From IMG/VR virus record IMGVR_UViG_3300046167_000724: a stretch of 64,000 nt of DNA; one strand, written 5' to 3'. The position numbers were made by a program, and so were the translations under genes. Origin of the DNA: a virus. Lineage: Duplodnaviria; Caudoviricetes. The notes below the pieces were generated by a model. It was given only the letters and a program-made list of their open reading frames with translations, did not search any database and was not told where the DNA came from. This document shows, piece after piece, positions 1-64,000 of this stretch (within the stretch, counting starts at the first letter, position 1; each line of letters begins with the position of its first letter).

Positions 1-1
1 T

Positions 2-169
2 GTGCCATTTGATTCAACGGTGCATATTTATAGAACACTGTTCAAAGATTTCTTTGGTCGTGATGTTGATGCAAAAACCGATACAGCTTTAAAGGCATTG
101 AGTAAAGAACTTTGCGATAAAACATTAGATATTGACAAAGATAGATTCTTTTTAGATAAGGACGTTTAA
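2..169 (+). CDS. 3' end of a hypothetical protein (truncated by window edge)
   Basis: Open frame from base 2 to TAA 167-169 (...LDIDKDRFFLDKDV*), followed by a promoter motif. Confidence 0.5.
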   Translation: MPFDSTVHIYRTLFKDFFGRDVDAKTDTALKALSKELCDKTLDIDKDRFFLDKDV

Positions 170-198
170 TTGAAACATCAGTATGTCTATTTTATATA
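170..198 (+). promoter_or_regulatory. class II promoter (TTGAAAC-N~17-TATA[A/T])
   Basis: TTGAAACA...TATATAAATA upstream of ORF 205; motif recurs at more than 10 gene starts. Confidence 0.6.
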
Positions 199-204
199 AA
201 TAGC

Positions 205-1143
205 ATGGATGTGAAAAACACAATATCACCAATATTTTGTGGCGGTTTAGGTAATAACTTATTTCAAGCTGCCACCGCAATTTCATATGCAGAAGATATC
301 CAGTGCGACACTATATTTGGATATTGGACATCATACAATTCAAAGAATAAATTACCTGAAAATCATATAAGTGATTGGGCTGGATTACCTAATCCTTATT
401 TTGGTAAGAAGTGGGGTGGTTGGAAAACTAAAGACACTAGCGTTACCCTCAACACAATATTTCCAAAATTAAAATGGTTTGAGAATCCAGACCCAACGGT
501 TGATAGCCAATTTTCAACAACGAATGAAGAGTTCCATTGGAGTTTTGTTATTGATACTGGAACCGGTGGTGTTTATGAGCCTTTTAATTTTGGCCCAAAC
601 ACGCAGTTTTATGGCTATTTTTTTAATAAAAGATACTGGCATCACAATAGATCGATTATATTAGATAAACTCACGTATAATGAAAATGATGTAAAATACC
701 TTAAAGACACTTATCGTGAACTTTTAGATAAACAGCCTGTTTCAATAAATGTTAGAGTACAAGACCCTTCAATTCCGTCTGAACAAGAATTTTTTGATAG
801 AGGTGCTTATATTAACCAATCTGATTTTTTAGCAAAATCAATGGGTTTTTTTGGTAAAAGGCGCACATATCTAGTAACAACAAATAATATTGAATCAACT
901 AGATTTATATTTGATAATGATGATAGATTTACGGGATACTCTATAGAAATTATAGATGAAGATTTTCATAGACAGATGATGATTACATCAATGTGTAAAG
1001 ATCACATTTTAACAAATTCAACATTTTCGTTTTGGGCAATATATCTTAACCCAAATATCGAAACGTCTACAGTTATTTACAGTAAAACATTTGAAGAACA
1101 ACATTCAACTGAAATGATACCATATATGTGGATAAAAATATAA
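205..1143 (+). CDS. alpha-1,2-fucosyltransferase-like glycosyltransferase (GT11)
   Basis: GGLGNNLFQ N-terminal motif and C-terminal HILTNSTFSFWAIYLN motif typical of GT11. Confidence 0.8.
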   Translation: MDVKNTISPIFCGGLGNNLFQAATAISYAEDIQCDTIFGYWTSYNSKNKLPENHISDWAGLPNPYFGKKWGGWKTKDTSVTLNTIFPKLKWFENPDPTVDSQFSTTNEEFHWSFVIDTGTGGVYEPFNFGPNTQFYGYFFNKRYWHHNRSIILDKLTYNENDVKYLKDTYRELLDKQPVSINVRVQDPSIPSEQEFFDRGAYINQSDFLAKSMGFFGKRRTYLVTTNNIESTRFIFDNDDRFTGYSIEIIDEDFHRQMMITSMCKDHILTNSTFSFWAIYLNPNIETSTVIYSKTFEEQHSTEMIPYMWIKI

Positions 1144-1171
1144 ATTACGGTATTATGATTCAATATAACTA

Positions 1172-1202
1172 TTGAAACAAATTTAAAAACAGATTATATA
1201 AT
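1172..1202 (+). promoter_or_regulatory. class II promoter for tRNA-Gln/thioredoxin
   Basis: TTGAAACA-spacer-TATAAT directly upstream of the tRNA. Confidence 0.65.
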
Positions 1203-1215
1203 AATCAAATAAGGA

Positions 1216-1287
1216 TGTCCTGTGGTGTAATTGGCAACACTACGGTTTTTGGTACCGTCATTCTAGGTTCGAGTCCTAGCGGGATAA
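1216..1287 (+). tRNA. trnQ: tRNA-Gln (anticodon TTG)
   Basis: Acceptor stem TGTCCTG/CGGGATA, D-arm TGGTGTAATTGGCAACAC, anticodon stem ACGGT/ACCGT with loop TT-TTG-GT, T-arm CTAGGTTCGAGTCCTAG. CCA not encoded (followed by CAA). Confidence 0.93.
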
Positions 1288-1313
1288 CAATTTAATTAAA
1301 AATAATATAAATA

Positions 1314-1616
1314 ATGCTAGAATTAGAAAACGATAATTTAAACGAAGTACTATCATCAAATGAAAATGTATTTGTTATGTATGGTGCTTCATGGTGCGGC
1401 GCATGTAAAATGTCAAAGCCAAAAGTAAATAGACTTGCGGGTGAAAATCAGTCTGTTCAATTTGTATATGTTGACGCAGAGCATATGATCGATTCAAGAG
1501 AATTAGCGGGCAAGCTTTCAAACCTTCCAACATTTGTAGCATTTAAGAATGGCGAGGTTATTGAAAAAGAACCGGGTACTAAATCAATTGAAAAAGTATT
1601 AAACGTATTTAAATAA
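1314..1616 (+). CDS. thioredoxin family protein
   Basis: YGASWCGAC CxxC active site and LPTF cis-Pro motif, 100 aa. Confidence 0.85.
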   Translation: MLELENDNLNEVLSSNENVFVMYGASWCGACKMSKPKVNRLAGENQSVQFVYVDAEHMIDSRELAGKLSNLPTFVAFKNGEVIEKEPGTKSIEKVLNVFK

Positions 1617-1621
1617 TATGC

Positions 1622-1630
1622 GATATATAA
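1622..1630 (+). promoter_or_regulatory. class III (late-type) promoter GATATATAA
   Basis: Recurring GATATATAA box, similar to T4 late TATAAATA, upstream of ORF 1658. Confidence 0.45.
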
Positions 1631-1657
1631 ACAAAATAAAATTAACAATAAACTAAA

Positions 1658-2503
1658 ATGGCAGACTTAAGAAAACCAGTATTCTTTTCAACCGCAACAT
1701 CGGTTGCTGGTTGTACAAAAATAGCAGATGGCTTATTTCAATATGATGAAGTAGGGCCGGCTCCAACAGAAATAATTAACGGATTAGGTGTAATGCCACC
1801 AGAAGAATCTGTAGGTAAATATCAAATTTGGTCAGATACTTATACATTAGGTATGACTGATGCTGTAAGTGCAAGACCTGTATTTTACGCAGCTGATATA
1901 GATGATTTAAATGATATTTTAGTCGGTGTAAATACTATTGCATCAAGGTTAGGATTAGCTAGATACACAGATCCAAATGATGGAAGAACTTGGTTAGAAG
2001 GTATTTCAGAAGTTTATGTTCATGCAGTTGACGCTTTACCAGCAGACCCTAATGTTTGTGACCCTAACGTATTAAATGCATTTAGCGGTGGTTCTGGACC
2101 TGGTAATGTCGCAGGTTTATATCAAGTTAACAGATTTGTTACTAAAATAAATGACGGTAATGCATATGAATTCGATACTCTTATAGGAACTAAAACAAGA
2201 GCATGTACTCTTGAATATCTTGAAGAAAGATATACGGGCGGATATGCAGCTGCAGTAGGTGGTACTCACTGGGGTGATTGGTCAAATAATACCGCAATAT
2301 ACACAACTAATACTGGCTGGAACGCACTTCCAGTAGTTGGTGATGTAATCTATAGAGATAATACAGGTTCTGATTACTTTGGTGCTGGTGGTTTCTTATG
2401 GCAAAACACATCTTATCAAATGAATACTGACAGTAGAGCGTTTAACTGGATTACAGTTGGTGCAAATGGTGTAGTAACTAATGTTGAAGAGCTTAACTTC
2501 TAA
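1658..2503 (+). CDS. hypothetical protein, possibly virion-associated
   Basis: 281-aa G/T/N/D-rich ORF behind a late-type box; no recognised family. Confidence 0.6.
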   Translation: MADLRKPVFFSTATSVAGCTKIADGLFQYDEVGPAPTEIINGLGVMPPEESVGKYQIWSDTYTLGMTDAVSARPVFYAADIDDLNDILVGVNTIASRLGLARYTDPNDGRTWLEGISEVYVHAVDALPADPNVCDPNVLNAFSGGSGPGNVAGLYQVNRFVTKINDGNAYEFDTLIGTKTRACTLEYLEERYTGGYAAAVGGTHWGDWSNNTAIYTTNTGWNALPVVGDVIYRDNTGSDYFGAGGFLWQNTSYQMNTDSRAFNWITVGANGVVTNVEELNF

Positions 2504-2530
2504 TAAAGTTAAAACTTTTTTGAAAATAAA

Positions 2531-2563
2531 AGCCCAAACATTTTTTTGTTTGGGTTTTTTTTT
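2531..2563 (+). terminator. intrinsic terminator
   Basis: AGCCCAAACA/TGTTTGGGTT hairpin followed by a T run. Confidence 0.7.
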
Positions 2564-2586
2564 GTATATTAGTATTGTAATTAAAG
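2561..2586 (+). promoter_or_regulatory. class I (early-type) promoter, degenerate copy
   Basis: TTTGTATATTAGTATTGTAATTAAA resembles the consensus TTGC(C)TATATTTA-N-TGTAATYAA. Confidence 0.5.
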
Positions 2587-2595
2587 ATAAAGCAT

Positions 2596-2901
2596 ATGAA
2601 AATGTTTAAGAAAAACGGGAAAGTAGGTGTTATCATTAGCACTGGATTTGGTGCTGGATTTAGCACTTGGAACGATCGTAATATGGCAATCGACTTTGAT
2701 TTAGTCGAAGCATTCCTAAAAGGAGATATGACTCGCTTTAAGTACATTGCTGACGAAAAGTACGGTGATTGGTACGATGGTGGAACTGTCAGTCTTAAAG
2801 TTGAATGGGTTCCTGAAGGAAGTCGCTTTATGATTGAAGAATACGATGGCCGCGAAAGCCTTGTAATCTTAGACGATGCAAACACATTTATAGCACAATA
2901 A
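2596..2901 (+). CDS. conserved phage hypothetical protein
   Basis: 101-aa ORF with GFGAGFSTWN motif. Confidence 0.7.
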   Translation: MKMFKKNGKVGVIISTGFGAGFSTWNDRNMAIDFDLVEAFLKGDMTRFKYIADEKYGDWYDGGTVSLKVEWVPEGSRFMIEEYDGRESLVILDDANTFIAQ

Positions 2902-2902
2902 T

Positions 2903-3355
2903 ATGGCAAAAATAGTAATTTTCGATTTAGATGGCACGTTAGCCCTAATCGATAAGCGCAGGGCCAAAGCGGCCTTGCCGAATGGTAAAATGGATTGGGA
3001 CCAATTCTTTGCACCGGAGAACATTCAATTGGACGAGCCGAACTGGCCAGTGATTGAAAGCTTCAAAGCAATGGAAGCGGCAGGATTCACTGTTGGCATC
3101 TTTAGTGGCCGTGACGACATTAGTCGGAAGGAAACTATAGATTGGTTGACACAGCATGGTATTGACCCAAACTTCTTGAAAATGCGCAAGCATCGCACAT
3201 TTACACCTGACGATAAGTTAAAGAAAATGTGGTTAGATGAAGTTCTTGCATTAGGTCATGAAGTGATGTGTGTCTTTGACGACAGAGACAAAGTAGTAAA
3301 AATGTGGCGTGACAATGGCATTAGCTGTTTTCAAGTGGCGCCGGGTGAATTTTAA
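2903..3355 (+). CDS. HAD-family phosphatase similar to the 3'-phosphatase domain of T4 polynucleotide kinase
   Basis: DLDGTLA motif I, FSGR motif II, VFDDR motif IV. Confidence 0.8.
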   Translation: MAKIVIFDLDGTLALIDKRRAKAALPNGKMDWDQFFAPENIQLDEPNWPVIESFKAMEAAGFTVGIFSGRDDISRKETIDWLTQHGIDPNFLKMRKHRTFTPDDKLKKMWLDEVLALGHEVMCVFDDRDKVVKMWRDNGISCFQVAPGEF

Positions 3356-3358
3356 GTT

Positions 3359-3580
3359 ATGGTAGAGATAGTCGGCTATATTGCAACATTCCTTGTAATG
3401 CTTTCATTCATGATGAAGAACGTTACAAGATTGAGAATCATCAACGCGATTGGTTGTGCAACGTGGATTCTATATGGGTTCATGTTGGACAGCAATCCAG
3501 TGATTGTGACTAACGTAGGTATCTTGGCAATCAACTCAGGACACTTACTTAGAAATTATTTGAATAAGGGGTCAAAATAA
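3359..3580 (+). CDS. YgjV-like small inner-membrane protein
   Basis: Three hydrophobic segments; GYIA..SFMM...LRIIN..G..W..YG pattern. Confidence 0.65.
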   Translation: MVEIVGYIATFLVMLSFMMKNVTRLRIINAIGCATWILYGFMLDSNPVIVTNVGILAINSGHLLRNYLNKGSK

Positions 3581-3598
3581 TTGACCCTTTATTTTTTT
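3566..3598 (+). terminator. intrinsic terminator
   Basis: GGGTCAA/TTGACCC hairpin followed by a T run. Confidence 0.65.
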
Positions 3599-3636
3599 AT
3601 GTCAAATCTTTTTGCTATATTTATAGAGTAATTAAA
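3592..3636 (+). promoter_or_regulatory. class I (early-type) promoter
   Basis: TTTTTTTATGTCAAATCTTTTTGCTATATTTATAGAGTAATTAAA; near-identical to the minus-strand copy at 62097-62138. Confidence 0.75.
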
Positions 3637-3646
3637 GACAAGACCT

Positions 3647-3814
3647 ATGAAAGTGTTTAGAGTTTATTTTGAATGGAGCTATGAAGGCCCAGGATTAGAT
3701 GACATGAAATTGTTCTTCAAAGAAGAAGATGCTCGTGAGTATGCTACTAAATTAGAGGCAGAGAATGCTAAATATGCTGGTGAGGTAATAATCGACGAAA
3801 CAATAATAGAGTAA
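3647..3814 (+). CDS. small hypothetical protein (55 aa, not in ORF track)
   Basis: ATG..TAA frame MKVFRVYFEWSYEG... directly after a class I promoter. Confidence 0.65.
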   Translation: MKVFRVYFEWSYEGPGLDDMKLFFKEEDAREYATKLEAENAKYAGEVIIDETIIE

Positions 3815-3826
3815 AAGATAAAGCTT

Positions 3827-4120
3827 ATGAAAGTTAAAATCAATGTAAACGCACAACGTTACGAGAACTATGGATTTCACGAAGGTAATGAATACTGGAA
3901 GCCGAAAGGTGGAACCCTGTTCGTTATTGAAGATGTCGATGTCGACGATGTTACATATTCATGGCAAGAGCAAATCGTTGCAGCGATTAAAGAGCAGTTA
4001 GAGGTAAACTCTAATGACTTAGAGAAGTTCGAGTATATTGACCACGAAGTTATCTTCAGTGAAGCGAAGATTGCAGGTGTTGACTTCTCAGATTCGTTAA
4101 GTAAGTTGATGAATATGTAA
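3827..4120 (+). CDS. hypothetical protein
   Basis: 97-aa ORF in co-directional run. Confidence 0.7.
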   Translation: MKVKINVNAQRYENYGFHEGNEYWKPKGGTLFVIEDVDVDDVTYSWQEQIVAAIKEQLEVNSNDLEKFEYIDHEVIFSEAKIAGVDFSDSLSKLMNM

Positions 4121-4151
4121 TTGAAACAAAGTCAACTATTTAAAGTATAAT
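4121..4151 (+). promoter_or_regulatory. class II promoter
   Basis: TTGAAACA...TATAAT 8 nt before ATG 4159. Confidence 0.65.
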
Positions 4152-4158
4152 ATTTAAA

Positions 4159-4842
4159 ATGAAAATTTGGCATATAAGTGATACACACACATTCCATGAC
4201 TTACTAGAAATACCTGAAGGTATTGATATGGTAATTCATAGTGGTGATTGTAGTAATCCAAGAGATCCATATAATAATGAACCTGAAGTTAGAAATTTTA
4301 TAGATTGGTTTGCTGATTTACCCATACATTATAAAGTATTTGTAGCTGGTAATCACGATACAAGTATTGAGAAAGGATTGGTTACCAAATCAGATTTTAA
4401 TGATCGTGGTATTCACTATATTGAAAATGAAAATATTGAAATAGAAGGCTTGAAAATATTTGGTTCACCTTACACTCCAACATTTGGATATGGTTGGTCG
4501 TTCAATAAGGATAGAAATAAATTAGAACGAATATGGAGAAAGGCCATTGATGAAGATGTTGATATTGTTATTGTACACGGACCTCCAAAAGGTATGTTAG
4601 ATTTATCTTATGATAGAGTTGGTAGTATGGAGCATTGTGGTGACAAATCATTATTGAATAGAGTTATAGAAGTAAATCCTAAATTTATGATGTTTGGACA
4701 CATCCATAACTGCAATGATATTATCAATGCAGGTACTAGAACAATACCAGGATTAGATACAATATTCTCAAATGGTTCCGTGGTTACTGATGGTAAGTTT
4801 GGTAGATTGAGTAGTCAAGGAAATATATTTGAAATTATATGA
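4159..4842 (+). CDS. calcineurin-like metallophosphoesterase
   Basis: SDTH, HSGD, AGNHD, HGPP and GHIH motifs. Confidence 0.9.
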   Translation: MKIWHISDTHTFHDLLEIPEGIDMVIHSGDCSNPRDPYNNEPEVRNFIDWFADLPIHYKVFVAGNHDTSIEKGLVTKSDFNDRGIHYIENENIEIEGLKIFGSPYTPTFGYGWSFNKDRNKLERIWRKAIDEDVDIVIVHGPPKGMLDLSYDRVGSMEHCGDKSLLNRVIEVNPKFMMFGHIHNCNDIINAGTRTIPGLDTIFSNGSVVTDGKFGRLSSQGNIFEII

Positions 4843-5195
4843 GCAAAATAAAACAAACTAAAATACCAATGACATTAATTGAAGATAATGTATTGAAGAT
4901 TGCTGTTGAACAAGGAGTAATTGAAAATGAATATAATTGGAAGTTAGTTCGTGAACGAGATGATTTAACTAAACATTCAGTTGATGTTATGTGGATTGAA
5001 TTTAATGATGAAGGTCGTTTTGAATCCAAACACGATGAACCTGCTATTGGTAGGAGTTTAATTATGTCTCCATTTAATCAATTCTTTACTTGGCAGACAA
5101 CTACTATTACTGAAATTGTAGAACAACGAGAGGACTATATTAAATTTAAAACAGAGAATAGTAATTACGAGTTATTTAAAACAAAAGAGAAATGA
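4839..5195 (+). CDS. hypothetical protein
   Basis: 118-aa ORF with ATGA overlap. Confidence 0.7.
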   Translation: MSKIKQTKIPMTLIEDNVLKIAVEQGVIENEYNWKLVRERDDLTKHSVDVMWIEFNDEGRFESKHDEPAIGRSLIMSPFNQFFTWQTTTITEIVEQREDYIKFKTENSNYELFKTKEK

Positions 5196-5422
5196 AAGCA
5201 ACGTTAGAGTTTAATCTACCCGAAGATAAAGTTGATTTCGACCTTGCACTTCAAGGCAGTGATTGGAAGCACGTGTGTTGGGAGATGGACCAATTACTTC
5301 GTAAACATCTCAAGTACGATGATGACCTCAAAGAGGATGAAGTTAAGATGTTACAATACGTTAGAGATGAGTTTCATCAATTCATGATTGATAATAACCT
5401 AGACTTATACACAGCAGAATAA
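5192..5422 (+). CDS. hypothetical protein
   Basis: 76-aa ORF with ATGA overlap (MKATLEFNLPED start). Confidence 0.7.
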   Translation: MKATLEFNLPEDKVDFDLALQGSDWKHVCWEMDQLLRKHLKYDDDLKEDEVKMLQYVRDEFHQFMIDNNLDLYTAE

Positions 5423-5568
5423 TGAAAGTAGACGAAGAAGGTTACCAATACTGTCAAAGTTGTAAGAAAGAGACGTTGCACATACCAAAGTTATCATTGA
5501 CTTTTGAAGGTAAGAGGCTTTGTTCAGTTTGCAGAATTTCAAACTATATAGACAAACATTATGAGTAA
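5422..5568 (+). CDS. small zinc-ribbon protein (48 aa, not in ORF track)
   Basis: CQSC...CSVC pair, start overlaps the upstream stop. Confidence 0.55.
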   Translation: MKVDEEGYQYCQSCKKETLHIPKLSLTFEGKRLCSVCRISNYIDKHYE

Positions 5569-5710
5569 GGTAAATGAACACGACCACGAAATCTACAACA
5601 TGATTCGTAATACGTTTCATTCACAAAGCGGTTTCTTTCTCTCCAAGACTGAATCTTACGAAGTAATGTTAAAGGTCAAAGAGGCAATTAATAAAAGAGA
5701 AATGAAATGA
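5561..5710 (+). CDS. small hypothetical protein (49 aa)
   Basis: MSKVNEHDHEIYNMIRN...KREMK*, coupled to the previous ORF. Confidence 0.5.
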   Translation: MSKVNEHDHEIYNMIRNTFHSQSGFFLSKTESYEVMLKVKEAINKREMK

Positions 5711-5838
5711 GGGAGTGGTGCGTGAAGCTGTAGTTGTTGGCGGTGCTAAAAGGATGAAAAAGGGTTAGTAGTAATCCGAGTACAAGCAAACCAACAATCA
5801 GTAACCCCGAAAGACCCGAAACCACTCCCTCATTTCAT
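5702..5838 (+). other. inverted-repeat-bounded structured element (possible ncRNA)
   Basis: Perfect 18-bp inverted repeat 5702-5719/5821-5838 enclosing nested stems TTGTTGG/CCAACAA and GGAT/ATCC. Confidence 0.55.
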
Positions 5839-5887
5839 AATAAAATATTTTAACACCAACAGACCAATGGTCTAAAAATTATTTATA

Positions 5888-6166
5888 ATGAGTTTATTAG
5901 CAGGCTTAAGTTTAGTTTTAGGATTAGTAGTATTGACAGTTGTAGTCCTTTATTTGTTTGAATACACTAAAGAGTTTCCAATGGCTCTTGTAGGAGTAAT
6001 GATGATTGGAGACCTTTTAGTAGCAGGAACATGGTACTATATCGGTGCTGAGTTTGTTACTGATGTACCTAAGTTTAAGTTAGGTATTAGCATTGCCTTT
6101 GCAGTAATGTCTTTTGCAAGAGCTTTAACATTCTTTGTTCAAGGTAAAAAGAAAGGCTGGATATGA
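5888..6166 (+). CDS. membrane protein
   Basis: Three hydrophobic helices, basic C-terminus. Confidence 0.7.
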   Translation: MSLLAGLSLVLGLVVLTVVVLYLFEYTKEFPMALVGVMMIGDLLVAGTWYYIGAEFVTDVPKFKLGISIAFAVMSFARALTFFVQGKKKGWI

Positions 6167-6284
6167 AAGTAGAAGTAATCGTTAGCACTTTACAGAAGGC
6201 TTATAAAGCAACTGATGACGAAGCACTAAAGTTAGAAATAAAATACATGATCGAAGATTTGATGATGTACAAACAAGTTATAAT

Positions 6285-6767
6285 ATGACAACATACACAA
6301 ACCGTTACGGAGACGTTTTCACATTCGAGTTTGACAAAGACAAGAATGTAATTTGGAAAGGCAACTTTAACCATGCAAGGTTCGGCATGCCTAATGACTA
6401 CAAAAGAGCTTACGAGGCTTATTGTAAAGATGTGGGCTCTCAAGGCGAGCATCCCATGCATATCGAAAGCTTTAAAGAAGAAGTCCATGCATCAGTCTAT
6501 GATGAGAACGATAGATGGGTTAGCAGAAGTGAAATCGGTGCAAAGTACGGTGACCTTGTAGATACGGCTGACTACATCAATATGGTGGACCCTTCAGGTG
6601 GTCCTTACTTAAAAGAGCATATGCCGTTAAGTATTATAGGTCTTGAAGGTGCTGAAGACAGAGCTATTGGCAGATTCGTATCTATTGAAGAGGGTTACAA
6701 AATCATCACATATGGTAAGTATGACCATTTAGCAGACAGTGAAACAATTGGTGGATTAACCGTATAA
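6285..6767 (+). CDS. conserved phage hypothetical protein
   Basis: 160-aa ORF with NRYGD and VDPSGGPY motifs. Confidence 0.7.
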   Translation: MTTYTNRYGDVFTFEFDKDKNVIWKGNFNHARFGMPNDYKRAYEAYCKDVGSQGEHPMHIESFKEEVHASVYDENDRWVSRSEIGAKYGDLVDTADYINMVDPSGGPYLKEHMPLSIIGLEGAEDRAIGRFVSIEEGYKIITYGKYDHLADSETIGGLTV

Positions 6768-6791
6768 CTATTAAATAAAATTAAGTAAACT

Positions 6792-7073
6792 ATGGCAACT
6801 TTTAAAGTATTAGAAGAAGCGTACGAAAGAGACTCATCTATTTTGTACCAAGGTAAAGTAGAATTTGAAGGTCAAGAAGTAATGTATCGTTACTACGAAG
6901 ACAACAACGGCGCAGAGGCATTCGTTTTTGTAGAAGGTGAAGGTTGGGTAACAGAACATCCGTTTCTTCCTGTTCTCATGGCAACCGTTTCAGAGTGGGG
7001 TTCACCTTATGAATTCGGTTCAGTTAATGAAGAATGTGATATCGATGACGAACTAGTAGAAGATTATATTTAA
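6792..7073 (+). CDS. acidic hypothetical protein
   Basis: 93-aa ORF. Confidence 0.65.
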   Translation: MATFKVLEEAYERDSSILYQGKVEFEGQEVMYRYYEDNNGAEAFVFVEGEGWVTEHPFLPVLMATVSEWGSPYEFGSVNEECDIDDELVEDYI

Positions 7074-7097
7074 TCTTGTATTAACAAAGATAAGCAT

Positions 7098-7688
7098 ATG
7101 AAAAATTTAATAGTTATTGCACACCCAGACCAGAATTCGTTCTGCTATAATGGTATCTACAAGACCATTCTATCTGAGTTAGAAAATGCAGGCGAAGAGG
7201 TAGAGGTGGCAGATTTATATGCTGATAGCTTTGCAAGACCAAGAACTGATGTTATCGATAGATACAAAGATTTAGTTACATGGTCAGATAGAATCTATTT
7301 TGTATCGCCGGTCTGGTGGTTTAGATTAACACCAAGGATGGAAGTCTTCTTCGATGAGGTATTTGCACCTGGTTTTGCATATAAGTTTGTACCGGTTATC
7401 GGTAAGTATGCTTACCCTAAACCTTTCTTAAAAGATAAGAAGGTTAGAACTTATATCACACATGGTGCACCGTCACTTCCAGTTGTAACGCTTTACCTTA
7501 ATTCAGTTAAATTAAGATTAGTGATGGGTGTTTATACGTTTGTATTCGGCTGGTCACCTTCAAGATGGTTAAAGACAAAGCAATTCTGGTCAGTGCCATT
7601 TGTATCTGATGAGGTTCGTGCAAAATACTTAAGTAGAGTTTCTAAGGATGTCCAACGAGATATAAAAAAACACAAAGCCTTTTCGTGA
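7098..7688 (+). CDS. flavodoxin-fold NAD(P)H:quinone oxidoreductase
   Basis: IAHP..SF start, P(V)WWF..P...FDEVF..GFAY, THGAP motifs. Confidence 0.88.
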   Translation: MKNLIVIAHPDQNSFCYNGIYKTILSELENAGEEVEVADLYADSFARPRTDVIDRYKDLVTWSDRIYFVSPVWWFRLTPRMEVFFDEVFAPGFAYKFVPVIGKYAYPKPFLKDKKVRTYITHGAPSLPVVTLYLNSVKLRLVMGVYTFVFGWSPSRWLKTKQFWSVPFVSDEVRAKYLSRVSKDVQRDIKKHKAFS

Positions 7689-7927
7689 TCGAGTTTAACG
7701 AAGAAGACATTAATAGAATTATAGAGATGGCTTGGGAAGATAGAACACCTTTCGAGGCCATCTTTTTCCAGTATGGTCTAAAAGAGAATGACGTTAGAGA
7801 ATTGATGAGAACTCACATGACTGAAAACTCTTTTAAGATGTGGCGTAAAAGAGTTAAGGGTCGTAAGACAAAGCATATTATTAACTCAACATCAACTAGA
7901 TTCAAGAGCAAGAACCAACGTTTTTGA
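7685..7927 (+). CDS. TIGR03643/DUF2805-like protein
   Basis: MAWEDRTPFEAI...SFKMWRKRV.GRKTKH signature. Confidence 0.8.
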   Translation: MIEFNEEDINRIIEMAWEDRTPFEAIFFQYGLKENDVRELMRTHMTENSFKMWRKRVKGRKTKHIINSTSTRFKSKNQRF

Positions 7928-7953
7928 AACAAATGAATTAATATTTATATAAA
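7924..7953 (+). promoter_or_regulatory. class II promoter
   Basis: TTGAAACA-N-TATAAA before ATG 7958. Confidence 0.55.
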
Positions 7954-7957
7954 CAAT

Positions 7958-8143
7958 ATGAAAAGTTTAACACCTAGAAATCCAAAAGATAATTCTAATT
8001 CTGAGTTTGGACATGCTAAAGAATGGAATCCTAAAGACTGGCAAGGCCGTAATAAATCACAAGTTGAAGGTGCTTATAAAATTAATGCAACTATCATGTT
8101 AATTCTAGCAGTAACGGTAGTTCTCATATCAATACTCGCATGA
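7958..8143 (+). CDS. small protein with C-terminal membrane anchor
   Basis: 61 aa, hydrophobic C-terminus. Confidence 0.55.
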   Translation: MKSLTPRNPKDNSNSEFGHAKEWNPKDWQGRNKSQVEGAYKINATIMLILAVTVVLISILA

Positions 8144-8619
8144 TGTATAAAGTAAAAAACTTTTTAAGAAAGTTAAGTAGATTTATTGAATGGGTTCCGG
8201 TCATTTGGAAAGGCGATGATTATGATTACAAGTACAGCATCGATGTTTTCAGGTATCAACTAGAGCGCACTGCAAAGTACATTAAAAGCAATGGCCACCT
8301 TGAAAATGGCGAACTAGTTGTTTTGCAAATCAGAACAGCAATAGACTTGATTGATAATACTTATGGTGGTGGTTATCAAGATGAAGCTGAACAGCAGTTT
8401 ACAAGGCAGTACGGTGAATGTGATGTTGTATTTAGTGAATTCGATGATGATAATTTTGAAATCGGGTTTAAGTGGGAATCTGCGCAAGATTTCGACCATA
8501 ACGAAGAGATTAACGACCTACACACAGCACATATGATCGCCGCGTACAATAAAACGCAACGAGACAAAGAAGTGCTTTGGAAATATATTAACAAACACAT
8601 AGATACATGGTGGGATTAA
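8140..8619 (+). CDS. conserved phage hypothetical protein
   Basis: W.PVIW..D.YDY start and WWD end. Confidence 0.7.
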   Translation: MMYKVKNFLRKLSRFIEWVPVIWKGDDYDYKYSIDVFRYQLERTAKYIKSNGHLENGELVVLQIRTAIDLIDNTYGGGYQDEAEQQFTRQYGECDVVFSEFDDDNFEIGFKWESAQDFDHNEEINDLHTAHMIAAYNKTQRDKEVLWKYINKHIDTWWD

Positions 8620-8777
8620 TGAATGTTGCGGTTATAGCACTATTAGTGTTTACAGCCGCGTCAACAATAGTACAGATTGGTCTTTTAGTTTACCTAATTA
8701 AGAACCGAAATAAAGCAAAAGCAGAATAAACATTCTGCTTTTTTTACATATAATAATAAACTATAAATTTCAAATAA

Positions 8778-8984
8778 ATGAATACAAAATTAATAGAAAT
8801 GTTAAAGGCGAGTGCAGAAGCAGATAAGGCAAAGGCACTTTTAACACTAGACCTATTAGGTAACCAAGCTGCAGGTATTGGTGACCATTCAACTAAAGAT
8901 TTTTACGATAACGCAGAAGAAGCTTTGACAATGTTGGTTGATGCAGATGACCGTTTATCAGCACTTGAAAGATATTTCGCATAA
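8778..8984 (+). CDS. conserved hypothetical protein
   Basis: 68-aa helical ORF with GIGDHS motif. Confidence 0.7.
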   Translation: MNTKLIEMLKASAEADKAKALLTLDLLGNQAAGIGDHSTKDFYDNAEEALTMLVDADDRLSALERYFA

Positions 8985-10066
8985 TGAAAGTACCTTCGAA
9001 TAAAAAGTTTTTGCACGAGTATCTGAACGCATTTGCACCAGTAGCTCAAGAAACTGAAGGCCAAAAGATTTGGTCTGATTATGTAACTCCATTTGTAGAT
9101 GATATGTATATGGACGCATATGGAACTTCATACGGTGTGCGTTATTCAGCTGGCTCTGGTTATGGTAAAGATACACCTAAGGTTGTAATTGAAGCGCATT
9201 GTGATGAGATTGCATGGATTATTACACATATTGAATCAGACGGGTACATTCGCGTAATGCGCCATGGTGGCTCAGATAATATGATCGCACCTTCAATGAC
9301 CGTAATGGTACATAACGATAAAGGTGAGAAGATTCCAGGTGTATTCGGTTGGCCAGCAATTCATACTAGAACCGCTTCAGTAGAAAAGGGATATGCATAT
9401 CATGAACTATGGGTTGATGTGGGCGCTGATTCAAAAGAAGCTGTAGAAGCTATGGGTATTTTTGCAGGGAACCTAATCACGTTCGATGACGAACTTAAAG
9501 AGATGGGGGACTATTATGTAGGTCGTTCACTGGACAATAAGATTGGTGGATACATCATTGCAGAAGCTGCACGTAGACTTTTTGAAGAAGGTGTAAAGTT
9601 ACCTTTCGATTTATATGTTGTGAATTCAGTACAGGAAGAGGTTGGTTTATACGGTGCAAAAATGATTGCAAAGCGTTTGAATGCTGACATTGCACTTGTA
9701 CACGATGTTTGCCATAACACAAATCACCCTAAAATGAACAAAGCCAAAGATGGTGATGTTAATGGCGGAATGGGACCAGCTCTTGAATACACTGCACAGA
9801 ATCATCGCAAGATTATTCAAAAGTTTATTGATGTAGCAAAAGTAAATGACATCCCCTATCAGCGTCATGTGGGTTCATACGGTAATGATACGATGGCATT
9901 CTTCCTAGAGAATACACCTACAGCAATTGCAGCGACTCCATTGAAATATATGCACTCAACTGTTGAGATGGCACATAAAAATGACGTCAATAATTGTATT
10001 GAATTATTTGTAGAAACACTTAAGTCAATCACACCAGAATTTATTAACGAAGTACACAATAGATAA
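8984..10066 (+). CDS. M42-family aminopeptidase
   Basis: AHCDEI, SLDNK, VQEEVG, DV.H and YMHS metal-binding motifs. Confidence 0.9.
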   Translation: MKVPSNKKFLHEYLNAFAPVAQETEGQKIWSDYVTPFVDDMYMDAYGTSYGVRYSAGSGYGKDTPKVVIEAHCDEIAWIITHIESDGYIRVMRHGGSDNMIAPSMTVMVHNDKGEKIPGVFGWPAIHTRTASVEKGYAYHELWVDVGADSKEAVEAMGIFAGNLITFDDELKEMGDYYVGRSLDNKIGGYIIAEAARRLFEEGVKLPFDLYVVNSVQEEVGLYGAKMIAKRLNADIALVHDVCHNTNHPKMNKAKDGDVNGGMGPALEYTAQNHRKIIQKFIDVAKVNDIPYQRHVGSYGNDTMAFFLENTPTAIAATPLKYMHSTVEMAHKNDVNNCIELFVETLKSITPEFINEVHNR

Positions 10067-10082
10067 TTATAAAATATACATT

Positions 10083-10472
10083 ATGTTAAAAAAACCTGAA
10101 GTAATAAACGCAATTGAATGTGCTGGGTGTAATGTCCCAAAGGGTTGGGGTCATGAAATTGTTTTCGTAAATAATGAATTGTATTGTGGAAAGTTATTAG
10201 TTTTTAAGACAAATGCTAAATTTTCGATGCATTATCATTTAATCAAAGATGAAACATGGTATGTTGAAAGTGGTAAATTTTTATACCGTTGGATTGATAC
10301 TAGTAATGCTGAGGTTAATGAAGTAATTTTAAAAGTTGGTGATACTGTTAGACAACTTCCAGGTCAACCACATCAATTAGAGTGTTTGGAAGAGGGTACT
10401 ATTTTTGAAGTATCAACACAACATTTTGATCATGACTCTTATAGAGTTTGGAGGGGCGATTCGCAAAAATAA
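10083..10472 (+). CDS. cupin, sugar-phosphate isomerase-like
   Basis: KGWGHE...SMHYH..KDETW...H cupin motif. Confidence 0.75.
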   Translation: MLKKPEVINAIECAGCNVPKGWGHEIVFVNNELYCGKLLVFKTNAKFSMHYHLIKDETWYVESGKFLYRWIDTSNAEVNEVILKVGDTVRQLPGQPHQLECLEEGTIFEVSTQHFDHDSYRVWRGDSQK

Positions 10473-10477
10473 TTAAT

Positions 10478-10861
10478 ATGAAGATTTGGGTTAATGGTAC
10501 ATTTGACGTAATTCATAGAGGTCATATTGAATTACTTACAGCTGCGTCTGAATATGGTGAGCTTATAGTTGGTATTGATACCGATGAAAGAGTTAGGCAA
10601 TTAAAGGGTTCAAGTAGACCATTACATTCTTTGCAAGATAGGTCATATATTATTTCAAAGATTAAAGGTGTTTCAAAAGTTGTTAGCTTTGCGACCGACC
10701 AAGAATTAATAAATCATATAAAAGATATCCAACCCGATTACATGATGGTGGGTTCAGATTATATTGATAAAAATGTTATAGGCTCCGAGCATGCTAAAGA
10801 ATTGATATACTTTAAGAGAATTGAAGGGTATTCATCTACTAAAATAATGAATTATGAATAA
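10478..10861 (+). CDS. rfaE2: D-glycero-beta-D-manno-heptose 1-phosphate adenylyltransferase-like (HldC/RfaE domain II)
   Basis: GTFDVIHRGH HIGH motif, GIDTDERVRQLKG..RP, GSDY, YSST. ATG 10478 preferred over track start 10448. Confidence 0.8.
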   Translation: MKIWVNGTFDVIHRGHIELLTAASEYGELIVGIDTDERVRQLKGSSRPLHSLQDRSYIISKIKGVSKVVSFATDQELINHIKDIQPDYMMVGSDYIDKNVIGSEHAKELIYFKRIEGYSSTKIMNYE

Positions 10862-11606
10862 GGTTATAGTTATTGGAGAATATTGTACTGATAAATTTAT
10901 TTATGGTAAAATAGATAGGTTGAGCCCTGAAGCACCCGTACCGGTTTTATTACCTATTGAAACAACTGAAAACCCAGGTATGGCCGGTAATGTTGCTAGA
11001 AACTTAGAGGCTATTTCAGAATATTCAATAGAACATTTGCATCAAAATGAAGCTATTGTAAAAACAAGATTTGTAGAAAAGAAAACAAATCATATGTTTT
11101 TAAGAGTAGATGAGGGTGAGTCTAAGGCATGCACAAAAATTAATTTAGAACAATTAAATTCAAAGATTAAAAAAGCAAATGCGGTAGTTATTAGCGATTA
11201 CGATAAAGGGTTTTTAGATGTTGATGATATTATTAATATTTCAAAGATTTCTAGTTTTTCAATATTAGATAGTAAAAAGAAATTAAACTCTGATTCAATA
11301 CATCATTTAGATTTTATAAAGTTAAATGAATATGAAGCTAAATTAAACAAAGAACTAATAGCACTGTTTCCAGAAAAATTTATTATTACATTAGGTTCTA
11401 GTGGTGTTTTATATAATGGTGTAATGTATCCTAGTCCAAACCCACAAGAAACAATAGATGTTTCTGGTGCAGGCGACACATTTGTTGCTGGGTTTACTAT
11501 AAAATATTTAGAAACAAATGATGTAGATTTATCTATAAATTATGCAAATAAAATAGCGTCTCAAGTAGTAAGTATGCGAGGCGTAAATATACCAAATATA
11601 AAATAA
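10854..11606 (+). CDS. rfaE1: heptose-7-phosphate kinase-like PfkB protein (HldA/RfaE domain I)
   Basis: RLSPEAPVPV, GMAGNVA.NL, SDYDKG and DVSGAGDTF motifs. Confidence 0.85.
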   Translation: MNKVIVIGEYCTDKFIYGKIDRLSPEAPVPVLLPIETTENPGMAGNVARNLEAISEYSIEHLHQNEAIVKTRFVEKKTNHMFLRVDEGESKACTKINLEQLNSKIKKANAVVISDYDKGFLDVDDIINISKISSFSILDSKKKLNSDSIHHLDFIKLNEYEAKLNKELIALFPEKFIITLGSSGVLYNGVMYPSPNPQETIDVSGAGDTFVAGFTIKYLETNDVDLSINYANKIASQVVSMRGVNIPNIK

Positions 11607-11914
11607 TGTTACCATTCATTTCAATTATAGTAGCGGTTTTAGCAATGATTGCTATGGCGTACACAATTACATCAGACGAGAAATTATACAGGTTCACGTC
11701 AGTGCCTTACAATAAAGACAAACATGCAGTCTTTGAAGTACGTAGTAAAACATATGAGCATGCAAAAGAAGCCGCCATTGAAATGATGGCTATTTATCAA
11801 AGTAAAGTTGGACAACAACTTAGATGGGAATTGATTGAAGAGATTGACCCTAAAACAAAAGAAGTAATGGTAATCATGTATAAATTACCAGAATTAGAAA
11901 AACAAGAAGCTTAA
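11606..11914 (+). CDS. hypothetical protein with N-terminal TM helix
   Basis: 102 aa, hydrophobic N-terminus. Confidence 0.6.
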   Translation: MLPFISIIVAVLAMIAMAYTITSDEKLYRFTSVPYNKDKHAVFEVRSKTYEHAKEAAIEMMAIYQSKVGQQLRWELIEEIDPKTKEVMVIMYKLPELEKQEA

Positions 11915-11919
11915 TCAAG

Positions 11920-12396
11920 ATGCCAGGAAAAAGTATAGACGACAAAACAGTTTGGACAGTTACCACTACAAACGACCCATTTGGAAACCGTTGGGAATCA
12001 CACCCGAATTCAGCAGATTCACAAGTAAAAGATGAATTGGCGCCACAATACGGGACTCCACAAAACATTAGACCGTGGGGTGAATATCGTATCTTGCACA
12101 ATGATGAAAATTGTAAAGTTAAAAAGATTATAGTAAACCCAGGTGGTAAACTATCTTACCAATACCATCATAAACGTAATGAGGTTTGGACAATCATTGA
12201 AGGTACTGGTCAATTTACATTAGATGGTGTTCATACAATTTGTTCAGCAGGTGATACATTAATTATCCCAAGATTTGCGAAGCATATGATTGAAAATCTA
12301 AGCTCGGTACCCTTGACGTTTATTGAGGTACAGCGTGGAACTTATTTTGGTGAAGATGATATTGTTAGGATTGACGATATCTACGGTAGAAGTTAA
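11920..12396 (+). CDS. mannose-6-phosphate isomerase type II C-terminal cupin
   Basis: RPWG.Y, LSYQYHHKRNEVW, EVQRG.YFGEDDIVR..D.YGR. Confidence 0.85.
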   Translation: MPGKSIDDKTVWTVTTTNDPFGNRWESHPNSADSQVKDELAPQYGTPQNIRPWGEYRILHNDENCKVKKIIVNPGGKLSYQYHHKRNEVWTIIEGTGQFTLDGVHTICSAGDTLIIPRFAKHMIENLSSVPLTFIEVQRGTYFGEDDIVRIDDIYGRS

Positions 12397-12400
12397 ATAG

Positions 12401-13152
12401 TTGAATGATATGAAAATAGATAAAGTTTATATCATTACCATTGAACATAGCGAAGAACATTATAATTCTTTAATAGAAAGGCTAGATCAATTAAAATTAC
12501 CAGACGGTATACCTTTTCAAATATGGTCGGGTGTTGAAGGTCGGGAATTATTTAAGACTGAAGAAGGTCGTAAAGATTATGGAATCAAGTTTTATGATAA
12601 GTGGAATATAGGTGGTAATTGGTGGGGTCGTGATGTGACAACCGGAGAGGCCGGTGGCATTTGCTCACACGTTGAAGTCTGGGAAGATGCATATGAAAAG
12701 GGCTATCAAAATGTTTTAATTATTGAAGACGATTTTGAACCAGGCCGGTGTAATTGATTGGAATTGTTTTGATGAGTTACATAATTATGATTATGACCTT
12801 ATATTTTTATCAAGGCTTTTGAATAAGCACCATAAAAATGTATACGATTCTAATGTTGGACTAGACCATTTTGTAAAACCTGGATATTCTTACAATACAC
12901 ACATATACATTATGAGCTACGACGGTATTAAAAAGCTTAAAGAAACCTAACCTTGATATTCTTAGAAATAACATTATAGTTTCAGATGAGTTTTTACCAG
13001 CAACGTACGCTTGGCACCCTAGACAAGATTTAAGAGCGTTGTTTAATCAAAACATGAATGCACTCGCACTTAACTGGGACCCAATCGGCCAATTTCGGTC
13101 AGAAGATAATGGTAATTCAAGCACGAGCCCATTAAAAGGTGTAGATTATTAA
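12401..13152 (+). CDS. GT25-family glycosyltransferase, split by two probable +1 indel errors (~12743, ~12946)
   Basis: GEAGGICSH..VW..A....VLIIEDD, continuing into LFLSR...YNTH.YI.S..G.KKL and SDEF...H.R after frame corrections. Confidence 0.75.
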
Positions 13153-13194
13153 ACAAACAAATGTATTATACATATAATATAAAACGAATAAGCA

Positions 13195-13782
13195 ATGCAA
13201 GTAAATAGTATTTGCGTCGATAATTTTTATAATGATGTCGACGAAGTAAGAAAGATGGCACTAAGCATGGAGTTTGGTGTTAGAGGTAATTACCCCGGTC
13301 AAAGAACAGTTCCAGTAAAAAATGAAAGCGTTAAGAATCTAATTAATAATATTATTAGACCATATGCTGGTGAAATTACAATGTGGGAATCTGAATACAC
13401 TGGGTCATTTCAATATACAACACAGAGAGACCGTTCTTGGGTACATGCTGACCAAACAACCACATGGGCCGGTGTACTATATCTCACACCTGACGCACCC
13501 TTAACCGGTGGTACAGGTTTGTTTAGACATAAAGAAACAGGTCTTGAAATGGCAGCTAGAACACCAACCGGTGAATATGACGACGCAGTTATGTCTGAAA
13601 TCTATAAAGATTCACAAGATATGACAAAATGGGAAATGACAGACTTTGTAGGTAATAAGTACAATAGACTTATTTTGTATAGAGGTGATAATTTCCACAC
13701 ATCACTTGATTATTTTGGTAGAGATATTAATGACGGCCGTTTGTTCAAACGTTTTTCTTTGATACGCAATACTAAGATATGA
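13195..13782 (+). CDS. 2OG-Fe(II) oxygenase-like protein (DUF6445-like)
   Basis: VDNFY...YPG.RT, WVHAD, AGVLYLTP, NRLILYRG..FH.S. A probable 1-nt deletion near 13746 alters the C-terminus (expected FQTFFF). Confidence 0.75.
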   Translation: MQVNSICVDNFYNDVDEVRKMALSMEFGVRGNYPGQRTVPVKNESVKNLINNIIRPYAGEITMWESEYTGSFQYTTQRDRSWVHADQTTTWAGVLYLTPDAPLTGGTGLFRHKETGLEMAARTPTGEYDDAVMSEIYKDSQDMTKWEMTDFVGNKYNRLILYRGDNFHTSLDYFGRDINDGRLFKRFSLIRNTKI

Positions 13783-15078
13783 TTAAGGTAGGTCTTCCAT
13801 CAGCTTTAGTATATGGTCACTCAAAATTTGAGGGCAAATACCATATCAATAGTAATTTATATCATGAAGAAAATCTGCAAGAAAGAGTCGCGGTCTATAT
13901 AAAGTCAGACTCTAAAAAATTTACAGAACATTTTGCAACAGGTAAACCCAGATGTTATTATAACAATTGGCGGTACTCGTGCGTCTTGGGAATGGATTGC
14001 TAGAGAGAGTGGTCAAGTTTTTATATCTAGCAAATGGATTCATTACACTGAAGAGTATAGTGATTTGATAATGGCAAATGATATTGCACGTCAAGGAACT
14101 TATAATGCATGCGAAACAATTGCACTTCCAGACTTCTCAGTTTTTACAGGCGCTTATAAAACAGAGGCTGGTAGAATCAAACGGTCATACAAAAGTTTAG
14201 TCGCACAAACTCACCAAAATTGGGAATGGGTTGTTGTAGATGACTCACCGGAATCGCATACTGAAACCTGGGAAATCCTTAAAGCTTTAGCTAAAACGGA
14301 TTACCGTGTAAAACCACATAGAATCTTTCCAGTTTCAGGTGGTAATATTGGTGAAGTTAAGAATCGGGCAGCTTCACTTTCAAATGGTAAATGGTTGATT
14401 GAAATGGACCATGACGATGCACTGCTCCCAACTTTAATGGAAGAATGTATTAAAGGTGCTGAAATGTATCCAGATGCTGGTTTTATTTACACAAATCCAG
14501 CTGAGCCGTACGAAGATGGTGAAATGCGACAATATACTAAAACAATCGGTGATAGAGATGTATGGTATGCAAACCCTTTAAATACATTTGTATGGGGATA
14601 CGGTGGCCATAGATATACAGAACACGAGGGTATGCAATATGTTGAGCATATTTATCCAGGTATAAACCCAAAGACAATTCGCTTTAATATTGGTATGCCT
14701 AACCACGCAAGAATATGGAGAAGAGATGTATATGAAGCAATTGGTAAACACAATAAATTTATTTCAGTTGCAGACGATTATGAGTTAATTGTAAGAACAT
14801 TCTTGAATACAAGAATGTTGCATATAAACAAAATGCTTTATTTACAGTATAATAATAGAAATTCAACCGTTGATAACAATGCAACGGATATTAATCGCAA
14901 ATCAAGACTCATTAAAGAGTTTTATGATAAACAGATTAAAGAACGCTTTGTAGAATTAGGCGTTGAAGATTGGGAATGGAATGAATCAGACGGTCGTTCA
15001 AACCTATTTCAAAATGATATGGGCCGTCTTAAGTATTTTGAAAAAGAATCAAAGGTAAATTATACAATTTATGAATAA
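13779..15078 (+). CDS. GT2-family glycosyltransferase (probable indel ~13931)
   Basis: WEWVVVDDS, EMDHDD, ADDYEL motifs. Confidence 0.85.
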
Positions 15079-16741
15079 CATAGTTATGGGTCTATCGACA
15101 GGCCATAATAGAGGTGCAGCCATAACAGTAGATGGTGAAATGAAAGTGGCTATTTCTAACGAAAGAATCACACGTGTTAAAACAGATCATTCTGATGAGA
15201 TGCCAATTGAATCTATGAACTATTGTCTAGAAGCATTGGGCATTACATATAATGATGTTGATTTATTTGTATACAATATTACAGAGCCTGAAAACAAAGT
15301 TACTGCTAGTTTTGAAAAGGTTACTGGTCAATCAATAGATAAGCTTAAATTTATACCACACCATATTGCACATGCATATTCAACTTTTGCAGCATCTGGC
15401 TTTGAAGAAGCCGCTGTTGTTGTGGTTGATGCAATGGGTTCTGTCTATAATGATGTAACCCCCATTAAAAAATGGTACCAACTTGATGAATCAGAACTAG
15501 AAGAGGGCCAGCAATGGGCTGAAGGCTATTCAATTTATCAGTTTAAGAAAAATGATATTAACCCACACCCAAAATATAAAAAATGGGTGAGATTTCCATT
15601 TCAAGAGCCATATGAAGGTTCTGTAGGTTACTTTTATGGAATGGGTGCAAAACAACTTGTGTATAATCCTAAGAGTAATACATGGCCAGCAGGTAAGCTA
15701 ATGGGTCTTGCTAGTTATGCGGATCCTAAGTTTGTAGAAGATTTTCCTGATTTTTCTATTAGAACAGAAAATGATTTGCAAGTTCCAGCAACTCCTTTAT
15801 TAGATGATGAAACTAACTGGGAGTCTGATTTTGCGGCTAAGGCTAATGTTGCCGGTCTTTATCAAAGAGAGCAAGAATTAAATTCAATGCACTTAGTAGA
15901 AATGGCTAAAAGGTTAACAGACTCTGATAACATATGTGTTGCTGGTGGTTCATTCTTAAATTGTAATACTAACGAGATGATTATTCGTTCAGGTCTTTTT
16001 GAGAATCAATACTTTATGCCACCTGCAGATGATTCAGGTATTCCACATGGTTGTGCATATGCTGGAGCTGCTTACTTAATGGATGAAATTAGAACAGGTG
16101 ATTGGATGTCAGCATATACTGGTAAAATTTACTCAGATGACGCCATTGAAAAAGCTATTGAATCTTTTGATTTAGTTGACTTCAATAAGATTACTAAGGA
16201 AGAAAAGTATAATTTAGCGGCTCGAATGTTAAATGATAATAAAGTTATTGGCTGGATGCAGAACGGTTCAGAAACAGGCCCTAGAGCTCTTGGTAACCGT
16301 TCAATGCTTGCAAGTCCAAAATCACCATGGATGGTAAACTATATTAACTCAGAGATTAAAAGAAGAGAATGGTACCGCCCGTTCGCACCTTCGGTCTTAT
16401 ATGATAAGCAAGCTGAAATCTTTGAACTTGATACATACTCACCATATATGTTAGTAACAACAATGGTTAAAGAAGAATGGCGAGATAAGATTCCATCAGT
16501 CGTACACCATGACGGTACTTCAAGGTATCAATCGGTGACTAAAGAAAATAATGAAGAGTACTATAATTTAATTAGCGCATTTTACGAAAAGTCAGAAGTG
16601 CCAGTTGTACTTAACACTTCCTTTAACGGTCCTGATGAACCTGTAGTAGAAACACCCGAAGACGCAATAAATTCAATGCTAAAGCATGATTTATACGTTT
16701 TATTTATAAATGATTATATAATTTTTAGAAATGACAAATAA
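15071..16741 (+). CDS. O-carbamoyltransferase (NodU/CmcH family)
   Basis: HH.AHAYS, DAMG, GKLMGLASY, AGGSFLNC, GPRALGNRS, RPFAP, LNTSFN motifs. Confidence 0.92.
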   Translation: MNNIVMGLSTGHNRGAAITVDGEMKVAISNERITRVKTDHSDEMPIESMNYCLEALGITYNDVDLFVYNITEPENKVTASFEKVTGQSIDKLKFIPHHIAHAYSTFAASGFEEAAVVVVDAMGSVYNDVTPIKKWYQLDESELEEGQQWAEGYSIYQFKKNDINPHPKYKKWVRFPFQEPYEGSVGYFYGMGAKQLVYNPKSNTWPAGKLMGLASYADPKFVEDFPDFSIRTENDLQVPATPLLDDETNWESDFAAKANVAGLYQREQELNSMHLVEMAKRLTDSDNICVAGGSFLNCNTNEMIIRSGLFENQYFMPPADDSGIPHGCAYAGAAYLMDEIRTGDWMSAYTGKIYSDDAIEKAIESFDLVDFNKITKEEKYNLAARMLNDNKVIGWMQNGSETGPRALGNRSMLASPKSPWMVNYINSEIKRREWYRPFAPSVLYDKQAEIFELDTYSPYMLVTTMVKEEWRDKIPSVVHHDGTSRYQSVTKENNEEYYNLISAFYEKSEVPVVLNTSFNGPDEPVVETPEDAINSMLKHDLYVLFINDYIIFRNDK

Positions 16742-18017
16742 TATGAAGAAACCAAGTAACATTAAAATCGTATTGAATGCGATGGTTGGTAATGAAGAAA
16801 ACACCATTACTAGAATGCTTGAATCAACGGCGGACTATATTGATTACTATGTAATTCAATGCAACGGTAAAGTTGATAACACTAGAAAAATCATCGATGA
16901 TTTTTATGCTGAAAGAAATATTCCAGGTTTCACTTATGAAATTGATTGGCAGTTCCCAGGTATTAACAGAGACCACACATTACAGACTTGTTTAAAGGCA
17001 GACCACGGTTGTGATTGGATTTTACGTATGGATGCTGATGAGCAATTATTAGTTGATGACACATTTGACTGGACAGTATTTGAAGACCTTTCAATTGATT
17101 CATTTAATGTACCTGCAGATGCTGGTGATTCAATCTACTTTAGAACGTGGATGTGGAACGCAGATAGACCATGGTACTTTACACATGATAAACGCCATGA
17201 AACTATTCACCTTCCAGTAATTGATGAAGGTTTCCAGAGAGTTAGTTTAGACCGTGGATTCAGACACTACATTACAAATGATGGTGAGACATGGGATGCT
17301 CCGATGAAATTCTTAACAGATGCATTAGAACTTGAAAAAGATAAAGTACCGAGCAATTTAGTACTTGAAGACAATTACCACTTATTCTATATTGGTAAAT
17401 CTTATTCAGATTCTTATGGAAATCCAAATGAACTTCCGTTTGGTAAAGAACATGCAGATGAGTATGCACGTCGCGCAATTTTCTATTTTAACATGTATAT
17501 TAATAAACTTCATAATTATAAAGAAACTCAAAGACCGGCAACTGAAGATGATATGGGATATTACGCAATGTATCTAATCGCACGTGCTTATGAGTTTATT
17601 GGTGATAATGAAATGGCATTAGAATGTTACTCAAGGTCTTTAGAATTTAGCCCACGTAGAAACGAGGCTATTTACTCAAGAGCTGAATTGTTTGAAAGAA
17701 TGGGCCAGTATAAAGATATGTTAGCTGAAACTACAATTCTTGTTCATGAAAATAGACCACATCCATTCCCAGAGGTTTCTTTCTTAGTACATAATTCTGC
17801 ATATTATAACACAAACCCATTACCATTATGGTTACACCTTAAAGCGTTAAAAGCTAATGGTATGGATATGACTGCAACTATTACTAGGTTAGAATCATTA
17901 CATTCTGATTTACCAGAATACATTACATCAGTTTATTCTAATATAGAAGATGTGACGGTTTTAGAAGATATTGAAACTGCAAATAAATTATCAGGTGTCT
18001 TTGGAATCACAAGATAA
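16731..18017 (+). CDS. GT2-like glycosyltransferase with TPR C-terminus
   Basis: MVGNEE..I.R.LES, WILRMDADE, HET; TPR-like helices (PRRNEA). Confidence 0.8.
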   Translation: MTNNMKKPSNIKIVLNAMVGNEENTITRMLESTADYIDYYVIQCNGKVDNTRKIIDDFYAERNIPGFTYEIDWQFPGINRDHTLQTCLKADHGCDWILRMDADEQLLVDDTFDWTVFEDLSIDSFNVPADAGDSIYFRTWMWNADRPWYFTHDKRHETIHLPVIDEGFQRVSLDRGFRHYITNDGETWDAPMKFLTDALELEKDKVPSNLVLEDNYHLFYIGKSYSDSYGNPNELPFGKEHADEYARRAIFYFNMYINKLHNYKETQRPATEDDMGYYAMYLIARAYEFIGDNEMALECYSRSLEFSPRRNEAIYSRAELFERMGQYKDMLAETTILVHENRPHPFPEVSFLVHNSAYYNTNPLPLWLHLKALKANGMDMTATITRLESLHSDLPEYITSVYSNIEDVTVLEDIETANKLSGVFGITR

Positions 18018-19107
18018 ATTATATGACTTTGTTATCGTGGGCGCAGGCTTTTATGGCGCCATATGTGCCCACGAATTAACAAAAGCAGGGAAATCTGTAC
18101 TGGTCCTTGAAAAAAGAAACCATATCGGAGGGAACTGTTATACACACAACATTGATGGTGTTCATGTCCATGAATATGGCCCTCATATATTCCACACCAA
18201 TGACCAAAAGATTTGGGATTGGATAAATCAGTTCGCGGAGTTTAACAACTACAAGAACACTCCAGTTGCAAATTACAAAGGTGAAATTTACTCACTTCCA
18301 TTTTCAATGTGGACCTTTAGTCAAATGTGGGGTGTTAAAACTCCAGAGGAGGCTAAGGCAAAGATTGAATCTCAAAGATACGAAGGTAAGGTCTCGAATC
18401 TTGAGGAACAAGCACTTTCGCTAGTTGGTAAGGATATTTATGAGAAGCTAATTAAGGGATATACCACCAAACAATGGAGAAAAGACCCGAAGGAGCTACC
18501 GGCTTCGATTATTAAGAGACTTCCAGTTCGATTTACTTATGACAATAATTATTTCAACGACAAGTATCAAGGTATTCCAGTTGGTGGCTACACTCAAATC
18601 TTTGAACGGTTATTAGATGGTGTAAACATCAAGTTTAACATTGACTACTTTGAAAACAGAGCACAGTGGGACACAATCGCTAAAAATGTAATCTATACTG
18701 GACCTATAGATAAGTTTTTCGATTACGAACATGGTGACCTGGAGTACAAATCTATTCGATGGGAAAACGAATTGATGGACACTGATAACCATCAAGGTTG
18801 TGCTGTTATGAATTATACAGATGTTGAAACACAACATACAAGAGTTATTGAACACAAGTACTTTGACGATCAAAATCAAAAAACTACTTATGTTAGTAAA
18901 GAGTTTCCGCAAGAATACAAAAGAGGTGTTGAACCGTTTTATCCTGTGAATGATGAGACTAATACTGAAATTTATAGAAAGTATAAAGCGAAAGCTGATG
19001 CTATACCAAATATACATTTCGGTGGAAGACTAGCAACTTACAAATATTACGATATGCATCAAGTAATTGCTTCGGCATTGCACGATCTTGAAACAAAATT
19101 AAAGTAA
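18001..19107 (+). CDS. glf: UDP-galactopyranose mutase
   Basis: VGAGFYGA, HIGGNCY, H.YGPHIFHT, YF.D.YQGIP..GY, GRLATYKYYDMHQ. Start TTG 18001 or 17971. Confidence 0.95.
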   Translation: MESQDKLYDFVIVGAGFYGAICAHELTKAGKSVLVLEKRNHIGGNCYTHNIDGVHVHEYGPHIFHTNDQKIWDWINQFAEFNNYKNTPVANYKGEIYSLPFSMWTFSQMWGVKTPEEAKAKIESQRYEGKVSNLEEQALSLVGKDIYEKLIKGYTTKQWRKDPKELPASIIKRLPVRFTYDNNYFNDKYQGIPVGGYTQIFERLLDGVNIKFNIDYFENRAQWDTIAKNVIYTGPIDKFFDYEHGDLEYKSIRWENELMDTDNHQGCAVMNYTDVETQHTRVIEHKYFDDQNQKTTYVSKEFPQEYKRGVEPFYPVNDETNTEIYRKYKAKADAIPNIHFGGRLATYKYYDMHQVIASALHDLETKLK

Positions 19108-19109
19108 TT

Positions 19110-19820
19110 ATGGAATTTATAAACTTAAGAACTAATTATAAACTAGCAACCCCGTTTCCGCATATAGTGATAGATGAACTTATTGACATTGAAGATGCAA
19201 AGCAATGTGTATCTGAAATGAAAAAATATGAGATGTGGGGTCATGACAGCTCTGAATATTCAAAAAAAGCACAAGTAAAAAAATACTTTACACCCTGGTG
19301 TGATGATAACATTGAAGATATTAAAAAACAAATGCCATTAACTTGGAAATATTTACAATTCTTTAACTCACCCGAATTCATTCAACATCTTGAAAACTTA
19401 ACAGGTATTAAAGGTTTGATTGCTGATGATTTATATGAGGGTGGTGGTTGTCATAAAATAGATTCAGGTGGTAGGCTTTCTATTCATACTGATTATGCAA
19501 AGCACCCTAGAAAAGACCTATACCGTAGAATTAACTTGTTATTATATTTAAATGAAGATTGGCAAGATGAATGGGGTGGTACGTTACAGTTATGGAAGCA
19601 TGATATGTCGGAATTAGTATCTGAAGTTCAACCTAAAATGAATAGAGCTGTTATTTTTAATACAACTAGTAAATCATTACATGGTCACCCTAATCCACTT
19701 AATTCACCTGAAGGAGTATCGAGGTATTCTATCGCACTTTACTATTTTACAAAAGAAAAGTTTGAAGATTCAGACGCTATTGCAGCAACTTGGTATGATG
19801 TTGAAACAAAATTAGATTAA
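19110..19820 (+). CDS. 2OG-Fe(II) oxygenase (prolyl-hydroxylase-like)
   Basis: PFPH, GGG.H, IHTD, LLLYLN..W...WGG.L.L, SLHG, RYSIA.YY. Confidence 0.88.
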   Translation: MEFINLRTNYKLATPFPHIVIDELIDIEDAKQCVSEMKKYEMWGHDSSEYSKKAQVKKYFTPWCDDNIEDIKKQMPLTWKYLQFFNSPEFIQHLENLTGIKGLIADDLYEGGGCHKIDSGGRLSIHTDYAKHPRKDLYRRINLLLYLNEDWQDEWGGTLQLWKHDMSELVSEVQPKMNRAVIFNTTSKSLHGHPNPLNSPEGVSRYSIALYYFTKEKFEDSDAIAATWYDVETKLD

Positions 19821-19830
19821 CACATATAAT
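19801..19830 (+). promoter_or_regulatory. class II promoter
   Basis: TTGAAA-N18-TATAAT before ATG 19835. Confidence 0.6.
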
Positions 19831-19834
19831 ACAT

Positions 19835-20299
19835 ATGAATATTAAACGCATTTTCACAAAAATCTACATCAAATCTATATTTGATAACAGGAATGAAACT
19901 ATTAAAGATCATGAACGTGAGATTTCAATATTGACAAGGCGTTTAATACAACTTGAAGATTCAATGCTTCTATTGACACCAGACTTAAGTAAAAGGTATG
20001 TTGTTAATAAGCAAGAAGGTTTGACAGTTATTATTCAATCCGGAATGGTCGTGGTTATTAAAGACAATTTAGCTTATCATGTTCCTTTAGAGAACAAACG
20101 CAAAATGAAAAAGCTTAAAGCATTCTTTGATGAACGTGCACTTGAACGTAGAGAATTAATGGAGTTAGGTATTATCGCAAATGTAAAAAATACGATTAAA
20201 GATATATCAAACGATATTAAATCAAAACTACCGGTTGAACCAGAACCCGAGTACATTACAGTGCTCAAAGAAAAACACAATAAAAACAGTGATATATAA
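19835..20299 (+). CDS. hypothetical protein
   Basis: 154-aa basic, coiled ORF. Confidence 0.6.
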   Translation: MNIKRIFTKIYIKSIFDNRNETIKDHEREISILTRRLIQLEDSMLLLTPDLSKRYVVNKQEGLTVIIQSGMVVVIKDNLAYHVPLENKRKMKKLKAFFDERALERRELMELGIIANVKNTIKDISNDIKSKLPVEPEPEYITVLKEKHNKNSDI

Positions 20300-20309
20300 C
20301 ACTGTTCAA

Positions 20310-20339
20310 TTGAAACATTAATTAAACAAAAAGTATAAC
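20310..20339 (+). promoter_or_regulatory. class II promoter of the Hc1-like gene
   Basis: TTGAAA-N18-TATAAC ending 1 nt before ATG 20341. Confidence 0.55.
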
Positions 20340-20340
20340 A

Positions 20341-20517
20341 ATGGAATTATTTGAACAAATGGTAGCTTTAATTGAAGCTGCAGGCGCAGACGCTGACAAG
20401 TTTTATGACAAAGGAAACAAAGCAGCTGGTGTAAGATTGCGTAAAGCAATGCAAGAGATTAAAAAAGTAGCACAAGAGGTTCGCCTTGACGTTGCTGCAA
20501 AGAATAAAGGAGAGTAA
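20341..20517 (+). CDS. histone H1-like (Hc1 family) nucleoid protein, 58 aa, not in ORF track
   Basis: MELFEQMVALIEAAGADADKFYDKGNKAAGVRLRKAMQEIKKVAQEVRLDV; GNKAAG.R.RK is the Hc1 signature. Confidence 0.8.
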   Translation: MELFEQMVALIEAAGADADKFYDKGNKAAGVRLRKAMQEIKKVAQEVRLDVAAKNKGE

Positions 20518-20528
20518 TCCTTTAAAGC

Positions 20529-20810
20529 GTAGGGGTTCACATCAAGCACGAATCGACACATACCGGAAAGGTTGACGAGTGTGCAATAAAGATTGAACCC
20601 GTATTTGAGTGCCACTTCTACACAATGAAGTGGATTTATAAGAAGGGCTGTCTCGCTCAAACGTATGCGAGACCTTACCGGGTAAAAGACTGATAAAGGC
20701 CAGGATGTCGACCACTGTGATTTAACTCAATCATAGGCCTCAGTTCCCCTACCACATGCCGTGAGGAGTGGTTATAGAATATAGAAGTGTAGTAAGCCCC
20801 TTCTTTTTTA
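20529..20810 (+). ncRNA. unassigned highly structured RNA candidate (~280 nt)
   Basis: No good + strand ORF. Stems GGGTTCA/TGAACCC, CCACTTC/GAAGTGG, GTCTCGC/GCGAGAC, AGGCC/GGCCT, AGAAGGGCT/AGCCCCTTCT, then a T run. Confidence 0.6.
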
Positions 20811-20812
20811 TC

Positions 20813-20842
20813 TTGAAACATTTTTAAATTATTTCGTATAAT
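20813..20842 (+). promoter_or_regulatory. class II promoter
   Basis: TTGAAA-N18-TATAAT. Confidence 0.65.
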
Positions 20843-20854
20843 ACAAAAATAGAT

Positions 20855-21256
20855 TTGTATACAATGAAACAAAAAGTAATTAACGTAACTTATCGCAAGG
20901 ATTCAAAGACGTTTCCAGATTGGTTAAAGTACGAGGTTGAACTTATTAATGAAGACGGTTCAACTTCTAAAATCCCGGCTTACGGTAAAGATCTTCAAGA
21001 CGCTCTTTCTCGAGTTGTTCACGATCAAAAAGTAGAAAAGATTGAAAAGCAAACAAAGCGTATTCCAGATATAGTATGGGTTCTTCTTTGGTTTGGTTAT
21101 ATTTTAGGTTGGACTATGCTAACTTACGAGGTTTCACCTTATGCTAAGTTTAATGGTCTATTTTTTATTGGAGGCATTGCACTAATTACAGGCGTTACTG
21201 TATGGGCAAAGGCTTGGTTTAGAAAACGTAACCGCGATAAAAATGTCAACGCTTGA
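20855..21256 (+). CDS. membrane protein
   Basis: Soluble N-terminal domain (PAYGKDLQDAL) plus two TM helices. Confidence 0.7.
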   Translation: MYTMKQKVINVTYRKDSKTFPDWLKYEVELINEDGSTSKIPAYGKDLQDALSRVVHDQKVEKIEKQTKRIPDIVWVLLWFGYILGWTMLTYEVSPYAKFNGLFFIGGIALITGVTVWAKAWFRKRNRDKNVNA

Positions 21257-21333
21257 TGCTATCCTAGCTATTTCAATAATAGTACCATGGAACCTTTTTC
21301 TAATTTATAGAATGCGTAAAGATAATAAAAAGA

Positions 21334-21717
21334 ATGGAATTAATAACAACACACCCGATAAAGAAAGGTGATTTAGGTTTTCACGGAAACCTTTTTGGTG
21401 GAAAACTACTTGCATGGCTTGACGCTGCTGCAGCCTCTTATGCGATGGAAGTTTGCGATACACCAAGAATGGTTACTGTTAAAATCGATGAATGTATTTT
21501 TAAGAAGCCAGCTAAAGAAGGTCAGCTTATTAAAATTTATGGCACCGCTGGTAAAATAGGTACAACTTCAATTGACCTTTATCTTGAAGCTCGTTCGCAT
21601 AGTGTTTATTCAGGTAAGCAATCAGTTATCTTATCTACTAAAATCACATTTGTTAGAATTGACGAGAACGGAGACCCTATTCCAATCTCAGAGCGGGTTA
21701 AAAATAAATTTAAATAA
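21334..21717 (+). CDS. acyl-CoA thioesterase (hot-dog fold)
   Basis: GNLFGGKLLAWLD.AA, F.KP, FV.ID..G.P motifs. Confidence 0.88.
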   Translation: MELITTHPIKKGDLGFHGNLFGGKLLAWLDAAAASYAMEVCDTPRMVTVKIDECIFKKPAKEGQLIKIYGTAGKIGTTSIDLYLEARSHSVYSGKQSVILSTKITFVRIDENGDPIPISERVKNKFK

Positions 21718-21911
21718 TGATGAGAAGACTATTTAAACTATTAAAGAAATTAGGTCGCCAACATAGAACGCTTTCTAAAATTAATCAAGGACACTTGCGT
21801 ATTACTAGAAAGGGTAAAGTTAAACCTAGAAAAAAGAACATAATGGATCGACCAACACCAAAAGAATTTCGCATTAGGATTTTTAGCGATGATATCACTC
21901 CATGGTTTTAA
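21717..21911 (+). CDS. small basic hypothetical protein
   Basis: 64-aa K/R-rich ORF. Confidence 0.45.
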   Translation: MMRRLFKLLKKLGRQHRTLSKINQGHLRITRKGKVKPRKKNIMDRPTPKEFRIRIFSDDITPWF

Positions 21912-22094
21912 TAGCCACGTTAATTATCATATTAACAGGCTGTAAAGTAATTGAACCGACATATAGAGTTTCAAACGATGTAATGACAATGGAGTACGTT
22001 AATAAAAGAGGGTGATATGATTATAGTTCCATTAGAGACAGATGAATGTATCGGGTATTCTAAACCCTATCATATAATAACTTATAATAAATAA
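21902..22094 (+). CDS. small lipoprotein (probable +1 indel ~22010)
   Basis: MVLIATLIIILTGC lipobox; removing one G restores an open frame to TAA 22092-22094. Confidence 0.45.
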
Positions 22095-22095
22095 T

Positions 22096-22816
22096 ATGAA
22101 GAAGTTAATGTTAGCCGTATCACTTGGGCTTAGTTTAAGTGTAGTAGCTCAAGATAAACCACAAGGTGATGTTAGAGCAACAAAGATCGAATCAACGGGT
22201 AATGAAATTACACCTTCAAACACTCAAAGTAGTACACCCGTAATTACACCGTCTAATCCAGTTAGGAACGAGAATCCTGTTAGAGAGAATAGAGATACGT
22301 ATCAAAATTCAACTTATCGCGATTATGATTATAGAAACAATGTAGATAATGTATACTACGGTCGTTATCAAGAACCAGCAACGCGTAATGAAATGCGTTA
22401 TAGGACAGGGTCAACAATGTTTTACTGAGTTTGAGATTAATACTCGTCCATTTACACTGTTGAATGGATATTATGGTGCTGGTCTAGAGTTAAGTACTTC
22501 TTGTAAAACATCATTCTTATTTGATTTTTCATCAGGTACAAGTACATTATTTGATGTACAGGCAACCTCAGGTTTAGTTGGTCTTAGATTCTACTCTAAA
22601 ACCGGTATGGTAGGTAGATACGTAAGTACAAGAGCTAGATTTAGAAGTTATGAGAACGGGGATTATTTTGGTGGTAACCTATCTTTAATGGCAGGATACA
22701 AAGCTAATTGGGACGGTGTTACTTTAGCTGGTGAATTTGGATTAGGCTATCAAGGTGCTGATGGTGCTTATTTAACTCTACCGACTTGGGCAATAACATT
22801 AGGATATAAGCTATAA
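22096..22816 (+). CDS. outer-membrane beta-barrel-like protein with signal peptide (probable indel ~22420)
   Basis: MKKLMLAVSLGLSLSVVAQ signal peptide, alternating beta-strand pattern, terminal WAITLGYKL. Confidence 0.6.
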
Positions 22817-23731
22817 TGAAAAAGCTATTAACCGTTCTAAGCCTTTGTTTGAGCTTTACATTGTCAGCTTCTCATTTTATGGGAGGTATTATACAAGTAG
22901 CTCAAACAAGCCCTGATTCAGTTTCTATTGGAATGTATATTGTTGGTGATCAGTTTCCAACACTTCCACAATATGTAACTTTAGAAAGATGGGAAATGAA
23001 TTCTCAAGGTTGGTATGACTTAGATGGTTATATTACACTTACTAAGATTAATAATAGTACACACCAGGGATTTAATACAGCGAACTACGGTAGTGATTAC
23101 ATTAATTTAGATTCAAACAAGTACAGGTTTATCTACACAAATTGCTGTTGGCCGGTATTAAATAACTCTACTAATTCTAATACTTCAGAGTTTGTTATCT
23201 CAACAGATTACTGGCACGTTCCAAATAATACTACGCCATTTGCAGAAAATCCACTATGGATTAATGTAGAGAAAAATGAGGTCAATGTAATGAAACCAGT
23301 ATGGGGTATTTTCAACTGCTTTTTTACAAATCCAGACGGTGACTCTGTAGATTTTCACATGACTGAGTTGTACTCATCTTATTCAAATGGAGTCTTTGTC
23401 CCTCAAGTTCAAACTTCAACTAATATACTTGCAAATAATGATTCGATCACATTTGTCGGTACGCATTTAGGTTCTGTTGGTTATGGCTTTCAAATAGACA
23501 AATATAGAAGTGGTTACTTATTGACTACACAGAGAATTCAATGGACCTTTATTGTTCGTAATTCAACATTAGGCATTGAAGAGAATCAAATTGAAAAAGA
23601 AGTTATCGGTATATGGGACTGGCAAGGGTCGCTATATCCAAAAAGATATAAAAGGACTAGAACCTAATAAATTATATTTAATTAGATATAGTGACGGTTC
23701 TTATGATAAAGTCTTTTTAATGAAACAATAA
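22816..23731 (+). CDS. secreted protein with T9SS type A-like C-terminal domain (probable indel ~23626)
   Basis: Signal peptide followed by SHFMGG; corrected C-terminus TLGIEE..IEKEVIGIWDWQGRY...LIRYSDGSYDKVF. Confidence 0.6.
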
Positions 23732-23749
23732 CCATTATTCTTGTATAAC
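23720..23749 (+). promoter_or_regulatory. class II promoter
   Basis: ATGAAA-N18-TATAAC. Confidence 0.5.
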
Positions 23750-23871
23750 TAATAAGATATTATAGATATGAAAGTAGAATGGTATACACAAGTAGGTCAG
23801 TTTTTAATCTTACCTACAATTAAAGTAACGTTTGACAAGGCGTTAAACGGTTACTATGAACTAATCTTAGC

Positions 23872-24138
23872 TTGGGGAAGCTGGGGAATAACTATTATGG
23901 CGTAATGCAACTAACTATAGAAAGACTTAATGGCGAATACCTTGATTGGGCTTTAAAATGGGACCAAGGTAGAAATGAACAAGACTTGCGATTCGGTCAA
24001 TATTTAGATGCGAAGTATAATTTAGAATTTCATATTTCAGACCGTTCAGTTGGTCTATTTTATAATGAAAACGTTGATGAAGTTTATAATAAAATACTTT
24101 ACGTATTGCACCAAAATAATATACAAAATAAATTATGA
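23872..24138 (+). CDS. hypothetical protein
   Basis: ORF with LRFGQY motif; true start probably the internal ATG (MQLTIER). Confidence 0.55.
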   Translation: MGKLGNNYYGVMQLTIERLNGEYLDWALKWDQGRNEQDLRFGQYLDAKYNLEFHISDRSVGLFYNENVDEVYNKILYVLHQNNIQNKL

Positions 24139-24329
24139 AAAAATTATATAGAAATACAAATAAAGGTAAAATAGCCGGTGTGTGTCACGGGTTAGCTTAT
24201 TATTTTAATGTAGATGTTGCACTAATTAGAGCGGCGTTTATATTAACGCTTTTGTGTGGTTGGGGTTCATTGGCTTATATAGCTCTTTGGATTACAATGC
24301 CGGTTCTTAAAACTAAAACAAGAAAATGA
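24135..24329 (+). CDS. PspC-domain protein
   Basis: LYR......IAGVC.GLA.YF.VD..LIR..F...AYIALWI.MP. Confidence 0.88.
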   Translation: MKKLYRNTNKGKIAGVCHGLAYYFNVDVALIRAAFILTLLCGWGSLAYIALWITMPVLKTKTRK

Positions 24330-24791
24330 AAAGAATTTATAACTATTGGTCAGAGTTCTTTATAGACTTCAAGATTTGGAGACGCTATAGAAAAATTGCC
24401 TCGGTCAAATCAAGACTTGCTTACTGAAAACAATATGCGTGTTGATTGGTTAGGTCGTATTTACACTGTTGTTAATATGCCAGAAGAGGTTATCAGCAAT
24501 CAAGAAACAGTTCAACAAGGTTGGGTTATTTCACAGCTTGGACCAATGAATGATGTATTAATGAAGTTAGGTGTAAATGACTATGCTTATCCTGAAATTA
24601 GCATCGTACCAGGTTCAAACTCATATTTAATTGTAATGTACCCAGAGATTGATACATTGAATATTTTTAGAATCTTATTGAATCTAATTGCATTGGGTAT
24701 GATTACAGGTTTAGTGTGGTTAGGTATTGCAACCGTGCAAAGCACTGGTGTTATTAATTGGGTGTCTAACTTAATTAATAAGAATGTCTGA
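24326..24791 (+). CDS. membrane-anchored hypothetical protein (probable indel ~24399)
   Basis: RVDWLGRIYTVVN domain plus C-terminal TM; the upstream ATG joins after a 1-nt correction. Confidence 0.6.
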
Positions 24792-25552
24792 GTATACTTT
24801 AACACGTAAGCCTAAAGACGGTCGACGTTATTATGAAGTCACTGAAAATGCGACAGGTAATGTTGTAGGGTCTATTCCCATCTATTACCACGGTTCTTGG
24901 TGAAACTTCTGATAAGTCAGGTTTAGTAGCTTGGAGAAAGAAAGTAGGTGAAGCTGAAGCGGACCGTATTTCTAAACTATCTATGAATCGCGGTACAATT
25001 ATGCACCGATTGATAGAGCTGTACAAAGCCATAGAAGGCACTCCAGAAGAAGCGCTTGAGAAACTAAAGGTTATTGCATCAGAAGACGCTGAGGTCAATG
25101 AATTCGCCGAGGATGCTTCTGGTGAGCTATGGTTGACCGAAGGGTGGAAAATGTTTATGAAGTTTTGGTACAATCACTCAAGATTCTTTTCAAGAGTTGA
25201 TGAAGTTATTGAAGCTGAGACTTTTTTATGGTCACAGAAAGGTGGTGGTTATGCTGGTACTGTTGATAACATCTCACGACTCAAAGATGGTCGAATATTA
25301 ATCATTGATTATAAAAACTCAAGAAGACCCAAACGTGAAGATTGGATACAAGATTATTTTGTTCAAGGTTCAGCATATTGGGTTGCTTTTTGGGAACGTT
25401 CAGGTATTAAACCAGATGGTGTTGAGATATGGATTGCAAATGAAGTACAGGATATGCCACAAACATTTTCATTAACTAATGACGATGTTAAGTATTATTT
25501 CAGACAATTTCAAGAGCGCCTTGAAACGTTTAAAGAAAAATTCAATATATAA
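24784..25552 (+). CDS. PD-(D/E)xK phage exonuclease (probable indel ~24868)
   Basis: Corrected PSITTVLG..SDKSGL..WR..VG..EA.RIS...NRGT.MH; GTVD...IIDYKNS; YF.Q..AY. Confidence 0.85.
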
Positions 25553-25553
25553 C
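25521..25553 (+). promoter_or_regulatory. class II promoter
   Basis: TTGAAAC...TATATAAC before ATG 25576. Confidence 0.5.
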
Positions 25554-25575
25554 AAGTAATAAAATAAACTATATT

Positions 25576-25864
25576 ATGGATAAATTAAATAAATTTTTAG
25601 CTGACCACGGTGTTAAAATAATCATCGTTTTATTAGCATTAAACTATCTAAAGTCTTGTGGTACTAACTCAGACTGTGGATAAAATCAAGAAAGATTTAA
25701 GAGCAACAGAAGCTGAAATCGATACGTTAGCATCTCAAATTGTTAACGAAGAAGAAATGACTAAACTTATTAAAGAAGTTCCAGCTTGGAAAACTTTAAG
25801 AATTGAAGAGATTTCAGATAAAGAACGCATTTCAATTAATGCCCTTGAAGAAAAAGATAATTAA
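25576..25864 (+). CDS. membrane-anchored coiled-coil protein (probable indel ~25675)
   Basis: TM followed by LKSCG, then a helical domain. Confidence 0.55.
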
Positions 25865-25868
25865 AAAA

Positions 25869-26885
25869 ATGAATAAGAATAAATTAGTAGGTGGTTTTAT
25901 TATCGGTACGTTTGTAATGCTTTACATTCTTGTATCGTTAATTTCAACTATCCACGTAATCGACTTCTTTGAGTTATCAAACCCAAGAGGTATGGCAATT
26001 GCACTAGCAGTTGCGTTTGAACTTGGTGCAGCTGCATCACTTGCATCACTGATTACATTAGATAAAATGAATAAGACTCTTGTATGGGCTTTATTCATCG
26101 CGATTACAGCAATGCAAATGCAGGGTAATATGTACTATGCGTTTAAGAATCTTTCAGATTATGAAACATGGTCACAACTTTTCAATCTAATTGAAGAAGA
26201 ACCGTTATACCAAAAAAGAATTCTAGCATTTGTGTCTGGTGCTATTTTACCATTAATTGCACTTGGATTTATTAAGTCTCTTGTTGATTATATTAAGCCA
26301 GAAGGTGAGATTAAAGAAGAGACTATTGAATCGCCGGGAAAGCTGAATAGCTCAGACGAGGAAGTTATTGAAGACGACTACGACTGGGCTAGTCTAGACG
26401 GTGAATCCGATGAAGATTTAATAAAAGATTTTAATGACATTGAAGGAGAGTTGAGTGAATTAGATGACGAACTAATAAACGAGTACCATGAAAACATGGC
26501 AGCTGATAGGGAGAAATATAATGACTTAAATACACTTGAAGATGAGATTGAAGATTCAGAAGAATGGGATGAAGACCATGCTTTAGATGTAGTAATGAAT
26601 GATATGGTTGAAGATTTAGATCTTGAAGATATTTTAACTGAAGATGAAATTCAAAACTATAAAGAATTAAAACAAGAGTCAAATAAGAATTTTGAAGTTG
26701 CTGTTGAAGCAATAAAACCAAAGCAGCCGATTAAAGATGTTGATGCTGCTTATAAATTTGGTACTAATCTATACAACACAACTATGCAGAAATTAAATTC
26801 AGATCATTTACCAAAGCCTTCAGTTGAACAAATTTCAAAAGCTTATAAAAATTTAGGATTAGTTAAAAACAACGATAAAGAATAA
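25869..26885 (+). CDS. four-TM membrane protein with long acidic tail
   Basis: Four hydrophobic helices, then a D/E-rich region of about 130 aa. Confidence 0.7.
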   Translation: MNKNKLVGGFIIGTFVMLYILVSLISTIHVIDFFELSNPRGMAIALAVAFELGAAASLASLITLDKMNKTLVWALFIAITAMQMQGNMYYAFKNLSDYETWSQLFNLIEEEPLYQKRILAFVSGAILPLIALGFIKSLVDYIKPEGEIKEETIESPGKLNSSDEEVIEDDYDWASLDGESDEDLIKDFNDIEGELSELDDELINEYHENMAADREKYNDLNTLEDEIEDSEEWDEDHALDVVMNDMVEDLDLEDILTEDEIQNYKELKQESNKNFEVAVEAIKPKQPIKDVDAAYKFGTNLYNTTMQKLNSDHLPKPSVEQISKAYKNLGLVKNNDKE

Positions 26886-26889
26886 TACT

Positions 26890-27334
26890 GTGGTATTGAC
26901 TTTTAAAGATTTTTACATTCCTAGTAAACCGTACCTCACAAAGAAATTAGACCATAATACACTTGTTAAGTTATTAGACTCTAGTTCCTTTGTGGTGGAA
27001 CGGTATTTATTTAATAGCAAATCAAGCCGACACTAACGTTGATATTTTTAATGAAGTTACTGTTGGTGATTATAAAATCAAAGCATATGTTAAAGTAAAT
27101 TATGCATACGCAGCACAAGCACGTGCACAAGTCGCAAACTTAAAACCATTTAGAAGATTAATTCATAAGAGACCTTCTTATGATTTGCGCATTAATATCT
27201 ATAATACAGAAGACAAACAGGTTTATCATTTCTCACAAAGATTTACTCGTATTAATAGATTAATCGATATAATAAACATTCAGCACTCCGCGATTAACCA
27301 GTTTTTATCAGATAAAAAACTGAAACAAAAATGA
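26890..27334 (+). CDS. hypothetical protein (probable indel ~26990)
   Basis: GTG start upstream joins track ORF 26990 after a 1-nt correction. Confidence 0.5.
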
Positions 27335-27349
27335 CATTATACATATAAT
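27320..27349 (+). promoter_or_regulatory. class II promoter
   Basis: CTGAAA-N18-TATAAT. Confidence 0.55.
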
Positions 27350-27374
27350 AAGTATAAATTTAAATACTATTATA

Positions 27375-27572
27375 ATGTCTGAACAAACAGAAACACAAGA
27401 ACAACAAGAAATCACTTCTATCTTTGAAGAGGTTGAAACAATGACCGACGGTCATGCAATCAATGTATTAGTTCAAGTTGCAGGGCTAGCACAAGAATCA
27501 GGTAAACTTAACATTAGAGATTCAGTCTTATTGGCTAAAGCGATTTCAATCCTTAGTCCAGGAACTATTTAA
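27375..27572 (+). CDS. small hypothetical protein
   Basis: 65-aa ORF after a promoter. Confidence 0.65.
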   Translation: MSEQTETQEQQEITSIFEEVETMTDGHAINVLVQVAGLAQESGKLNIRDSVLLAKAISILSPGTI

Positions 27573-27583
27573 TATCTTAATAG

Positions 27584-30500
27584 ATGCAAGTAGCTCTTTG
27601 GATAGATACGCCAGCATTAGGCGACACCATCGCCGCAATTCCGACTTTGCGTAAATTGTCAGAAGCTTATGGAAATGAGCCGATTACAGTTTTTACGACA
27701 AAGCCGTTTTTGTTTGAAGGTCACCCATTAGTAAAGCAAGCTTTTAATTCTGATGCTGATAAGTCAGATTATAAAGTGTATCGTTCTTTTTCTCAATTAG
27801 TAGGAAAGCAGTACGATATGCAAAATCAGTCTATTGAATTTAGGCATCCTAATATTGATTTAAGACAATTTCATGCAGTTTCATTAGGATTTACTTTAAC
27901 TAATGAAGAAATGACTACAGACCTTTATATTGAAAATAAGGTGGATGTAGATTTTAAAGATTACGTAATTATACACCCGACGCATACATGGGCCACAAGA
28001 ACGTGGGACCAAGATAAGTGGCAGGATTTAGTGTATAAACTAAATGATTTAAATATACCTGTAATAGCTATAGGTAGAGATTCTTCAGAGGTTGGATTTT
28101 ATAATACACAGAAACCAGTAATGTCAATTGACATACCACTTGGTTTAAGCTTATTAAATAATCAAGAAATAGGGATTGGAGAGCTTAGATGGTTAATGAA
28201 TAATTCTAAGGCTGTAATTACTATGGATTCTGGTATATTACATGTCGCGGGAACTACAGATGCTAATATTATTCAATTAGGTTCTTCTATTAATTATAAA
28301 CTTAGAGCTCCTTGGAGAAACGGATCACAAGATTATAAATACACTTATGTTGGTGGTGGATGTGATCTATTTTGTTCATCTAATATGAAATATAATGTCA
28401 ATGTACATGGGTCTCTTCATGGCGTACCGCCACAAGTAAAATGTTTAGAAAATAAAGAAACATTTGAATGTCATCCTTCAGTTGATCAGGTATTTGATAA
28501 TGTAATAAAATTATGTACACCAAGTACACCGACTAGAAGTTTTATTACACATACAACAGAAAATTATGAAGAAGTTGTATTGAATATGGCCAAAAGTATT
28601 CAAAAGTATTCACAATACCCTTTAGTAGTATACACTATTGATTATGAAGCATCTTCATCTTTAAAACAATATGCTGATTGTAGACGAATTGATTTAAACC
28701 TACCAGTAGCTTCAGGTGAAGATTTTCAATTAAAAGATGGAATATCTTATGTAAATAGAACAACATATAGAACATATGCTACATTATCGTCAAAAATTGA
28801 AGCTATGATTCAAGCTACAAAAGACGGTATTAGTGAATGGGTTTACATGGACGGTGATTGCGTTGCTAATTATAATGTAGACGACCTGTTTAATCATATT
28901 GATGAAATAGAAGATTATCCTTTAGCAACTAAGGGCCCACATCAATATGTAATGATGGTTAAGAATGGTCAATTGATTGGAAATCCATTTATTGACGATA
29001 AGGCAAATGGTTTTGATGCAACAAAATGTTTAGAATGGCCGTTGATGGACTTTTTTGGTATGACACCAGAACAGCGTTCATCAAATTATAGAACTACTAA
29101 TATTTTATTAGCTAATGATAACTGTTTAGAGTTTCTTGAAAAGTGGTGTGAAATTAAAAATACATTACCTTTGATTTGTGACTTACCTAAATATTTACCA
29201 TATCATGAAGAAACTTTATTCAATGTACTTGTATGGCAAAAAACAGATAAGTCTTTACCGATGTCTTATATTAATATTACAGGTGCTGATGTAGTTAAAG
29301 ATTTTTTCACTACTAATGCATCTAATGTTTTGCGTGGCGAGTTTTATAGACTACCTAGTGATAAGCAAGATATTAAAGTATTTCACGGAGAAAAGCGTAC
29401 TGAAGAAATTGAAAAAGCATTTAATATTATAGATGGTTATGTAAAAAGCACTTCACGTAAAAGGTTAGTATTTTTAGCACCACATCTTTCAACGGGTGGT
29501 ATGCCAGAATTTCTATTAAAGCGTGTTGAAGCACTTAATGATTCCGATGAGTTTGAAGTTCATGTTGTAGAGTTTTGTTTATATGCTGATACTTATGTAG
29601 TTCAGCGTGATAAAATTAAAGCTATTTTAGGTGATAGATTCCATGATATTGCACACCTTAGTTCTGTTACACAAGAACAACGAGAATCAAAGCTGCTTAA
29701 TATTATTCAAGAAATCAATCCAGACATTATTCATATTGAGGAATGTCCCGAGGCGTTTGATGGATTCAACAAGATGTCTCCAGAAACTCAGGGTTGGATT
29801 TACAATTCAGAAAGACCTTGGAAGATTGTTGAGACTTGCCACAATATTTGGTTCAATCCAAAAGAGGCAAAGCGATTCTCACCAGATGCTTATGCGCTCG
29901 TTTCTCCCGAACACACAAACGTTACATTTGCTGATGAAACTGCTATTAAACAAGAGATTCATTTTCCTATAATAGAACAGTCAGTCTCACAGTTGCAAAG
30001 GAGAAAATTAAAGGAGTTTTTTGGATTCGACCCTGAAGCCCATCAATATCATTTAGTTAATATCGGTCTCTGGACACCTGGAAAAAATCAGGGAGGAGGC
30101 TATTGAGTGGGCGAGAGCCTTAGAGGCACGAGAGCCTGGGCGCTACCAGTTTCACTTTGTAGGAAACCAAGCGAGTAATTTCGCACATTACTGGGAACCC
30201 TTAATGAAGGACCTTCCAGCAAACTGTCATGTTTGGGGAGAGCGCAACGATGTAGACAAGTTCTATGGCATTGCTGATGCTATTGTCTTTAACTCCACAT
30301 GGGAGTGTAACCCTTTAACTATCAGGCAGTCATTGGGTTGGCCATTGCCTGTAGTAGCTCGTAACCTCCCACAGTATTGGGACCTTTACAGTGGTTTATT
30401 AACTGAGATAACTGGAAGGTTAGAAGAAGACTTGACCGCATTAATAGCAGTCTTAGAGACACAAACAAAACCACAAAAATCATCAATGAAAAAGTTTAAA

Positions 30501-31670
30501 CAAGAACACTTAGACCTTTACATGCAAACCATTAACGGCCCACAAAACCGTAAAAGAAACACAGGTATAAAAGACTGGACAGTAACATGGGACGCAGGTC
30601 CTAAGGTTACCTCTAAGAGCGACCGGGCGATCGAATGCGATTTTCTAATTGATGGTAAGTCAGTGTACAGCCATACATTAAATGGTGAGGGCCATTGGTG
30701 TAAGCCAGCTATTCAATACTGGGCAGACTGGACGGTTGTTGTAGATGGTGAAGAGCATCGAATAGAAACGGCGGGGTCAACTCAGATCATACAATTTGAT
30801 TCAAGTTCACTTGGAGACTCTTTAAGCTGGGTGGAACCGTGTGTAGAGTTTAAGAACCAGAAGGGATTAGAGAGGTTGTATATTGCAACGCACAAGAACT
30901 GGTTGTTTGATAAAGCACACTATGCTAAACAGAACATTCATTTTATAGCACCTGGTGAATTCCCAGATGATGCTGTTGCACTTTGGCGTGTTGGTGTTTA
31001 CATGGAAGATGTAGGTGGACAAGTATGGTTCCCTAATAAGAATAAGAGGGATTGGCGTAAAATCTATTTAGGTGATATTGCAAGTGATACATTAGATGTT
31101 GGTCAAGCAATGCGTGCACCTAAGTTGGTGTATCGTGGAAAGACAGAACAAAAACGCCCTTATATCTGTATTGCAACTGCAAGTACGGCACAAGCTAAAT
31201 ACTGGAACAATGAAACGGGTTGGCAAGAATTAGTTAACCATTATAAAGCTAAGGGATATGACGTGTATCATATTAGTAAAGAGGCGACAAATCTAAAGGG
31301 TATTAAAAAATCTCCAGAGGATTTGGCTGATGTCTATAGATTACTACAGGGTGCACAAATGTTTTATGGTATCTCATCTGGTCTTAGTTGGTTTGCATGG
31401 GCAACTGACGTGCCTATTACACTAATCAGTGGATTTACACCTGAAATATGTGAGTTTGATGATGAAAGAACTTTACGTATTATTAACAAGTCGGTTTGTA
31501 ATAGCTGTTGGTTTGACAAGCATTTTGACAGGGGTGATTGGAACTGGTGTCCGGAACATAAAGGAACTGATAGACAATTTGAATGTACAACTACGATTAC
31601 TGCAGAAAGTGTAATCGAACAAGTAGAACAATTTTTCAAAATTGAAGAAATAGCATATGAAACCAAATAA
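27584..31670 (+). CDS. multidomain glycosyltransferase (~1360 aa): GT9-like + GT-A-like + GT4-like + Aah/TibC-like O-heptosyltransferase; probable indel ~30095
   Basis: LGDTIAAIP..R.L, IHP..TW..R.W, DSGILH.A (GT9); YMDGD (DxD); PHLSTGGMP...FNSTWECNP (GT4-like); SLGDSLSW, STAQAKYWN, GISSGLSW.AW, VCNSCW..WCPEH...RQFEC (Aah/TibC). Confidence 0.8.
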
Positions 31671-32424
31671 TCCTAATTTTTGGACAGATATTAACGGGCA
31701 ACTAGTCCTTAGAAATCTAGAAAGAGAAGAAAGCATATACCGGGATAATATATTTCCAGCATGGTCTAAAAATCAAATTGACGAGCCTATATTAATCTAC
31801 TATGAAGTATATGATTGTCATAGTGGTGGTTATATTGATGATTCTTTATATCAGTTTAATGAGTGTTTTATTAAAGAAGGTGACGTTGTTTTAGATTTAG
31901 GTGCTAATATTGGTATCTTTACTAGATTTGCAAGTGATAAAGGTGCTAAGAAGGTTTATTCTTTTGAACCTGTACAAGAAAACTTTAGACTATTATCATT
32001 AAATAGACCTGATAATTGTGAGGCACATAGAATTGCAATTTCTAATAAAGATAACGACGCTGTTCAAATTTCATATAAGCCTAATTGTCCGGGTGGTAGT
32101 TCTATAATTAAATATGAAGATGGTATTTTACAAACTTGTATGACTATGACTGTAGATACTTTAATTAATAATGGTGTTATTGAACAACCTGATTTTATTA
32201 AAATGGATATTGAAGGTGCTGAAGCATTAGCATTTGAAGGTATTTCAGATGATGTGTTACGTAAAACTAGATGTATTACTATGGAAATGCATGAAGATGT
32301 TATTGGTAAAGAAGATTCTGATAAAATATATGATAGACTACGTGGTTTAGGATTTAAACCATTTACATTATACAACCCGGATAATAATAATATTGTTTGG
32401 TTTACAAATAATAATTTAATATAA
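31657..32424 (+). CDS. FkbM-family methyltransferase
   Basis: LDLGANIG.F, FEP, FIKMDIEGAE. Confidence 0.9.
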   Translation: MKPNNPNFWTDINGQLVLRNLEREESIYRDNIFPAWSKNQIDEPILIYYEVYDCHSGGYIDDSLYQFNECFIKEGDVVLDLGANIGIFTRFASDKGAKKVYSFEPVQENFRLLSLNRPDNCEAHRIAISNKDNDAVQISYKPNCPGGSSIIKYEDGILQTCMTMTVDTLINNGVIEQPDFIKMDIEGAEALAFEGISDDVLRKTRCITMEMHEDVIGKEDSDKIYDRLRGLGFKPFTLYNPDNNNIVWFTNNNLI

Positions 32425-32428
32425 AGTT

Positions 32429-33067
32429 ATGATTAATAAAGTAAAATTAGAAATACCCAGAGAGCTTGCAATAGTACAAAAGCTTAATGATATCAATGCT
32501 AAAAATGCTGTTGAAGTTGGAGTGTTTAAGGCTCAATTTAGTAAACACTTATTAGAAAATTGGGGAGGTATTCTTTGGATGGTAGATCCTTGGAGAGCAT
32601 TTGAAGAAGGTGAGGGTTATGTTGATGCATCAAACCACAAACAGCATCAAACAGCATACCTTGAAGCTATGCAAAATATTGAGGGTTATGAATCTAGAGC
32701 TTTTATGTTACGTGGACTTAGTTCTGACATGGCAAGTAGATTTGAAGATGGTTCGCTAGACCTTGTTTATATAGATGGTAATCATGCATATGAATGGGTT
32801 AAAGAAGACATTGAATTATGGTGGCCTAAATTAAGAAAAGGTGGTGTACTTGCTGGTCATGACTATTTAGATATGGATTGGGATAGTGGTACATTTGCAG
32901 ATAATGGGAAAGATAAACACATTTGGATGACAGGTTCTGAACATGAAGAACATATTTATGCTGGTCTTTTCGGGGTTAACCCAGCTGTAGATGAGTTTGT
33001 AGAAAGAGAAGGATTGGAATTAACTTTAACTAGTGAATGGTTAGGTAGTTGGATTGTACAAAAATAA
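32429..33067 (+). CDS. class I SAM methyltransferase (Methyltransf_24-like)
   Basis: VEVGV, VDPW, DLVYIDGNH.YE.V..DI..W..KL..GG.LAGHDY. Confidence 0.88.
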   Translation: MINKVKLEIPRELAIVQKLNDINAKNAVEVGVFKAQFSKHLLENWGGILWMVDPWRAFEEGEGYVDASNHKQHQTAYLEAMQNIEGYESRAFMLRGLSSDMASRFEDGSLDLVYIDGNHAYEWVKEDIELWWPKLRKGGVLAGHDYLDMDWDSGTFADNGKDKHIWMTGSEHEEHIYAGLFGVNPAVDEFVEREGLELTLTSEWLGSWIVQK

Positions 33068-33076
33068 TTAAATATA

Positions 33077-33958
33077 ATGGCAAAAGTAATAGTAACAGGC
33101 GGTGCTGGTTTTATCGGTCACCATTTAGTAAACCTCCTTCTTGATGAAGGACATGAAGTTGATGTGTGGGATAATTTGAGTACTGGTAAACTTGAAAGAT
33201 TACCGTCACATTCAAAATGTACGTTTACAAATTTAGACCTTACGATTGATACACTACCAGATATTAAAGCTGATTGGGTATTTCACCTAGCCGCACCTGT
33301 ATCTGTACAAGAATCGTTAGAAAATCCTTACAAATACGAGCAGGGTTGTTTTATGGCAACTAAGCGTGTGTTAGACTGGTCACTAAAAGCCGGAGTTACT
33401 GATATCTCGTTTGCGAGTACTGCTGCGGTTTATGGTGACCGTGAAGATGTACCATTTACAGAAGACAGTGAGAAAAAACCTATGAGCCCGTATGCTGAAT
33501 GGAAATTAAACTCTGAGCATCTTATAAAAAACTTTACACAACGTTTTAATGTTAGGGCTACTGCACTTCGTTTCTTTAATGTGTTTGGTGAAGGCCAACA
33601 CGACTCAGGTTCTTATGCGCCCGCCGTTGCACTTTTCTTGAAACAATTTGAATCATTCCAACCTATTACAGTTACGGGAACAGGTACACAAACGCGAGAC
33701 TATATTTATGTTAAAGACATTTGTAACGCATTGTACAAATCTATGATACATCCGGCCCAAGAATTTAGAGTGATGAATGTTGGTACTGGTGAAGAAACTT
33801 CAGTACTTGATATTGCAGAAACTTTTGCGGGAGAGATTAAGTTTATACCTGCACGTAAAGAACCTATGAGAAGTTTAGCTGACAGTAGTTTAGCTCAAAA
33901 AAACTTAAACTGGGCACCTGGTAAGAATATCCTCCAATGGATCAATGAAGTAAAATAA
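33077..33958 (+). CDS. NAD-dependent nucleotide-sugar epimerase/dehydratase (extended SDR)
   Basis: TGGAGFIG, HLAA, STAAVYG, SPYAEWK (YxxxK), RFFNVFG, RDYIYV.D. Confidence 0.92.
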   Translation: MAKVIVTGGAGFIGHHLVNLLLDEGHEVDVWDNLSTGKLERLPSHSKCTFTNLDLTIDTLPDIKADWVFHLAAPVSVQESLENPYKYEQGCFMATKRVLDWSLKAGVTDISFASTAAVYGDREDVPFTEDSEKKPMSPYAEWKLNSEHLIKNFTQRFNVRATALRFFNVFGEGQHDSGSYAPAVALFLKQFESFQPITVTGTGTQTRDYIYVKDICNALYKSMIHPAQEFRVMNVGTGEETSVLDIAETFAGEIKFIPARKEPMRSLADSSLAQKNLNWAPGKNILQWINEVK

Positions 33959-34025
33959 ATATATAACGTATCATTAAATAAACAAAACCTATCAGTTTTG
34001 TATAATTAAAAGAACATTATAAATT

Positions 34026-35888
34026 ATGTGCGGAATAGTAGGATACGTTGGTAAAAATAAAGAAGCTCGTGATGTAGTCATCAAGGGTTTAAGACGATTA
34101 GAATACCGCGGCTATGATTCTGCGGGAATCGCTGTAAAATTACAAGATAGTACGTCACGTGTTATTCGTGCAGTTGGTGGTGTTGATAACTTATATGATG
34201 CATTACCAGAAGATTTACAATCAGGTAGTATTGCAATTGGTCATACTCGCTGGGCGACTCACGGTGAACCAGCTGAAAGAAATGCACACCCACATACTTC
34301 GATGAATGGTGTAATTACACTTGTGCATAATGGTATTATTGAAAACTACGAAACACTCAAGAAAAAGTTAATTACTGAAGGGTATACCTTTGAATCAGAT
34401 ACAGATACTGAAGTTTTAGCAAATTGGATTGAATACATTTATTATAAGGTATTTTCGGCTGAAATGGGTGGCCTTAGTGAGATTGTACATACTGCATTAA
34501 AAGATGTTGTTGGAGCATATGCCATTTTAGTGGTTGATATGTATTCAGATGATGTTGTAATGGCGAAAAAGTCTTCACCTCTTGCGATTGGTATCGGTGA
34601 TGGTGAATTTATCATTGCATCAGATGCAACACCAATCGTTGAATACACTAAGGACATTATCTATTTAGAAGACGACCAGCTGGGCGTCATTGAAAACAAG
34701 GCAAACCTACGTATTATAGATTCTAACGCGATAGAGGTTGACCCGGTGGTTGAAACAGTTGAAATGGAGCTTGACCAACTAGAAAAGGGTGGTTACGACT
34801 CATTCATGCTTAAAGAAATTCACGAGCAGCCAGAAACTATCACAAATTGCATACGTGGTAGGCTAACTGAAGGCCTAGAACCCCTAATGATGGGCGGGCT
34901 AGAGCCAATTATGCCACAATTATTAAGAGCACAAAAGATTTTTATTGTAGCGTGTGGAACTTCTTGGCATGCAGCACTTGCAGGTAAGAATATGATTGAG
35001 ACTTTGGCTAGAATTCCCGTTGAAGTAGATTATGCTTCAGAATTCAGGTACAGAGACCCTATTATTCATCAAGGTGACGTTGTTATTGCAATTACACAAT
35101 CGGGTGAGACTGCAGATACCAAAGCCGCACTTGAAATGGCCAAAGAACGTGGTGCAACTTTATTTGGGATTGTAAATGCAGTGGGTTCATCTATTGCTAG
35201 AATGACAGATGCTGGTATTTATACACATTCAGGTGTTGAGGTTGGTGTAGCATCAACTAAAGCGTTTACAGGTCAAGTTGCAGCACTAGCACTTTTAGCT
35301 ATTAAACTAGGTCGTCAATTAGGTAACATCAACGATGACAGGTACTTACAACTAAAATCTTCATTACGTGGTATTCCAAGCAAGATTAAGAGCATTCTAG
35401 ACAAGTCTGATGACATATTAAAGATTGCAGATGCATACGCCAATGAAGACTATAAGGACTTCTTATACTTGGCTAGAGGTTTCAATTTTCCAATAGCACT
35501 AGAAGGTGCCTTAAAACTAAAAGAAATTTCATATGCACACGCTGAAGGATATCCAGCCGGTGAAATGAAACATGGTCCAATTGCATTGATTGATGAAAAT
35601 TGTCCTTCAGTTTTTATTATGCCGAATGACAGTAATTATGGTAAAGTCTTATCAAATATGCAAGAGGTTAAGGCTAGAAAGGGTAAAGTTATTGCTATTG
35701 TAAATGACGGTGAAGAAGTTGTTAAGACTATTGCAGATCATGTAATTGAAATTCCAGAAACTGACCCAATACTTGCACCAATGCTAACAGTTATACCAAT
35801 GCAATTAATTTCTTATCAAATTGCATCAAAACGTGGTAAAAACGTAGATAAACCTAGAAATTTAGCAAAAAGTGTCACTGTAGAATAA
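34026..35888 (+). CDS. glmS: glutamine--fructose-6-phosphate aminotransferase
   Basis: MCGIVG start, LEYRGYDSAG, GHTRWATHG, SQ/TQSGETAD, GELKHG-like GEMKHGP, C-terminal PRNLAKSVTVE. Confidence 0.97.
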   Translation: MCGIVGYVGKNKEARDVVIKGLRRLEYRGYDSAGIAVKLQDSTSRVIRAVGGVDNLYDALPEDLQSGSIAIGHTRWATHGEPAERNAHPHTSMNGVITLVHNGIIENYETLKKKLITEGYTFESDTDTEVLANWIEYIYYKVFSAEMGGLSEIVHTALKDVVGAYAILVVDMYSDDVVMAKKSSPLAIGIGDGEFIIASDATPIVEYTKDIIYLEDDQLGVIENKANLRIIDSNAIEVDPVVETVEMELDQLEKGGYDSFMLKEIHEQPETITNCIRGRLTEGLEPLMMGGLEPIMPQLLRAQKIFIVACGTSWHAALAGKNMIETLARIPVEVDYASEFRYRDPIIHQGDVVIAITQSGETADTKAALEMAKERGATLFGIVNAVGSSIARMTDAGIYTHSGVEVGVASTKAFTGQVAALALLAIKLGRQLGNINDDRYLQLKSSLRGIPSKIKSILDKSDDILKIADAYANEDYKDFLYLARGFNFPIALEGALKLKEISYAHAEGYPAGEMKHGPIALIDENCPSVFIMPNDSNYGKVLSNMQEVKARKGKVIAIVNDGEEVVKTIADHVIEIPETDPILAPMLTVIPMQLISYQIASKRGKNVDKPRNLAKSVTVE

Positions 35889-35937
35889 ACATTTTAAGAT
35901 TTTAATATATAAATAGTATAATTTAACTAATATAAAT

Positions 35938-36324
35938 ATGCAAATTGAAGTATCAAACGGCGAAATCATGGATAAGTATACTATCCTTGAAATTAAGCTG
36001 GAACAGATTAAAGACGAGGCTAAACTTATTAATGTTCGCAATGAACATAATTCATTAAAGCCAGTCGTTGCTCAAATTTATGCAAATAGCCCAGATGGCT
36101 TAGATGCACTACACCAAGATTTACTTAACGTTAATAAAACACTTTGGAACATTGAAGACCTTATTCGCGATTGTGAGCGTGAAAAGAACTTTGGTGAAGA
36201 TTTTGTTGAATTAGCACGTTCAGTATATTATACAAACGACGACAGAGCAGACGTCAAAAAACAAATCAATACCCTAACGGGTTCAGCATTAGTCGAAGAG
36301 AAATCTTACCAAGACTACGCTTAA
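35938..36324 (+). CDS. DUF6165-like protein
   Basis: S.GE..DK.TILEIK...LW.IED..R..E...FG..FV.LARSVY..ND.R...K..IN...GS..VEEKSY; often found near glycan clusters. Confidence 0.75.
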   Translation: MQIEVSNGEIMDKYTILEIKLEQIKDEAKLINVRNEHNSLKPVVAQIYANSPDGLDALHQDLLNVNKTLWNIEDLIRDCEREKNFGEDFVELARSVYYTNDDRADVKKQINTLTGSALVEEKSYQDYA

Positions 36325-36345
36325 TTAAAAAAAGACAAATCTATT

Positions 36346-36630
36346 ATGTCAAGCGACGCAGATAAATTTTGTCACCTATTTTCTAATTTCAGTTTAGTGA
36401 TTAGATGTAAAGGTAAAGCATCGAGACATGCGGCAACTGAAGAAGATATTACTGATATCAGTAAAGCGCAATTGAAAACTTTACTTAAGAAAGCCATTGA
36501 AGAATACAAACAGGCTAAAAAGTTATACAAACATTACAAAATATCTAAAGAAGAACTTTATGATTATGAATGGCGTGTATTTGAACTTAAAACTGAAATA
36601 GACAGGTCAAGTAATGAAGGAGCGCTTTAA
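36346..36630 (+). CDS. hypothetical protein
   Basis: 94-aa helical ORF. Confidence 0.55.
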   Translation: MSSDADKFCHLFSNFSLVIRCKGKASRHAATEEDITDISKAQLKTLLKKAIEEYKQAKKLYKHYKISKEELYDYEWRVFELKTEIDRSSNEGAL

Positions 36631-36640
36631 GCGCTCCTTC
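36616..36640. terminator. terminator-like hairpin
   Basis: Perfect 10-bp stem GAAGGAGCGC/GCGCTCCTTC over the stop codon. Confidence 0.6.
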
Positions 36641-36643
36641 GTT

Positions 36644-36652
36644 GATATATAA
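36644..36652 (+). promoter_or_regulatory. class III (late-type) promoter
   Basis: GATATATAA just upstream of the rod-shaped RNA. Confidence 0.5.
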
Positions 36653-36660
36653 TATAATAG

Positions 36661-36809
36661 TATTGATACACATATTTAGGCAACTGATTAAGTCGGCACA
36701 AATATGGCCTTCGCAATCCAATTAAATTGAATACATCAGATCAATCCAAGAGGCCCCCGTCTCTGATATAATTGTTCAATGTCGATTTACATCAGTTGCT
36801 GTATCAATA
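36661..36809 (+). ncRNA. unassigned rod-shaped RNA candidate (~150 nt)
   Basis: Nested stems TATTGATAC/GTATCAATA, GCAACTGAT/ATCAGTTGC, TAAGTCGGCA/TGTCGATTTA (G-U pairs), ATTGAATA/TGTTCAAT, ATCAGA/TCTGAT. Confidence 0.65.
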
Positions 36810-36824
36810 AAAAAATAAACTATA

Positions 36825-37142
36825 GTGGAAAGTATTATTAATACATATTTTGGTGAATGGGGTGCTTGGGTAATAGGTGCTCTTTTAGCACTAGCAGTAA
36901 AAGACAGTGTTAGTCAATTATGGAGTGGATTTAGATTCCTAATGGGTACTGATTTTGATGTAGATGATATTGTATATCTTAATGGTACTAAGAAAGCACG
37001 TATTGTAAGACAAGGGATATATAAGACAACATTTTATTTGTACGACCACGAAAGAAAGTTTATTGTACCAAACAATAGACTTTGGTCATTGAATATAGAA
37101 AAACAACTTCCAAAATACGAAGAACATAAAGATGAGATTTAA
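36825..37142 (+). CDS. truncated MscS-like protein (TM plus beta domain)
   Basis: TM helix, then F.VDDIV.LNG...RIV..G..KT......FIVPN..L pattern. Confidence 0.55.
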   Translation: MESIINTYFGEWGAWVIGALLALAVKDSVSQLWSGFRFLMGTDFDVDDIVYLNGTKKARIVRQGIYKTTFYLYDHERKFIVPNNRLWSLNIEKQLPKYEEHKDEI

Positions 37143-38541
37143 ATTATTTGAAGAATTTGTCAATGAAGGCATAAATGATCCAGGCATTCTTAAAGCCTTT
37201 TTCATGGCAGGCGGACCAGGTTCTGGTAAATCATATGTAGCATCAGAGCTATTTGGTTTTCCAAAAGCGGCGACATCATCAGTATCATATGCTACGGGCT
37301 TAAAGCTTGTTAATAATGATAATGCTTTTGAGAAAGCAATTAAAGATGCTGGTTATGACATAGGTAAACTAGCAGATTATGCAAAAGACCCTGAAGTATG
37401 GTCTAAAGTAATGGCGATTAGAGATAAAGCTAAAGGCTTAACTAGAAGAATGCAAGGTAATTATATTTCTGGTCGTTTAGGTCAGGTGATTGATGGTACT
37501 GGTAAAGACTTTAAAAAGATTGCGGGAATGCGTAAGATGTATGCTGACTTGGGTTATGATACTTATATGGTTTTTGTTAACACATCACTTGAAACTGCTT
37601 TAGAAAGAAATAGAATGAGACCTCGTAAACTAGACGATGGTATGGTTGAAAAGATGTGGAAAGCTGTTCAAGATAACTTAGGTAAGTTTCAAAAAGAGTT
37701 TGGTTCTGTCAATATGATTATTGTTGATAATAATGCAACTGATGATGAAGAAGGTATTTTAGACCAGATTGAAAAGCAAATTATGAAAAGAATCAAAGAT
37801 CCAGTTAATAACGTATTGGGTAAAAGATGGATTTCAGATAACTCACCAGAGAACAGAAATAAAAACCAACCATTTGGTGTTAGTGAATCTCTTAATGAGG
37901 GTCTAAAGATTACAGCTAAAATGCCAGCTACAATGAAGAAGTTTATTAACGACTTAGCTAAAGACAGACCGAATACTTGGTCAAACGAGTTAACAGATCT
38001 AGCTAACTCAATTATCGGTGCACACAGAGAGTACGACTTAGACCTAGCTGATTCAGACAAGGTTGGACCACAATACATTAATATTAGAGAGCTACCTGTT
38101 TCAGAGCTAACTCCAAGGTCAATTGACATGATCAATAAGTTATGGAATGACATGGGTGACCAAGCTAAAGAAACTATTTATGATGATTACTCACACTGGT
38201 TTAGAGTAAGTAAGAAAGACAGGCCTCTTTACGGTATGTACGAATCAGCAGTTAACGAAGCTAAGGTAACCAAAAAAGACTTTGATAAAGTAGTTAAGGT
38301 ATTAAGTAAATCAAAATACCCATTTACTATCATGCTTGTTCCAAAATGGAATGAAATCGATATTATTACAGGTCAAGATTCACCAGATGATATTGGTGAT
38401 GACATTATTAAAAGATTAGATTCAGCAGGTTTAAATTGGGGTGGAAACTCAGGTATTACTATTTCAGGAGATTCATCAAATTATTCTAGGAGAGAATATG
38501 ATGAGATTGCAAAAATAAACGGCGGGCACAAACATTATTAA
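37132..38541 (+). CDS. zeta-toxin-like P-loop kinase fused to additional modules; N-terminal FEEFVNE tag
   Basis: AGGPGSGKS Walker A, VNND, IDGTG, VNTSLETALERN. Confidence 0.75.
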   Translation: MRFKLFEEFVNEGINDPGILKAFFMAGGPGSGKSYVASELFGFPKAATSSVSYATGLKLVNNDNAFEKAIKDAGYDIGKLADYAKDPEVWSKVMAIRDKAKGLTRRMQGNYISGRLGQVIDGTGKDFKKIAGMRKMYADLGYDTYMVFVNTSLETALERNRMRPRKLDDGMVEKMWKAVQDNLGKFQKEFGSVNMIIVDNNATDDEEGILDQIEKQIMKRIKDPVNNVLGKRWISDNSPENRNKNQPFGVSESLNEGLKITAKMPATMKKFINDLAKDRPNTWSNELTDLANSIIGAHREYDLDLADSDKVGPQYINIRELPVSELTPRSIDMINKLWNDMGDQAKETIYDDYSHWFRVSKKDRPLYGMYESAVNEAKVTKKDFDKVVKVLSKSKYPFTIMLVPKWNEIDIITGQDSPDDIGDDIIKRLDSAGLNWGGNSGITISGDSSNYSRREYDEIAKINGGHKHY

Positions 38542-38543
38542 TT

Positions 38544-39083
38544 ATGAAACACATTAAACTATTTGAATCTTTTATAAATGAAGGTAAACTTACATATGGT
38601 GATGTATATAGTGAGCCTGGTTTTAATCTAATGCAAAAAGATTTAGAAGAAGTATTAGGCAAATACGCTTTTGATTACTTTATTGACAACCCAAAGTCAA
38701 AACAAGTAGAATACAAAATTGAAGGATTAGATGGTGGTGTTTCAGTAACCATATATAGAGATTACAGTAACTATTTTGGTAAATTCTATCTTTACATATA
38801 CTCTAAAAAGTTGAAGCCAAATACGCAAACGATAAAGTTAAAAGATAAAAACGAATTAAATGATATTTTAGGCAAAGTTGCTAAGTTGTTTAATGTAATG
38901 TCACCAAAGCAAGCTGCTATGAAAAAACAGCTTGATGAATTAAATTATAAGTTAGAAGACCTATTATACATGTATGGGGATTCTGATGAAGAGCAGAAAG
39001 CTGCTAGAAATACAAGTAAGTTCAAAAGTTTAGCGAAAAAGGTTGATGCATTACAAGCAAAATATAATAAAACATACGAATAA
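38544..39083 (+). CDS. putative head-internal protein (tag MKHIKLFESFINE)
   Basis: N-terminal tag shared with neighbours. Confidence 0.65.
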   Translation: MKHIKLFESFINEGKLTYGDVYSEPGFNLMQKDLEEVLGKYAFDYFIDNPKSKQVEYKIEGLDGGVSVTIYRDYSNYFGKFYLYIYSKKLKPNTQTIKLKDKNELNDILGKVAKLFNVMSPKQAAMKKQLDELNYKLEDLLYMYGDSDEEQKAARNTSKFKSLAKKVDALQAKYNKTYE

Positions 39084-39736
39084 TGAAGTATATTAAATTA
39101 TTTGAAGCTTTTGTAAATGAAGCTAATAACATGAGAACCTTAAAAGGTTTCTTAAAAGAACTTAAAAAAGAATACGGGCCAACCCCAACTGAACAGTCAT
39201 TAGCAGATTTTATCTATAATAACTACGAAGCTATTACCGGTGAAGATTTAGAAGATTCAAATCCAGCAGCTAATGATCATATTGCAGATATCGTTGCACA
39301 TTTTAAAATGGACGGTGAAGACTTTATGATTGCTTGGGAAGATAGAACAAATGAATCTTTTGTAAATGAAAGAACTGCAAAGGGTGTTGGTCGATACCAT
39401 TCGCCAGATTACAGTGAGTTAATGGACCTTTTAGATATGGCTAAAGAATATACAGACTCTAATCTTTTTAGAGGTAAAAACTTTAAGCTTTATTATAGCG
39501 ATGATTACATTATGTTTGACAACCCAAATGGCGCAGCTGTTGGTTATGACAAAAGAGACATTAGAAAGAAAGACATCTTCCCAGGTAAAAAGGAAGTGGT
39601 TCATACCTTTAAGAAAGCTAACTACAGTCCAGAAGAAACTAAGAAAGAAGTTGAAAAACGTTCTAAAGGTAAAATTTCAGTTGAGATGGCTAAGTGGCAG
39701 GGTGAAGTTACAGGTGTAAATTACATATTTAACTAA
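39083..39736 (+). CDS. putative head-internal protein (tag MKYIKLFEAFVNE)
   Basis: N-terminal tag plus internal ESFVNE copy. Confidence 0.65.
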   Translation: MKYIKLFEAFVNEANNMRTLKGFLKELKKEYGPTPTEQSLADFIYNNYEAITGEDLEDSNPAANDHIADIVAHFKMDGEDFMIAWEDRTNESFVNERTAKGVGRYHSPDYSELMDLLDMAKEYTDSNLFRGKNFKLYYSDDYIMFDNPNGAAVGYDKRDIRKKDIFPGKKEVVHTFKKANYSPEETKKEVEKRSKGKISVEMAKWQGEVTGVNYIFN

Positions 39737-39739
39737 ACT

Positions 39740-40105
39740 ATGAAACGTGTTTATTTATTTGAAGAATTTATATCTGAAAAGGTCGACCTAGACAGGGTTG
39801 AAAAATACGCTGACGATATATTAGACCCGGTGGATGTAGAGTTTACAAAGCACTTTTTCGACAGACTAACAAGGGCTGAACACGATAAAGAGATTACAGA
39901 TGCTGAGCTTATCGGTTTCTTTAAGAGACTAGCTAAAAAGAAAAAGCAGTTTGACAAATTCATGAAACAATACGATGAGTTTGTTATAAAAGATGATAGA
40001 ACGGACATTAACATCCCGTTCAAAGCAAAGGTTGACCAAATCATTGCAAAAACAATTATGCGTAAAGACGATTTCAAAACGTCTGACCCAGAATATAAGA
40101 TATAA
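39740..40105 (+). CDS. putative head-internal protein, possible BECR-fold RNase (tag MKRVYLFEEFISE)
   Basis: EFTKHFFDR...DINIPF...AKTIMRK motif pattern. Confidence 0.6.
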   Translation: MKRVYLFEEFISEKVDLDRVEKYADDILDPVDVEFTKHFFDRLTRAEHDKEITDAELIGFFKRLAKKKKQFDKFMKQYDEFVIKDDRTDINIPFKAKVDQIIAKTIMRKDDFKTSDPEYKI

Positions 40106-40107
40106 TT

Positions 40108-41064
40108 ATGAAAAGAGTAAGACTTTTTGAATCATTCATTAATGAAAAAGGGGCAGTCCTAGGCAGAGGCCGTAAGAGTGTTCGTGTTGACTTTAACGAC
40201 AAAAGAAACATGAGATGGACTGTTCATGGAATGCAAGGTGATATTAGTAAAGGTATCGTTATCCTAATAGCTACTGAATACAAACAAGGCCAGCCAAGCT
40301 GGTGGAAACTTGCAACAGTTACAGGCGGTGAAATTAAATTCCAAGAATCAGAATTAGGTGAGATTCCAGAATGGTTAAAGAAAAAAGCTATCAAAGATGC
40401 TGGCAAATATGGATTCAAGAATCTTGAAGAAGTAAATGAATCTATTGAAGTAGTTAACGAAGCTGAAGGTAAGTTTGACAACACACTGCACAAGAAAGTA
40501 TTAAAGGCAATTGCATCTTCTAAAACTTACATGCAAGTTGAAGACGATAGTGATATGCGTGAAATCTTAATTGCTACTAGAGAAAACGGTGATGTTTATG
40601 ACGATACAGCGGGCGCAGATGATATTAAAGAAGCTCAAAGAGTTCAAAAGATTCTTATGAAGAAGTTTCCAGGAATCAAAGTTCAAGTTGAAACGGTTGA
40701 CGAATGGGTACACCTATCAATTAAAGCACCTAGAGTTGCTAATTTCAAATATGCGATAGAAATGTACGACGAGAATGAACCTAATGAATACCGTAGAGGA
40801 ATGGGTGGTTCAGAATTTGCTACATTCAAAGAGATGGTTCAAGCCCTTGAAAGAGAATACTTAAGGGGTGCAAAGGTTGATTTTAAATCTGTTGAAAAAG
40901 AACTAGAAGCTATCGACACGTATCCTAGAGACAGGTTCACTGGATGGCACCAGAGTAAAGGTATTAAAATCGCAAGTGGTGTAAAATGGGGTAGTACAAC
41001 AGTAGAAATCCAAGTAGCTAAAGAAACAGACGAGATAGACTATAAAACAAAGAAGGGTATTTAA
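40108..41064 (+). CDS. putative head-internal polyprotein (tag MKRVRLFESFINE)
   Basis: N-terminal tag plus internal EEVNESIEVVNE. Confidence 0.65.
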   Translation: MKRVRLFESFINEKGAVLGRGRKSVRVDFNDKRNMRWTVHGMQGDISKGIVILIATEYKQGQPSWWKLATVTGGEIKFQESELGEIPEWLKKKAIKDAGKYGFKNLEEVNESIEVVNEAEGKFDNTLHKKVLKAIASSKTYMQVEDDSDMREILIATRENGDVYDDTAGADDIKEAQRVQKILMKKFPGIKVQVETVDEWVHLSIKAPRVANFKYAIEMYDENEPNEYRRGMGGSEFATFKEMVQALEREYLRGAKVDFKSVEKELEAIDTYPRDRFTGWHQSKGIKIASGVKWGSTTVEIQVAKETDEIDYKTKKGI

Positions 41065-41072
41065 AGATAACC

Positions 41073-41687
41073 ATGATTAAAACATACGATGACTTCCTTT
41101 TGGAAAAGAACAGACCTTTTAGTGCAACGTCAATTACAGTTTTCGACCTAGATGATACATTAGTTATTACTGATGCAAAAATCAAGGTATGTAATATTGT
41201 AACAGGTGATTGCCATGAACTAACTCCTGAAGAATTCAATGAATATGAATCTAATCCAAATGACAAATTAGACTTTGATGATTTCAAATCACTTGAGATT
41301 ATGAAAGCTGGTGACCTTATTCATTATTACCTTAAAATCTTAGCAGAAGCTTATAAAATGAAAAGAGCAGTTGGTATCGTTACGGCGAGAGACGACCGTG
41401 AGATGATTTACAAGTGGCTTAAAGAGCACGTAGGCTTCCACATTGCTAAGGACCTTATTTATGCAATCAACGACCCTGTACACGGTCTAAAGGGTTCTAT
41501 AGCTGAGAAAAAGCAACAAGCATTCAGAGAATACATTGATATGGGATATAAGAAGATTCAGTTCTTCGATGACGATGATGCTAACCTAAGATTAGTTAAA
41601 GAATTACAGTCAGATTACCCGGATGTAGAAATTTCAGTATATAAAGCAGACAAGAGTAAGTTTAAAAGAATAGAAAAGAGAAAGTAA
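41073..41687 (+). CDS. HAD-family phosphatase with T4-CTS-like N-terminus MIKTYDDFLLE
   Basis: FDLDDTL, VTAR, EKK, FFDDD motifs. Confidence 0.8.
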   Translation: MIKTYDDFLLEKNRPFSATSITVFDLDDTLVITDAKIKVCNIVTGDCHELTPEEFNEYESNPNDKLDFDDFKSLEIMKAGDLIHYYLKILAEAYKMKRAVGIVTARDDREMIYKWLKEHVGFHIAKDLIYAINDPVHGLKGSIAEKKQQAFREYIDMGYKKIQFFDDDDANLRLVKELQSDYPDVEISVYKADKSKFKRIEKRK

Positions 41688-43693
41688 TGAGTACATTTGG
41701 TGACATTAGAGCAAGATTAGCTTCAGTACTTGAGTACGGCGTTTTTGAAGACGTTGAGATGAAAGACGAAGCTGGTTTGATTGATTATCTTAAAGGCCTT
41801 AAAACAGAGCCAAGACCTAATACTACATTTAAAGTAGCTGGTAGAACGATACCTAGACCTGAGATTGAAAAACTAATTGGTAAGGCAGGTATTACTTTTG
41901 GCGATGATAAATCTGAAACTACACTGGATGACAAGCAACTTAAAAAGATGGGTGACTATTCTGAAAAGATGTCTGCCGAATTTGATAAGATTGCTTTTGA
42001 AGGTGAAGACGAAGAAGTATTCAAGGCTGGTTTTGATAAACTAATGAAAGGTGGAAAAATCTCTAAAGAAGATGCAGAGATTGTTGCTAAATACGCTAAA
42101 ATTGGTGAAACAGAAAGCGGTAAGAAGCTTAAAGTTTATTTTGCTAATACAACGCCGGGTGAATTCAGACAAGGTGCAAGAGAAAAAGTACTAGATGTTA
42201 CTGATTCAGACGGTAGTTTACAAAAAGCACTTATGGATGCTGGTATGGAATCAACACCATCTACAACTGTAGGCGGTGGCGTAAAGCCAAAGATTGGCCC
42301 TAAAGCAATTAACCCTAATAAAATTATCGGTAAGAAGCGTAAGGTTGAGGTACAATCTGAAAAGACAGCCGACGGTAAAATCAAATCTGTTACTGTTGAC
42401 GGTAAGAAAATGAACCGTATTGAACCACCAGATGAAAAGGCACTTAACGAAAATACATTACAACTGGAAGCTGTTAAAAAGCAAAATCCAGACTTAACAG
42501 ATAAACAAGTTGACGCACTTGTACAAAGAACGCGTAGAGCAATCCAAAGACACAACGAGTCTCTAGAGAATCTTGCTAATTTGAAAGATGTTGAGTTCCT
42601 GGACCCTGTTGAAGGTCTAGAGGGCTTGAATCAAAAAGAACGTGGTGATAAGATTCAAAAAGAATACTCTATGGTCATTCATGGAAAGCTTAAAGAGCTA
42701 ATGGGTGATAACCCTACAAAAGCAGAACAAGATATTCTAGCAGACATTGAAAAGATGTCTACAATTGAAAGTCAAGAAGACTTTGATAATGCTGTTATTG
42801 AAACACTTCGTAAAATGGACAAAGTTGATTCAATCAGAAAAGGTTCCGCTGACTTGGCTGAATCATTTGTATACATGTCTCTTAATAAAAAAGGCCTTAG
42901 AACAGAACTTCCAGCTGGTGAGAACTTCCCAGTTGCTGACGTTATCTCTCTAGGTGGTGATATCGACATGAATGAACTAGACCCTAACGACCCTGAATAT
43001 GCTTCTAAGATTGCTATGCAAGGTCTACCTCTAGTAGTTAACCTTGAGATGGAGGGTGGTATCTCAGTAAAGAAAGACGGTGGTGCTGCATCTGCTGCAA
43101 AATCAAAACTCGGTGAATCAACGTTCAAAAACGAAAAGACGGCTGAGCAGCTTTACAAACTGGTAGATAACCATAATGCATTCTTAGGCACTCAATCGGA
43201 ACCAACAACTGATGAGACTATTAAAGAAGGTACTAAACAAATGGATGAGGTTGCAAACTGGGCAATTGATAACGGTGTCTTAACTAAAGAAGAGGTTGAT
43301 GGTTTAAATTACGGCGGTAGGTCACCTAAAGAATGGGCTAAAGATACATTAGATAAATGGGAAGACGAAGGTAAAGGTCCTTTTGCAGCTGCAACTCTTA
43401 AAGGTTTGGAAATGCACGCAAAACAAGCACTTCTTTTATCTGCAATACATAACTCTGAACTCACAGAACAAAGTTATGGTAATGTTAACGTCAGTACTAA
43501 AAAATCTGATGGTGGTATTCATGTTACAGATGGTATTACAAGTGCTTCATTAATGGGTACTTCTTTAAATCCAGGTTTCAAATTTGTTAAAGACAAAGAC
43601 GGTAATACTATTCCAAGACCGAACGCGGTTTATACTGCAAATCTTAAACATGCGGAATGGGACGCAGAGTCAGAACGTTTTACAACAAAATAA
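41687..43693 (+). CDS. large hypothetical protein with possible PD-(D/E)xK nuclease fold
   Basis: AES...LP..ENFPVADV...ISVKK pattern in the C-terminal half; 668 aa. Confidence 0.55.
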   Translation: MSTFGDIRARLASVLEYGVFEDVEMKDEAGLIDYLKGLKTEPRPNTTFKVAGRTIPRPEIEKLIGKAGITFGDDKSETTLDDKQLKKMGDYSEKMSAEFDKIAFEGEDEEVFKAGFDKLMKGGKISKEDAEIVAKYAKIGETESGKKLKVYFANTTPGEFRQGAREKVLDVTDSDGSLQKALMDAGMESTPSTTVGGGVKPKIGPKAINPNKIIGKKRKVEVQSEKTADGKIKSVTVDGKKMNRIEPPDEKALNENTLQLEAVKKQNPDLTDKQVDALVQRTRRAIQRHNESLENLANLKDVEFLDPVEGLEGLNQKERGDKIQKEYSMVIHGKLKELMGDNPTKAEQDILADIEKMSTIESQEDFDNAVIETLRKMDKVDSIRKGSADLAESFVYMSLNKKGLRTELPAGENFPVADVISLGGDIDMNELDPNDPEYASKIAMQGLPLVVNLEMEGGISVKKDGGAASAAKSKLGESTFKNEKTAEQLYKLVDNHNAFLGTQSEPTTDETIKEGTKQMDEVANWAIDNGVLTKEEVDGLNYGGRSPKEWAKDTLDKWEDEGKGPFAAATLKGLEMHAKQALLLSAIHNSELTEQSYGNVNVSTKKSDGGIHVTDGITSASLMGTSLNPGFKFVKDKDGNTIPRPNAVYTANLKHAEWDAESERFTTK

Positions 43694-43714
43694 TTTAAAA
43701 AAAACGGCATAATA

Positions 43715-43760
43715 TTTTTTTATGTCGTTTTTTTTGCTTATATTTATAATGTAATTAAAA
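43715..43760 (+). promoter_or_regulatory. class I (early-type) promoter
   Basis: TTTTTTTATGTCGTTTTTTTTGCTTATATTTATAATGTAATTAAA. Confidence 0.75.
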
Positions 43761-43769
43761 GAAAGCATT

Positions 43770-44003
43770 ATGGCTAAAGCAAAAAAGACAGTTGAAGTTC
43801 AGGAATTAAAACGTTGGGCTAATTCTATTTTGAGTACACCATTAGGTGAAGTTGAACACATTACTCGTGATTTCAAAGACGGGATTTGTGTGATGATTGA
43901 AAAAGTACTTCACGAAGCAAATGCATATAACGGTTATATGTTCTTGAATAATGAAGACAGTGAATACCAAACTTACGGTTACTTAACTCGCCAATACCTA
44001 TAA
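43770..44003 (+). CDS. small early hypothetical protein
   Basis: 77-aa ORF directly after a class I promoter. Confidence 0.7.
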   Translation: MAKAKKTVEVQELKRWANSILSTPLGEVEHITRDFKDGICVMIEKVLHEANAYNGYMFLNNEDSEYQTYGYLTRQYL

Positions 44004-44005
44004 TT

Positions 44006-45073
44006 ATGGAATTAGTCATTGAAAAACCAATTGACGAATTATTAAGTAGGATTCCTTTAGACGCAAAGAAAGAGGTCCTAAAGTTTTTAGCTAAAGATGA
44101 AGTCGATGAAGAACATTTCATGGACCGTCTTGGCACATACGAATCTATACAAGAACTTCAAGCAAATTACCATCTTGAGATGGAAGATCAATTCTCAAGA
44201 GATGTATTCATCATTCAACCGAAAGGATTAGGTATGGGTGAGGTTTGGATTGCTTGGTTAGTTAAAGGTTCTGTTATCTCAGGTGGTGGTGAATCATTTG
44301 ATGTATTGTCTAATGGTACACAATATGAAGCCAAAGCATACAACTTCTTTCCACACTACAAGACCAAAGAATTACAACTTGGTAAATATGAAGGTGTATG
44401 GAGACTTGGTAACGCAGGTGCTATGAGTAACTTTACCTTTGTAAAGCACTTAACGCATGCCGTTGATTTGATTTCTGAATTATATGCAAATACAAACGCA
44501 CATATACCCGAATTAAAAAATGTACTCGATATCGTAAAAGATATTGAGCGATTAAGTCCAAAATACGGAATGGCTGCGGATTTCTCAAGAGGTGAAGTTA
44601 GTAAGAAGAAAATGCGAATGATGTTCAAGGTCATTGATATGTTGCACAATTATGTTGCAAAACATCATGGCGATTACGACATTGTTACATTTGCGGCGTC
44701 AACTCCTGGTAATCCCAACATAACATTTAAAATACAACCAGCGACAGCTAAAGAAATTAAAGAAGGTAAGATTAAGATTATAGCACCTATTAATGAATAT
44801 GACATAAGTGATGTATTTGTACTTAGACGTATGCTTGTCAAGTCAAAATACATTAGAGAAGGTGTAAGTGCTATTATAACCGACATTAATAAAGACTTAG
44901 ACCTTGTTGAAGCCAAATATGAAGGTATTAACTTTATTATCTTTAGAAAGAGTGGTATGAACATTACAAGCAAAATTAGACGTATTGAAGGTACTGCACT
45001 TGAAGACTTAAAAACTGCAGTTGGTGAAGTTTTTAATCTATCTTCAGCATCTGTTCGTGTTCGTGAGAAATAA
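44006..45073 (+). CDS. putative PD-(D/E)xK nuclease-fold protein
   Basis: GLGMGE...FDV....YEAK motif. Confidence 0.55.
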   Translation: MELVIEKPIDELLSRIPLDAKKEVLKFLAKDEVDEEHFMDRLGTYESIQELQANYHLEMEDQFSRDVFIIQPKGLGMGEVWIAWLVKGSVISGGGESFDVLSNGTQYEAKAYNFFPHYKTKELQLGKYEGVWRLGNAGAMSNFTFVKHLTHAVDLISELYANTNAHIPELKNVLDIVKDIERLSPKYGMAADFSRGEVSKKKMRMMFKVIDMLHNYVAKHHGDYDIVTFAASTPGNPNITFKIQPATAKEIKEGKIKIIAPINEYDISDVFVLRRMLVKSKYIREGVSAIITDINKDLDLVEAKYEGINFIIFRKSGMNITSKIRRIEGTALEDLKTAVGEVFNLSSASVRVREK

Positions 45074-45182
45074 TTGAAAAAAACTTGTAAAAAGTTGCTA
45101 AATCTCGCAAACAAAGTGTGGTTTTTGATATATATAATATATGAGGAATAACTCCTTGTAAAATCAATATTCTTATAGTATT

Positions 45183-45353
45183 ATGGCTAATTACATTTCA
45201 GTGGTCACTCCTACTACTGAAATTAGTCTAGCCCCAGCAATAAGCATGAATGAGTATACGCTTGACATGGCAATTGAAGCCATTAATACCGTAGAAGAGC
45301 ATGCTGATGAATGCATGGATTGGGCGATGTTCGGTGTCGGTGGGCCATCTTAG
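45183..45353 (+). CDS. small acidic ORF (56 aa) in its own transcription unit
   Basis: MANYISVV...GVGGPS*, between a GATATATATAA box (~45127) and a terminator. Confidence 0.45.
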   Translation: MANYISVVTPTTEISLAPAISMNEYTLDMAIEAINTVEEHADECMDWAMFGVGGPS

Positions 45354-45361
45354 AGAACATT

Positions 45362-45390
45362 AAGGGACGTGAGTTTTTGCGTCCCTTTTT
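45362..45390 (+). terminator. intrinsic terminator
   Basis: AAGGGACG/CGTCCCTT stem plus T run. Confidence 0.75.
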
Positions 45391-45428
45391 ATTTGAAACA
45401 ACATCTATATTCAATCGTATAATAATTA

Positions 45429-45437
45429 GATATATAA
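45429..45437 (+). promoter_or_regulatory. class III (late-type) promoter; class II motif also at 45393-45423
   Basis: GATATATAA 5 nt before ATG 45443. Confidence 0.5.
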
Positions 45438-45442
45438 TAAAT

Positions 45443-45970
45443 ATGAAGTTTATCAAAACATTTGAAGATTACGAGCAGGTTTCACCTGCATTAAAAGCAC
45501 ATATTGAAGAAGGTTTAGACTTAACTAACTCGTTCTTTAGATTAGGCTCAGACGCATACAGTGAACTGTTTGAAGAAGTTAAACAATACTGGGATAAAGG
45601 TAATGTTATATTAAAAGGACCTTCTGGTTGGATGGCAAAGAACTTACAAGTTGGTAAGAAAGCCGTGTACCAGGGTAAAGCTGTTAAGCTTGATTCACCA
45701 CAAAGAGGTGGTTCAAAGAAATTTATCGTATATCGTGCGTCTGAGAGAACTGATGCTGATGGTAACATAGTTGCTAAAAAAATCGAATGGGGTGATAAAA
45801 CGGGTTTATCTATCAAGAACGATGACCCAGGAAGAGCTGCAAGTTTTTGGGCTAGACACAAATGTGATTCAGCTGCAAAGATGGACCCTAATAAAGCGGG
45901 ATTCTGGGCATGTTATGCACCAACGCTTTTCGGAAAGCAAATTGGTATTAAATCAGACCAACCCTGGTAA
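45443..45970 (+). CDS. conserved phage protein with tag MKFIKTFEDY
   Basis: ATG 45443 in frame with the track ORF; C-terminal W/FGD....IK...P.R..SF.ARH.C...AG.WAC domain. Confidence 0.7.
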   Translation: MKFIKTFEDYEQVSPALKAHIEEGLDLTNSFFRLGSDAYSELFEEVKQYWDKGNVILKGPSGWMAKNLQVGKKAVYQGKAVKLDSPQRGGSKKFIVYRASERTDADGNIVAKKIEWGDKTGLSIKNDDPGRAASFWARHKCDSAAKMDPNKAGFWACYAPTLFGKQIGIKSDQPW

Positions 45971-46059
45971 TTAATGTTAATTCTAAAAATGATAAGTATA
46001 GTAATAATAGGTTGGATACTTATCAATAGAATTTTGTATTGGATGGATAAGCATATCAA

Positions 46060-46434
46060 ATGATTACAAATAAATTAGTTGACGTCACAGATCTAAAAAA
46101 AGAAGACTGCAAATGTAAAAATTGTGGTTGTGGTAAAATGACAATGGAAGAAATGGTCACAATGATAGATGACCAAACATTACCATTTGTACAAACTAAT
46201 CACGAGGGTTATATTACTAGAGAATTTGACGCAAGTGCACCTGAACATTTATTCAAATGGCATTTTGATGATGCTGACCGTGAAATCACAGCACTTAATG
46301 AAAATGATTGGAGGTTTCAATTTGACAATGAATTACCAATTCCAATGTCTAGTACTGTTTTTGTTAAAAAGGGTGAGTATCATAGACTTATTAAAGGCAC
46401 ATCACCACTTACTTTAAAAATAATTGAAAAATAA
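46060..46434 (+). CDS. cupin-like phage protein
   Basis: R.F.......WH.D..DR......W..Q.D.ELP...YHR.IKG; Cys-rich N-terminus. Confidence 0.65.
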   Translation: MITNKLVDVTDLKKEDCKCKNCGCGKMTMEEMVTMIDDQTLPFVQTNHEGYITREFDASAPEHLFKWHFDDADREITALNENDWRFQFDNELPIPMSSTVFVKKGEYHRLIKGTSPLTLKIIEK

Positions 46435-46444
46435 TTGCTAAAAA

Positions 46445-46490
46445 GTTTTTTTATATCAAATAAATTGCCTATATTTATATAGTAATTGAA
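46445..46490 (+). promoter_or_regulatory. class I (early-type) promoter
   Basis: TTTTTTTATATC...TTGCCTATATTTATATAGTAATTGAA. Confidence 0.7.
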
Positions 46491-46498
46491 AGTAGGAT

Positions 46499-46996
46499 AT
46501 GAAAAGAAAGATTTTACCAATTATCATTTTAACATCACCGCTGTTATTTAGTAACGGTAGTGCGTTTAATGATACACGACTATTTGAAACACCAATAGTA
46601 CTCACCAGTAAAGAAATCAAAGCGGTTCCCAGTGTTGACGTGGAATCTAAATTTATAAATGCATTGATTCAAGTAGAGTCAAGAGGTCGTGATTCAATTA
46701 TTGGTGATAAGCATCTTGTAGGTAATGAAGCCGTTGGTGCTCTTCAAATTCGACCTATAATGGTTCGTGAAGTAAATCGCATCTTGAAGATAAAGAAAAG
46801 TGATAAGCGATTTAAATTGAAAGACCGATTTTCACGTGAGAAATCTATTGAGATGTTCATGATTTGGAAAAACTATCATCATTCTGATGATGAGTTTGAA
46901 ACTATTGCTAGAAATTGGAATGGTGGTCCAAAAGGCTATAAGTCTAGTAGAACTGAAAAATACTGGGTAAAGGTACAACAAGAGCTAGATATATAA
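46499..46996 (+). CDS. lysozyme-like/lytic transglycosylase with signal peptide
   Basis: ALIQVES catalytic Glu, G.LQI, AR.WNGGP.G...T..YW motifs. Confidence 0.8.
   Translation: MKRKILPIIILTSPLLFSNGSAFNDTRLFETPIVLTSKEIKAVPSVDVESKFINALIQVESRGRDSIIGDKHLVGNEAVGALQIRPIMVREVNRILKIKKSDKRFKLKDRFSREKSIEMFMIWKNYHHSDDEFETIARNWNGGPKGYKSSRTEKYWVKVQQELDI
46988..46996 (+). promoter_or_regulatory. class III (late-type) promoter
   Basis: GATATATAA upstream of tagged ORF 47018. Confidence 0.5.
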
Positions 46997-47017
46997 TAAA
47001 ATAATATATTCAAATAT

Positions 47018-47284
47018 ATGAAAAATCTAAGAACATTTGAATCATTTTTAAATGAAAAGAAGCCTAGTCACTATATGGCTGAGCTAGTTGATATGCTATC
47101 TAATTCAGATTCAATGGAAATGACACCAGATGAATTTAAAGACTATTGTGTTAAGGAATTTGGTATAGACCCAGATGATGCGCTTGACATTCTAGATGCT
47201 TACTGGACATTAGGTGCTAGAGACAGGTACCGCTTTAACGACGACCAATGGATTAAATGGTTAAACAAATTAGGTATTAAGTAA
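47018..47284 (+). CDS. putative head-internal protein (tag MKNLRTFESFLNE)
   Basis: Shared N-terminal tag. Confidence 0.65.
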   Translation: MKNLRTFESFLNEKKPSHYMAELVDMLSNSDSMEMTPDEFKDYCVKEFGIDPDDALDILDAYWTLGARDRYRFNDDQWIKWLNKLGIK

Positions 47285-47727
47285 TGAAGAATATTAAAAC
47301 ATTTGAAGCTTTTGTTAATGAAAGTATAGAATATGCTTCAACAAAGGTTAATGGTAAGAACGTTGTTTCATCATGGGCAGGTTCAGCAGATAGTGAAAGA
47401 GATTTCATTAAGATGATTAAAGACATGCCTGAAACTCTTGAATCAATCAGTGTACAGTCTGATGCGTCTGCATCATATTCGGCTTCCGAAGAATTTAAAG
47501 GTCCTATCAATTCATCTAAGAAAGCTAAAATCATTAAGCTTGTAAAAGATGTAACGAAAGCTTTTAAATCAGAAGGTGATGAAATTACATCATACGTATT
47601 AAGTTCGTTTGCACCAATTTATGTTAAGGACCATGATTCATCTAGGGCATATATCCAGTACAAAACCAAAAAGTCAGATAAATTTGGTAAAGATATGGCA
47701 TCTGGTAAATACGGACCGCTAGATTAG
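47284..47727 (+). CDS. putative head-internal protein (tag MKNIKTFEAFVNE)
   Basis: Shared N-terminal tag. Confidence 0.65.
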   Translation: MKNIKTFEAFVNESIEYASTKVNGKNVVSSWAGSADSERDFIKMIKDMPETLESISVQSDASASYSASEEFKGPINSSKKAKIIKLVKDVTKAFKSEGDEITSYVLSSFAPIYVKDHDSSRAYIQYKTKKSDKFGKDMASGKYGPLD

Positions 47728-47755
47728 TATAATTTAATTCAAATTAAATACAATT

Positions 47756-47788
47756 AAACCACTCTATTCATAATAGGGTGGTTTTTTT
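47756..47788 (+). terminator. intrinsic terminator
   Basis: AAACCACTCTATT/AATAGGGTGGTTT stem plus T run. Confidence 0.75.
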
Positions 47789-47792
47789 GTTT

Positions 47793-47801
47793 GATATATA
47801 A
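47793..47801 (+). promoter_or_regulatory. class III (late-type) promoter of the fibre operon
   Basis: GATATATAA upstream of ORF 47822. Confidence 0.5.
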
Positions 47802-47821
47802 AGAAAAAGTCACTTAACCTA

Positions 47822-48226
47822 ATGCAAACAGATCCATTTAATAACGAGAGAGATAGTAAAGCTATTGTTATGGAACTTCTTAACGCTTTTAATTCATTTA
47901 AACAGCGACTAGAAGACCCTAATTATATTCAAATGGAGAATGCTATTCGTCAAATGATGGAAGGTCAAAAAGATATGCGTTCTGACATTACTGAGTTAAA
48001 GAAACAATTATTGAATCCATTTGATGGTGTAATTGTTGAAACTAAGAAGAATACTGAATTTAGAGAATCTTCTGAAGAGAGTAAAGTGGAATATCTTAAG
48101 CTTATTGAAGAGCATAAATCTTTAATGAGATGGAAATCTAATGTTATCAAAATCGGGGTTGCATTATTAACATCTGCAGGTGCTATTGTTGCTTTTTTAT
48201 TAAGTGAATTTGTAATTGGTAAATAA
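47822..48226 (+). CDS. coiled-coil protein with C-terminal TM helix (holin-like topology possible)
   Basis: Heptad-rich body and a single C-terminal hydrophobic helix. Confidence 0.55.
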   Translation: MQTDPFNNERDSKAIVMELLNAFNSFKQRLEDPNYIQMENAIRQMMEGQKDMRSDITELKKQLLNPFDGVIVETKKNTEFRESSEESKVEYLKLIEEHKSLMRWKSNVIKIGVALLTSAGAIVAFLLSEFVIGK

Positions 48227-48726
48227 TGGTAGCGGAAAGAATATCATTAGGTGCTATTTATACGACTTTTCTTCAATTAGAAATTAATGAAGGAAGGGTG
48301 TACGATATTGTATTGGATTACAAAATTGGTAATAGGACAATATCACCACCGGCTTTTAAAGACCTTGCGGCGCTTAAAAGTTTTATAAATACAAATTACC
48401 CATATATTAGACTAACGGGTACAGATATGATTTGTACGTGGCAACCATATATGCCGGTTAAATTTTGGGTTGAGAAAGAAAACGGAATTCAAGTGCAATT
48501 TAAACAAGCACTTAATACAACTAAAGGTAAATTATACAATTTATCAGAGAAAAGACTTAGGGAGCTGTATGGCTACATAAATAGTATCACTGGTTACATA
48601 CATTTTGATGACTATATATCTCCTACAACACCAACTTATGTTGAATGTGTATACATTGATGACATTATAGAAGATGGTGGTTATATTAAAGCAAATGAAG
48701 AATACAAAAAATACACCAAATTATAG
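48226..48726 (+). CDS. hypothetical protein
   Basis: 166-aa ORF translationally coupled in the late operon. Confidence 0.65.
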   Translation: MVAERISLGAIYTTFLQLEINEGRVYDIVLDYKIGNRTISPPAFKDLAALKSFINTNYPYIRLTGTDMICTWQPYMPVKFWVEKENGIQVQFKQALNTTKGKLYNLSEKRLRELYGYINSITGYIHFDDYISPTTPTYVECVYIDDIIEDGGYIKANEEYKKYTKL

Positions 48727-48728
48727 AT

Positions 48729-51700
48729 ATGTTTGATGATATCTCCGGCATTAATGATGGACCCAACGGTTCAAAACTGCCATTACTTAGAAAAATACTA
48801 AAGCGTCCTTTATCTCATGAAGAGATGGACTACAACCTAAGATTAATTCACAACATCTTGGACGATTACCCTATTTTAGGTGGTGGCGTTGAAGGTGAAG
48901 TTATTGCTTCTGATTTAGGTAAATCACTAGTACTTAAAGAATACCCGGCAAGTTCGGGTGATTGGGTATGGGTATTTGAAGATATTTCAGGTGGTAACGG
49001 TACATCAGGTGTTAATGGATCTGCTGGTTCTTCAGGTACTGATGGTACTTCGGGTTCTTCTGGTACAGATGGTACTTCAGGAACTTCAGGTTTGACACCA
49101 ACTGCAGGTGGTTCACCTTATACATATAGATATGAAATAAATAATCCAGTGGGTTCGCCTCAGGTAACTCCAACTGCGGCTACAATTTCATTTAATACAC
49201 AATCTGGTGAATTATACATACCATTCATTGATCAAAACGGTATCGACCATTCTAATAGAATATGGATGATATTAAATCAAGACGCATTTGATCTTGATAT
49301 TATTAGTTTTACGTCAGCTAATGTGTATGACCATTATGAATTTGGTGCTACTAATTACTACACAGCTAATTACGGTGGTTTTGATTTTTATGTTGTTGAA
49401 GTATTACAATTTAATGGTAGTGTTACTTCAAATCCAGGCGGTAATGCTTCTGGCTTCGCAAATCATGCGGGTACAATGCCACAGGGTATTGTAAATCCAG
49501 AATGTATTGTAACTTTTGATAAGTGGATTGATCCAGCACAGGGTGTTGCGGGTTCAGATGGTACTTCAGGTACAGACGGTTCTTCAGGTTCAAGTGGTTC
49601 ATCAGGTTCTTCAGGTACAGATGGTACTTCAGGTACAGACGGTTCATCGGGTTCTTCAGGGACAGATGGTACTTCAGGTACAGATGGTGCTACAGGTTCA
49701 TCGGGTTCAAGTGGTACAGATGGTACTTCAGGAACTGATGGTTCTTCAGGCTCATCAGGGACAGATGGTTCTTCAGGAACAGATGGTACTTCAGGTACAG
49801 ACGGTATAGACGGTTCTTCAGGTTCAAGTGGTACAGATGGTACTTCAGGGACAGATGGTATAGACGGTTCATCGGGTTCTTCAGGGACAGATGGTACTTC
49901 AGGTACAGATGGTACTTCAGGTACAGATGGTACTTCAGGTACAGATGGTGCTACAGGTTCATCAGGTTCTTCAGGTACAGATGGTACTTCAGGTACAGAT
50001 GGTGCTACAGGTTCATCAGGTTCTTCAGGTACAGATGGTACTTCAGGTACAGATGGTGCTACAGGTTCATCAGGTTCTTCAGGTACAGATGGTGCTACAG
50101 GTTCATCAGGTTCTTCAGGTACAGATGGTACTTCAGGTACAGATGGTGCTACAGGTTCATCAGGTTCTTCAGGTACAGATGGTACTTCAGGAACAGATGG
50201 TATAGACGGTTCTTCAGGTTCTTCGGGGACAGATGGTACTTCAGGGACAGATGGAACTAATGGTTCTTCAGGTACTTCTGGAACAAGTGGTGTAGACGGT
50301 GCAGATGGTGTAGGTTCTGGTAGAATTTACTACTTTAACGATTCAATTATAGAGGTAGCAAGTACTAAACAACTTTCAATGGATCCTACGTCAGGCGCTG
50401 AAAGAACAGTTAGTGTGTCAGCTATTCAAAATACAGATACAAAAATAGAAGAGTACATTTCAACTCCGTTTGATTTCACAGTCATACCCGGTGGTGTACA
50501 AAGATTCTTCTTATGGATGACTAAAGAGAATCAAAACGACGATATAGAAGTTTATGTGGTTCTTAAAGTAACTGATAACTCAGGTAACGTACTTGCAACA
50601 GCAGGTACGTCACAGGCTGTAAATATCGGTTGGAATAATAATAATACAACTCCAGTATTTACGGAAGTAGATATTACTCTTGCGTCGGCTCCAGTTGCTA
50701 TTGGCCAAAGAATGCTAGTAGAAGTATGGACTAAAAATAACGTAAATCAAGATCGTGATGTTACTTTCTATACAGAAGGTGCTGCACATTATTCATATGT
50801 AATAACGACACTTTCATTAATTTCAGGGACTTCAGGTACAAGTGGTACATCAGGGACTTCAGGGACTTCAGGGACTTCAGGTACAGATGGCGCTACAGGT
50901 TCATCAGGTTCTTCAGGGACAGATGGTACTTCAGGTACAGATGGTGCTACAGGTTCATCGGGTTCAAGTGGTACAGATGGTACTTCAGGAACTGATGGTT
51001 CTTCGGGGACAGATGGTACTTCGGGGACAGATGGTACTTCAGGTACAGATGGTATAGACGGTTCATCAGGTTCTTCAGGGACAGATGGTACTTCAGGTAC
51101 AGATGGTATAGACGGTTCTTCAGGTTCAAGTGGTACAGATGGTACTTCAGGTACAGATGGTACTTCAGGAACTGATGGTTCTTCAGGAACTGATGGTTCT
51201 TCAGGAACTGATGGAACTAATGGTACTTCGGGCACAGATGGTTCATCAGGCTCATCAGGCACAGATGGAACTAATGGTTCTTCAGGAACAGATGGTTCAT
51301 CAGGTTCTTCAGGTACTGATGGTACATCAGGTACTGATGGTGCTACAGGTTCATCGGGTTCAAGTGGTACAGATGGTACTTCAGGAACTGATGGTTCTTC
51401 AGGCTCATCAGGGACAGATGGTTCTTCAGGAACAGATGGTATAGACGGTTCTTCAGGAACAGATGGAACTAATGGTTCTTCAGGGACAGATGGTACTTCA
51501 GGTACAGATGGTATAGACGGTTCTTCAGGTTCAAGTGGTACAGATGGTACTTCAGGTACTGATGGTTCATCAGGTACTGATGGCTCGAGCGGCACGGATG
51601 GTACTTCAGGTACTGATGGTATAGATGGAACTTCAGGTACAGATGGTACTTCAGGTACATCGGGTACTTCAGGTACAGATGGTACTTCAGGTTCAAGCGG

Positions 51701-54700
51701 TACAGACGGTTCTTCAGGTACAGATGGTGCTACAGGTACTTCAGGTACAGATGGTACTTCAGGTACAGATGGAACTAATGGTTCTTCAGGGACAGATGGA
51801 ACTAATGGTTCTTCAGGAACAGATGGTATAGATGGTTCTTCAGGAACGGACGGAACTAATGGTTCTTCAGGAACGGACGGAACTAATGGTTCTTCAGGAA
51901 CAGATGGTTCTTCAGGAACGGACGGTACTTCAGGAACGGACGGTACTTCAGGTACAGATGGTTCAAGTGGTACGGATGGTACTTCAGGTACAGATGGTGT
52001 AGATGGTACTTCAGGTACTGATGGTACATCAGGAACTTCAGGCTCATCAGGAACAGATGGTTCTTCGGGTTCTTCAGGAACTAATGGTTCATCAGGAACA
52101 GATGGTTCTTCGGGTACTTCAGGTACAGATGGCTCAAGTGGTACGGATGGTACTTCAGGTACAGATGGTATAGATGGTACTTCAGGTACTGATGGTACAT
52201 CGGGCACTTCAGGTTCTTCAGGTACAAGCGGTACGGATGGTACTTCAGGTACAGATGGTACTTCAGGTTCAAGTGGTACTGATGGTACTTCAGGTACTTC
52301 AGGTACATCAGGTACAAACGGGACTTCTGGTACAGATGGTACATCGGGTACAAGTGGTACATCAGGTACATCAGGTACAGATGGTTCAAGCGGTACTGAT
52401 GGTACTTCAGGAACTTCAGGAACAGATGGAACTTCAGGCACGGACGGTACTTCAGGAACTTCAGGTTCAAGTGGTACATCAGGTTCAAGTGGTACATCAG
52501 GTACGTCAGGTACGGATGGAACTTCAGGAACGTCAGGTTCAAGTGGTACGGACGGTTCAAGTGGTACAGATGGCACAAGTGGTACAGATGGTACTTCAGG
52601 TACAGATGGCACTTCAGGTACATCAGGTTCTTCGGGAACAGATGGTACAAGTGGTACGTCAGGTTCTTCAGGAACAGATGGTACAAGTGGTACTGATGGT
52701 ACGAGTGGAACGGACGGTTCAAGTGGTACAAGCGGTACAGATGGTACTTCAGGTACAGATGGTACTTCAGGTACGTCAGGTACTGATGGTACTTCAGGTA
52801 CTTCAGGAACATCAGGTTCTTCAGGAACAGATGGTACGTCAGGAACAGATGGCTCTTCAGGCACATCAGGTACGGATGGAACTTCAGGAACAGATGGCAC
52901 ATCGGGTACATCAGGTACTGATGGTACATCGGGTACATCGGGTACATCGGGTACATCAGGTACATCAGGTTCTTCGGGAACAGATGGTACGTCGGGTACA
53001 GACGGTACATCAGGTACTTCAGGTACAGATGGTACAAGTGGAACATCAGGTTCTTCGGGAACAGATGGTTCTTCAGGTACGTCAGGAACTTCGGGTACGT
53101 CAGGATCTTCGGGTACGTCAGGTTCTTCTGGAACAGATGGGACTTCAGGTACTGATGGTACAAGTGGTACTTCAGGTTCTTCAGGCACAAGTGGTTCAAG
53201 CGGTACTGATGGTACTTCAGGTACTTCAGGGTCTTCAGGTACATCAGGTTCTTCTGGAACAGATGGGACTTCAGGTACAGATGGATCTTCGGGAACTTCA
53301 GGTACAGATGGTTCTTCAGGAACAGATGGTACATCAGGTACATCAGGTTCTTCAGGAACTTCAGGCTCATCAGGAACATCAGGCACATCAGGTTCTTCTG
53401 GAACAGATGGTACTTCTGGAACAGACGGTACTTCAGGAACTTCAGGTTCAAGTGGTACAGACGGAACAAGTGGTACATCAGGTTCTTCAGGGACTTCGGG
53501 AACATCAGGTTCTTCAGGAACTTCAGGTTCATCAGGTACAAGTGGCTCAAGCGGTACGGATGGTACTTCAGGAACTTCGGGTTCAAGTGGTACAGACGGA
53601 ACAAGTGGTACATCAGGTTCTTCAGGGACTTCGGGAACATCAGGTTCTTCAGGAACTTCAGGTTCTTCTGGAACGGATGGTACTTCAGGAACAGACGGCA
53701 CATCAGGAACAGACGGTACATCAGGAACAAGTGGTACTTCAGGTACTTCAGGTTCTTCAGGTACTTCAGGTACTGATGGTACTTCAGGAACTTCAGGTTC
53801 ATCGGGTACAAGTGGTTCAAGTGGTACGGATGGTACTTCAGGAACAGACGGTACGTCTGGTACAGATGGTACTTCAGGAACTTCAGGTTCTTCGGGAACA
53901 TCAGGAACATCAGGTTCATCAGGCACATCAGGAACATCAGGTTCATCAGGTACAGATGGTACAAGTGGTACAGACGGTACTTCAGGTACAAGTGGTTCTT
54001 CAGGAACTTCAGGTACTGACGGTACTTCGGGTACAAGTGGAACATCAGGAACATCAGGGACATCAGGAACATCAGGTTCATCAGGTACAGATGGTACTTC
54101 AGGTACAGATGGTACTTCAGGTACAAGTGGTTCATCAGGTACAAGTGGTTCATCGGGTACATCAGGTACATCAGGTACTAGCGGTTCATCGGGAACTTCA
54201 GGTTCATCAGGTACTTCAGGTACAGATGGTACTTCAGGTACAGATGGTACATCAGGAACTTCAGGCTCATCAGGAACAAGTGGTTCATCAGGAACTTCAG
54301 GTTCAAGTGGTACAAGTGGTTCATCGGGAACTTCAGGTTCATCAGGTACTTCAGGTACAGATGGTACTTCAGGTACAGATGGTACATCAGGAACTTCAGG
54401 TTCATCAGGAACAAGTGGTTCATCGGGTACATCAGGAACAAGTGGTACTTCAGGTTCTTCTGGTACTTCAGGTTCATCAGGAACAGATGGTACTTCAGGA
54501 ACGGATGGTACTTCAGGTACATCAGGTACTTCTGGTTCTTCAGGGACTAGCGGTTCTTCAGGAACATCAGGCACATCAGGCACTAGCGGTTCTTCTGGTA
54601 CTTCAGGTTCATCAGGAACAGATGGTACTTCAGGAACAGATGGTACATCAGGTACTTCTGGTTCTTCAGGGACTAGCGGTTCTTCAGGAACATCAGGCAC

Positions 54701-56771
54701 ATCAGGCACTAGCGGTTCATCGGGAACTTCAGGTTCATCAGGAACAGATGGTACTTCAGGAACGGATGGTACATCGGGTACTTCTGGCTCATCAGGCACA
54801 TCAGGTTCTTCTGGTACAAGTGGTTCTTCAGGAACTTCAGGTTCAAGTGGTACAAGTGGTACAAGTGGCTCATCGGGAACAGACGGAACTTCAGGAACAG
54901 ATGGAACTTCAGGTACAAGTGGCTCATCAGGAACATCAGGCTCATCAGGAACTTCAGGTTCAAGTGGTACGAGCGGTACATCAGGTTCATCAGGTACTTC
55001 AGGTACAGACGGTACATCAGGTACAAGTGGATCAAGCGGTACATCAGGTACTTCGGGTACTTCAGGTACTTCTGGGTCTTCAGGTACATCAGGTTCAAGT
55101 GGTACGAGTGGCACATCAGGTTCTTCAGGTACTGATGGTACTTCAGGCACAGACGGAACTTCAGGTACAGACGGAACTTCTGGAACATCAGGTTCATCTG
55201 GAACATCAGGTTCATCAGGGACTTCAGGTTCATCGGGAACTTCAGGAACATCAGGTTCAAGTGGTACAGATGGTACTTCAGGAACAAGTGGGTCATCAGG
55301 AACAAGTGGGTCATCAGGAACTTCAGGTACTTCAGGTACATCAGGTACAAGTGGCTCGAGCGGGACAAGTGGAACTTCAGGTACAAGTGGCACGGACGGT
55401 ACATCAGGTACTGATGGTACTTCAGGTACTGATGGTACATCAGGAACTTCAGGTTCTTCAGGAACTTCGGGTTCTTCGGGGACTTCAGGTTCATCAGGAA
55501 CTTCAGGTACTTCTGGTTCTTCAGGTACAGATGGTACTTCAGGAACTTCTGGTTCATCAGGAACTTCAGGTTCATCAGGAACTTCAGGAACTTCAGGCTC
55601 ATCAGGAACTTCAGGTTCTTCGGGAACTTCAGGTTCATCAGGTACAAGTGGTTCAAGTGGTACGGATGGTACATCAGGAACAGATGGTACTTCTGGAACG
55701 GACGGTACTTCAGGAACTTCAGGAACTTCAGGAACTTCAGGAACTTCAGGTACGGACGGCACTTCAGGGACGGATGGTTCATCAGGAACTTCTGGTACGT
55801 CTGGTACTTCTGGTACGGACGGCACATCAGGAACAAATGGCACATCAGGTACAAGTGGCACATCAGGTACAAGTGGTACATCAGGTACAAGTGGATCAAG
55901 CGGTACATCGGGTACTTCAGGTACAGATGGAACTTCTGGTACGTCTGGTACTTCTGGTACAAATGGTACTTCAGGAACGAGTGGTACATCGGGAACAAGC
56001 GGTACAAGTGGATCAAGCGGTACATCGGGTACTTCAGGTACATCAGGTGACCCGGGTGACCCAGGGACGTCAGGTACATCAGGAACATCAGGACTACCGG
56101 GTGATCCAGGTGACCCAGGAACATCAGGTACATCAGGTACTTCAGGTACAGAAGGAGATAATTGGACATCTTATGGATCAAATCCTGCCGGTCCTGGCGC
56201 AAATGTGGGTGACCAACATTTAAACACAACAACTGGTGAAGTATTCCAATGGAATGGAAGCGCGTGGGTATCAACTGGTAATATTAAAGGAGCTGATGGT
56301 AATAACGGTACATCAGGAACTTCAGGTACTTCAGGTACAGATGGTGTTTCATATACTGAAGTTTCTATTAATTCAATACCTGCTTCACTAAGTATAACTA
56401 ACTTTATTAATAATGGTAACTCATGGCGTGACGCGTTTGTAGTAGTACCTACAGAATATGATGGATGGTATATACATGGTTACGTTGTAGCATACGGTGA
56501 TGCATGGCCTTCAGCAAATAATACATTTACTGTTGAACTTAGAAATCAAGTTGCACCAACTGCTCAGGTTGTTGTAGCATCTTTTAATTATTCACACCCT
56601 TCAGCAACTAGGGCGTGGGGTGATTATATTACGCCAGTTCAAGTTACGGCTGGATATACTATAAACATTGCGTTTAATTCAAACGGTGGGATTCCTGCTG
56701 GTGGTAATGCTTCGGGTTATACTGCAACTTTATTATTACTTCCAACTTCTAATAACCCATTCACACCATAA
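48729..56771 (+). CDS. giant Gly-X-Y (GTS/GTD/GSS) repeat protein, putative virion fibre
   Basis: N-terminal LR...KRPLSHEEMDYN fibre-like motif; globular domains between strict Gly-every-third repeats; GDQHLNTTTGEVFQWNGSAWVSTGNIKG motif near the C-terminus. Confidence 0.85.
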   Translation: MFDDISGINDGPNGSKLPLLRKILKRPLSHEEMDYNLRLIHNILDDYPILGGGVEGEVIASDLGKSLVLKEYPASSGDWVWVFEDISGGNGTSGVNGSAGSSGTDGTSGSSGTDGTSGTSGLTPTAGGSPYTYRYEINNPVGSPQVTPTAATISFNTQSGELYIPFIDQNGIDHSNRIWMILNQDAFDLDIISFTSANVYDHYEFGATNYYTANYGGFDFYVVEVLQFNGSVTSNPGGNASGFANHAGTMPQGIVNPECIVTFDKWIDPAQGVAGSDGTSGTDGSSGSSGSSGSSGTDGTSGTDGSSGSSGTDGTSGTDGATGSSGSSGTDGTSGTDGSSGSSGTDGSSGTDGTSGTDGIDGSSGSSGTDGTSGTDGIDGSSGSSGTDGTSGTDGTSGTDGTSGTDGATGSSGSSGTDGTSGTDGATGSSGSSGTDGTSGTDGATGSSGSSGTDGATGSSGSSGTDGTSGTDGATGSSGSSGTDGTSGTDGIDGSSGSSGTDGTSGTDGTNGSSGTSGTSGVDGADGVGSGRIYYFNDSIIEVASTKQLSMDPTSGAERTVSVSAIQNTDTKIEEYISTPFDFTVIPGGVQRFFLWMTKENQNDDIEVYVVLKVTDNSGNVLATAGTSQAVNIGWNNNNTTPVFTEVDITLASAPVAIGQRMLVEVWTKNNVNQDRDVTFYTEGAAHYSYVITTLSLISGTSGTSGTSGTSGTSGTSGTDGATGSSGSSGTDGTSGTDGATGSSGSSGTDGTSGTDGSSGTDGTSGTDGTSGTDGIDGSSGSSGTDGTSGTDGIDGSSGSSGTDGTSGTDGTSGTDGSSGTDGSSGTDGTNGTSGTDGSSGSSGTDGTNGSSGTDGSSGSSGTDGTSGTDGATGSSGSSGTDGTSGTDGSSGSSGTDGSSGTDGIDGSSGTDGTNGSSGTDGTSGTDGIDGSSGSSGTDGTSGTDGSSGTDGSSGTDGTSGTDGIDGTSGTDGTSGTSGTSGTDGTSGSSGTDGSSGTDGATGTSGTDGTSGTDGTNGSSGTDGTNGSSGTDGIDGSSGTDGTNGSSGTDGTNGSSGTDGSSGTDGTSGTDGTSGTDGSSGTDGTSGTDGVDGTSGTDGTSGTSGSSGTDGSSGSSGTNGSSGTDGSSGTSGTDGSSGTDGTSGTDGIDGTSGTDGTSGTSGSSGTSGTDGTSGTDGTSGSSGTDGTSGTSGTSGTNGTSGTDGTSGTSGTSGTSGTDGSSGTDGTSGTSGTDGTSGTDGTSGTSGSSGTSGSSGTSGTSGTDGTSGTSGSSGTDGSSGTDGTSGTDGTSGTDGTSGTSGSSGTDGTSGTSGSSGTDGTSGTDGTSGTDGSSGTSGTDGTSGTDGTSGTSGTDGTSGTSGTSGSSGTDGTSGTDGSSGTSGTDGTSGTDGTSGTSGTDGTSGTSGTSGTSGTSGSSGTDGTSGTDGTSGTSGTDGTSGTSGSSGTDGSSGTSGTSGTSGSSGTSGSSGTDGTSGTDGTSGTSGSSGTSGSSGTDGTSGTSGSSGTSGSSGTDGTSGTDGSSGTSGTDGSSGTDGTSGTSGSSGTSGSSGTSGTSGSSGTDGTSGTDGTSGTSGSSGTDGTSGTSGSSGTSGTSGSSGTSGSSGTSGSSGTDGTSGTSGSSGTDGTSGTSGSSGTSGTSGSSGTSGSSGTDGTSGTDGTSGTDGTSGTSGTSGTSGSSGTSGTDGTSGTSGSSGTSGSSGTDGTSGTDGTSGTDGTSGTSGSSGTSGTSGSSGTSGTSGSSGTDGTSGTDGTSGTSGSSGTSGTDGTSGTSGTSGTSGTSGTSGSSGTDGTSGTDGTSGTSGSSGTSGSSGTSGTSGTSGSSGTSGSSGTSGTDGTSGTDGTSGTSGSSGTSGSSGTSGSSGTSGSSGTSGSSGTSGTDGTSGTDGTSGTSGSSGTSGSSGTSGTSGTSGSSGTSGSSGTDGTSGTDGTSGTSGTSGSSGTSGSSGTSGTSGTSGSSGTSGSSGTDGTSGTDGTSGTSGSSGTSGSSGTSGTSGTSGSSGTSGSSGTDGTSGTDGTSGTSGSSGTSGSSGTSGSSGTSGSSGTSGTSGSSGTDGTSGTDGTSGTSGSSGTSGSSGTSGSSGTSGTSGSSGTSGTDGTSGTSGSSGTSGTSGTSGTSGSSGTSGSSGTSGTSGSSGTDGTSGTDGTSGTDGTSGTSGSSGTSGSSGTSGSSGTSGTSGSSGTDGTSGTSGSSGTSGSSGTSGTSGTSGTSGSSGTSGTSGTSGTDGTSGTDGTSGTDGTSGTSGSSGTSGSSGTSGSSGTSGTSGSSGTDGTSGTSGSSGTSGSSGTSGTSGSSGTSGSSGTSGSSGTSGSSGTDGTSGTDGTSGTDGTSGTSGTSGTSGTSGTDGTSGTDGSSGTSGTSGTSGTDGTSGTNGTSGTSGTSGTSGTSGTSGSSGTSGTSGTDGTSGTSGTSGTNGTSGTSGTSGTSGTSGSSGTSGTSGTSGDPGDPGTSGTSGTSGLPGDPGDPGTSGTSGTSGTEGDNWTSYGSNPAGPGANVGDQHLNTTTGEVFQWNGSAWVSTGNIKGADGNNGTSGTSGTSGTDGVSYTEVSINSIPASLSITNFINNGNSWRDAFVVVPTEYDGWYIHGYVVAYGDAWPSANNTFTVELRNQVAPTAQVVVASFNYSHPSATRAWGDYITPVQVTAGYTINIAFNSNGGIPAGGNASGYTATLLLLPTSNNPFTP
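49542..50322 (+). repeat. coding Gly-X-Y repeat block (~260 aa)
   Basis: GTD/GTS/GSS/GAT triplets, including tandem near-exact ~54-bp units. Confidence 0.9.
50826..56156 (+). repeat. coding Gly-X-Y repeat block (~1780 aa, ~590 triplets)
   Basis: Continuous 9-nt-period repeats (ggt act tca / ggt aca gat / ggt tct tca) with synonymous variation. Confidence 0.95.
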
Positions 56772-56791
56772 TTAATATAAATAAATAACAT

Positions 56792-58339
56792 ATGAGCAAT
56801 TGGTTATCAGTATTTGGAAGGGATTATGGCGTACCAGACCCTTGTGTAGAAAATCTATACGGGGTCTGCTTCGACGGTGTAAGTAGTTATGCTATTAATA
56901 GTGCAGGTATACTAGGTCCAGATACAAGTGCCGGTGGTACTAAGAAAATGTGGGTTAGTGTATGGGTTAAAGATATGTCAACTGCTGCGACCGATGTCGG
57001 TGAATCTATATTTAGCCAAGGTATTTCAAGTAATACTAGTAACGATTGGTTTAGAATTACATATAGGGCTCAAGCTTCAGGTGGAGCGCCAAGAAACCAA
57101 ATTGAATTAGAATGGAGAGTTAACGGTACTACTAATAGAGCTAGAGAGTTTTATAGATTATATTCTAGCAATTCTACTATAACGGGTGCTTCTTCAGATA
57201 CTGATTATTGGATTGATGGTAATACTAACATAAATACCAATGCTGACGGGTTTGTACATCTTTTATGGATAATGGACTTACCTCAAACCGGTACTTCTAT
57301 AAATACAGGTACTACTGATTTTAATTTATATTGGAATGGCCAACTTATGACGGCAACTCATGCTATTAATATGACTGGTACTTCAGGAGTTACAAATATT
57401 GCTGGCTCTGAGTTATCTATAGGTAGAGATACAGCTAATAGTGGTTCATATTGGAAAGGTATGCTAGATGAACTTTTTGTTATAAGTAAGGACCAAAGCG
57501 CACCATTTATGACAGAATACGGATTAAGTACTAATCAAGATATTGCTGATTACCTTTGGAACACTGGATGTCCAGGTGATTTAGGTAACGATAATAGATG
57601 GAACTTTAACTGGTGGAGATTTGAAAATAGTTGGAGTGCTAGGTCGGGTACAAATGCATGGAATCCTATTAATTCACCTTCTTTTGGTTCTTTTCCGAAT
57701 GGATGTTCATTTGCTGCAGCAGCAATAACATGTACTGAGAACTTATATTTAGCAGATTTTTATCATGCATCAAATATTCAAGTAGCTTCTAATAGCAGTG
57801 CTGATGTTTATGCTAGAATATCTAATAATCCAAATGACTTTGATAATTATGTTGGTTCGATCAATGGTTTAATGACATGGCAAATGATAGGTGCTTCTTT
57901 TATAGATAATGGTACTACTGTTGATACATCAACCGGTGATATTTATCAAGGGTCTGACTATTGGGTTAGAATGAAAGTATTAGATGGTGATGGAAATTCA
58001 CAAGCAATACCTTCGGTTGCAGGCGGAACATCTAACCCTAACACTGTAACATTTGATGAAAAAGATCCAACATCAGGTCAACTTACTGGTAATTCTGTAA
58101 CCTTCCAATGTATACAAGACGGTGTTAGCATTACAACCTCAGGCGCGGCTCAATTTATATTTAAAGCTAGAGCTATATCACAAACTGGTTTTGGTTTTTC
58201 AACACCTGGATATACGTTTTATCCACCTGTTAGTTCTACAGGTAATACACAAGGTACATTTTGTACAGCTTGGAGTTCTAATACACCTATTTATAGTATA
58301 ACTGCAGAAAACTTCTATACAACTGATTTTAATTATTAA
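56792..58339 (+). CDS. LamG/concanavalin-like domain protein, putative virion appendage
   Basis: FDGVSSY, SVWVK, W.H(L), LYWNG, IGR..WKG.LDEL pattern. Confidence 0.6.
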   Translation: MSNWLSVFGRDYGVPDPCVENLYGVCFDGVSSYAINSAGILGPDTSAGGTKKMWVSVWVKDMSTAATDVGESIFSQGISSNTSNDWFRITYRAQASGGAPRNQIELEWRVNGTTNRAREFYRLYSSNSTITGASSDTDYWIDGNTNINTNADGFVHLLWIMDLPQTGTSINTGTTDFNLYWNGQLMTATHAINMTGTSGVTNIAGSELSIGRDTANSGSYWKGMLDELFVISKDQSAPFMTEYGLSTNQDIADYLWNTGCPGDLGNDNRWNFNWWRFENSWSARSGTNAWNPINSPSFGSFPNGCSFAAAAITCTENLYLADFYHASNIQVASNSSADVYARISNNPNDFDNYVGSINGLMTWQMIGASFIDNGTTVDTSTGDIYQGSDYWVRMKVLDGDGNSQAIPSVAGGTSNPNTVTFDEKDPTSGQLTGNSVTFQCIQDGVSITTSGAAQFIFKARAISQTGFGFSTPGYTFYPPVSSTGNTQGTFCTAWSSNTPIYSITAENFYTTDFNY

Positions 58340-58341
58340 TT

Positions 58342-59595
58342 ATGGCAAGAGCAAGAGACGCATCAAAGATAGTATTGACATGGACTCCACAAGTTGGCGT
58401 CTATGGGCAAACATTACAAAGAAGATTATTAGGCTCTTCTACATGGACTAATATATTTGGATCACAAGGGTCAGGTGTAAGTACATATACTGATACATTT
58501 GGCCCTGGACAAACGCACGAGGCTACTGATATGCCGCACACGTCTTATGAATATAGGATAAAGAATACAAATTACTATGCACCTGATACATTTACAAGTG
58601 TAGATACGGTTGTATGTAAAAACTGTCCAACTGCCGGGGTTACTAATATCTTTGGATTTAAAAACGAGACTAACGGAGGTGGTAATGTTTTAGATTTCAC
58701 GTGGTTTGACCCAGAAGCTGAATGGCTAAATAGCAACTGGAATACTAGTAAATCTACGGCTAGAAATATCACTATTTCTAGCCAATCATCTGGCAGTGAA
58801 ATTGAATTAAGTTGTCATAAATGCGGTGAGGATATTGACTATTCTTTAAATATGATGAGTGGTACAACAACAGTTAACGGTGATTTTTCTTATATGACTG
58901 ATTATATAAGTATCGCATCATGGCTTCCAACGCCTATACCAGCATTTGGTTTTAACTCTAACTCTAATATGGGTAATATAGTTAAAAAATTAGACGTCGT
59001 AAACACATCTTCAATTGCAGTTTCAAAATTTCAATTAGGCGTCGGAAACATATATAACTCTACATTCTATCCATTTACTGGTAAAAAAATGTCTGGATTC
59101 GGCAGCGCGACTACGCAACCTACATACGCATCAGCATATGGTGATTATAATTTTAAATATATTCCAAATACTACGAATAGTAATAATATATTTACGGGTA
59201 TTAGAATAGGGTCGAGTTACGGCTCGGCATTCGATAGTGCACTTGCAGCTATATCGGGTAATAGTACATATGTCGCGATTGTAGATGAACAGTTTACACA
59301 GAATGCTATAGCCGCGAATACTCCTTACAAATGCCATATGCACATGTATAAGCTTACTAGATGGAGCGCATGGGATTACAATAGCGGTTCGGGCTCTGGA
59401 TACCAATACAATTCTAGGGGATTCCAAATGCTATACCACAATACTTTGGTTATACCTATTTCAGGTTCAAATGATACTTATCGAATAAGTTCAACACTTC
59501 ACTCTGATGTTAATTTTTATACTGAAGATCCATCTACAACTAATGCAAACCTTAGAAATCAACCAACAGTATATCTAAAAATATTTACAGTATAA
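58342..59595 (+). CDS. putative virion protein with FN3-like N-terminus
   Basis: LTWT...LQRR...WT...YTDT...YEYRI pattern; T/S/N/G-rich. Confidence 0.55.
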   Translation: MARARDASKIVLTWTPQVGVYGQTLQRRLLGSSTWTNIFGSQGSGVSTYTDTFGPGQTHEATDMPHTSYEYRIKNTNYYAPDTFTSVDTVVCKNCPTAGVTNIFGFKNETNGGGNVLDFTWFDPEAEWLNSNWNTSKSTARNITISSQSSGSEIELSCHKCGEDIDYSLNMMSGTTTVNGDFSYMTDYISIASWLPTPIPAFGFNSNSNMGNIVKKLDVVNTSSIAVSKFQLGVGNIYNSTFYPFTGKKMSGFGSATTQPTYASAYGDYNFKYIPNTTNSNNIFTGIRIGSSYGSAFDSALAAISGNSTYVAIVDEQFTQNAIAANTPYKCHMHMYKLTRWSAWDYNSGSGSGYQYNSRGFQMLYHNTLVIPISGSNDTYRISSTLHSDVNFYTEDPSTTNANLRNQPTVYLKIFTV

Positions 59596-59837
59596 TGAGA
59601 CTTTATGCAATAATATCTATTGAATACATCAATTTAATCAATTGGCTTGAGGTCATGGGTGAAAGAGATACTGTAAGAAAATCTTTAGATGGCACTAAGT
59701 TTTTAGTTTCATTCTTTAAAGAGTATCAAGCTGAATTAGAATCTTTAACTGACACTACATCTTACAATGGTATGGAAATTGAAAATATTATCAATACGCC
59801 AGAATGGACTATAGACGATGGTCTAGATGAAGAATAA
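59595..59837 (+). CDS. small conserved phage protein
   Basis: TVRKSLDGTK...EW motif, seen after fibre genes. Confidence 0.65.
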   Translation: MRLYAIISIEYINLINWLEVMGERDTVRKSLDGTKFLVSFFKEYQAELESLTDTTSYNGMEIENIINTPEWTIDDGLDEE

Positions 59838-59955
59838 AGGTTTACGTTAGTGAAATATACAACCATATACACGTATACGGTTGATTTTAAGGCACTTATT
59901 TAAAATAAATGATGGACTACACTATAATTAAAACATTTTTGGTGAGCAAAGAATT

Positions 59956-60135
59956 ATGAGGGACGCAATACCGGAGAAAGATTGGCTACATTGGGTAGAA
60001 ACGGGAGAGGCTTCCGAGCGTCTTTTAATGCAAGTTAGTTTAAAGATAAAAATGGGTCATGGATTAGGTGAACAAGAGGCATCTATATATGTTTTTCATG
60101 CCAGTGAAATTGAAGAAATACTTAAAAGAATTTAA
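59956..60135 (+). CDS. small hypothetical protein (59 aa)
   Basis: MRDAIPEKDWLHW...KRI*; below the ORF-track cutoff. Confidence 0.5.
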   Translation: MRDAIPEKDWLHWVETGEASERLLMQVSLKIKMGHGLGEQEASIYVFHASEIEEILKRI

Positions 60136-60147
60136 TATATAAATTAT

Positions 60148-60303
60148 ATGGCATTATTTGAATTCACAAACCCAGATGGTTCAACTTTTAAAAAGGACCT
60201 TACATTAGCAAAAGCAACTGCAATTGCTGATGAGAAAAACTTAAGATTTGTAATGCTACACGGTGGCACGTCAGGTCATGGAATACCAGGTGAAGACTTT
60301 TAA
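60148..60303 (+). CDS. small hypothetical protein (51 aa)
   Basis: MALFEFTNPDG...; its stop overlaps the next ATG. Confidence 0.5.
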   Translation: MALFEFTNPDGSTFKKDLTLAKATAIADEKNLRFVMLHGGTSGHGIPGEDF

Positions 60304-60866
60304 TGAAATGGATATTAATCATATTCATATTCTTAACTTCTTGTATTACTGTTAATCAAGAAGCACCCAATCAACCGGGGGTGTACAATTATTCTGGAAC
60401 CATTTATAAATTAGATTTGAACATAGCAACTGCAATTCAAAAGCAGTTTGCACCAAATGCTACTATTTATATTGAATACGACCAACCTCTTGAGTATGGT
60501 ATAGTAGGTCTTGCTAATCAATTAGATGAGCACACGTATCTTATTCAACTCTCAAGGCAAAATCCACAACCACTTTATACATTATTACACGAGTTTGGTC
60601 ATATTATTGATGCCGAAAGGGGCGCACTTGGATTTAAAGAGCCATATACGTGGAATGGTAAAGTGTGTAATTTCAAACAGCCTTGGGATGAAAGACCATG
60701 GGAACAATCAGCAAACGTTTGGAGAGACAGTTTATTTAATGTATATGAAAATGGGCAATTAGAACATTACGATTATACAACCGAAAGGTTTCTAAAAGCC
60801 CTAAAATTCTTGAATTTTAAAACAATGCCTTTAAATAGCGTATTTAAAGATTCAATCTGCCAATAA
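60303..60866 (+). CDS. lipoprotein with zincin-like HExxH motif
   Basis: FLTSC lipobox; LLHEFGH; downstream PWE..A. Confidence 0.7.
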   Translation: MKWILIIFIFLTSCITVNQEAPNQPGVYNYSGTIYKLDLNIATAIQKQFAPNATIYIEYDQPLEYGIVGLANQLDEHTYLIQLSRQNPQPLYTLLHEFGHIIDAERGALGFKEPYTWNGKVCNFKQPWDERPWEQSANVWRDSLFNVYENGQLEHYDYTTERFLKALKFLNFKTMPLNSVFKDSICQ

Positions 60867-60868
60867 GT

Positions 60869-61192
60869 TTATGTAACTGGCTGGTTTGCAATAAGATGTA
60901 AGACCGTAGTCTCAAAATCTATCGATGACGTTTTTCCACCAATTGACCAAATATTAAGCTCTTCAACTGTATAACGCTCATCGTATGTTTTCCAATCATA
61001 GATTGTAAATGTTTCACCTTCAAAATCAAATACCCATTCTTTTTGAACCTTATCATCACCCGATGCTTCATCAAATACTGGCTTACCAAAAGTATTCTTA
61101 AGGTCCCAATAAGAAATTCCTGTCAATGAACCTACCTTGTAAGTTCCATGTATAAGGTCTAGTGCCTCTTCTGTATTTTTAATTACTTGCAT
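60869..61192 (-). CDS. conserved phage early protein
   Basis: GSL.G...FG.P...DKVQ.EW...TIYDWK...W.IGG. Confidence 0.7.
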   Translation of the reverse strand: MQVIKNTEEALDLIHGTYKVGSLTGISYWDLKNTFGKPVFDEASGDDKVQKEWVFDFEGETFTIYDWKTYDERYTVEELNIWSIGGKTSSIDFETTVLHLIANQPVT

Positions 61193-61203
61193 AATAAATT
61201 ATA

Positions 61204-61434
61204 TTATTTGTTTATCCATAAGTTATAAATATAGTCATAGCCAACTTCTAAAGAAGAAGCTAATTCAGTGAAACAACGTTCACGGACAATGCTGTCATCA
61301 ACACCAATGTATTTGTAGACATCATTACCTAAGTAAAGTTCATTCAAGAGACCTGCAAAGTGTGCGTTCTCGTTGATTTCTGGACCCAACTCGTCGGTTG
61401 GATACACATCACAATAAAAAGTTTGTAAATTCAT
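61204..61434 (-). CDS. conserved phage early protein
   Basis: YPTDELG...IGV.DS.VRER.F. Confidence 0.7.
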   Translation of the reverse strand: MNLQTFYCDVYPTDELGPEINENAHFAGLLNELYLGNDVYKYIGVDDSIVRERCFTELASSLEVGYDYIYNLWINK

Positions 61435-61458
61435 AATGTTTGTTTTAAGGGTTTCCCC

Positions 61459-61504
61459 GATTGATTACATAGTAAATATAGGCAAAATATACGACATAAA
61501 AAAA
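61459..61504 (-). promoter_or_regulatory. class I (early-type) promoter
   Basis: Reverse complement TTTTTTTATGTCGTATATTTTGCCTATATTTACTATGTAATCAATC. Confidence 0.8.
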
Positions 61505-61530
61505 TAAATGTGCAACTTTTTTGTAAAAAA

Positions 61531-61548
61531 AGAGCCCCGAAGGGCTCT
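61531..61548 (-). terminator. intrinsic terminator
   Basis: AGAGCCC/GGGCTCT hairpin followed by a T run on the minus strand. Confidence 0.75.
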
Positions 61549-61557
61549 TAAGTTACT

Positions 61558-62031
61558 TTACTTTGATAGTAACTCTACTATCTCCGTTAGACCTTGTTGT
61601 TCTGCAACGTACTTGATAGCCTTTAGTAGGTTAGCCAAGCGTAGGTCTTTATCACCACCTCTTTGAGTCACCCTGAAGTTGATACCTTCATAGTTTTTAC
61701 TCTCACTGATTCTTACGTGTTTGTAGTTACCACCGTGAAGTTCTTGCATCTTAACTGCAATTGCTTTCATAGTTTTGCGACTCCATAGCCTATCTACTAG
61801 CGTTTCAGCATATAGGTTATCGTGTTTAGTGTTTTTAGGGAGGTGAAGCTCCACTATTACACAGTCAGGCTTTACAGCCACACCGAGGTTAAGTGATACG
61901 TGAGGCTTTCTCACGCTAGTGGATAGGGCACACGCATGGTACTGACCTTTCCAGTTGATAGTGATACCCAAGTCACTTAGGTAAGCTGCACGCTCTGTGA
62001 GCTCAGGGTAGTTGTTCAAAACAGGTGCCAT
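61558..62031 (-). CDS. hypothetical early protein
   Basis: 157-aa ORF behind a class I promoter. Confidence 0.65.
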   Translation of the reverse strand: MAPVLNNYPELTERAAYLSDLGITINWKGQYHACALSTSVRKPHVSLNLGVAVKPDCVIVELHLPKNTKHDNLYAETLVDRLWSRKTMKAIAVKMQELHGGNYKHVRISESKNYEGINFRVTQRGGDKDLRLANLLKAIKYVAEQQGLTEIVELLSK

Positions 62032-62096
62032 AGGCTTTCTTGTTTTTAGTTCCCCGGATTCGAGAAGATTGAGGTTCGCCGGGTCTTCCCCTCAAT

Positions 62097-62138
62097 CATT
62101 ACATAGTAAATATAGCAAAAAGATTTGACATAAAAAAA
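62097..62138 (-). promoter_or_regulatory. class I (early-type) promoter
   Basis: Reverse complement TTTTTTTATGTCAAATCTTTTTGCTATATTTACTATGTAATG. Confidence 0.8.
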
Positions 62139-62163
62139 TAAATGTCAAACTTTTTTAAAATAA

Positions 62164-62748
62164 TTAAGCCATCATTGCAATGGCTTTTTCACAATTCTTT
62201 TGAGTAGCCCCGAAACTCATTGCATGTCGCACTGCAGTTTCTAAGTCAACTTGACCAAAGACATAAGGACAATCTTCAGAAGTCATTTGACTCAACATGC
62301 GGTAAACATCTGGAAGAGTTGCATGCTTAGGACGGTCATTCACAAACAAGTACTTAACACCCATATCAATGTCATAAGTACCATTGTCACTACGGCGACC
62401 TTCTTTGATTTCATACATGTCAATCATACCATTGAAAGAGCCGTAAACGAACTGCTCACCAAAGCGATTAACATCTTGAATCATTTCTTTAGGCATTGGG
62501 TTACCTTTTTCGTCAGTTAAGTAAACATTCACAGAGTTACCCATTGAATAGCTATCAGAGCTAGTATAAACGGTAGCTTGTGGATAAGTCTTCTTAACAT
62601 ACTGCTTAATAATGTTAGCAGCGGCTGTTTGATTGATACGAAGAACAGGTTTTTCAAGTAGACCACCATTCCAGTTAGTGGTTTGAAGGTGTTTGTCTGA
62701 TACTTGGAAGGTAATGCCTTCGAGTTGGAAATTGATTTTTTTTGTCAT
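62164..62748 (-). CDS. LPD29-like (large polyvalent protein-associated) domain protein
   Basis: A..IIK...K..YP.....SD.YSMG.SVNV...GSFNGM.D.YE pattern. Confidence 0.6.
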   Translation of the reverse strand: MTKKINFQLEGITFQVSDKHLQTTNWNGGLLEKPVLRINQTAAANIIKQYVKKTYPQATVYTSSDSYSMGNSVNVYLTDEKGNPMPKEMIQDVNRFGEQFVYGSFNGMIDMYEIKEGRRSDNGTYDIDMGVKYLFVNDRPKHATLPDVYRMLSQMTSEDCPYVFGQVDLETAVRHAMSFGATQKNCEKAIAMMA

Positions 62749-62780
62749 AAAGCGTTTTTGTTTTAATGGGATAGACTCCC

Positions 62781-62826
62781 GATTGATTACATAGTAAATA
62801 TAGGCAAAATAAACGACATAAAAAAA
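62781..62826 (-). promoter_or_regulatory. class I (early-type) promoter
   Basis: Reverse complement TTTTTTTATGTCGTTTATTTTGCCTATATTTACTATGTAATCAATC. Confidence 0.8.
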
Positions 62827-62843
62827 CTTTTAGTCAATTATTT

Positions 62844-63179
62844 TCAAACTAATTCAGTTTCTTTAATGGATTTGATGTGTTTGCAATCACCTCTACGGAA
62901 TTGACGAGCTGGACAGCTACAATCCCATTTATCATTACGTAAGGTTACTTTATAAAAGGCACCTTTACTACCTTCAACTTCCCAAGAATTGTCTTTACTC
63001 TCTACTTTGGGTTGAACTTGTTTAGGCGTAGGTTTGAATTTAAACTCAATTTGACTACGTGTTGTACCATTAGGCACTTCGTACCAACCTGGACACACAA
63101 AAGTCTTTCCATTAGTTTGAACTAAACCCCAACCAACTCGAGGTTCTTGTATATTACACGTTATCAAAGACATAATCAC
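62844..63179 (-). CDS. SWIM zinc-finger protein
   Basis: Y.V....W.CSCP......CKHI. Confidence 0.8.
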   Translation of the reverse strand: MIMSLITCNIQEPRVGWGLVQTNGKTFVCPGWYEVPNGTTRSQIEFKFKPTPKQVQPKVESKDNSWEVEGSKGAFYKVTLRNDKWDCSCPARQFRRGDCKHIKSIKETELV

Positions 63180-63642
63180 TAAATTGATTGGTTAAGTCAT
63201 TAAAGGGTAAACCTTCTTCAAGTGTCATTTGACGCAATCTCTTTGAATAAAGACGATTACAGTTTTCATTTAAGTTTTCTTGCACAAGAGACATATCTAA
63301 GATGATACAATACTCAGGTTGCATAGTTTCGTTATAGTCCCATTTGATAAATACCGCTTTATTAGCTGATTTAGTCTTGAGACCGCCATAAACATAATTA
63401 CGTGCAGTTGTACGAGTATGCTTGACTTCATACGTTTCACCTGTTACGGTGTTGCGTACGTCAAAGCCTTCAGTATTACCACCTAAGCATTCGTGTTCAT
63501 CACCTGTAAAATCGGTCATAAATCGAGTAAAGGCCAACTCACTAATTGCAGCCCAAGGGTTTTGATTAGTTGTACCTGTTACTTCTAAAAGCTTTTGCTC
63601 CAACTCTTGCTGAAGCAAAGCAATTTCATGTAAGTCTTCCAT
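63154..63642 (-). CDS. putative PD-(D/E)xK endonuclease
   Basis: ISE...GFDV......YEVK motif. Confidence 0.6.
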   Translation of the reverse strand: MEDLHEIALLQQELEQKLLEVTGTTNQNPWAAISELAFTRFMTDFTGDEHECLGGNTEGFDVRNTVTGETYEVKHTRTTARNYVYGGLKTKSANKAVFIKWDYNETMQPEYCIILDMSLVQENLNENCNRLYSKRLRQMTLEEGLPFNDLTNQFSDYVFDNV

Positions 63643-63926
63643 TATCCTAAACGCTTATATGTCTTGATAATTTCAAACTCATCGAATTCATCAACAAAGT
63701 TAATAGTATAGCCCATATTCTTAAGTGCAGTAAGCACCTCAGAAGCATCGCAGTCCTCTTCAAAATAAAAGAGACCTAACTTAGCATTGTAAAAGCTGTA
63801 CTGAGATTGCAAGGCTTTACAAGTTGCTACTTCGTTTACTAGATTCTTGTGGATTTGCACATAACCGTGAGACGGTGTGTGGTAATAACCCAAGGTAACT
63901 TCTTTAGTGATTGTTTGATAGTTCAT
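63642..63926 (-). CDS. conserved phage early protein
   Basis: HG(Y/W)..I...YSFY...YFEEDCDA motif. Confidence 0.7.
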   Translation of the reverse strand: MNYQTITKEVTLGYYHTPSHGYVQIHKNLVNEVATCKALQSQYSFYNAKLGLFYFEEDCDASEVLTALKNMGYTINFVDEFDEFEIIKTYKRLG

Positions 63927-63938
63927 AATTCTTTATCA

Positions 63939-63982
63939 TTGATTACATAGTAAATATAGGCAAAATAAACGACATAAAAAAA
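63939..63982 (-). promoter_or_regulatory. class I (early-type) promoter
   Basis: Reverse complement TTTTTTTATGTCGTTTATTTTGCCTATATTTACTATGTAATCAA, identical core to 62781-62826. Confidence 0.8.
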
Positions 63983-64000
63983 TATATTCCATCTTTTTTT

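Follow-up and report, generated by a model that had tools for sequence, protein, structure and literature searches.

Does a phage that carries a whole set of sugar genes use them to glycosylate its own fibre? The question is raised by a 64,000-nt stretch of DNA (the window) from IMGVR_UViG_3300046167_000724, the genome of a marine jumbo phage, in which a preliminary description had proposed a single O-heptosylation system at positions 10083-56771. We found instead three glycan-gene blocks and the fibre, with unrelated genes between them. The Aah/TibC-family enzyme and its co-occurrence with the fibre were confirmed, whereas heptose activation turned out to be accessory and the enzyme is not a stand-alone protein. 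A comparison of sequences across hundreds of phages suggests that the TibC-like enzyme sugar-coats collagen-like fibres. Our literature search found no publication describing the pairing of a TibC-like transferase and a Gly-X-Y fibre in phages. All features given below are located on the plus strand.

The open reading frame (ORF) at 30204-31670 encodes a genuine relative of the BAHT enzymes TibC and Aah. Its product scores 204.5 bits against the Aah/TibC family model (TIGR04414, hepto_Aah_TibC; cut-off 200) and matches TibC (4RAP) with an E-value of 4.5e-42. The TibC/Aah-like part, hereafter module 4 (30573..31637), comprises a beta-barrel (about 30573-30764), a catalytic GT-B domain with D205 (codon 30816-30818) and a Cys4 iron finger (31497-31586). 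All four cysteines previously noticed in a heptosyltransferase-like domain at 31491-31590 (C432/435/449/461) align with those of TibC (Cys339/342/358/370). The AF2 model of module 4 (pLDDT 90.7) has the same fold as TibC and Aah/AAH (4RAP/4RB4; PMC4358343), including the N-terminal beta-barrel, with TM-scores of 0.81-0.85 versus about 0.5 for WaaC. The catalytic Asp (D205), three out of four sugar-binding residues (T328, K332, W396) and the iron-finger cysteines are invariant in 41 family sequences, and their equivalents in TibC (D110, T226, K230, W305 and the four Cys) are needed for function (PMC4358343). Module 4 resembles AAH, an enzyme able to use ADP-D,D- as well as ADP-L,D-heptose, in having a serine at the position of TibC P300. 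At the position of R286, the TibC residue in contact with adenine N1, it has a valine, and the arginine is not kept across the family, so that the nucleotide specificity of module 4 may not be that of TibC. The TibC dodecamer depends on a beta-hairpin thumb that is 11 residues shorter in module 4, so a dodecameric ring is doubtful.

This 488-aa ORF had been taken for a separate Aah-like protein but is a fragment. It joins the ORF at 27584-30106 to form one gene of about 1361 aa (27584..31670), of which the TibC-like part is the last of four modules. In the window, a single additional base at about 30091-30095 shifts the frame by +1 within CAGGGAGGAGG and splits the gene into two ORFs. In four out of four independent seawater metagenome assemblies from four studies, each >99% identical to the window over a 1.2-kb stretch, this base is missing at 30091 or 30095. 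The orthologue in the closest relative, L001 (59-70% identity), is a single 1285-aa ORF that runs uninterrupted across ...GKNQGEAVEW..., and the GT4 and TibC modules are continuous in P0122 (76% identical). The extra base is present in the window sequence, and a genuine frameshift would make the transferase a pseudogene in this genome; given its absence from the four assemblies, and with both gene halves still open and conserved, we regard this as very improbable.

Module 1 (27584..28513) is GT9-like, resembling LPS heptosyltransferases (Glyco_transf_9, E-value 1e-7; weak matches to RfaQ, RfaC and RfaF), and has its own Cys cluster; no pairwise similarity to module 4 was detected. Module 2 (28514..29260) is putatively GT-A-like (GT8 or nucleotide-diphospho-sugar transferase-like), an assignment from an ESM-Atlas feature match only (0.91-0.93 to GT8/Nucleotid_trans clusters), which is a lead and not a test. 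Module 3 (29270..30550), which contains the frameshift, is a GT4-type GT-B domain with a Glycos_transf_1 match at residues 4-56 of the 488-aa ORF; its homologues show PF00534/PF13692 N-terminal to the TibC-like part, and L001 aligns here.

The proposed acceptor is encoded by a single ORF of 2680 aa (48729..56771). Its G-T-S triplets, described earlier as holding more than a thousand hydroxyl acceptors, are collagen-like Gly-X-Y repeats: the translation contains 696 G-X-Y triplets (GTS 311, GSS 169, GTD 166), the longest unbroken run being 1779 aa, with 1252 Ser and Thr residues and only 37 Pro, which makes it almost Pro-free. The repeat runs (aa 91-123, 272-526, 700-2478 and 2521-2541) alternate with non-collagen domains (aa 1-90, 124-271, 527-699, 2479-2520 and 2542-2680), and the first 123 aa share 64% identity with the syntenic fibre of L001. 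At the DNA level the repeats have diverged (60-70% matches); the array is thus not an assembly stutter.

Full-length TibC-like relatives are encoded on 260 viral contigs. Twenty-six of the 37 dereplicated clusters contain a giant Gly-X-Y protein, rich in Ser/Thr and with essentially no Pro, no more than 10 kb away on either side, with Ser and Thr taking a share of 0.6-0.98 of the X and Y positions in these partners. Among dereplicated whole phage records (42-373 kb), the nearest Ser/Thr-rich Gly-X-Y repeat lies at most 10 kb from the TibC-like gene in 23 out of 24; multiplying the null probabilities of the individual records gives about 1e-21 if they are taken as independent, a statistic inflated by synteny shared through descent. 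For an equal amount of DNA, such an ORF was found at 47 of 80 viral loci versus 5 of 80 bacterial BAHT loci. The co-occurrence proposed as a check in the preliminary description is thus strongly positive, and glycosylation of the fibre is a proposal with good genomic support. The same transferase and fibre pair is present in the cultured Microcystis phage Mel-JY01. Within 10 kb on either side of 80 TibC-like loci, non-collagen domains resembling those of the window fibre were found in L050 alone (the syntenic L001 fibre, which shares the N-terminus, falls outside this range of its locus). Since the non-collagen domains are unlike across loci, the repeat is the shared feature.

The four-module transferase might nevertheless act on another acceptor, be it a different protein of the virion (capsid, tail) or one on the host surface, and lie near the fibre only because both sit in a late, fast-evolving structural and accessory region. 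Enzyme and fibre are indeed not adjacent: 17 kb of unrelated genes separate them in the window, and the distance is 14.6 kb in the closest relative. In the L041 cluster of seven members, no Gly-X-Y ORF lies within 10 kb on either side, the nearest repeat in its representative being 46 kb off, and similar fibres occur without a TibC-like gene in one complete 32.6-kb phage genome and in 59-61% complete records of 176-182 kb. In addition, Freeman et al. reportedly found in 2023 that mycobacteriophage glycosyltransferases O-glycosylate Ser/Thr-rich parts of their own structural proteins, located at the C-terminal ends of the capsid and tail-tube proteins; those enzymes are GT2/GT4-type and not BAHT, and those systems have neither a nucleotide-heptose module nor a collagen-like fibre. 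Nonetheless, the pairing spans TibC-like domains that are <80% identical to each other and about 35% identical to that of the window, as well as fibres with unrelated non-repeat domains; the repeats of the partner proteins are Ser/Thr-rich without exception and no autotransporter-like partner was seen. Another acceptor is therefore unlikely, although it deserves serious consideration.

With the fibre as the preferred acceptor, the question of the sugar leads to the heptose-activation block (10083-12757). The RfaE2/RfaE1-like enzymes first noticed at 10478-11606 are present, and the best models of both are the two domains of HldE, with scores below the equivalog cut-offs. The HldC-like nucleotidyltransferase (10448..10861, likely starting at the ATG at 10478) scores 91 bits against rfaE_dom_II (cut-off 181.5) and 57 against the glycerol-3-P cytidylyltransferase model; it contains HRGH and SST motifs, and its PDB matches are cytidylyltransferase folds. 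The HldA-like heptose-7-phosphate kinase (10854..11606) belongs to the PfkB proteins and is short, at 250 aa; it scores 123.7 bits against rfaE_dom_I (cut-off 345), with ribokinase as the next best model (43). It carries SPEAPVPV and DVSGAGD (GAGD) motifs, and its sole PDB match is HldA (4E84, E-value 7e-11). The two genes are separate, as in Burkholderia and Neisseria, and the kinase falls about 65 residues short of the usual length.

No GmhA or GmhB was found in the window, as had been stated before, and the ADP-heptose pathway (GmhA-HldA/HldE-GmhB-HldC-HldD) is thus incomplete; the phage has two cupins in their place. CupinA (10083..10472), a 129-aa metal-binding cupin with visible HxH...E and PGxxH motifs (Cupin_2, E-value 9e-6; weak Lyx_isomer, PMI and WbuC matches), could serve the heptose module as a sugar-phosphate isomerase or epimerase. 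The second, a type II phosphomannose-isomerase cupin (11920..12396; MannoseP_isomer C-terminal domain, E-value 3e-31; GMP_PMI profile positions 358-467), may stand in for GmhA as sedoheptulose-7-P isomerase. The block also encodes a 102-aa protein with a hydrophobic N-terminus (11606..11914), for which family searches gave no match, and a 118-aa GT25-like N-terminal fragment (12401..12757; Glyco_transf_25, E-value 8e-10).

Heptose activation had been proposed as part of the system, but HldA/HldC occur in only 4-5 of 26 TibC-carrying records and are therefore accessory; they are absent from 7-8 of the nine complete genomes among these phages. L001 has no HldA-like gene, and its HldC matches are only weak and cytidylyltransferase-like (E-value 2.5e-13, 27% identity). 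These absences, together with the low scores, the lack of GmhA and GmhB and the unconserved adenine-contacting Arg, would fit a fibre that receives a sugar other than heptose, or an HldA/HldC-like pair that makes another nucleotide sugar for use elsewhere. We consider this quite unlikely, as the best models remain the two HldE domains, the SPEAPVPV motif is of the HldA type and only HldA was matched in the PDB, and the Trp, Thr and Lys that contact heptose show no variation. Moreover, in several phage lineages the gene order is TibC-like, cupin, HldC, HldA and then a convergent fibre gene, with CupinA homologues between the TibC-like and HldC/HldA genes in L006, L016, L018, L047, L055 and L087. 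Hosts with heptose-containing LPS could provide ADP-heptose to phages without the pair.

Further glycan genes surround the transferase. An FkbM-family methyltransferase gene (31657..32424; Methyltransf_21, E-value 5e-17; TIGR01444, 83 bits) overlaps its stop codon, and 35 of 80 viral loci have an FkbM domain either as a fusion to the TibC-like ORF or next to it. It is followed by a class I methyltransferase (32429..33067; Methyltransf_24, E-value 2e-19), which keeps its place beside the transferase in L001 and L088, an NAD-dependent sugar epimerase (33077..33958) that is GalE-like rather than HldD-like (galE 164.5 versus heptose_epim 112.8 bits, each below its own cut-off), the glutamine-fructose-6-phosphate transaminase GlmS for hexosamine supply (34026..35888; NF001484, 787 bits, cut-off 381) and a DUF6165 protein (35938..36324; PF19662, E-value 4e-13), a domain that in P0038 and P0039 forms an N-terminal fusion with TibC-like domains. 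Block B (13195..19820) contains six genes with Pfam and NCBIfam matches: DUF6445 (13195-13782), GT2 (13933-15078), a NodU-like O-carbamoyltransferase (15071-16741), GT2+TPR (16731-18017), UDP-galactopyranose mutase (17971-19107) and a P4H-type 2OG-Fe(II) oxygenase (19110-19820). In L068, the interval from the TibC-like gene to the Gly-X-Y fibres contains homologues of GT2, GT2-TPR and DUF6445. Genes such as GlmS, Glf, GT2, GT11- and GT25-like and carbamoyltransferase are typical of surface-polysaccharide loci and module 1 resembles LPS heptosyltransferases, as would suit remodelling of the host envelope (LPS core, capsule, S-layer), e.g., against superinfection, with the virion uninvolved. This is improbable, since module 4 belongs to the protein-modifying BAHT branch (TM 0.84 to TibC versus 0.5 to WaaC) and the fibre pairing is specific to phages.

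We thus return to the fibre as acceptor and propose, with confidence evenly balanced for and against, that the four-module enzyme glycosylates the phage's own Gly-X-Y fibre, the TibC module adding the first sugar and the others extending it. The phage would make a single assembly-line glycosyltransferase of about 1361 aa. Its module 4 most likely attaches the first sugar to Ser/Thr hydroxyls of the proline-free (G-T-S/G-S-S/G-T-D)n collagen-like fibre, and this sugar is probably D-glycero-D-manno-heptose donated by ADP-heptose. Transfer would occur in the host cytoplasm, before or during fibre trimerisation. The fused GT4-, GT-A- and GT9-like modules would then lengthen the glycan, and the adjacent FkbM and class I methyltransferases, perhaps with the carbamoyltransferase, Galf and hexosamine genes, would tailor it. 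The HldA-like kinase and HldC-like adenylyltransferase would supply the donor, one of the two neighbouring cupins replacing GmhA as sedoheptulose-7-P isomerase and a host or other phosphatase acting in place of GmhB. The glycan may contribute to fibre stability, solubility or shielding.

The proposed system shares the logic of TibC/Aah, i.e., hyper-glycosylated Ser in a long repetitive protein and an enzyme gene near its substrate gene. In aah-aidA and tibC-tibA, the enzyme gene adjoins the substrate gene. TibC and Aah are bacterial stand-alone enzymes of about 400 aa acting on beta-helical autotransporters, whereas the phage-borne module forms the C-terminal end of a fusion with three other glycosyltransferase modules, has no autotransporter partner and would act on a collagen-like Gly-X-Y repeat. 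To our knowledge, BAHT acceptors are beta-helical autotransporter repeats and not collagen-like triplets.

Glycosylated collagen-like proteins are found on spores, namely BclA of B. anthracis and BclA3 of C. difficile with the glycosyltransferase SgtA (PMC8968730, PMC7157674). The likeness to the proposed phage system lies in a Thr-rich Gly-X-Y protein that is O-glycosylated by a dedicated transferase, and the glycan is thought to aid hydration and stability of the triple helix without hydroxyproline (PMC8968730, PMC7157674). Their transferases and sugars (rhamnose/anthrose, GlcNAc) are unrelated to those of the phage, and their repeats contain Pro (GPT) and are displayed on spore surfaces, not on phage fibres. 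The staphylococcal SdgA/SdgB (PDB 7VFL and others) are GT-B enzymes acting on each Ser along an extended, simple serine-aspartate repeat; unlike in the phage proposal, they use UDP-GlcNAc as donor and modify bacterial adhesins, and their fold matches the module 4 model only weakly (TM about 0.2).

The preliminary description had taken the 30204-31670 product for the Aah/TibC-type transferase. The first 56 residues of this 488-aa ORF correspond to the middle of a GT4 domain, and the ORF upstream of it (27584-30106) stops nine bases past a frame change in CAGGGAGGAGG. The orthologue in L001, the locus of the closest relative, is a single uninterrupted protein of 1285 aa (59-70% identical). In addition, the GT4 and TibC modules are continuous in a 76%-identical relative, and one base, at 30091 or 30095, is absent in contigs of four seawater metagenomes from four different studies (4/4). 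Since all of these are uninterrupted, the natural gene encodes about 1361 aa, and the L001 orthologue and the four contigs without the extra base rule out a stand-alone gene. With the gene model corrected in this way, all features that had been read from the sequence were confirmed.

The corrected gene (27584-31670, plus strand) encodes, from N- to C-terminus, a GT9-like module that has a Cys cluster of its own, a GT-A-like region (suggested by an ESM-Atlas lead only), a GT4 module and a TibC-like module. The GT9-like and TibC-like modules share no BLASTP similarity, so the former did not arise by recent duplication of the latter. Downstream follow an FkbM methyltransferase gene (overlapping the stop codon), a second methyltransferase, a GalE-like epimerase, GlmS and a DUF6165 protein. 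In public data the TibC-like domain is found nearly always within multi-domain proteins of 700-1500 aa, some of which also have DUF6165 and FkbM fused to it. The region 27500-34000 has no megablast match among GenBank phages, which leaves the window without a close relative there; a 1.2-kb stretch of the transferase gene recurs in seawater metagenomes of at least 10 studies.

The proposed kinship of this domain with Aah and TibC is borne out by the family model TIGR04414 of the bacterial autotransporter heptosyltransferases (BAHT), which the 488-aa fragment matches with 204.5 bits, a slim margin over the cut-off of 200. The match of ORF 30204-31670 to TibC itself (E 4.5e-42) spans TibC residues 99-379. 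We compared the module with the functional map of TibC, in which Asp110 is the catalytic base, Thr226, Lys230 and Trp305 bind sugar and phosphate, Arg286 contacts adenine N1 (ADP specificity), and P300 is a stereoselectivity position that is Ser in AAH, which takes both heptose epimers (PMC4358343). In the alignment, D205, T328, K332 and W396 of the phage module correspond to TibC D110, T226, K230 and W305, and C432, C435, C449 and C461 to Cys339, Cys342, Cys358 and Cys370, predicting a Cys4 iron finger. All eight residues are invariant in a family alignment of 41 sequences. The P300 position is Ser, as in AAH. The R286 column contains Val, with an Arg two residues further on, and is not conserved across the phage family.

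An AF2 model computed from this alignment (pLDDT 90.7) contains strands at residues 125-186 preceding the GT-B domain. In Foldseek, about 390 of its columns align with whole TibC chains, N-terminal beta-barrel included, at a TM-score of 0.81-0.85, compared with only about 0.5 for WaaC. Membership of the BAHT family is therefore solid at the catalytic level. The thumb region has gaps of 5 and 6 residues relative to TibC, equivalent to a beta-hairpin shortened by 11 residues, and the AF2 model has no hairpin at residues 357-372. As this hairpin thumb builds the TibC dodecamer, the phage module probably differs from TibC in oligomeric state. The phage protein also differs from classical BAHT enzymes in its architecture and its genomic partner: the window ORFs that were scanned included no autotransporter-like (AIDA-I/TibA-type) gene, and the recurrent neighbor is instead a Gly-X-Y fiber.

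The fiber gene of the window (48729-56771, plus strand) encodes 2680 aa. Its 696 Gly-X-Y triplets form four runs, with 593 consecutive triplets in a single run. Thr, Ser and Asp dominate the X and Y positions: Thr or Ser fills X in 661 triplets, Ser or Asp fills Y in 662, and the protein contains 1252 Ser and Thr residues in total. Pro occupies only 5 of the 1392 X/Y positions, so this is not a Pro/Hyp-rich collagen, and the Pfam Collagen model matches weakly (E 9e-4). If a collagen triple helix forms, with its rise of about 0.29 nm per residue, the run of 1779 residues would span roughly half a micrometer. The DNA repeats of the gene have diverged from each other, and the syntenic L001 fiber shares a conserved N-terminus with it, which confirms the reading frame and shows that the array is not an assembly artefact. 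Long ORFs in other frames (50789-55861 and 52081-54171 on the minus strand, 52174-56223 on the plus strand; up to 1690 aa) are shadows of the Gly-X-Y array and no genes. The window is AT-rich (GC 0.31-0.39 outside the fiber gene), and GC climbs from about 0.33-0.38 to 0.44-0.48 over 48001-56000. This rise is due to the GGT/ACT/TCA-type codons of the G-T-S repeat and not to a foreign origin. The five non-collagen domains of the fiber and the genes flanking it match nothing in PHROGs or Pfam. For the C-terminus (residues 2479-2680) the homologue search was empty, and a single-sequence AF2 model is unusable (pLDDT 42). We also found at least three more collagen-like ORFs of 911, 2248 and 1101 codons at 75526-96077 in G001, the whole record behind L001, upstream of its transferase gene by about 55-75 kb. 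Several such fibers occur in this lineage.

Transferase and repeat were expected to occur together across related phages, and they do. Full-length transferase relatives were found on 260 IMG/VR contigs, of which the best 80, forming 37 clusters at 80% identity, were analyzed with 10 kb on either side. A Gly-X-Y ORF lies within this distance in 51 of these best 80 loci, and a Ser/Thr-rich, Pro-free one in 26 of the 37 dereplicated clusters. Most clusters without such an ORF are truncated loci. Of 24 whole records (42-373 kb), which are not phylogenetically independent, 23 have their nearest Ser/Thr-rich repeat no more than 10 kb from the transferase gene, mostly in convergent orientation and at a distance of 0.4-7 kb. 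None of the nine records with a completeness of 90% or more lacks such a repeat. With equal amounts of DNA, such an ORF was found in 47/80 viral loci vs 5/80 bacterial loci with a classical BAHT gene, and several of these five, from MAGs, resemble the multi-domain proteins of the phage type. The gap between both genes is 17 kb in the window and 14.6 kb in L001, where the fiber lies beyond the fetched flank. Among the 80 loci, the non-repeat domains of the fiber resemble those of the window fiber only in L050, so it is the repeat that recurs and no particular fiber gene. In the cluster of L041 (seven members), the repeat is missing from the 10-kb flanks, and L041 has its closest one at a distance of 46 kb.

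The reverse implication fails: one complete phage of 32.6 kb, as well as large partial genomes, carry similar fibers without a TibC-like gene. The former (G037, the record behind locus L206; 32,588 bp, 100% complete, with direct terminal repeats) encodes a G-T-D/G-T-S fiber and no TibC-like gene, so such fibers can exist without this transferase. Selecting contigs by their fiber gives little information, with most of them being 5-30% complete and ending inside the repeat.

The cultured Microcystis phage Mel-JY01 (PP395634.1; locus L086) has both the transferase and a collagen-like ORF, the latter being omitted from its GenBank annotation. The transferase is a 1226-aa CDS at 4750-8430, named ‘methyltransferase FkbM’, with the TibC-like domain at its C-terminal end. 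From the start of the record, an open frame of 1016 codons (2-3049, plus strand) is packed with GTS/GSS/GTR triplets, and two hypothetical minus-strand CDS (1-651 and 739-2298) are annotated there instead. Similarly, a Gly-X-Y frame of 2678 codons with 740 triplets (14075-22109, minus strand) in locus L087 was cut by the metagenome gene caller into wrong-frame genes, one of which yields 1273 aa of Q/V/D/L repeats. Public protein sets probably under-annotate giant collagen-like fibers.

The putative donor supply is encoded in a heptose block (10083-12757), in which two metal-binding cupins lie on either side of an HldC-like/HldA-like pair. The HldC-like protein (10448-10861) has a cytidylyltransferase fold with HRGH and SST motifs; its best model is rfaE_dom_II, the HldE adenylyltransferase domain (91 bits, cut-off 181.5), followed by glycerol-3-phosphate cytidylyltransferase (57), and its top PDB matches are other cytidylyltransferases. 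The HldA-like protein (10854-11606) is a PfkB kinase of 250 aa with SPEAPVPV and DVSGAGD motifs, for which rfaE_dom_I, the HldE kinase domain, is the best model (123.7 bits, cut-off 345; ribokinase 43) and HldA (4E84) the sole PDB match. Both proteins score far under the equivalog cut-offs.

As stated before, GmhA and GmhB are missing: neither was found among the window ORFs scanned. The one SIS protein detected is a true GlmS (787 bits), and the sole HAD protein (2903-3355) scores 25 bits. The latter is a plus-strand phosphatase of 150 aa of the PNKP/HAD-IIIA type (HAD_PNKP, E 2e-30). GmhB is itself a member of the HAD-IIIA group, so the heptose-bisphosphate phosphatase has a weak candidate in this protein, which more likely acts as a nucleic-acid 3'-phosphatase. 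GmhA converts a ketose phosphate into a manno-configured aldose phosphate, the same chemistry as that of phosphomannose isomerase. We infer from this that a cupin may plausibly stand in for GmhA. The protein at 11920-12396 clearly belongs to the type II phosphomannose-isomerase cupins (E 3e-31), and the first cupin (10083-10472) has weak isomerase-type matches only.

HldA-like genes occur in 4/26 and HldC-like genes in 5/26 transferase-carrying records. In L001, an HldA-like gene is absent, and the matches to HldC are weak and cytidylyltransferase-like only (E 2.5e-13, 27% identity). Where present, the pair often lies directly between the transferase and fiber genes, with a homologue of the first cupin ahead of it. 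As few records carry it, the pair is an accessory module, which would fit phages whose hosts make no ADP-heptose. The original proposal of a phage that heptosylates its own fiber is partly supported: its transferase family and its fiber pairing hold, and the heptose pair is absent from most carriers.

On genomic grounds, we consider the fiber the best-supported acceptor of the transferase, and a moderately probable one. Heptose is a plausible sugar, which we hold to be somewhat favored. That both apply together, with heptose being added to the fiber, would have about an even chance. A further scenario is speculative and rather unlikely: a dense coat of O-linked heptose, elongated and methylated by the fused modules, would replace hydroxyproline in holding a proline-free triple helix together and give marine and freshwater phages a glycocalyx-like fiber, and in the phage of the window a cupin isomerase in place of GmhA would open a new ADP-heptose route in hosts making none.

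A literature search found no publication describing the pairing of a TibC-like protein with a collagen-like fiber in phages. To our knowledge, the only described role of TibC/Aah enzymes is the maturation of autotransporter adhesins in pathogens, and phage virion glycosylation has been shown so far for mycobacteriophages. The branch described here would be large and mostly phage-borne (548 clusters at 50% identity, E < 1e-30; the 260 IMG/VR contigs). If the proposed function is true, the family would gain collagen-like fibers as a new substrate class and virion glycosylation would reach abundant aquatic phages. It could also explain the solubility or folding of proline-free Gly-Thr-Ser “collagens,” and a self-contained module heptosylating a simple repeat would be material for glyco-engineering. 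Mel-JY01, with the same gene pair in culture, makes the hypothesis testable now.

Coding in the window is on the plus strand. Scattered among the glycan genes are an M42 aminopeptidase (8984-10066), a 4HBT thioesterase (21334-21717), a PD-(D/E)XK nuclease (24983-25552) and a flavodoxin-like protein (7098-7688), with no evident link to glycosylation. The glycan block also includes a P4H-type 2OG-Fe(II) oxygenase (19110-19820, plus strand; 2OG-FeII_Oxy_3, E 1e-19); the repeats of the 48729-56771 fiber are nearly without Pro or Lys. Upstream of the span 10083-56771, the plus strand carries a tRNA-Gln(UUG) (1216-1288) and an additional glycan gene, encoding a GT11 (fucosyltransferase-like) protein (205-1143).

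What the first reader, a model, noticed from the sequence alone, without database searches (positions are those of the whole stretch)
20529..20810. Unassigned ~280-nt multi-stem RNA with a probable pseudoknot, downstream of the Hc1 gene
Seen: GC-richer than the flanks and without a good + strand ORF. Stems 20533-43/20591-600 (enclosing a GGAAA-capped arm), 20612-18/20627-33, 20650-56/20667-73, 20697-701/20736-40, 20718-22/20729-33 and closing 20641-49/20795-804, followed by a U run. The hairpin loop CTACAC (20618-23) is complementary to GTGTAG (20787-92). Alternative pairings (GTAGGGG/CCCCTAC; GACCACT/AGTGGTT) hint at switching. I could not match it to tRNA, tmRNA, RNase P, SRP or group I/II intron signatures. 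Inference: a novel phage ncRNA or ribozyme.
Basis: partly seen in the sequence, partly recalled or inferred. Interest (0 to 1): 0.75.

Follow-up and report, generated by a model that had tools for sequence, protein, structure and literature searches.

The report
Conserved structured RNA after phage Hc1
Just after the histone-like Hc1 gene of an uncultured marine giant phage lies a real, evolutionarily conserved folded RNA that matches no known RNA family and turns up in ocean RNA libraries; what it does is unknown.

Summary
Window 20529-20809 (+ strand) is non-coding, richer in G+C than its flanks, and folds better than shuffles (z -2.9). It has no Rfam, tRNA or tmRNA match.

I found 18 distinct homologues in seawater and estuary metagenomes, in five sequence types. 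Every full-length copy lies directly after an Hc1 gene.

- **Conserved unit:** about 205 nt (20604-20809). It is an invariant UUUGAGUG block, a hairpin (H2), and a four-way-junction domain closed by helix P1 and a U-run that abuts the next early promoter.
- **Extra hairpin:** 20529-20604 is a 5' hairpin found only in this phage's sequence type.
- **Structure support:** 44 pairs are 99.5% paired, against 33-51% in slid controls. Nine pairs show compensatory double changes. Frequent G.U pairs fix the + strand.
- **Selection:** the core is 84-93% identical where four-fold sites of the next gene are 65-85%.
- **Expression:** contigs from RNA libraries of four studies cover it, and two run on from Hc1.

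Best reading: a new, lineage-restricted phage RNA that forms the structured 3' end of the Hc1 early transcript. Its biochemical role is inferred only. The scan's by-sequence look-ups found no look-alike on other DNA.

The parts
20310..20339 (+). Early-promoter-like site (TTGAAACA, 16-nt spacer, TATAAC) that heads the Hc1 cassette
   Evidence: My pattern scan. Sites of the same type lie at 19801 and 20813.
20341..20517 (+). Hc1 histone H1-like gene (58 aa). The RNA starts after its stop codon.
   Evidence: PF07432 at E 9e-23. An Hc1 gene lies directly upstream of the RNA in all 15 full-length loci.
20529..20604 (+). Domain 1: an irregular 76-nt hairpin present only in this phage's sequence type (window, L074-80, L100, L112, L113)
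   Evidence: Folded alone it gives -24.8 kcal/mol, z -3.6. Variants in L112, L113 and run X17 fall in loops or turn G-C into G.U. It is absent from the other four types.
20604..20611 (+). UUUGAGUG block. The last seven bases are invariant in all homologues. It may pair with the P5 loop (UGAGU 20606-10 with ACUCA 20725-29).
   Evidence: Invariant columns in A2 and A3. The pairing is inferred; both sides never vary.
20612..20633 (+). Hairpin H2 (stem 20612-18/20627-33). The stem sequence is replaced in other types but the pairing is kept.
   Evidence: CCACUUC/GAAGUGG here, CUACAUU/AAUGUAG and CUACAUC/GAUGUAG elsewhere. The hairpin folds in all three forms.
20640..20649 (+). P1 5' strand, the closing helix of the four-way-junction domain
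   Evidence: 9 pairs, 3 with changes on both sides, including paired insertions in the other types.
20650..20673 (+). P2 hairpin (20650-56/20667-73) with a variable loop
   Evidence: The inner three pairs covary: CGC/GCG, UGU/ACA, CAC/GUG.
20674..20748 (+). J2/3 and the long arm: P3a 20680-82/20746-48, P3b 20688-93/20740-45, P4 20698-701/20736-39, P4a 20703-04/20712-13, P5 20716-21/20730-35
   Evidence: P3b shows C-G, U.G and U-A at one pair. P5 has two pairs changed on both sides. The junction and loop bases are invariant.
20751..20772 (+). P6 hairpin (20751-55/20768-72 and 20759-60/20765-66) capped by a GNRA tetraloop (GUGA here, GCGA elsewhere)
   Evidence: The pairs never vary. The one loop change keeps the GNRA form.
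20773..20794 (+). Unpaired 22-nt tail. Its 3' half (AAGUGUAGUA) never varies.
   Evidence: A2 and A3 columns. Population SNP 20784 lies in the variable 5' half.
20795..20809 (+). P1 3' strand (20795-20805) and U-run (20804-20809): a terminator-like 3' end
   Evidence: The layout matches the ordinary hairpin, U-run and promoter at 45360-45423. SNP 20799 C>T turns G-C into G.U.
20813..20842 (+). Next early-promoter-like site (TTGAAA, 18-nt spacer, TATAAT), 3 nt after the U-run
   Evidence: 11 of 12 consensus matches. It is conserved in the homologues.

Best explanation
This is a genuine, conserved, + strand non-coding RNA of an uncultured marine T4-like giant phage lineage.

**Shown**
- It is a compact fold of about 205 nt. 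An invariant UUUGAGUG block and hairpin H2 precede a four-way-junction domain (P1 to P6). That domain has invariant junction and loop bases and a GNRA-capped P6.
- This phage's type carries an extra 76-nt 5' hairpin.
- The RNA always begins a few bases after an Hc1 stop codon (84-86 nt after it where the extra hairpin intervenes).

**Inferred**
- It has no promoter of its own and is made as the 3' end of the Hc1 early transcript.
- Its closing helix P1 plus the U-run stops transcription just before the next early promoter.
- The tight fold protects the 3' end, so the piece persists as a stable RNA.
- The invariant unpaired bases form a binding surface. My best guess is that it binds a protein, possibly Hc1 itself, which would tie the RNA's role to Hc1 dosage or activity.

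I give about 0.95 to 'real structured RNA', about 0.6 to 'Hc1 3' end/terminator-embedded stable RNA', and about 0.25 to the Hc1-binding step.
For: - **Fold in this sequence:** + strand z -2.94.
- **Homologues:** found through relatives of the downstream gene and one metagenome pattern scan.
- **Consensus structure:** 44 pairs, 9 with compensatory double changes.
- **Pair counts on the model-fitted alignment:** 99.5% of cells are paired, against 33-51% when the partners are slid. Nine pairs have double changes, against 0-1 when slid. None of 500 shuffles reaches the covariation score.
- **Strand:** many G.U pairs would be C.A on the other strand.
- **Population SNPs:** all fall in unpaired bases or give G.U.
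- **Selection:** the core is 84-93% identical where four-fold sites next door are 65-85%.
- **Link to Hc1:** an Hc1 gene lies directly upstream in 15 of 15 full-length loci, across three diverged alleles (58, 60 and 62 aa). The downstream gene differs in L112.
- **No own promoter:** no promoter-like site was called between the Hc1 start and 20813.
- **Terminator layout:** P1, the U-run and the promoter are laid out like the ordinary terminator and promoter at 45360-45423.
- **RNA libraries:** contigs from four studies cover it. X15 (20253-20727) and X17 (20497-20797) run on from Hc1 sequence. X19 and X20 hold 261-nt contigs spanning 20539/40-20799/800.
- **Hc1 and RNA:** chlamydial Hc1 binds RNA as well as DNA (Pedersen 1994, as cited in PMC12619734).
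Against: - No strand-specific or end-mapping RNA data exist. The contigs cannot show ends, and an RNA library can contain DNA.
- The X19/X20 contig ends coincide with polymorphic sites (20540 in L112, 20799 in L077). They may be assembly breaks rather than RNA ends.
- In L119-121 the U-run is broken (UUAUUAAUA), so termination is not obviously conserved.
- Close relatives (L082-85) have an Hc1 gene with no RNA, so Hc1 does not need it.
- Nothing tests protein binding.
- All homologues come from one phage lineage. Many sequences share changes by descent, so the independent events are few (roughly five types).
Confidence: 0.55

Rival explanations
1. A riboswitch-like sensor in which P1 doubles as the terminator stem. 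A ligand or protein that stabilises the junction closes P1 and ends the Hc1 transcript. Without it, RNA polymerase reads through into the next gene.
For: - The RNA has an aptamer-like anatomy: covarying helices, variable peripheral loops (H2, P2) and invariant junction bases.
- The P1 3' strand is directly followed by the U-run.
- The H2 5' strand can pair with the invariant tail in every type, in different registers. Shuffles do as well in 15-182 of 500 trials, depending on the type.
Against: - The RNA sits after a gene, not in a 5' leader.
- A strong promoter-like site lies between it and the next gene.
- The next gene differs in L112, and the same gene lacks the RNA in L082-85.
- The U-run has decayed in L119-121.
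- The alternative pairing is statistically weak.
- No ligand can be proposed.
Confidence: 0.12
2. A trans-acting phage RNA unrelated to Hc1. It would act either as a base-pairing small RNA or as a decoy or sponge for a host protein or defence system, and it merely uses the Hc1 cassette for expression.
For: - It has an invariant unpaired 3' tail and loops.
- It is found in RNA-library assemblies of four studies.
- Phage early genes commonly target host functions (my own knowledge).
Against: - No complementarity beyond shuffles to the translation-start regions of 96 ORFs in the window.
- No complementarity to the Hc1 start region in five types.
- The host genome is unknown, so host targets could not be tested.
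- The strict adjacency to Hc1 across three alleles would be a coincidence.
Confidence: 0.15
3. A self-cleaving ribozyme or processing element that cuts the RNA out of the Hc1 transcript.
For: - The fold is compact with invariant junction bases.
Against: - No match to any self-cleaving ribozyme family in Rfam 15, even at E<=10.
- Contigs X15 and X17 run unbroken from Hc1 into the RNA.
- No conserved candidate cleavage site was identified.
Confidence: 0.05
4. An overgrown cassette stem-loop or hitch-hiking insertion with no function beyond ending the cassette. It would be kept only by linkage.
For: - It is present in some close relatives and absent in others.
- It occupies the place of the short terminator hairpin that precedes other early promoters.
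- Its distribution is narrow.
Against: - Unpaired core bases are 86-92% identical where neutral sites are 65-85%.
- Compensatory changes occur in four helices.
- The GNRA loop is preserved through a base change.
- A plain terminator needs none of this.
Confidence: 0.08

Closest known systems
3'-UTR-derived bacterial small RNAs that share the mRNA's terminator (for example CpxQ, SroC, DapZ in enterobacteria; my own knowledge)
   Same: It lies directly after a stop codon on the same strand. No promoter of its own was found. It ends at the cassette's terminator-like helix and U-run.
   Different: It is much larger and multi-branched, with a 165-nt four-way junction rather than a terminator hairpin plus a seed. 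No target was found. Processing has not been shown. It is phage-encoded.
PeSL (promoter-early stem-loop) cassettes of T4-type phages
   Same: A stem and U-run are immediately followed by an early promoter at a cassette boundary. Neighbouring genes are swapped among relatives at these boundaries.
   Different: The PeSL stem-loop is a short hairpin. Here the stem encloses about 145 nt of conserved, covarying structure.
Orphan structured RNAs found by comparative genomics in marine metagenomes and phages (IMES-1 to -4, GOLLD, ROOL, manA, wcaG; Weinberg et al., PMC2864571; phage csRNA catalogue PMC10690425)
   Same: It was found by covariation, has no known function, is phage- or marine-associated and appears in metatranscriptome assemblies.
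   Different: It matches none of those families in Rfam 15. The IMG/VR-based catalogue reports motifs of 29-151 nt, and my two IMG/VR pattern scans found no copy.
IhtA, the chlamydial small RNA that represses Hc1 (hctA) translation (PMC3469542, PMC4355289)
   Same: It is an RNA functionally linked to an Hc1 histone-like protein.
   Different: IhtA is about 100 nt, is encoded elsewhere, and pairs with the hctA start region. Here there is no Rfam match and no complementarity to the Hc1 start region beyond shuffles.
T4 stable RNAs species 1 and 2 (rnaC, rnaD; my own knowledge)
   Same: They are small, stable, structured RNAs of unknown function encoded by a T4-type phage.
   Different: The T4 RNAs lie in the tRNA cluster and are processed with the tRNAs. 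No sequence was available to compare, so homology is untested.

Membership tests
Any Rfam 15 family (tRNA, tmRNA, RNase P, SRP, 6S, group I/II introns, riboswitches, self-cleaving ribozymes, IhtA, IMES, etc.) | Covariance-model score at or above the family's gathering score | tested here: not met
   The whole window gives only a tRNA at 1216-1287. Window 20300-21000 at E<=10 gives only a 15-nt chance match outside the element. L081, L092 and L119 at E<=1 give nothing. ARAGORN finds nothing here.
Intrinsic (Rho-independent) terminator | G+C-rich stem immediately followed by a U-run | tested here: met
   P1 (20640-49/20795-805, five G/C pairs) is followed by U6 at 20804-09. The layout matches the terminator and promoter at 45360-45423.
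Intrinsic (Rho-independent) terminator | Simple hairpin with a short loop; U-run conserved in homologues | tested here: not met
   The 'loop' is about 145 nt of structured RNA, and the terminator scan did not call it. L119-121 have UUAUUAAUA in place of the U-run.
3'-UTR-derived small RNA | Directly downstream of a coding sequence on the same strand, no own promoter, shares the mRNA's 3' end | tested here: met
   The gap from stop codon to RNA is 8-10 nt, or 84-86 nt where Domain 1 intervenes, in 15 of 15 loci. No promoter-like site lies between 20341 and 20813. Contigs X15 and X17 bridge Hc1 and the RNA.
3'-UTR-derived small RNA | Discrete processed 5' end and a trans target | tested here: inconclusive
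   Contigs cannot show ends, and the X19/X20 ends coincide with polymorphic sites. No target was found beyond shuffles in the window. The host is unknown.
Riboswitch | Conserved aptamer-like core: covarying helices and invariant junction bases | tested here: met
Riboswitch | Lies in the leader of the gene it controls, with no promoter in between, and keeps that gene association | tested here: not met
   A promoter-like site at 20813-42 lies between the RNA and the next gene. The next gene differs in L112. The same gene lacks the RNA in L082-85.
Riboswitch | Binds a specific ligand | not testable with these tools
   Needs in-line probing or another binding assay.
PeSL-type early cassette boundary | Stem-loop followed at once by an early promoter, with gene shuffling at the boundary | tested here: met
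   Searches show the layout. Searches show Hc1 alleles, RNA presence and the downstream gene being swapped among relatives.
Self-cleaving ribozyme | Site-specific self-scission | not testable with these tools
   No known ribozyme family matches. It needs an in vitro assay.

The most novel reading that the evidence does not exclude
The four-way-junction domain is a new class of sensing RNA. It would be a terminator-embedded aptamer, or a ribozyme, that binds a metabolite or the Hc1 protein itself. It would thereby couple the output of a phage histone-like gene and its downstream cassette to the state of the infected cell.
Probability: 0.15. Interest if true: 0.8.

Novelty: new variant of a known kind. 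Interest (0 to 1): 0.55.

Why it matters
- Few structured RNAs of tailed phages are known beyond tRNAs, introns and a handful of orphan motifs, and giant marine phages are almost unexplored in this respect.
- This candidate already meets the usual bar for a new RNA family: covariation, purifying selection, a fixed strand, and presence in RNA-library assemblies.
- It has a fixed genetic partner, a histone-like protein thought to compact DNA, which gives a concrete hypothesis to test.
- It also shows that the short terminator hairpins at T4-type cassette boundaries can be elaborated into large functional folds.
- Its reach is narrow. It was found in one phage lineage only, which limits its general importance until a function is known.

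Tried and rejected
**Searches that found nothing**
- Rfam at gathering score and at E<=10 or E<=1, and ARAGORN.
- GenBank phage collection by blastn, megablast and tblastn of the next gene.
- IMG/VR: 66 Hc1 loci and 4 loci with the downstream gene. There was no match by blastn or by covariance model R1. R1 also found no match at E below 0.02 in 40 whole Hc1-bearing contigs. Two exact-pattern scans gave 0 hits.
- GTDB species genomes: one pattern gave 0 hits. The other gave 1 hit in a Bryobacterales MAG (L116), which R1 does not match, so it is a chance hit.
- Eight of the 18 metagenome pattern hits (L097, L098, L101, L103, L104, L107, L108, L110) are G+C-rich chance matches.
- The scan's own notes, by sequence and by relatives, held no look-alike.
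- The antisense 65-aa ORF (20675-20872) has no protein relatives apart from its own fragment. There is no conserved + strand ORF; the ATG at 20625 is followed by a stop in L081.

**Ideas I dropped**
- An acceptor-stem-like pairing GTAGGGG/CCCCTAC followed by CCA (tRNA or tmRNA mimic). 20750 T>C occurs in several window-type copies (L074, L075, L079, L100), and the 5' partner is absent in four types.
- Resemblances recalled from memory (SRP Alu domain, cobalamin B12 box, TPP, group I core elements). None is backed by Rfam scores, and the bases involved are either paired otherwise or vary.

**Weak or uninformative results**
- Target searches against 96 start regions in the window and against the Hc1 start region in five types were no better than shuffles.
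- The pairing of the H2 5' strand with the tail is suggestive only. Shuffles do as well in 15-182 of 500 trials, depending on the type.
- In runs X19 and X20 the flanks of the RNA had no laid contig. Contigs drop low-depth sequence, so I do not count this as evidence of differential abundance.
- The X19/X20 contig ends (20539/40 and 20799/800) fall at sites that are polymorphic in my DNA loci, so they may be assembly breaks.

Full report
**Setting**

The window has ORFs almost entirely on one strand. Earlier notes of this scan call it an uncultured marine T4-like giant phage with repeated early-promoter cassettes. I did not re-derive that identity. No whole genome is held for it, and it has no close relative in GenBank phages.

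Around the finding the order is:
- a promoter-like site at 20310-39;
- Hc1 at 20341-20517 (PF07432, E 9e-23);
- the non-coding stretch;
- a second promoter-like site at 20813-42 (11 of 12 consensus matches);
- a 130-aa membrane-protein gene at 20864-21256.

**Checking the observation**

- G+C rises to 0.43-0.455 across 20500-20800, against 0.27-0.34 beside it.
- No + strand ORF of 30 aa or more lies there.
- The + strand folds at -86.5 kcal/mol (z -2.94; 0 of 200 shuffles as good). The - strand gives z -1.75.
- Rfam gives nothing at gathering score or at E<=10, and ARAGORN finds nothing here.

**Finding homologues**

Nothing in IMG/VR resembled the stretch. I checked 66 Hc1 loci and 4 loci with the downstream gene.

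The downstream protein has a graded series of relatives in the large protein collection, from 98% down to 73% identity. Fetching their contigs gave the key comparison.
- Some relatives carry the same stretch almost unchanged (L074-80).
- Others have a different Hc1 allele (60 or 62 aa) followed by a 213-219-nt version at 75-83% identity (L081, L091-96, L119-121).
- L082-85 have an Hc1 gene and then only 63 nt before the promoter, so no RNA at all.
- L086, L090 and L117 have neither Hc1 nor the RNA.

A pattern taken from two invariant blocks found ten true copies in JGI metagenomes. One is a 95% variant (L112) that is followed by a different gene.

In total there are 19 matches to the covariance model, 18 of them distinct, in five sequence types.

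**Anatomy**

The shorter versions lack 20529-20604. That part, Domain 1, is a 76-nt hairpin specific to this phage's type. Folded alone it gives z -3.6. Its known variants sit in loops or turn G-C into G.U.

The shared unit, in order:
- **UUUGAGUG block** (20604-11). The last seven bases are invariant.
- **Hairpin H2** (20612-33). Its stem is CCACUUC/GAAGUGG here and CUACAUU/AAUGUAG or CUACAUC/GAUGUAG elsewhere.
- **P1:** 20640-49 with 20795-805.
- **P2:** 20650-56 with 20667-73.
- **P3a:** 20680-82 with 20746-48.
- **P3b:** 20688-93 with 20740-45.
- **P4:** 20698-701 with 20736-39.
- **P4a:** 20703-04 with 20712-13.
- **P5:** 20716-21 with 20730-35.
- **P6:** 20751-55 with 20768-72, plus 20759-60 with 20765-66, capped by a GNRA tetraloop (GUGA or GCGA).
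- **Tail:** 22 unpaired nt (20773-94).
- **U-run:** 20804-09.

**Is the structure more than chance?**

RNAalifold finds 44 pairs, 9 with compensatory double changes.

| Measure (model-fitted alignment) | Observed | Control |
|---|---|---|
| Cells forming a standard pair | 99.5% | 33-51% with the 3' partners slid by 1-3 columns |
| Pairs with changes on both sides | 9 | 0-1 when slid |
| Shuffles reaching the covariation score | 0 of 500 | - |

Examples of the covariation:
- P2 inner pairs read CGC/GCG, UGU/ACA and CAC/GUG.
- One P3b pair goes C-G, U.G, U-A.
- Two P5 pairs swap G-C/A-U for A-U/G-C.
- In the other types P1 gains two extra bases on each strand, and they pair with each other.

Two caveats apply. 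The alignment is fitted to the model, and the sequences fall into about five related types, so the independent events are few.

G.U pairs are frequent, which fixes the RNA on the + strand.

All SNPs among near-identical copies fall in unpaired bases (20750, 20784, and the apical loop and internal loop of Domain 1) or give G.U (20799).

The core from J2/3 to the tail is 84-93% identical between types, and its unpaired bases are 86-92% identical. Four-fold degenerate sites of the adjacent gene are 65-85% identical. The sequence itself is therefore under selection, not only the pairing.

**What is not supported**

- The CTACAC/GTGTAG pseudoknot loses a pair in L112 (CAACAC), and the H2 loop is unrelated in the other types.
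- GTAGGGG/CCCCTAC is broken by 20750 T>C in several window-type copies, and its 5' partner is absent elsewhere.
- GACCACT/AGTGGTT loses its central pair (A>T) in four types.

Two other contacts remain possible but unproven.
- UGAGU (20606-10) could pair with the P5 loop ACUCA (20725-29). Both sides are invariant.
- The H2 5' strand could pair with the invariant tail. This recurs in different registers in each type, but it is only weakly better than shuffles, which do as well in 15-182 of 500 trials.

**Expression**

Six RNA-library runs from five studies hold part of the stretch. I laid four runs from four studies.

| Run | Contig span | Note |
|---|---|---|
| X15 | 20253-20727 | Continuous with Hc1 sequence |
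| X17 | 20497-20797 | Continuous with Hc1 sequence |
| X19 | 20540-20800 | 261-nt contig |
| X20 | 20539-20799 | 261-nt contig |

Contigs show neither strand nor ends, and an RNA library can hold DNA. The shared X19/X20 ends are at best a weak hint, because they coincide with sites that are polymorphic in my DNA loci.

**How it most likely works**

Shown:
- It is a conserved fold on the + strand.
- It starts 8-10 nt after the Hc1 stop codon, or 84-86 nt after it where Domain 1 intervenes, in 15 of 15 full-length loci and across three diverged Hc1 alleles.
- The downstream neighbour can differ.
- No promoter-like site of its own was found.
- P1, the U-run and the next promoter are laid out like the ordinary terminator and promoter at 45360-45423.

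Inferred:
- It is the structured 3' end of the Hc1 early transcript.
- P1 and the U-run end that transcript.
- The fold protects the 3' end, so the piece persists.
- The invariant unpaired bases bind something. Because of the strict adjacency, and because chlamydial Hc1 binds RNA (Pedersen 1994, cited in PMC12619734), Hc1 itself is my first candidate. That step is a guess.

Against this reading:
- L082-85 show that Hc1 can do without the RNA.
- L119-121 have a decayed U-run.

**Rivals**

- **Riboswitch-like terminator.** The anatomy fits, but the position after a gene, the intervening promoter and the unstable gene association do not.
- **Hc1-independent trans-acting RNA or decoy.** No targets were found in the window or at the Hc1 start. 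The host is unknown.
- **Ribozyme.** No family match, and contigs run unbroken across the region.
- **Functionless overgrown cassette hairpin.** Contradicted by the selection on unpaired bases.

**Comparison and novelty**

The RNA works most like a 3'-UTR-derived, terminator-sharing RNA placed at a T4-type cassette boundary. It is a member of no described RNA family.
- Rfam 15 gives no match for three sequence types.
- The IMG/VR-based phage catalogue reports motifs of 29-151 nt (PMC10690425). IMG/VR holds no copy by two pattern scans.

It was found only in one marine phage lineage:
- nothing in 40 other Hc1-bearing phage contigs;
- nothing in GTDB species genomes by two exact patterns.

I rate it as a new variant of a known kind. 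The structure is well supported and the function is open.

Noticed in passing
window 34026-35888: A 620-aa ORF is 41-44% identical over its full length to glucosamine-fructose-6-phosphate aminotransferase (GlmS) genes annotated in phage and bacterial records. It looks like an auxiliary sugar-metabolism gene, near other sugar-modifying genes (a UDP-galactopyranose mutase at 17971-19107 and a glycosyltransferase-like gene at 16731-18017).
   Followed up: partly
L068 1130-1750 (IMG/VR contig 3300025666_000002): In a related phage, about 0.7-1.4 kb upstream of the homologous 130-aa gene, there is a G+C-rich stretch of about 600 nt. It has no convincing ORF and many copies of short CAGAGT/ACTCAGAGTA-like units. 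Rfam gives no match at gathering score. It could be another non-coding element.
   Followed up: no
L086 999-1320, L090 and L117 (metagenome relatives, 85-86% downstream protein): These relatives lack both Hc1 and the RNA. In the same slot they carry about 300-500 nt of C/A-rich, G-poor sequence in which no gene was called, with repeated CACAG units. Model R1 does not match it.
   Followed up: partly
L070 2394-2467 and 3317-3401: In another relative the slot just upstream of the homologous gene holds a tRNA gene, and a second tRNA lies downstream of that gene. This boundary collects different RNA genes in different phages.
   Followed up: no
window 20341-20517 versus L081, L082, L096, L119: The Hc1 gene occurs as at least four alleles (58, 59, 60 and 62 aa; 62-87% nucleotide identity) in otherwise collinear phages whose flanking genes are 80-93% identical. 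This suggests cassette replacement at the early-promoter boundaries.
   Followed up: partly
window 45360-45423: This is a textbook arrangement: a G+C-rich hairpin, a U-run, and then at once a TTGAAACA...TATAAT promoter-like site. It is the simple form of the layout seen at 20795-20842.
   Followed up: partly
L112 about 4290 onward: In this variant the RNA is followed by a different gene whose product starts with a signal-peptide-like MKKILTFLLVLSVVFLQAQ.
   Followed up: no
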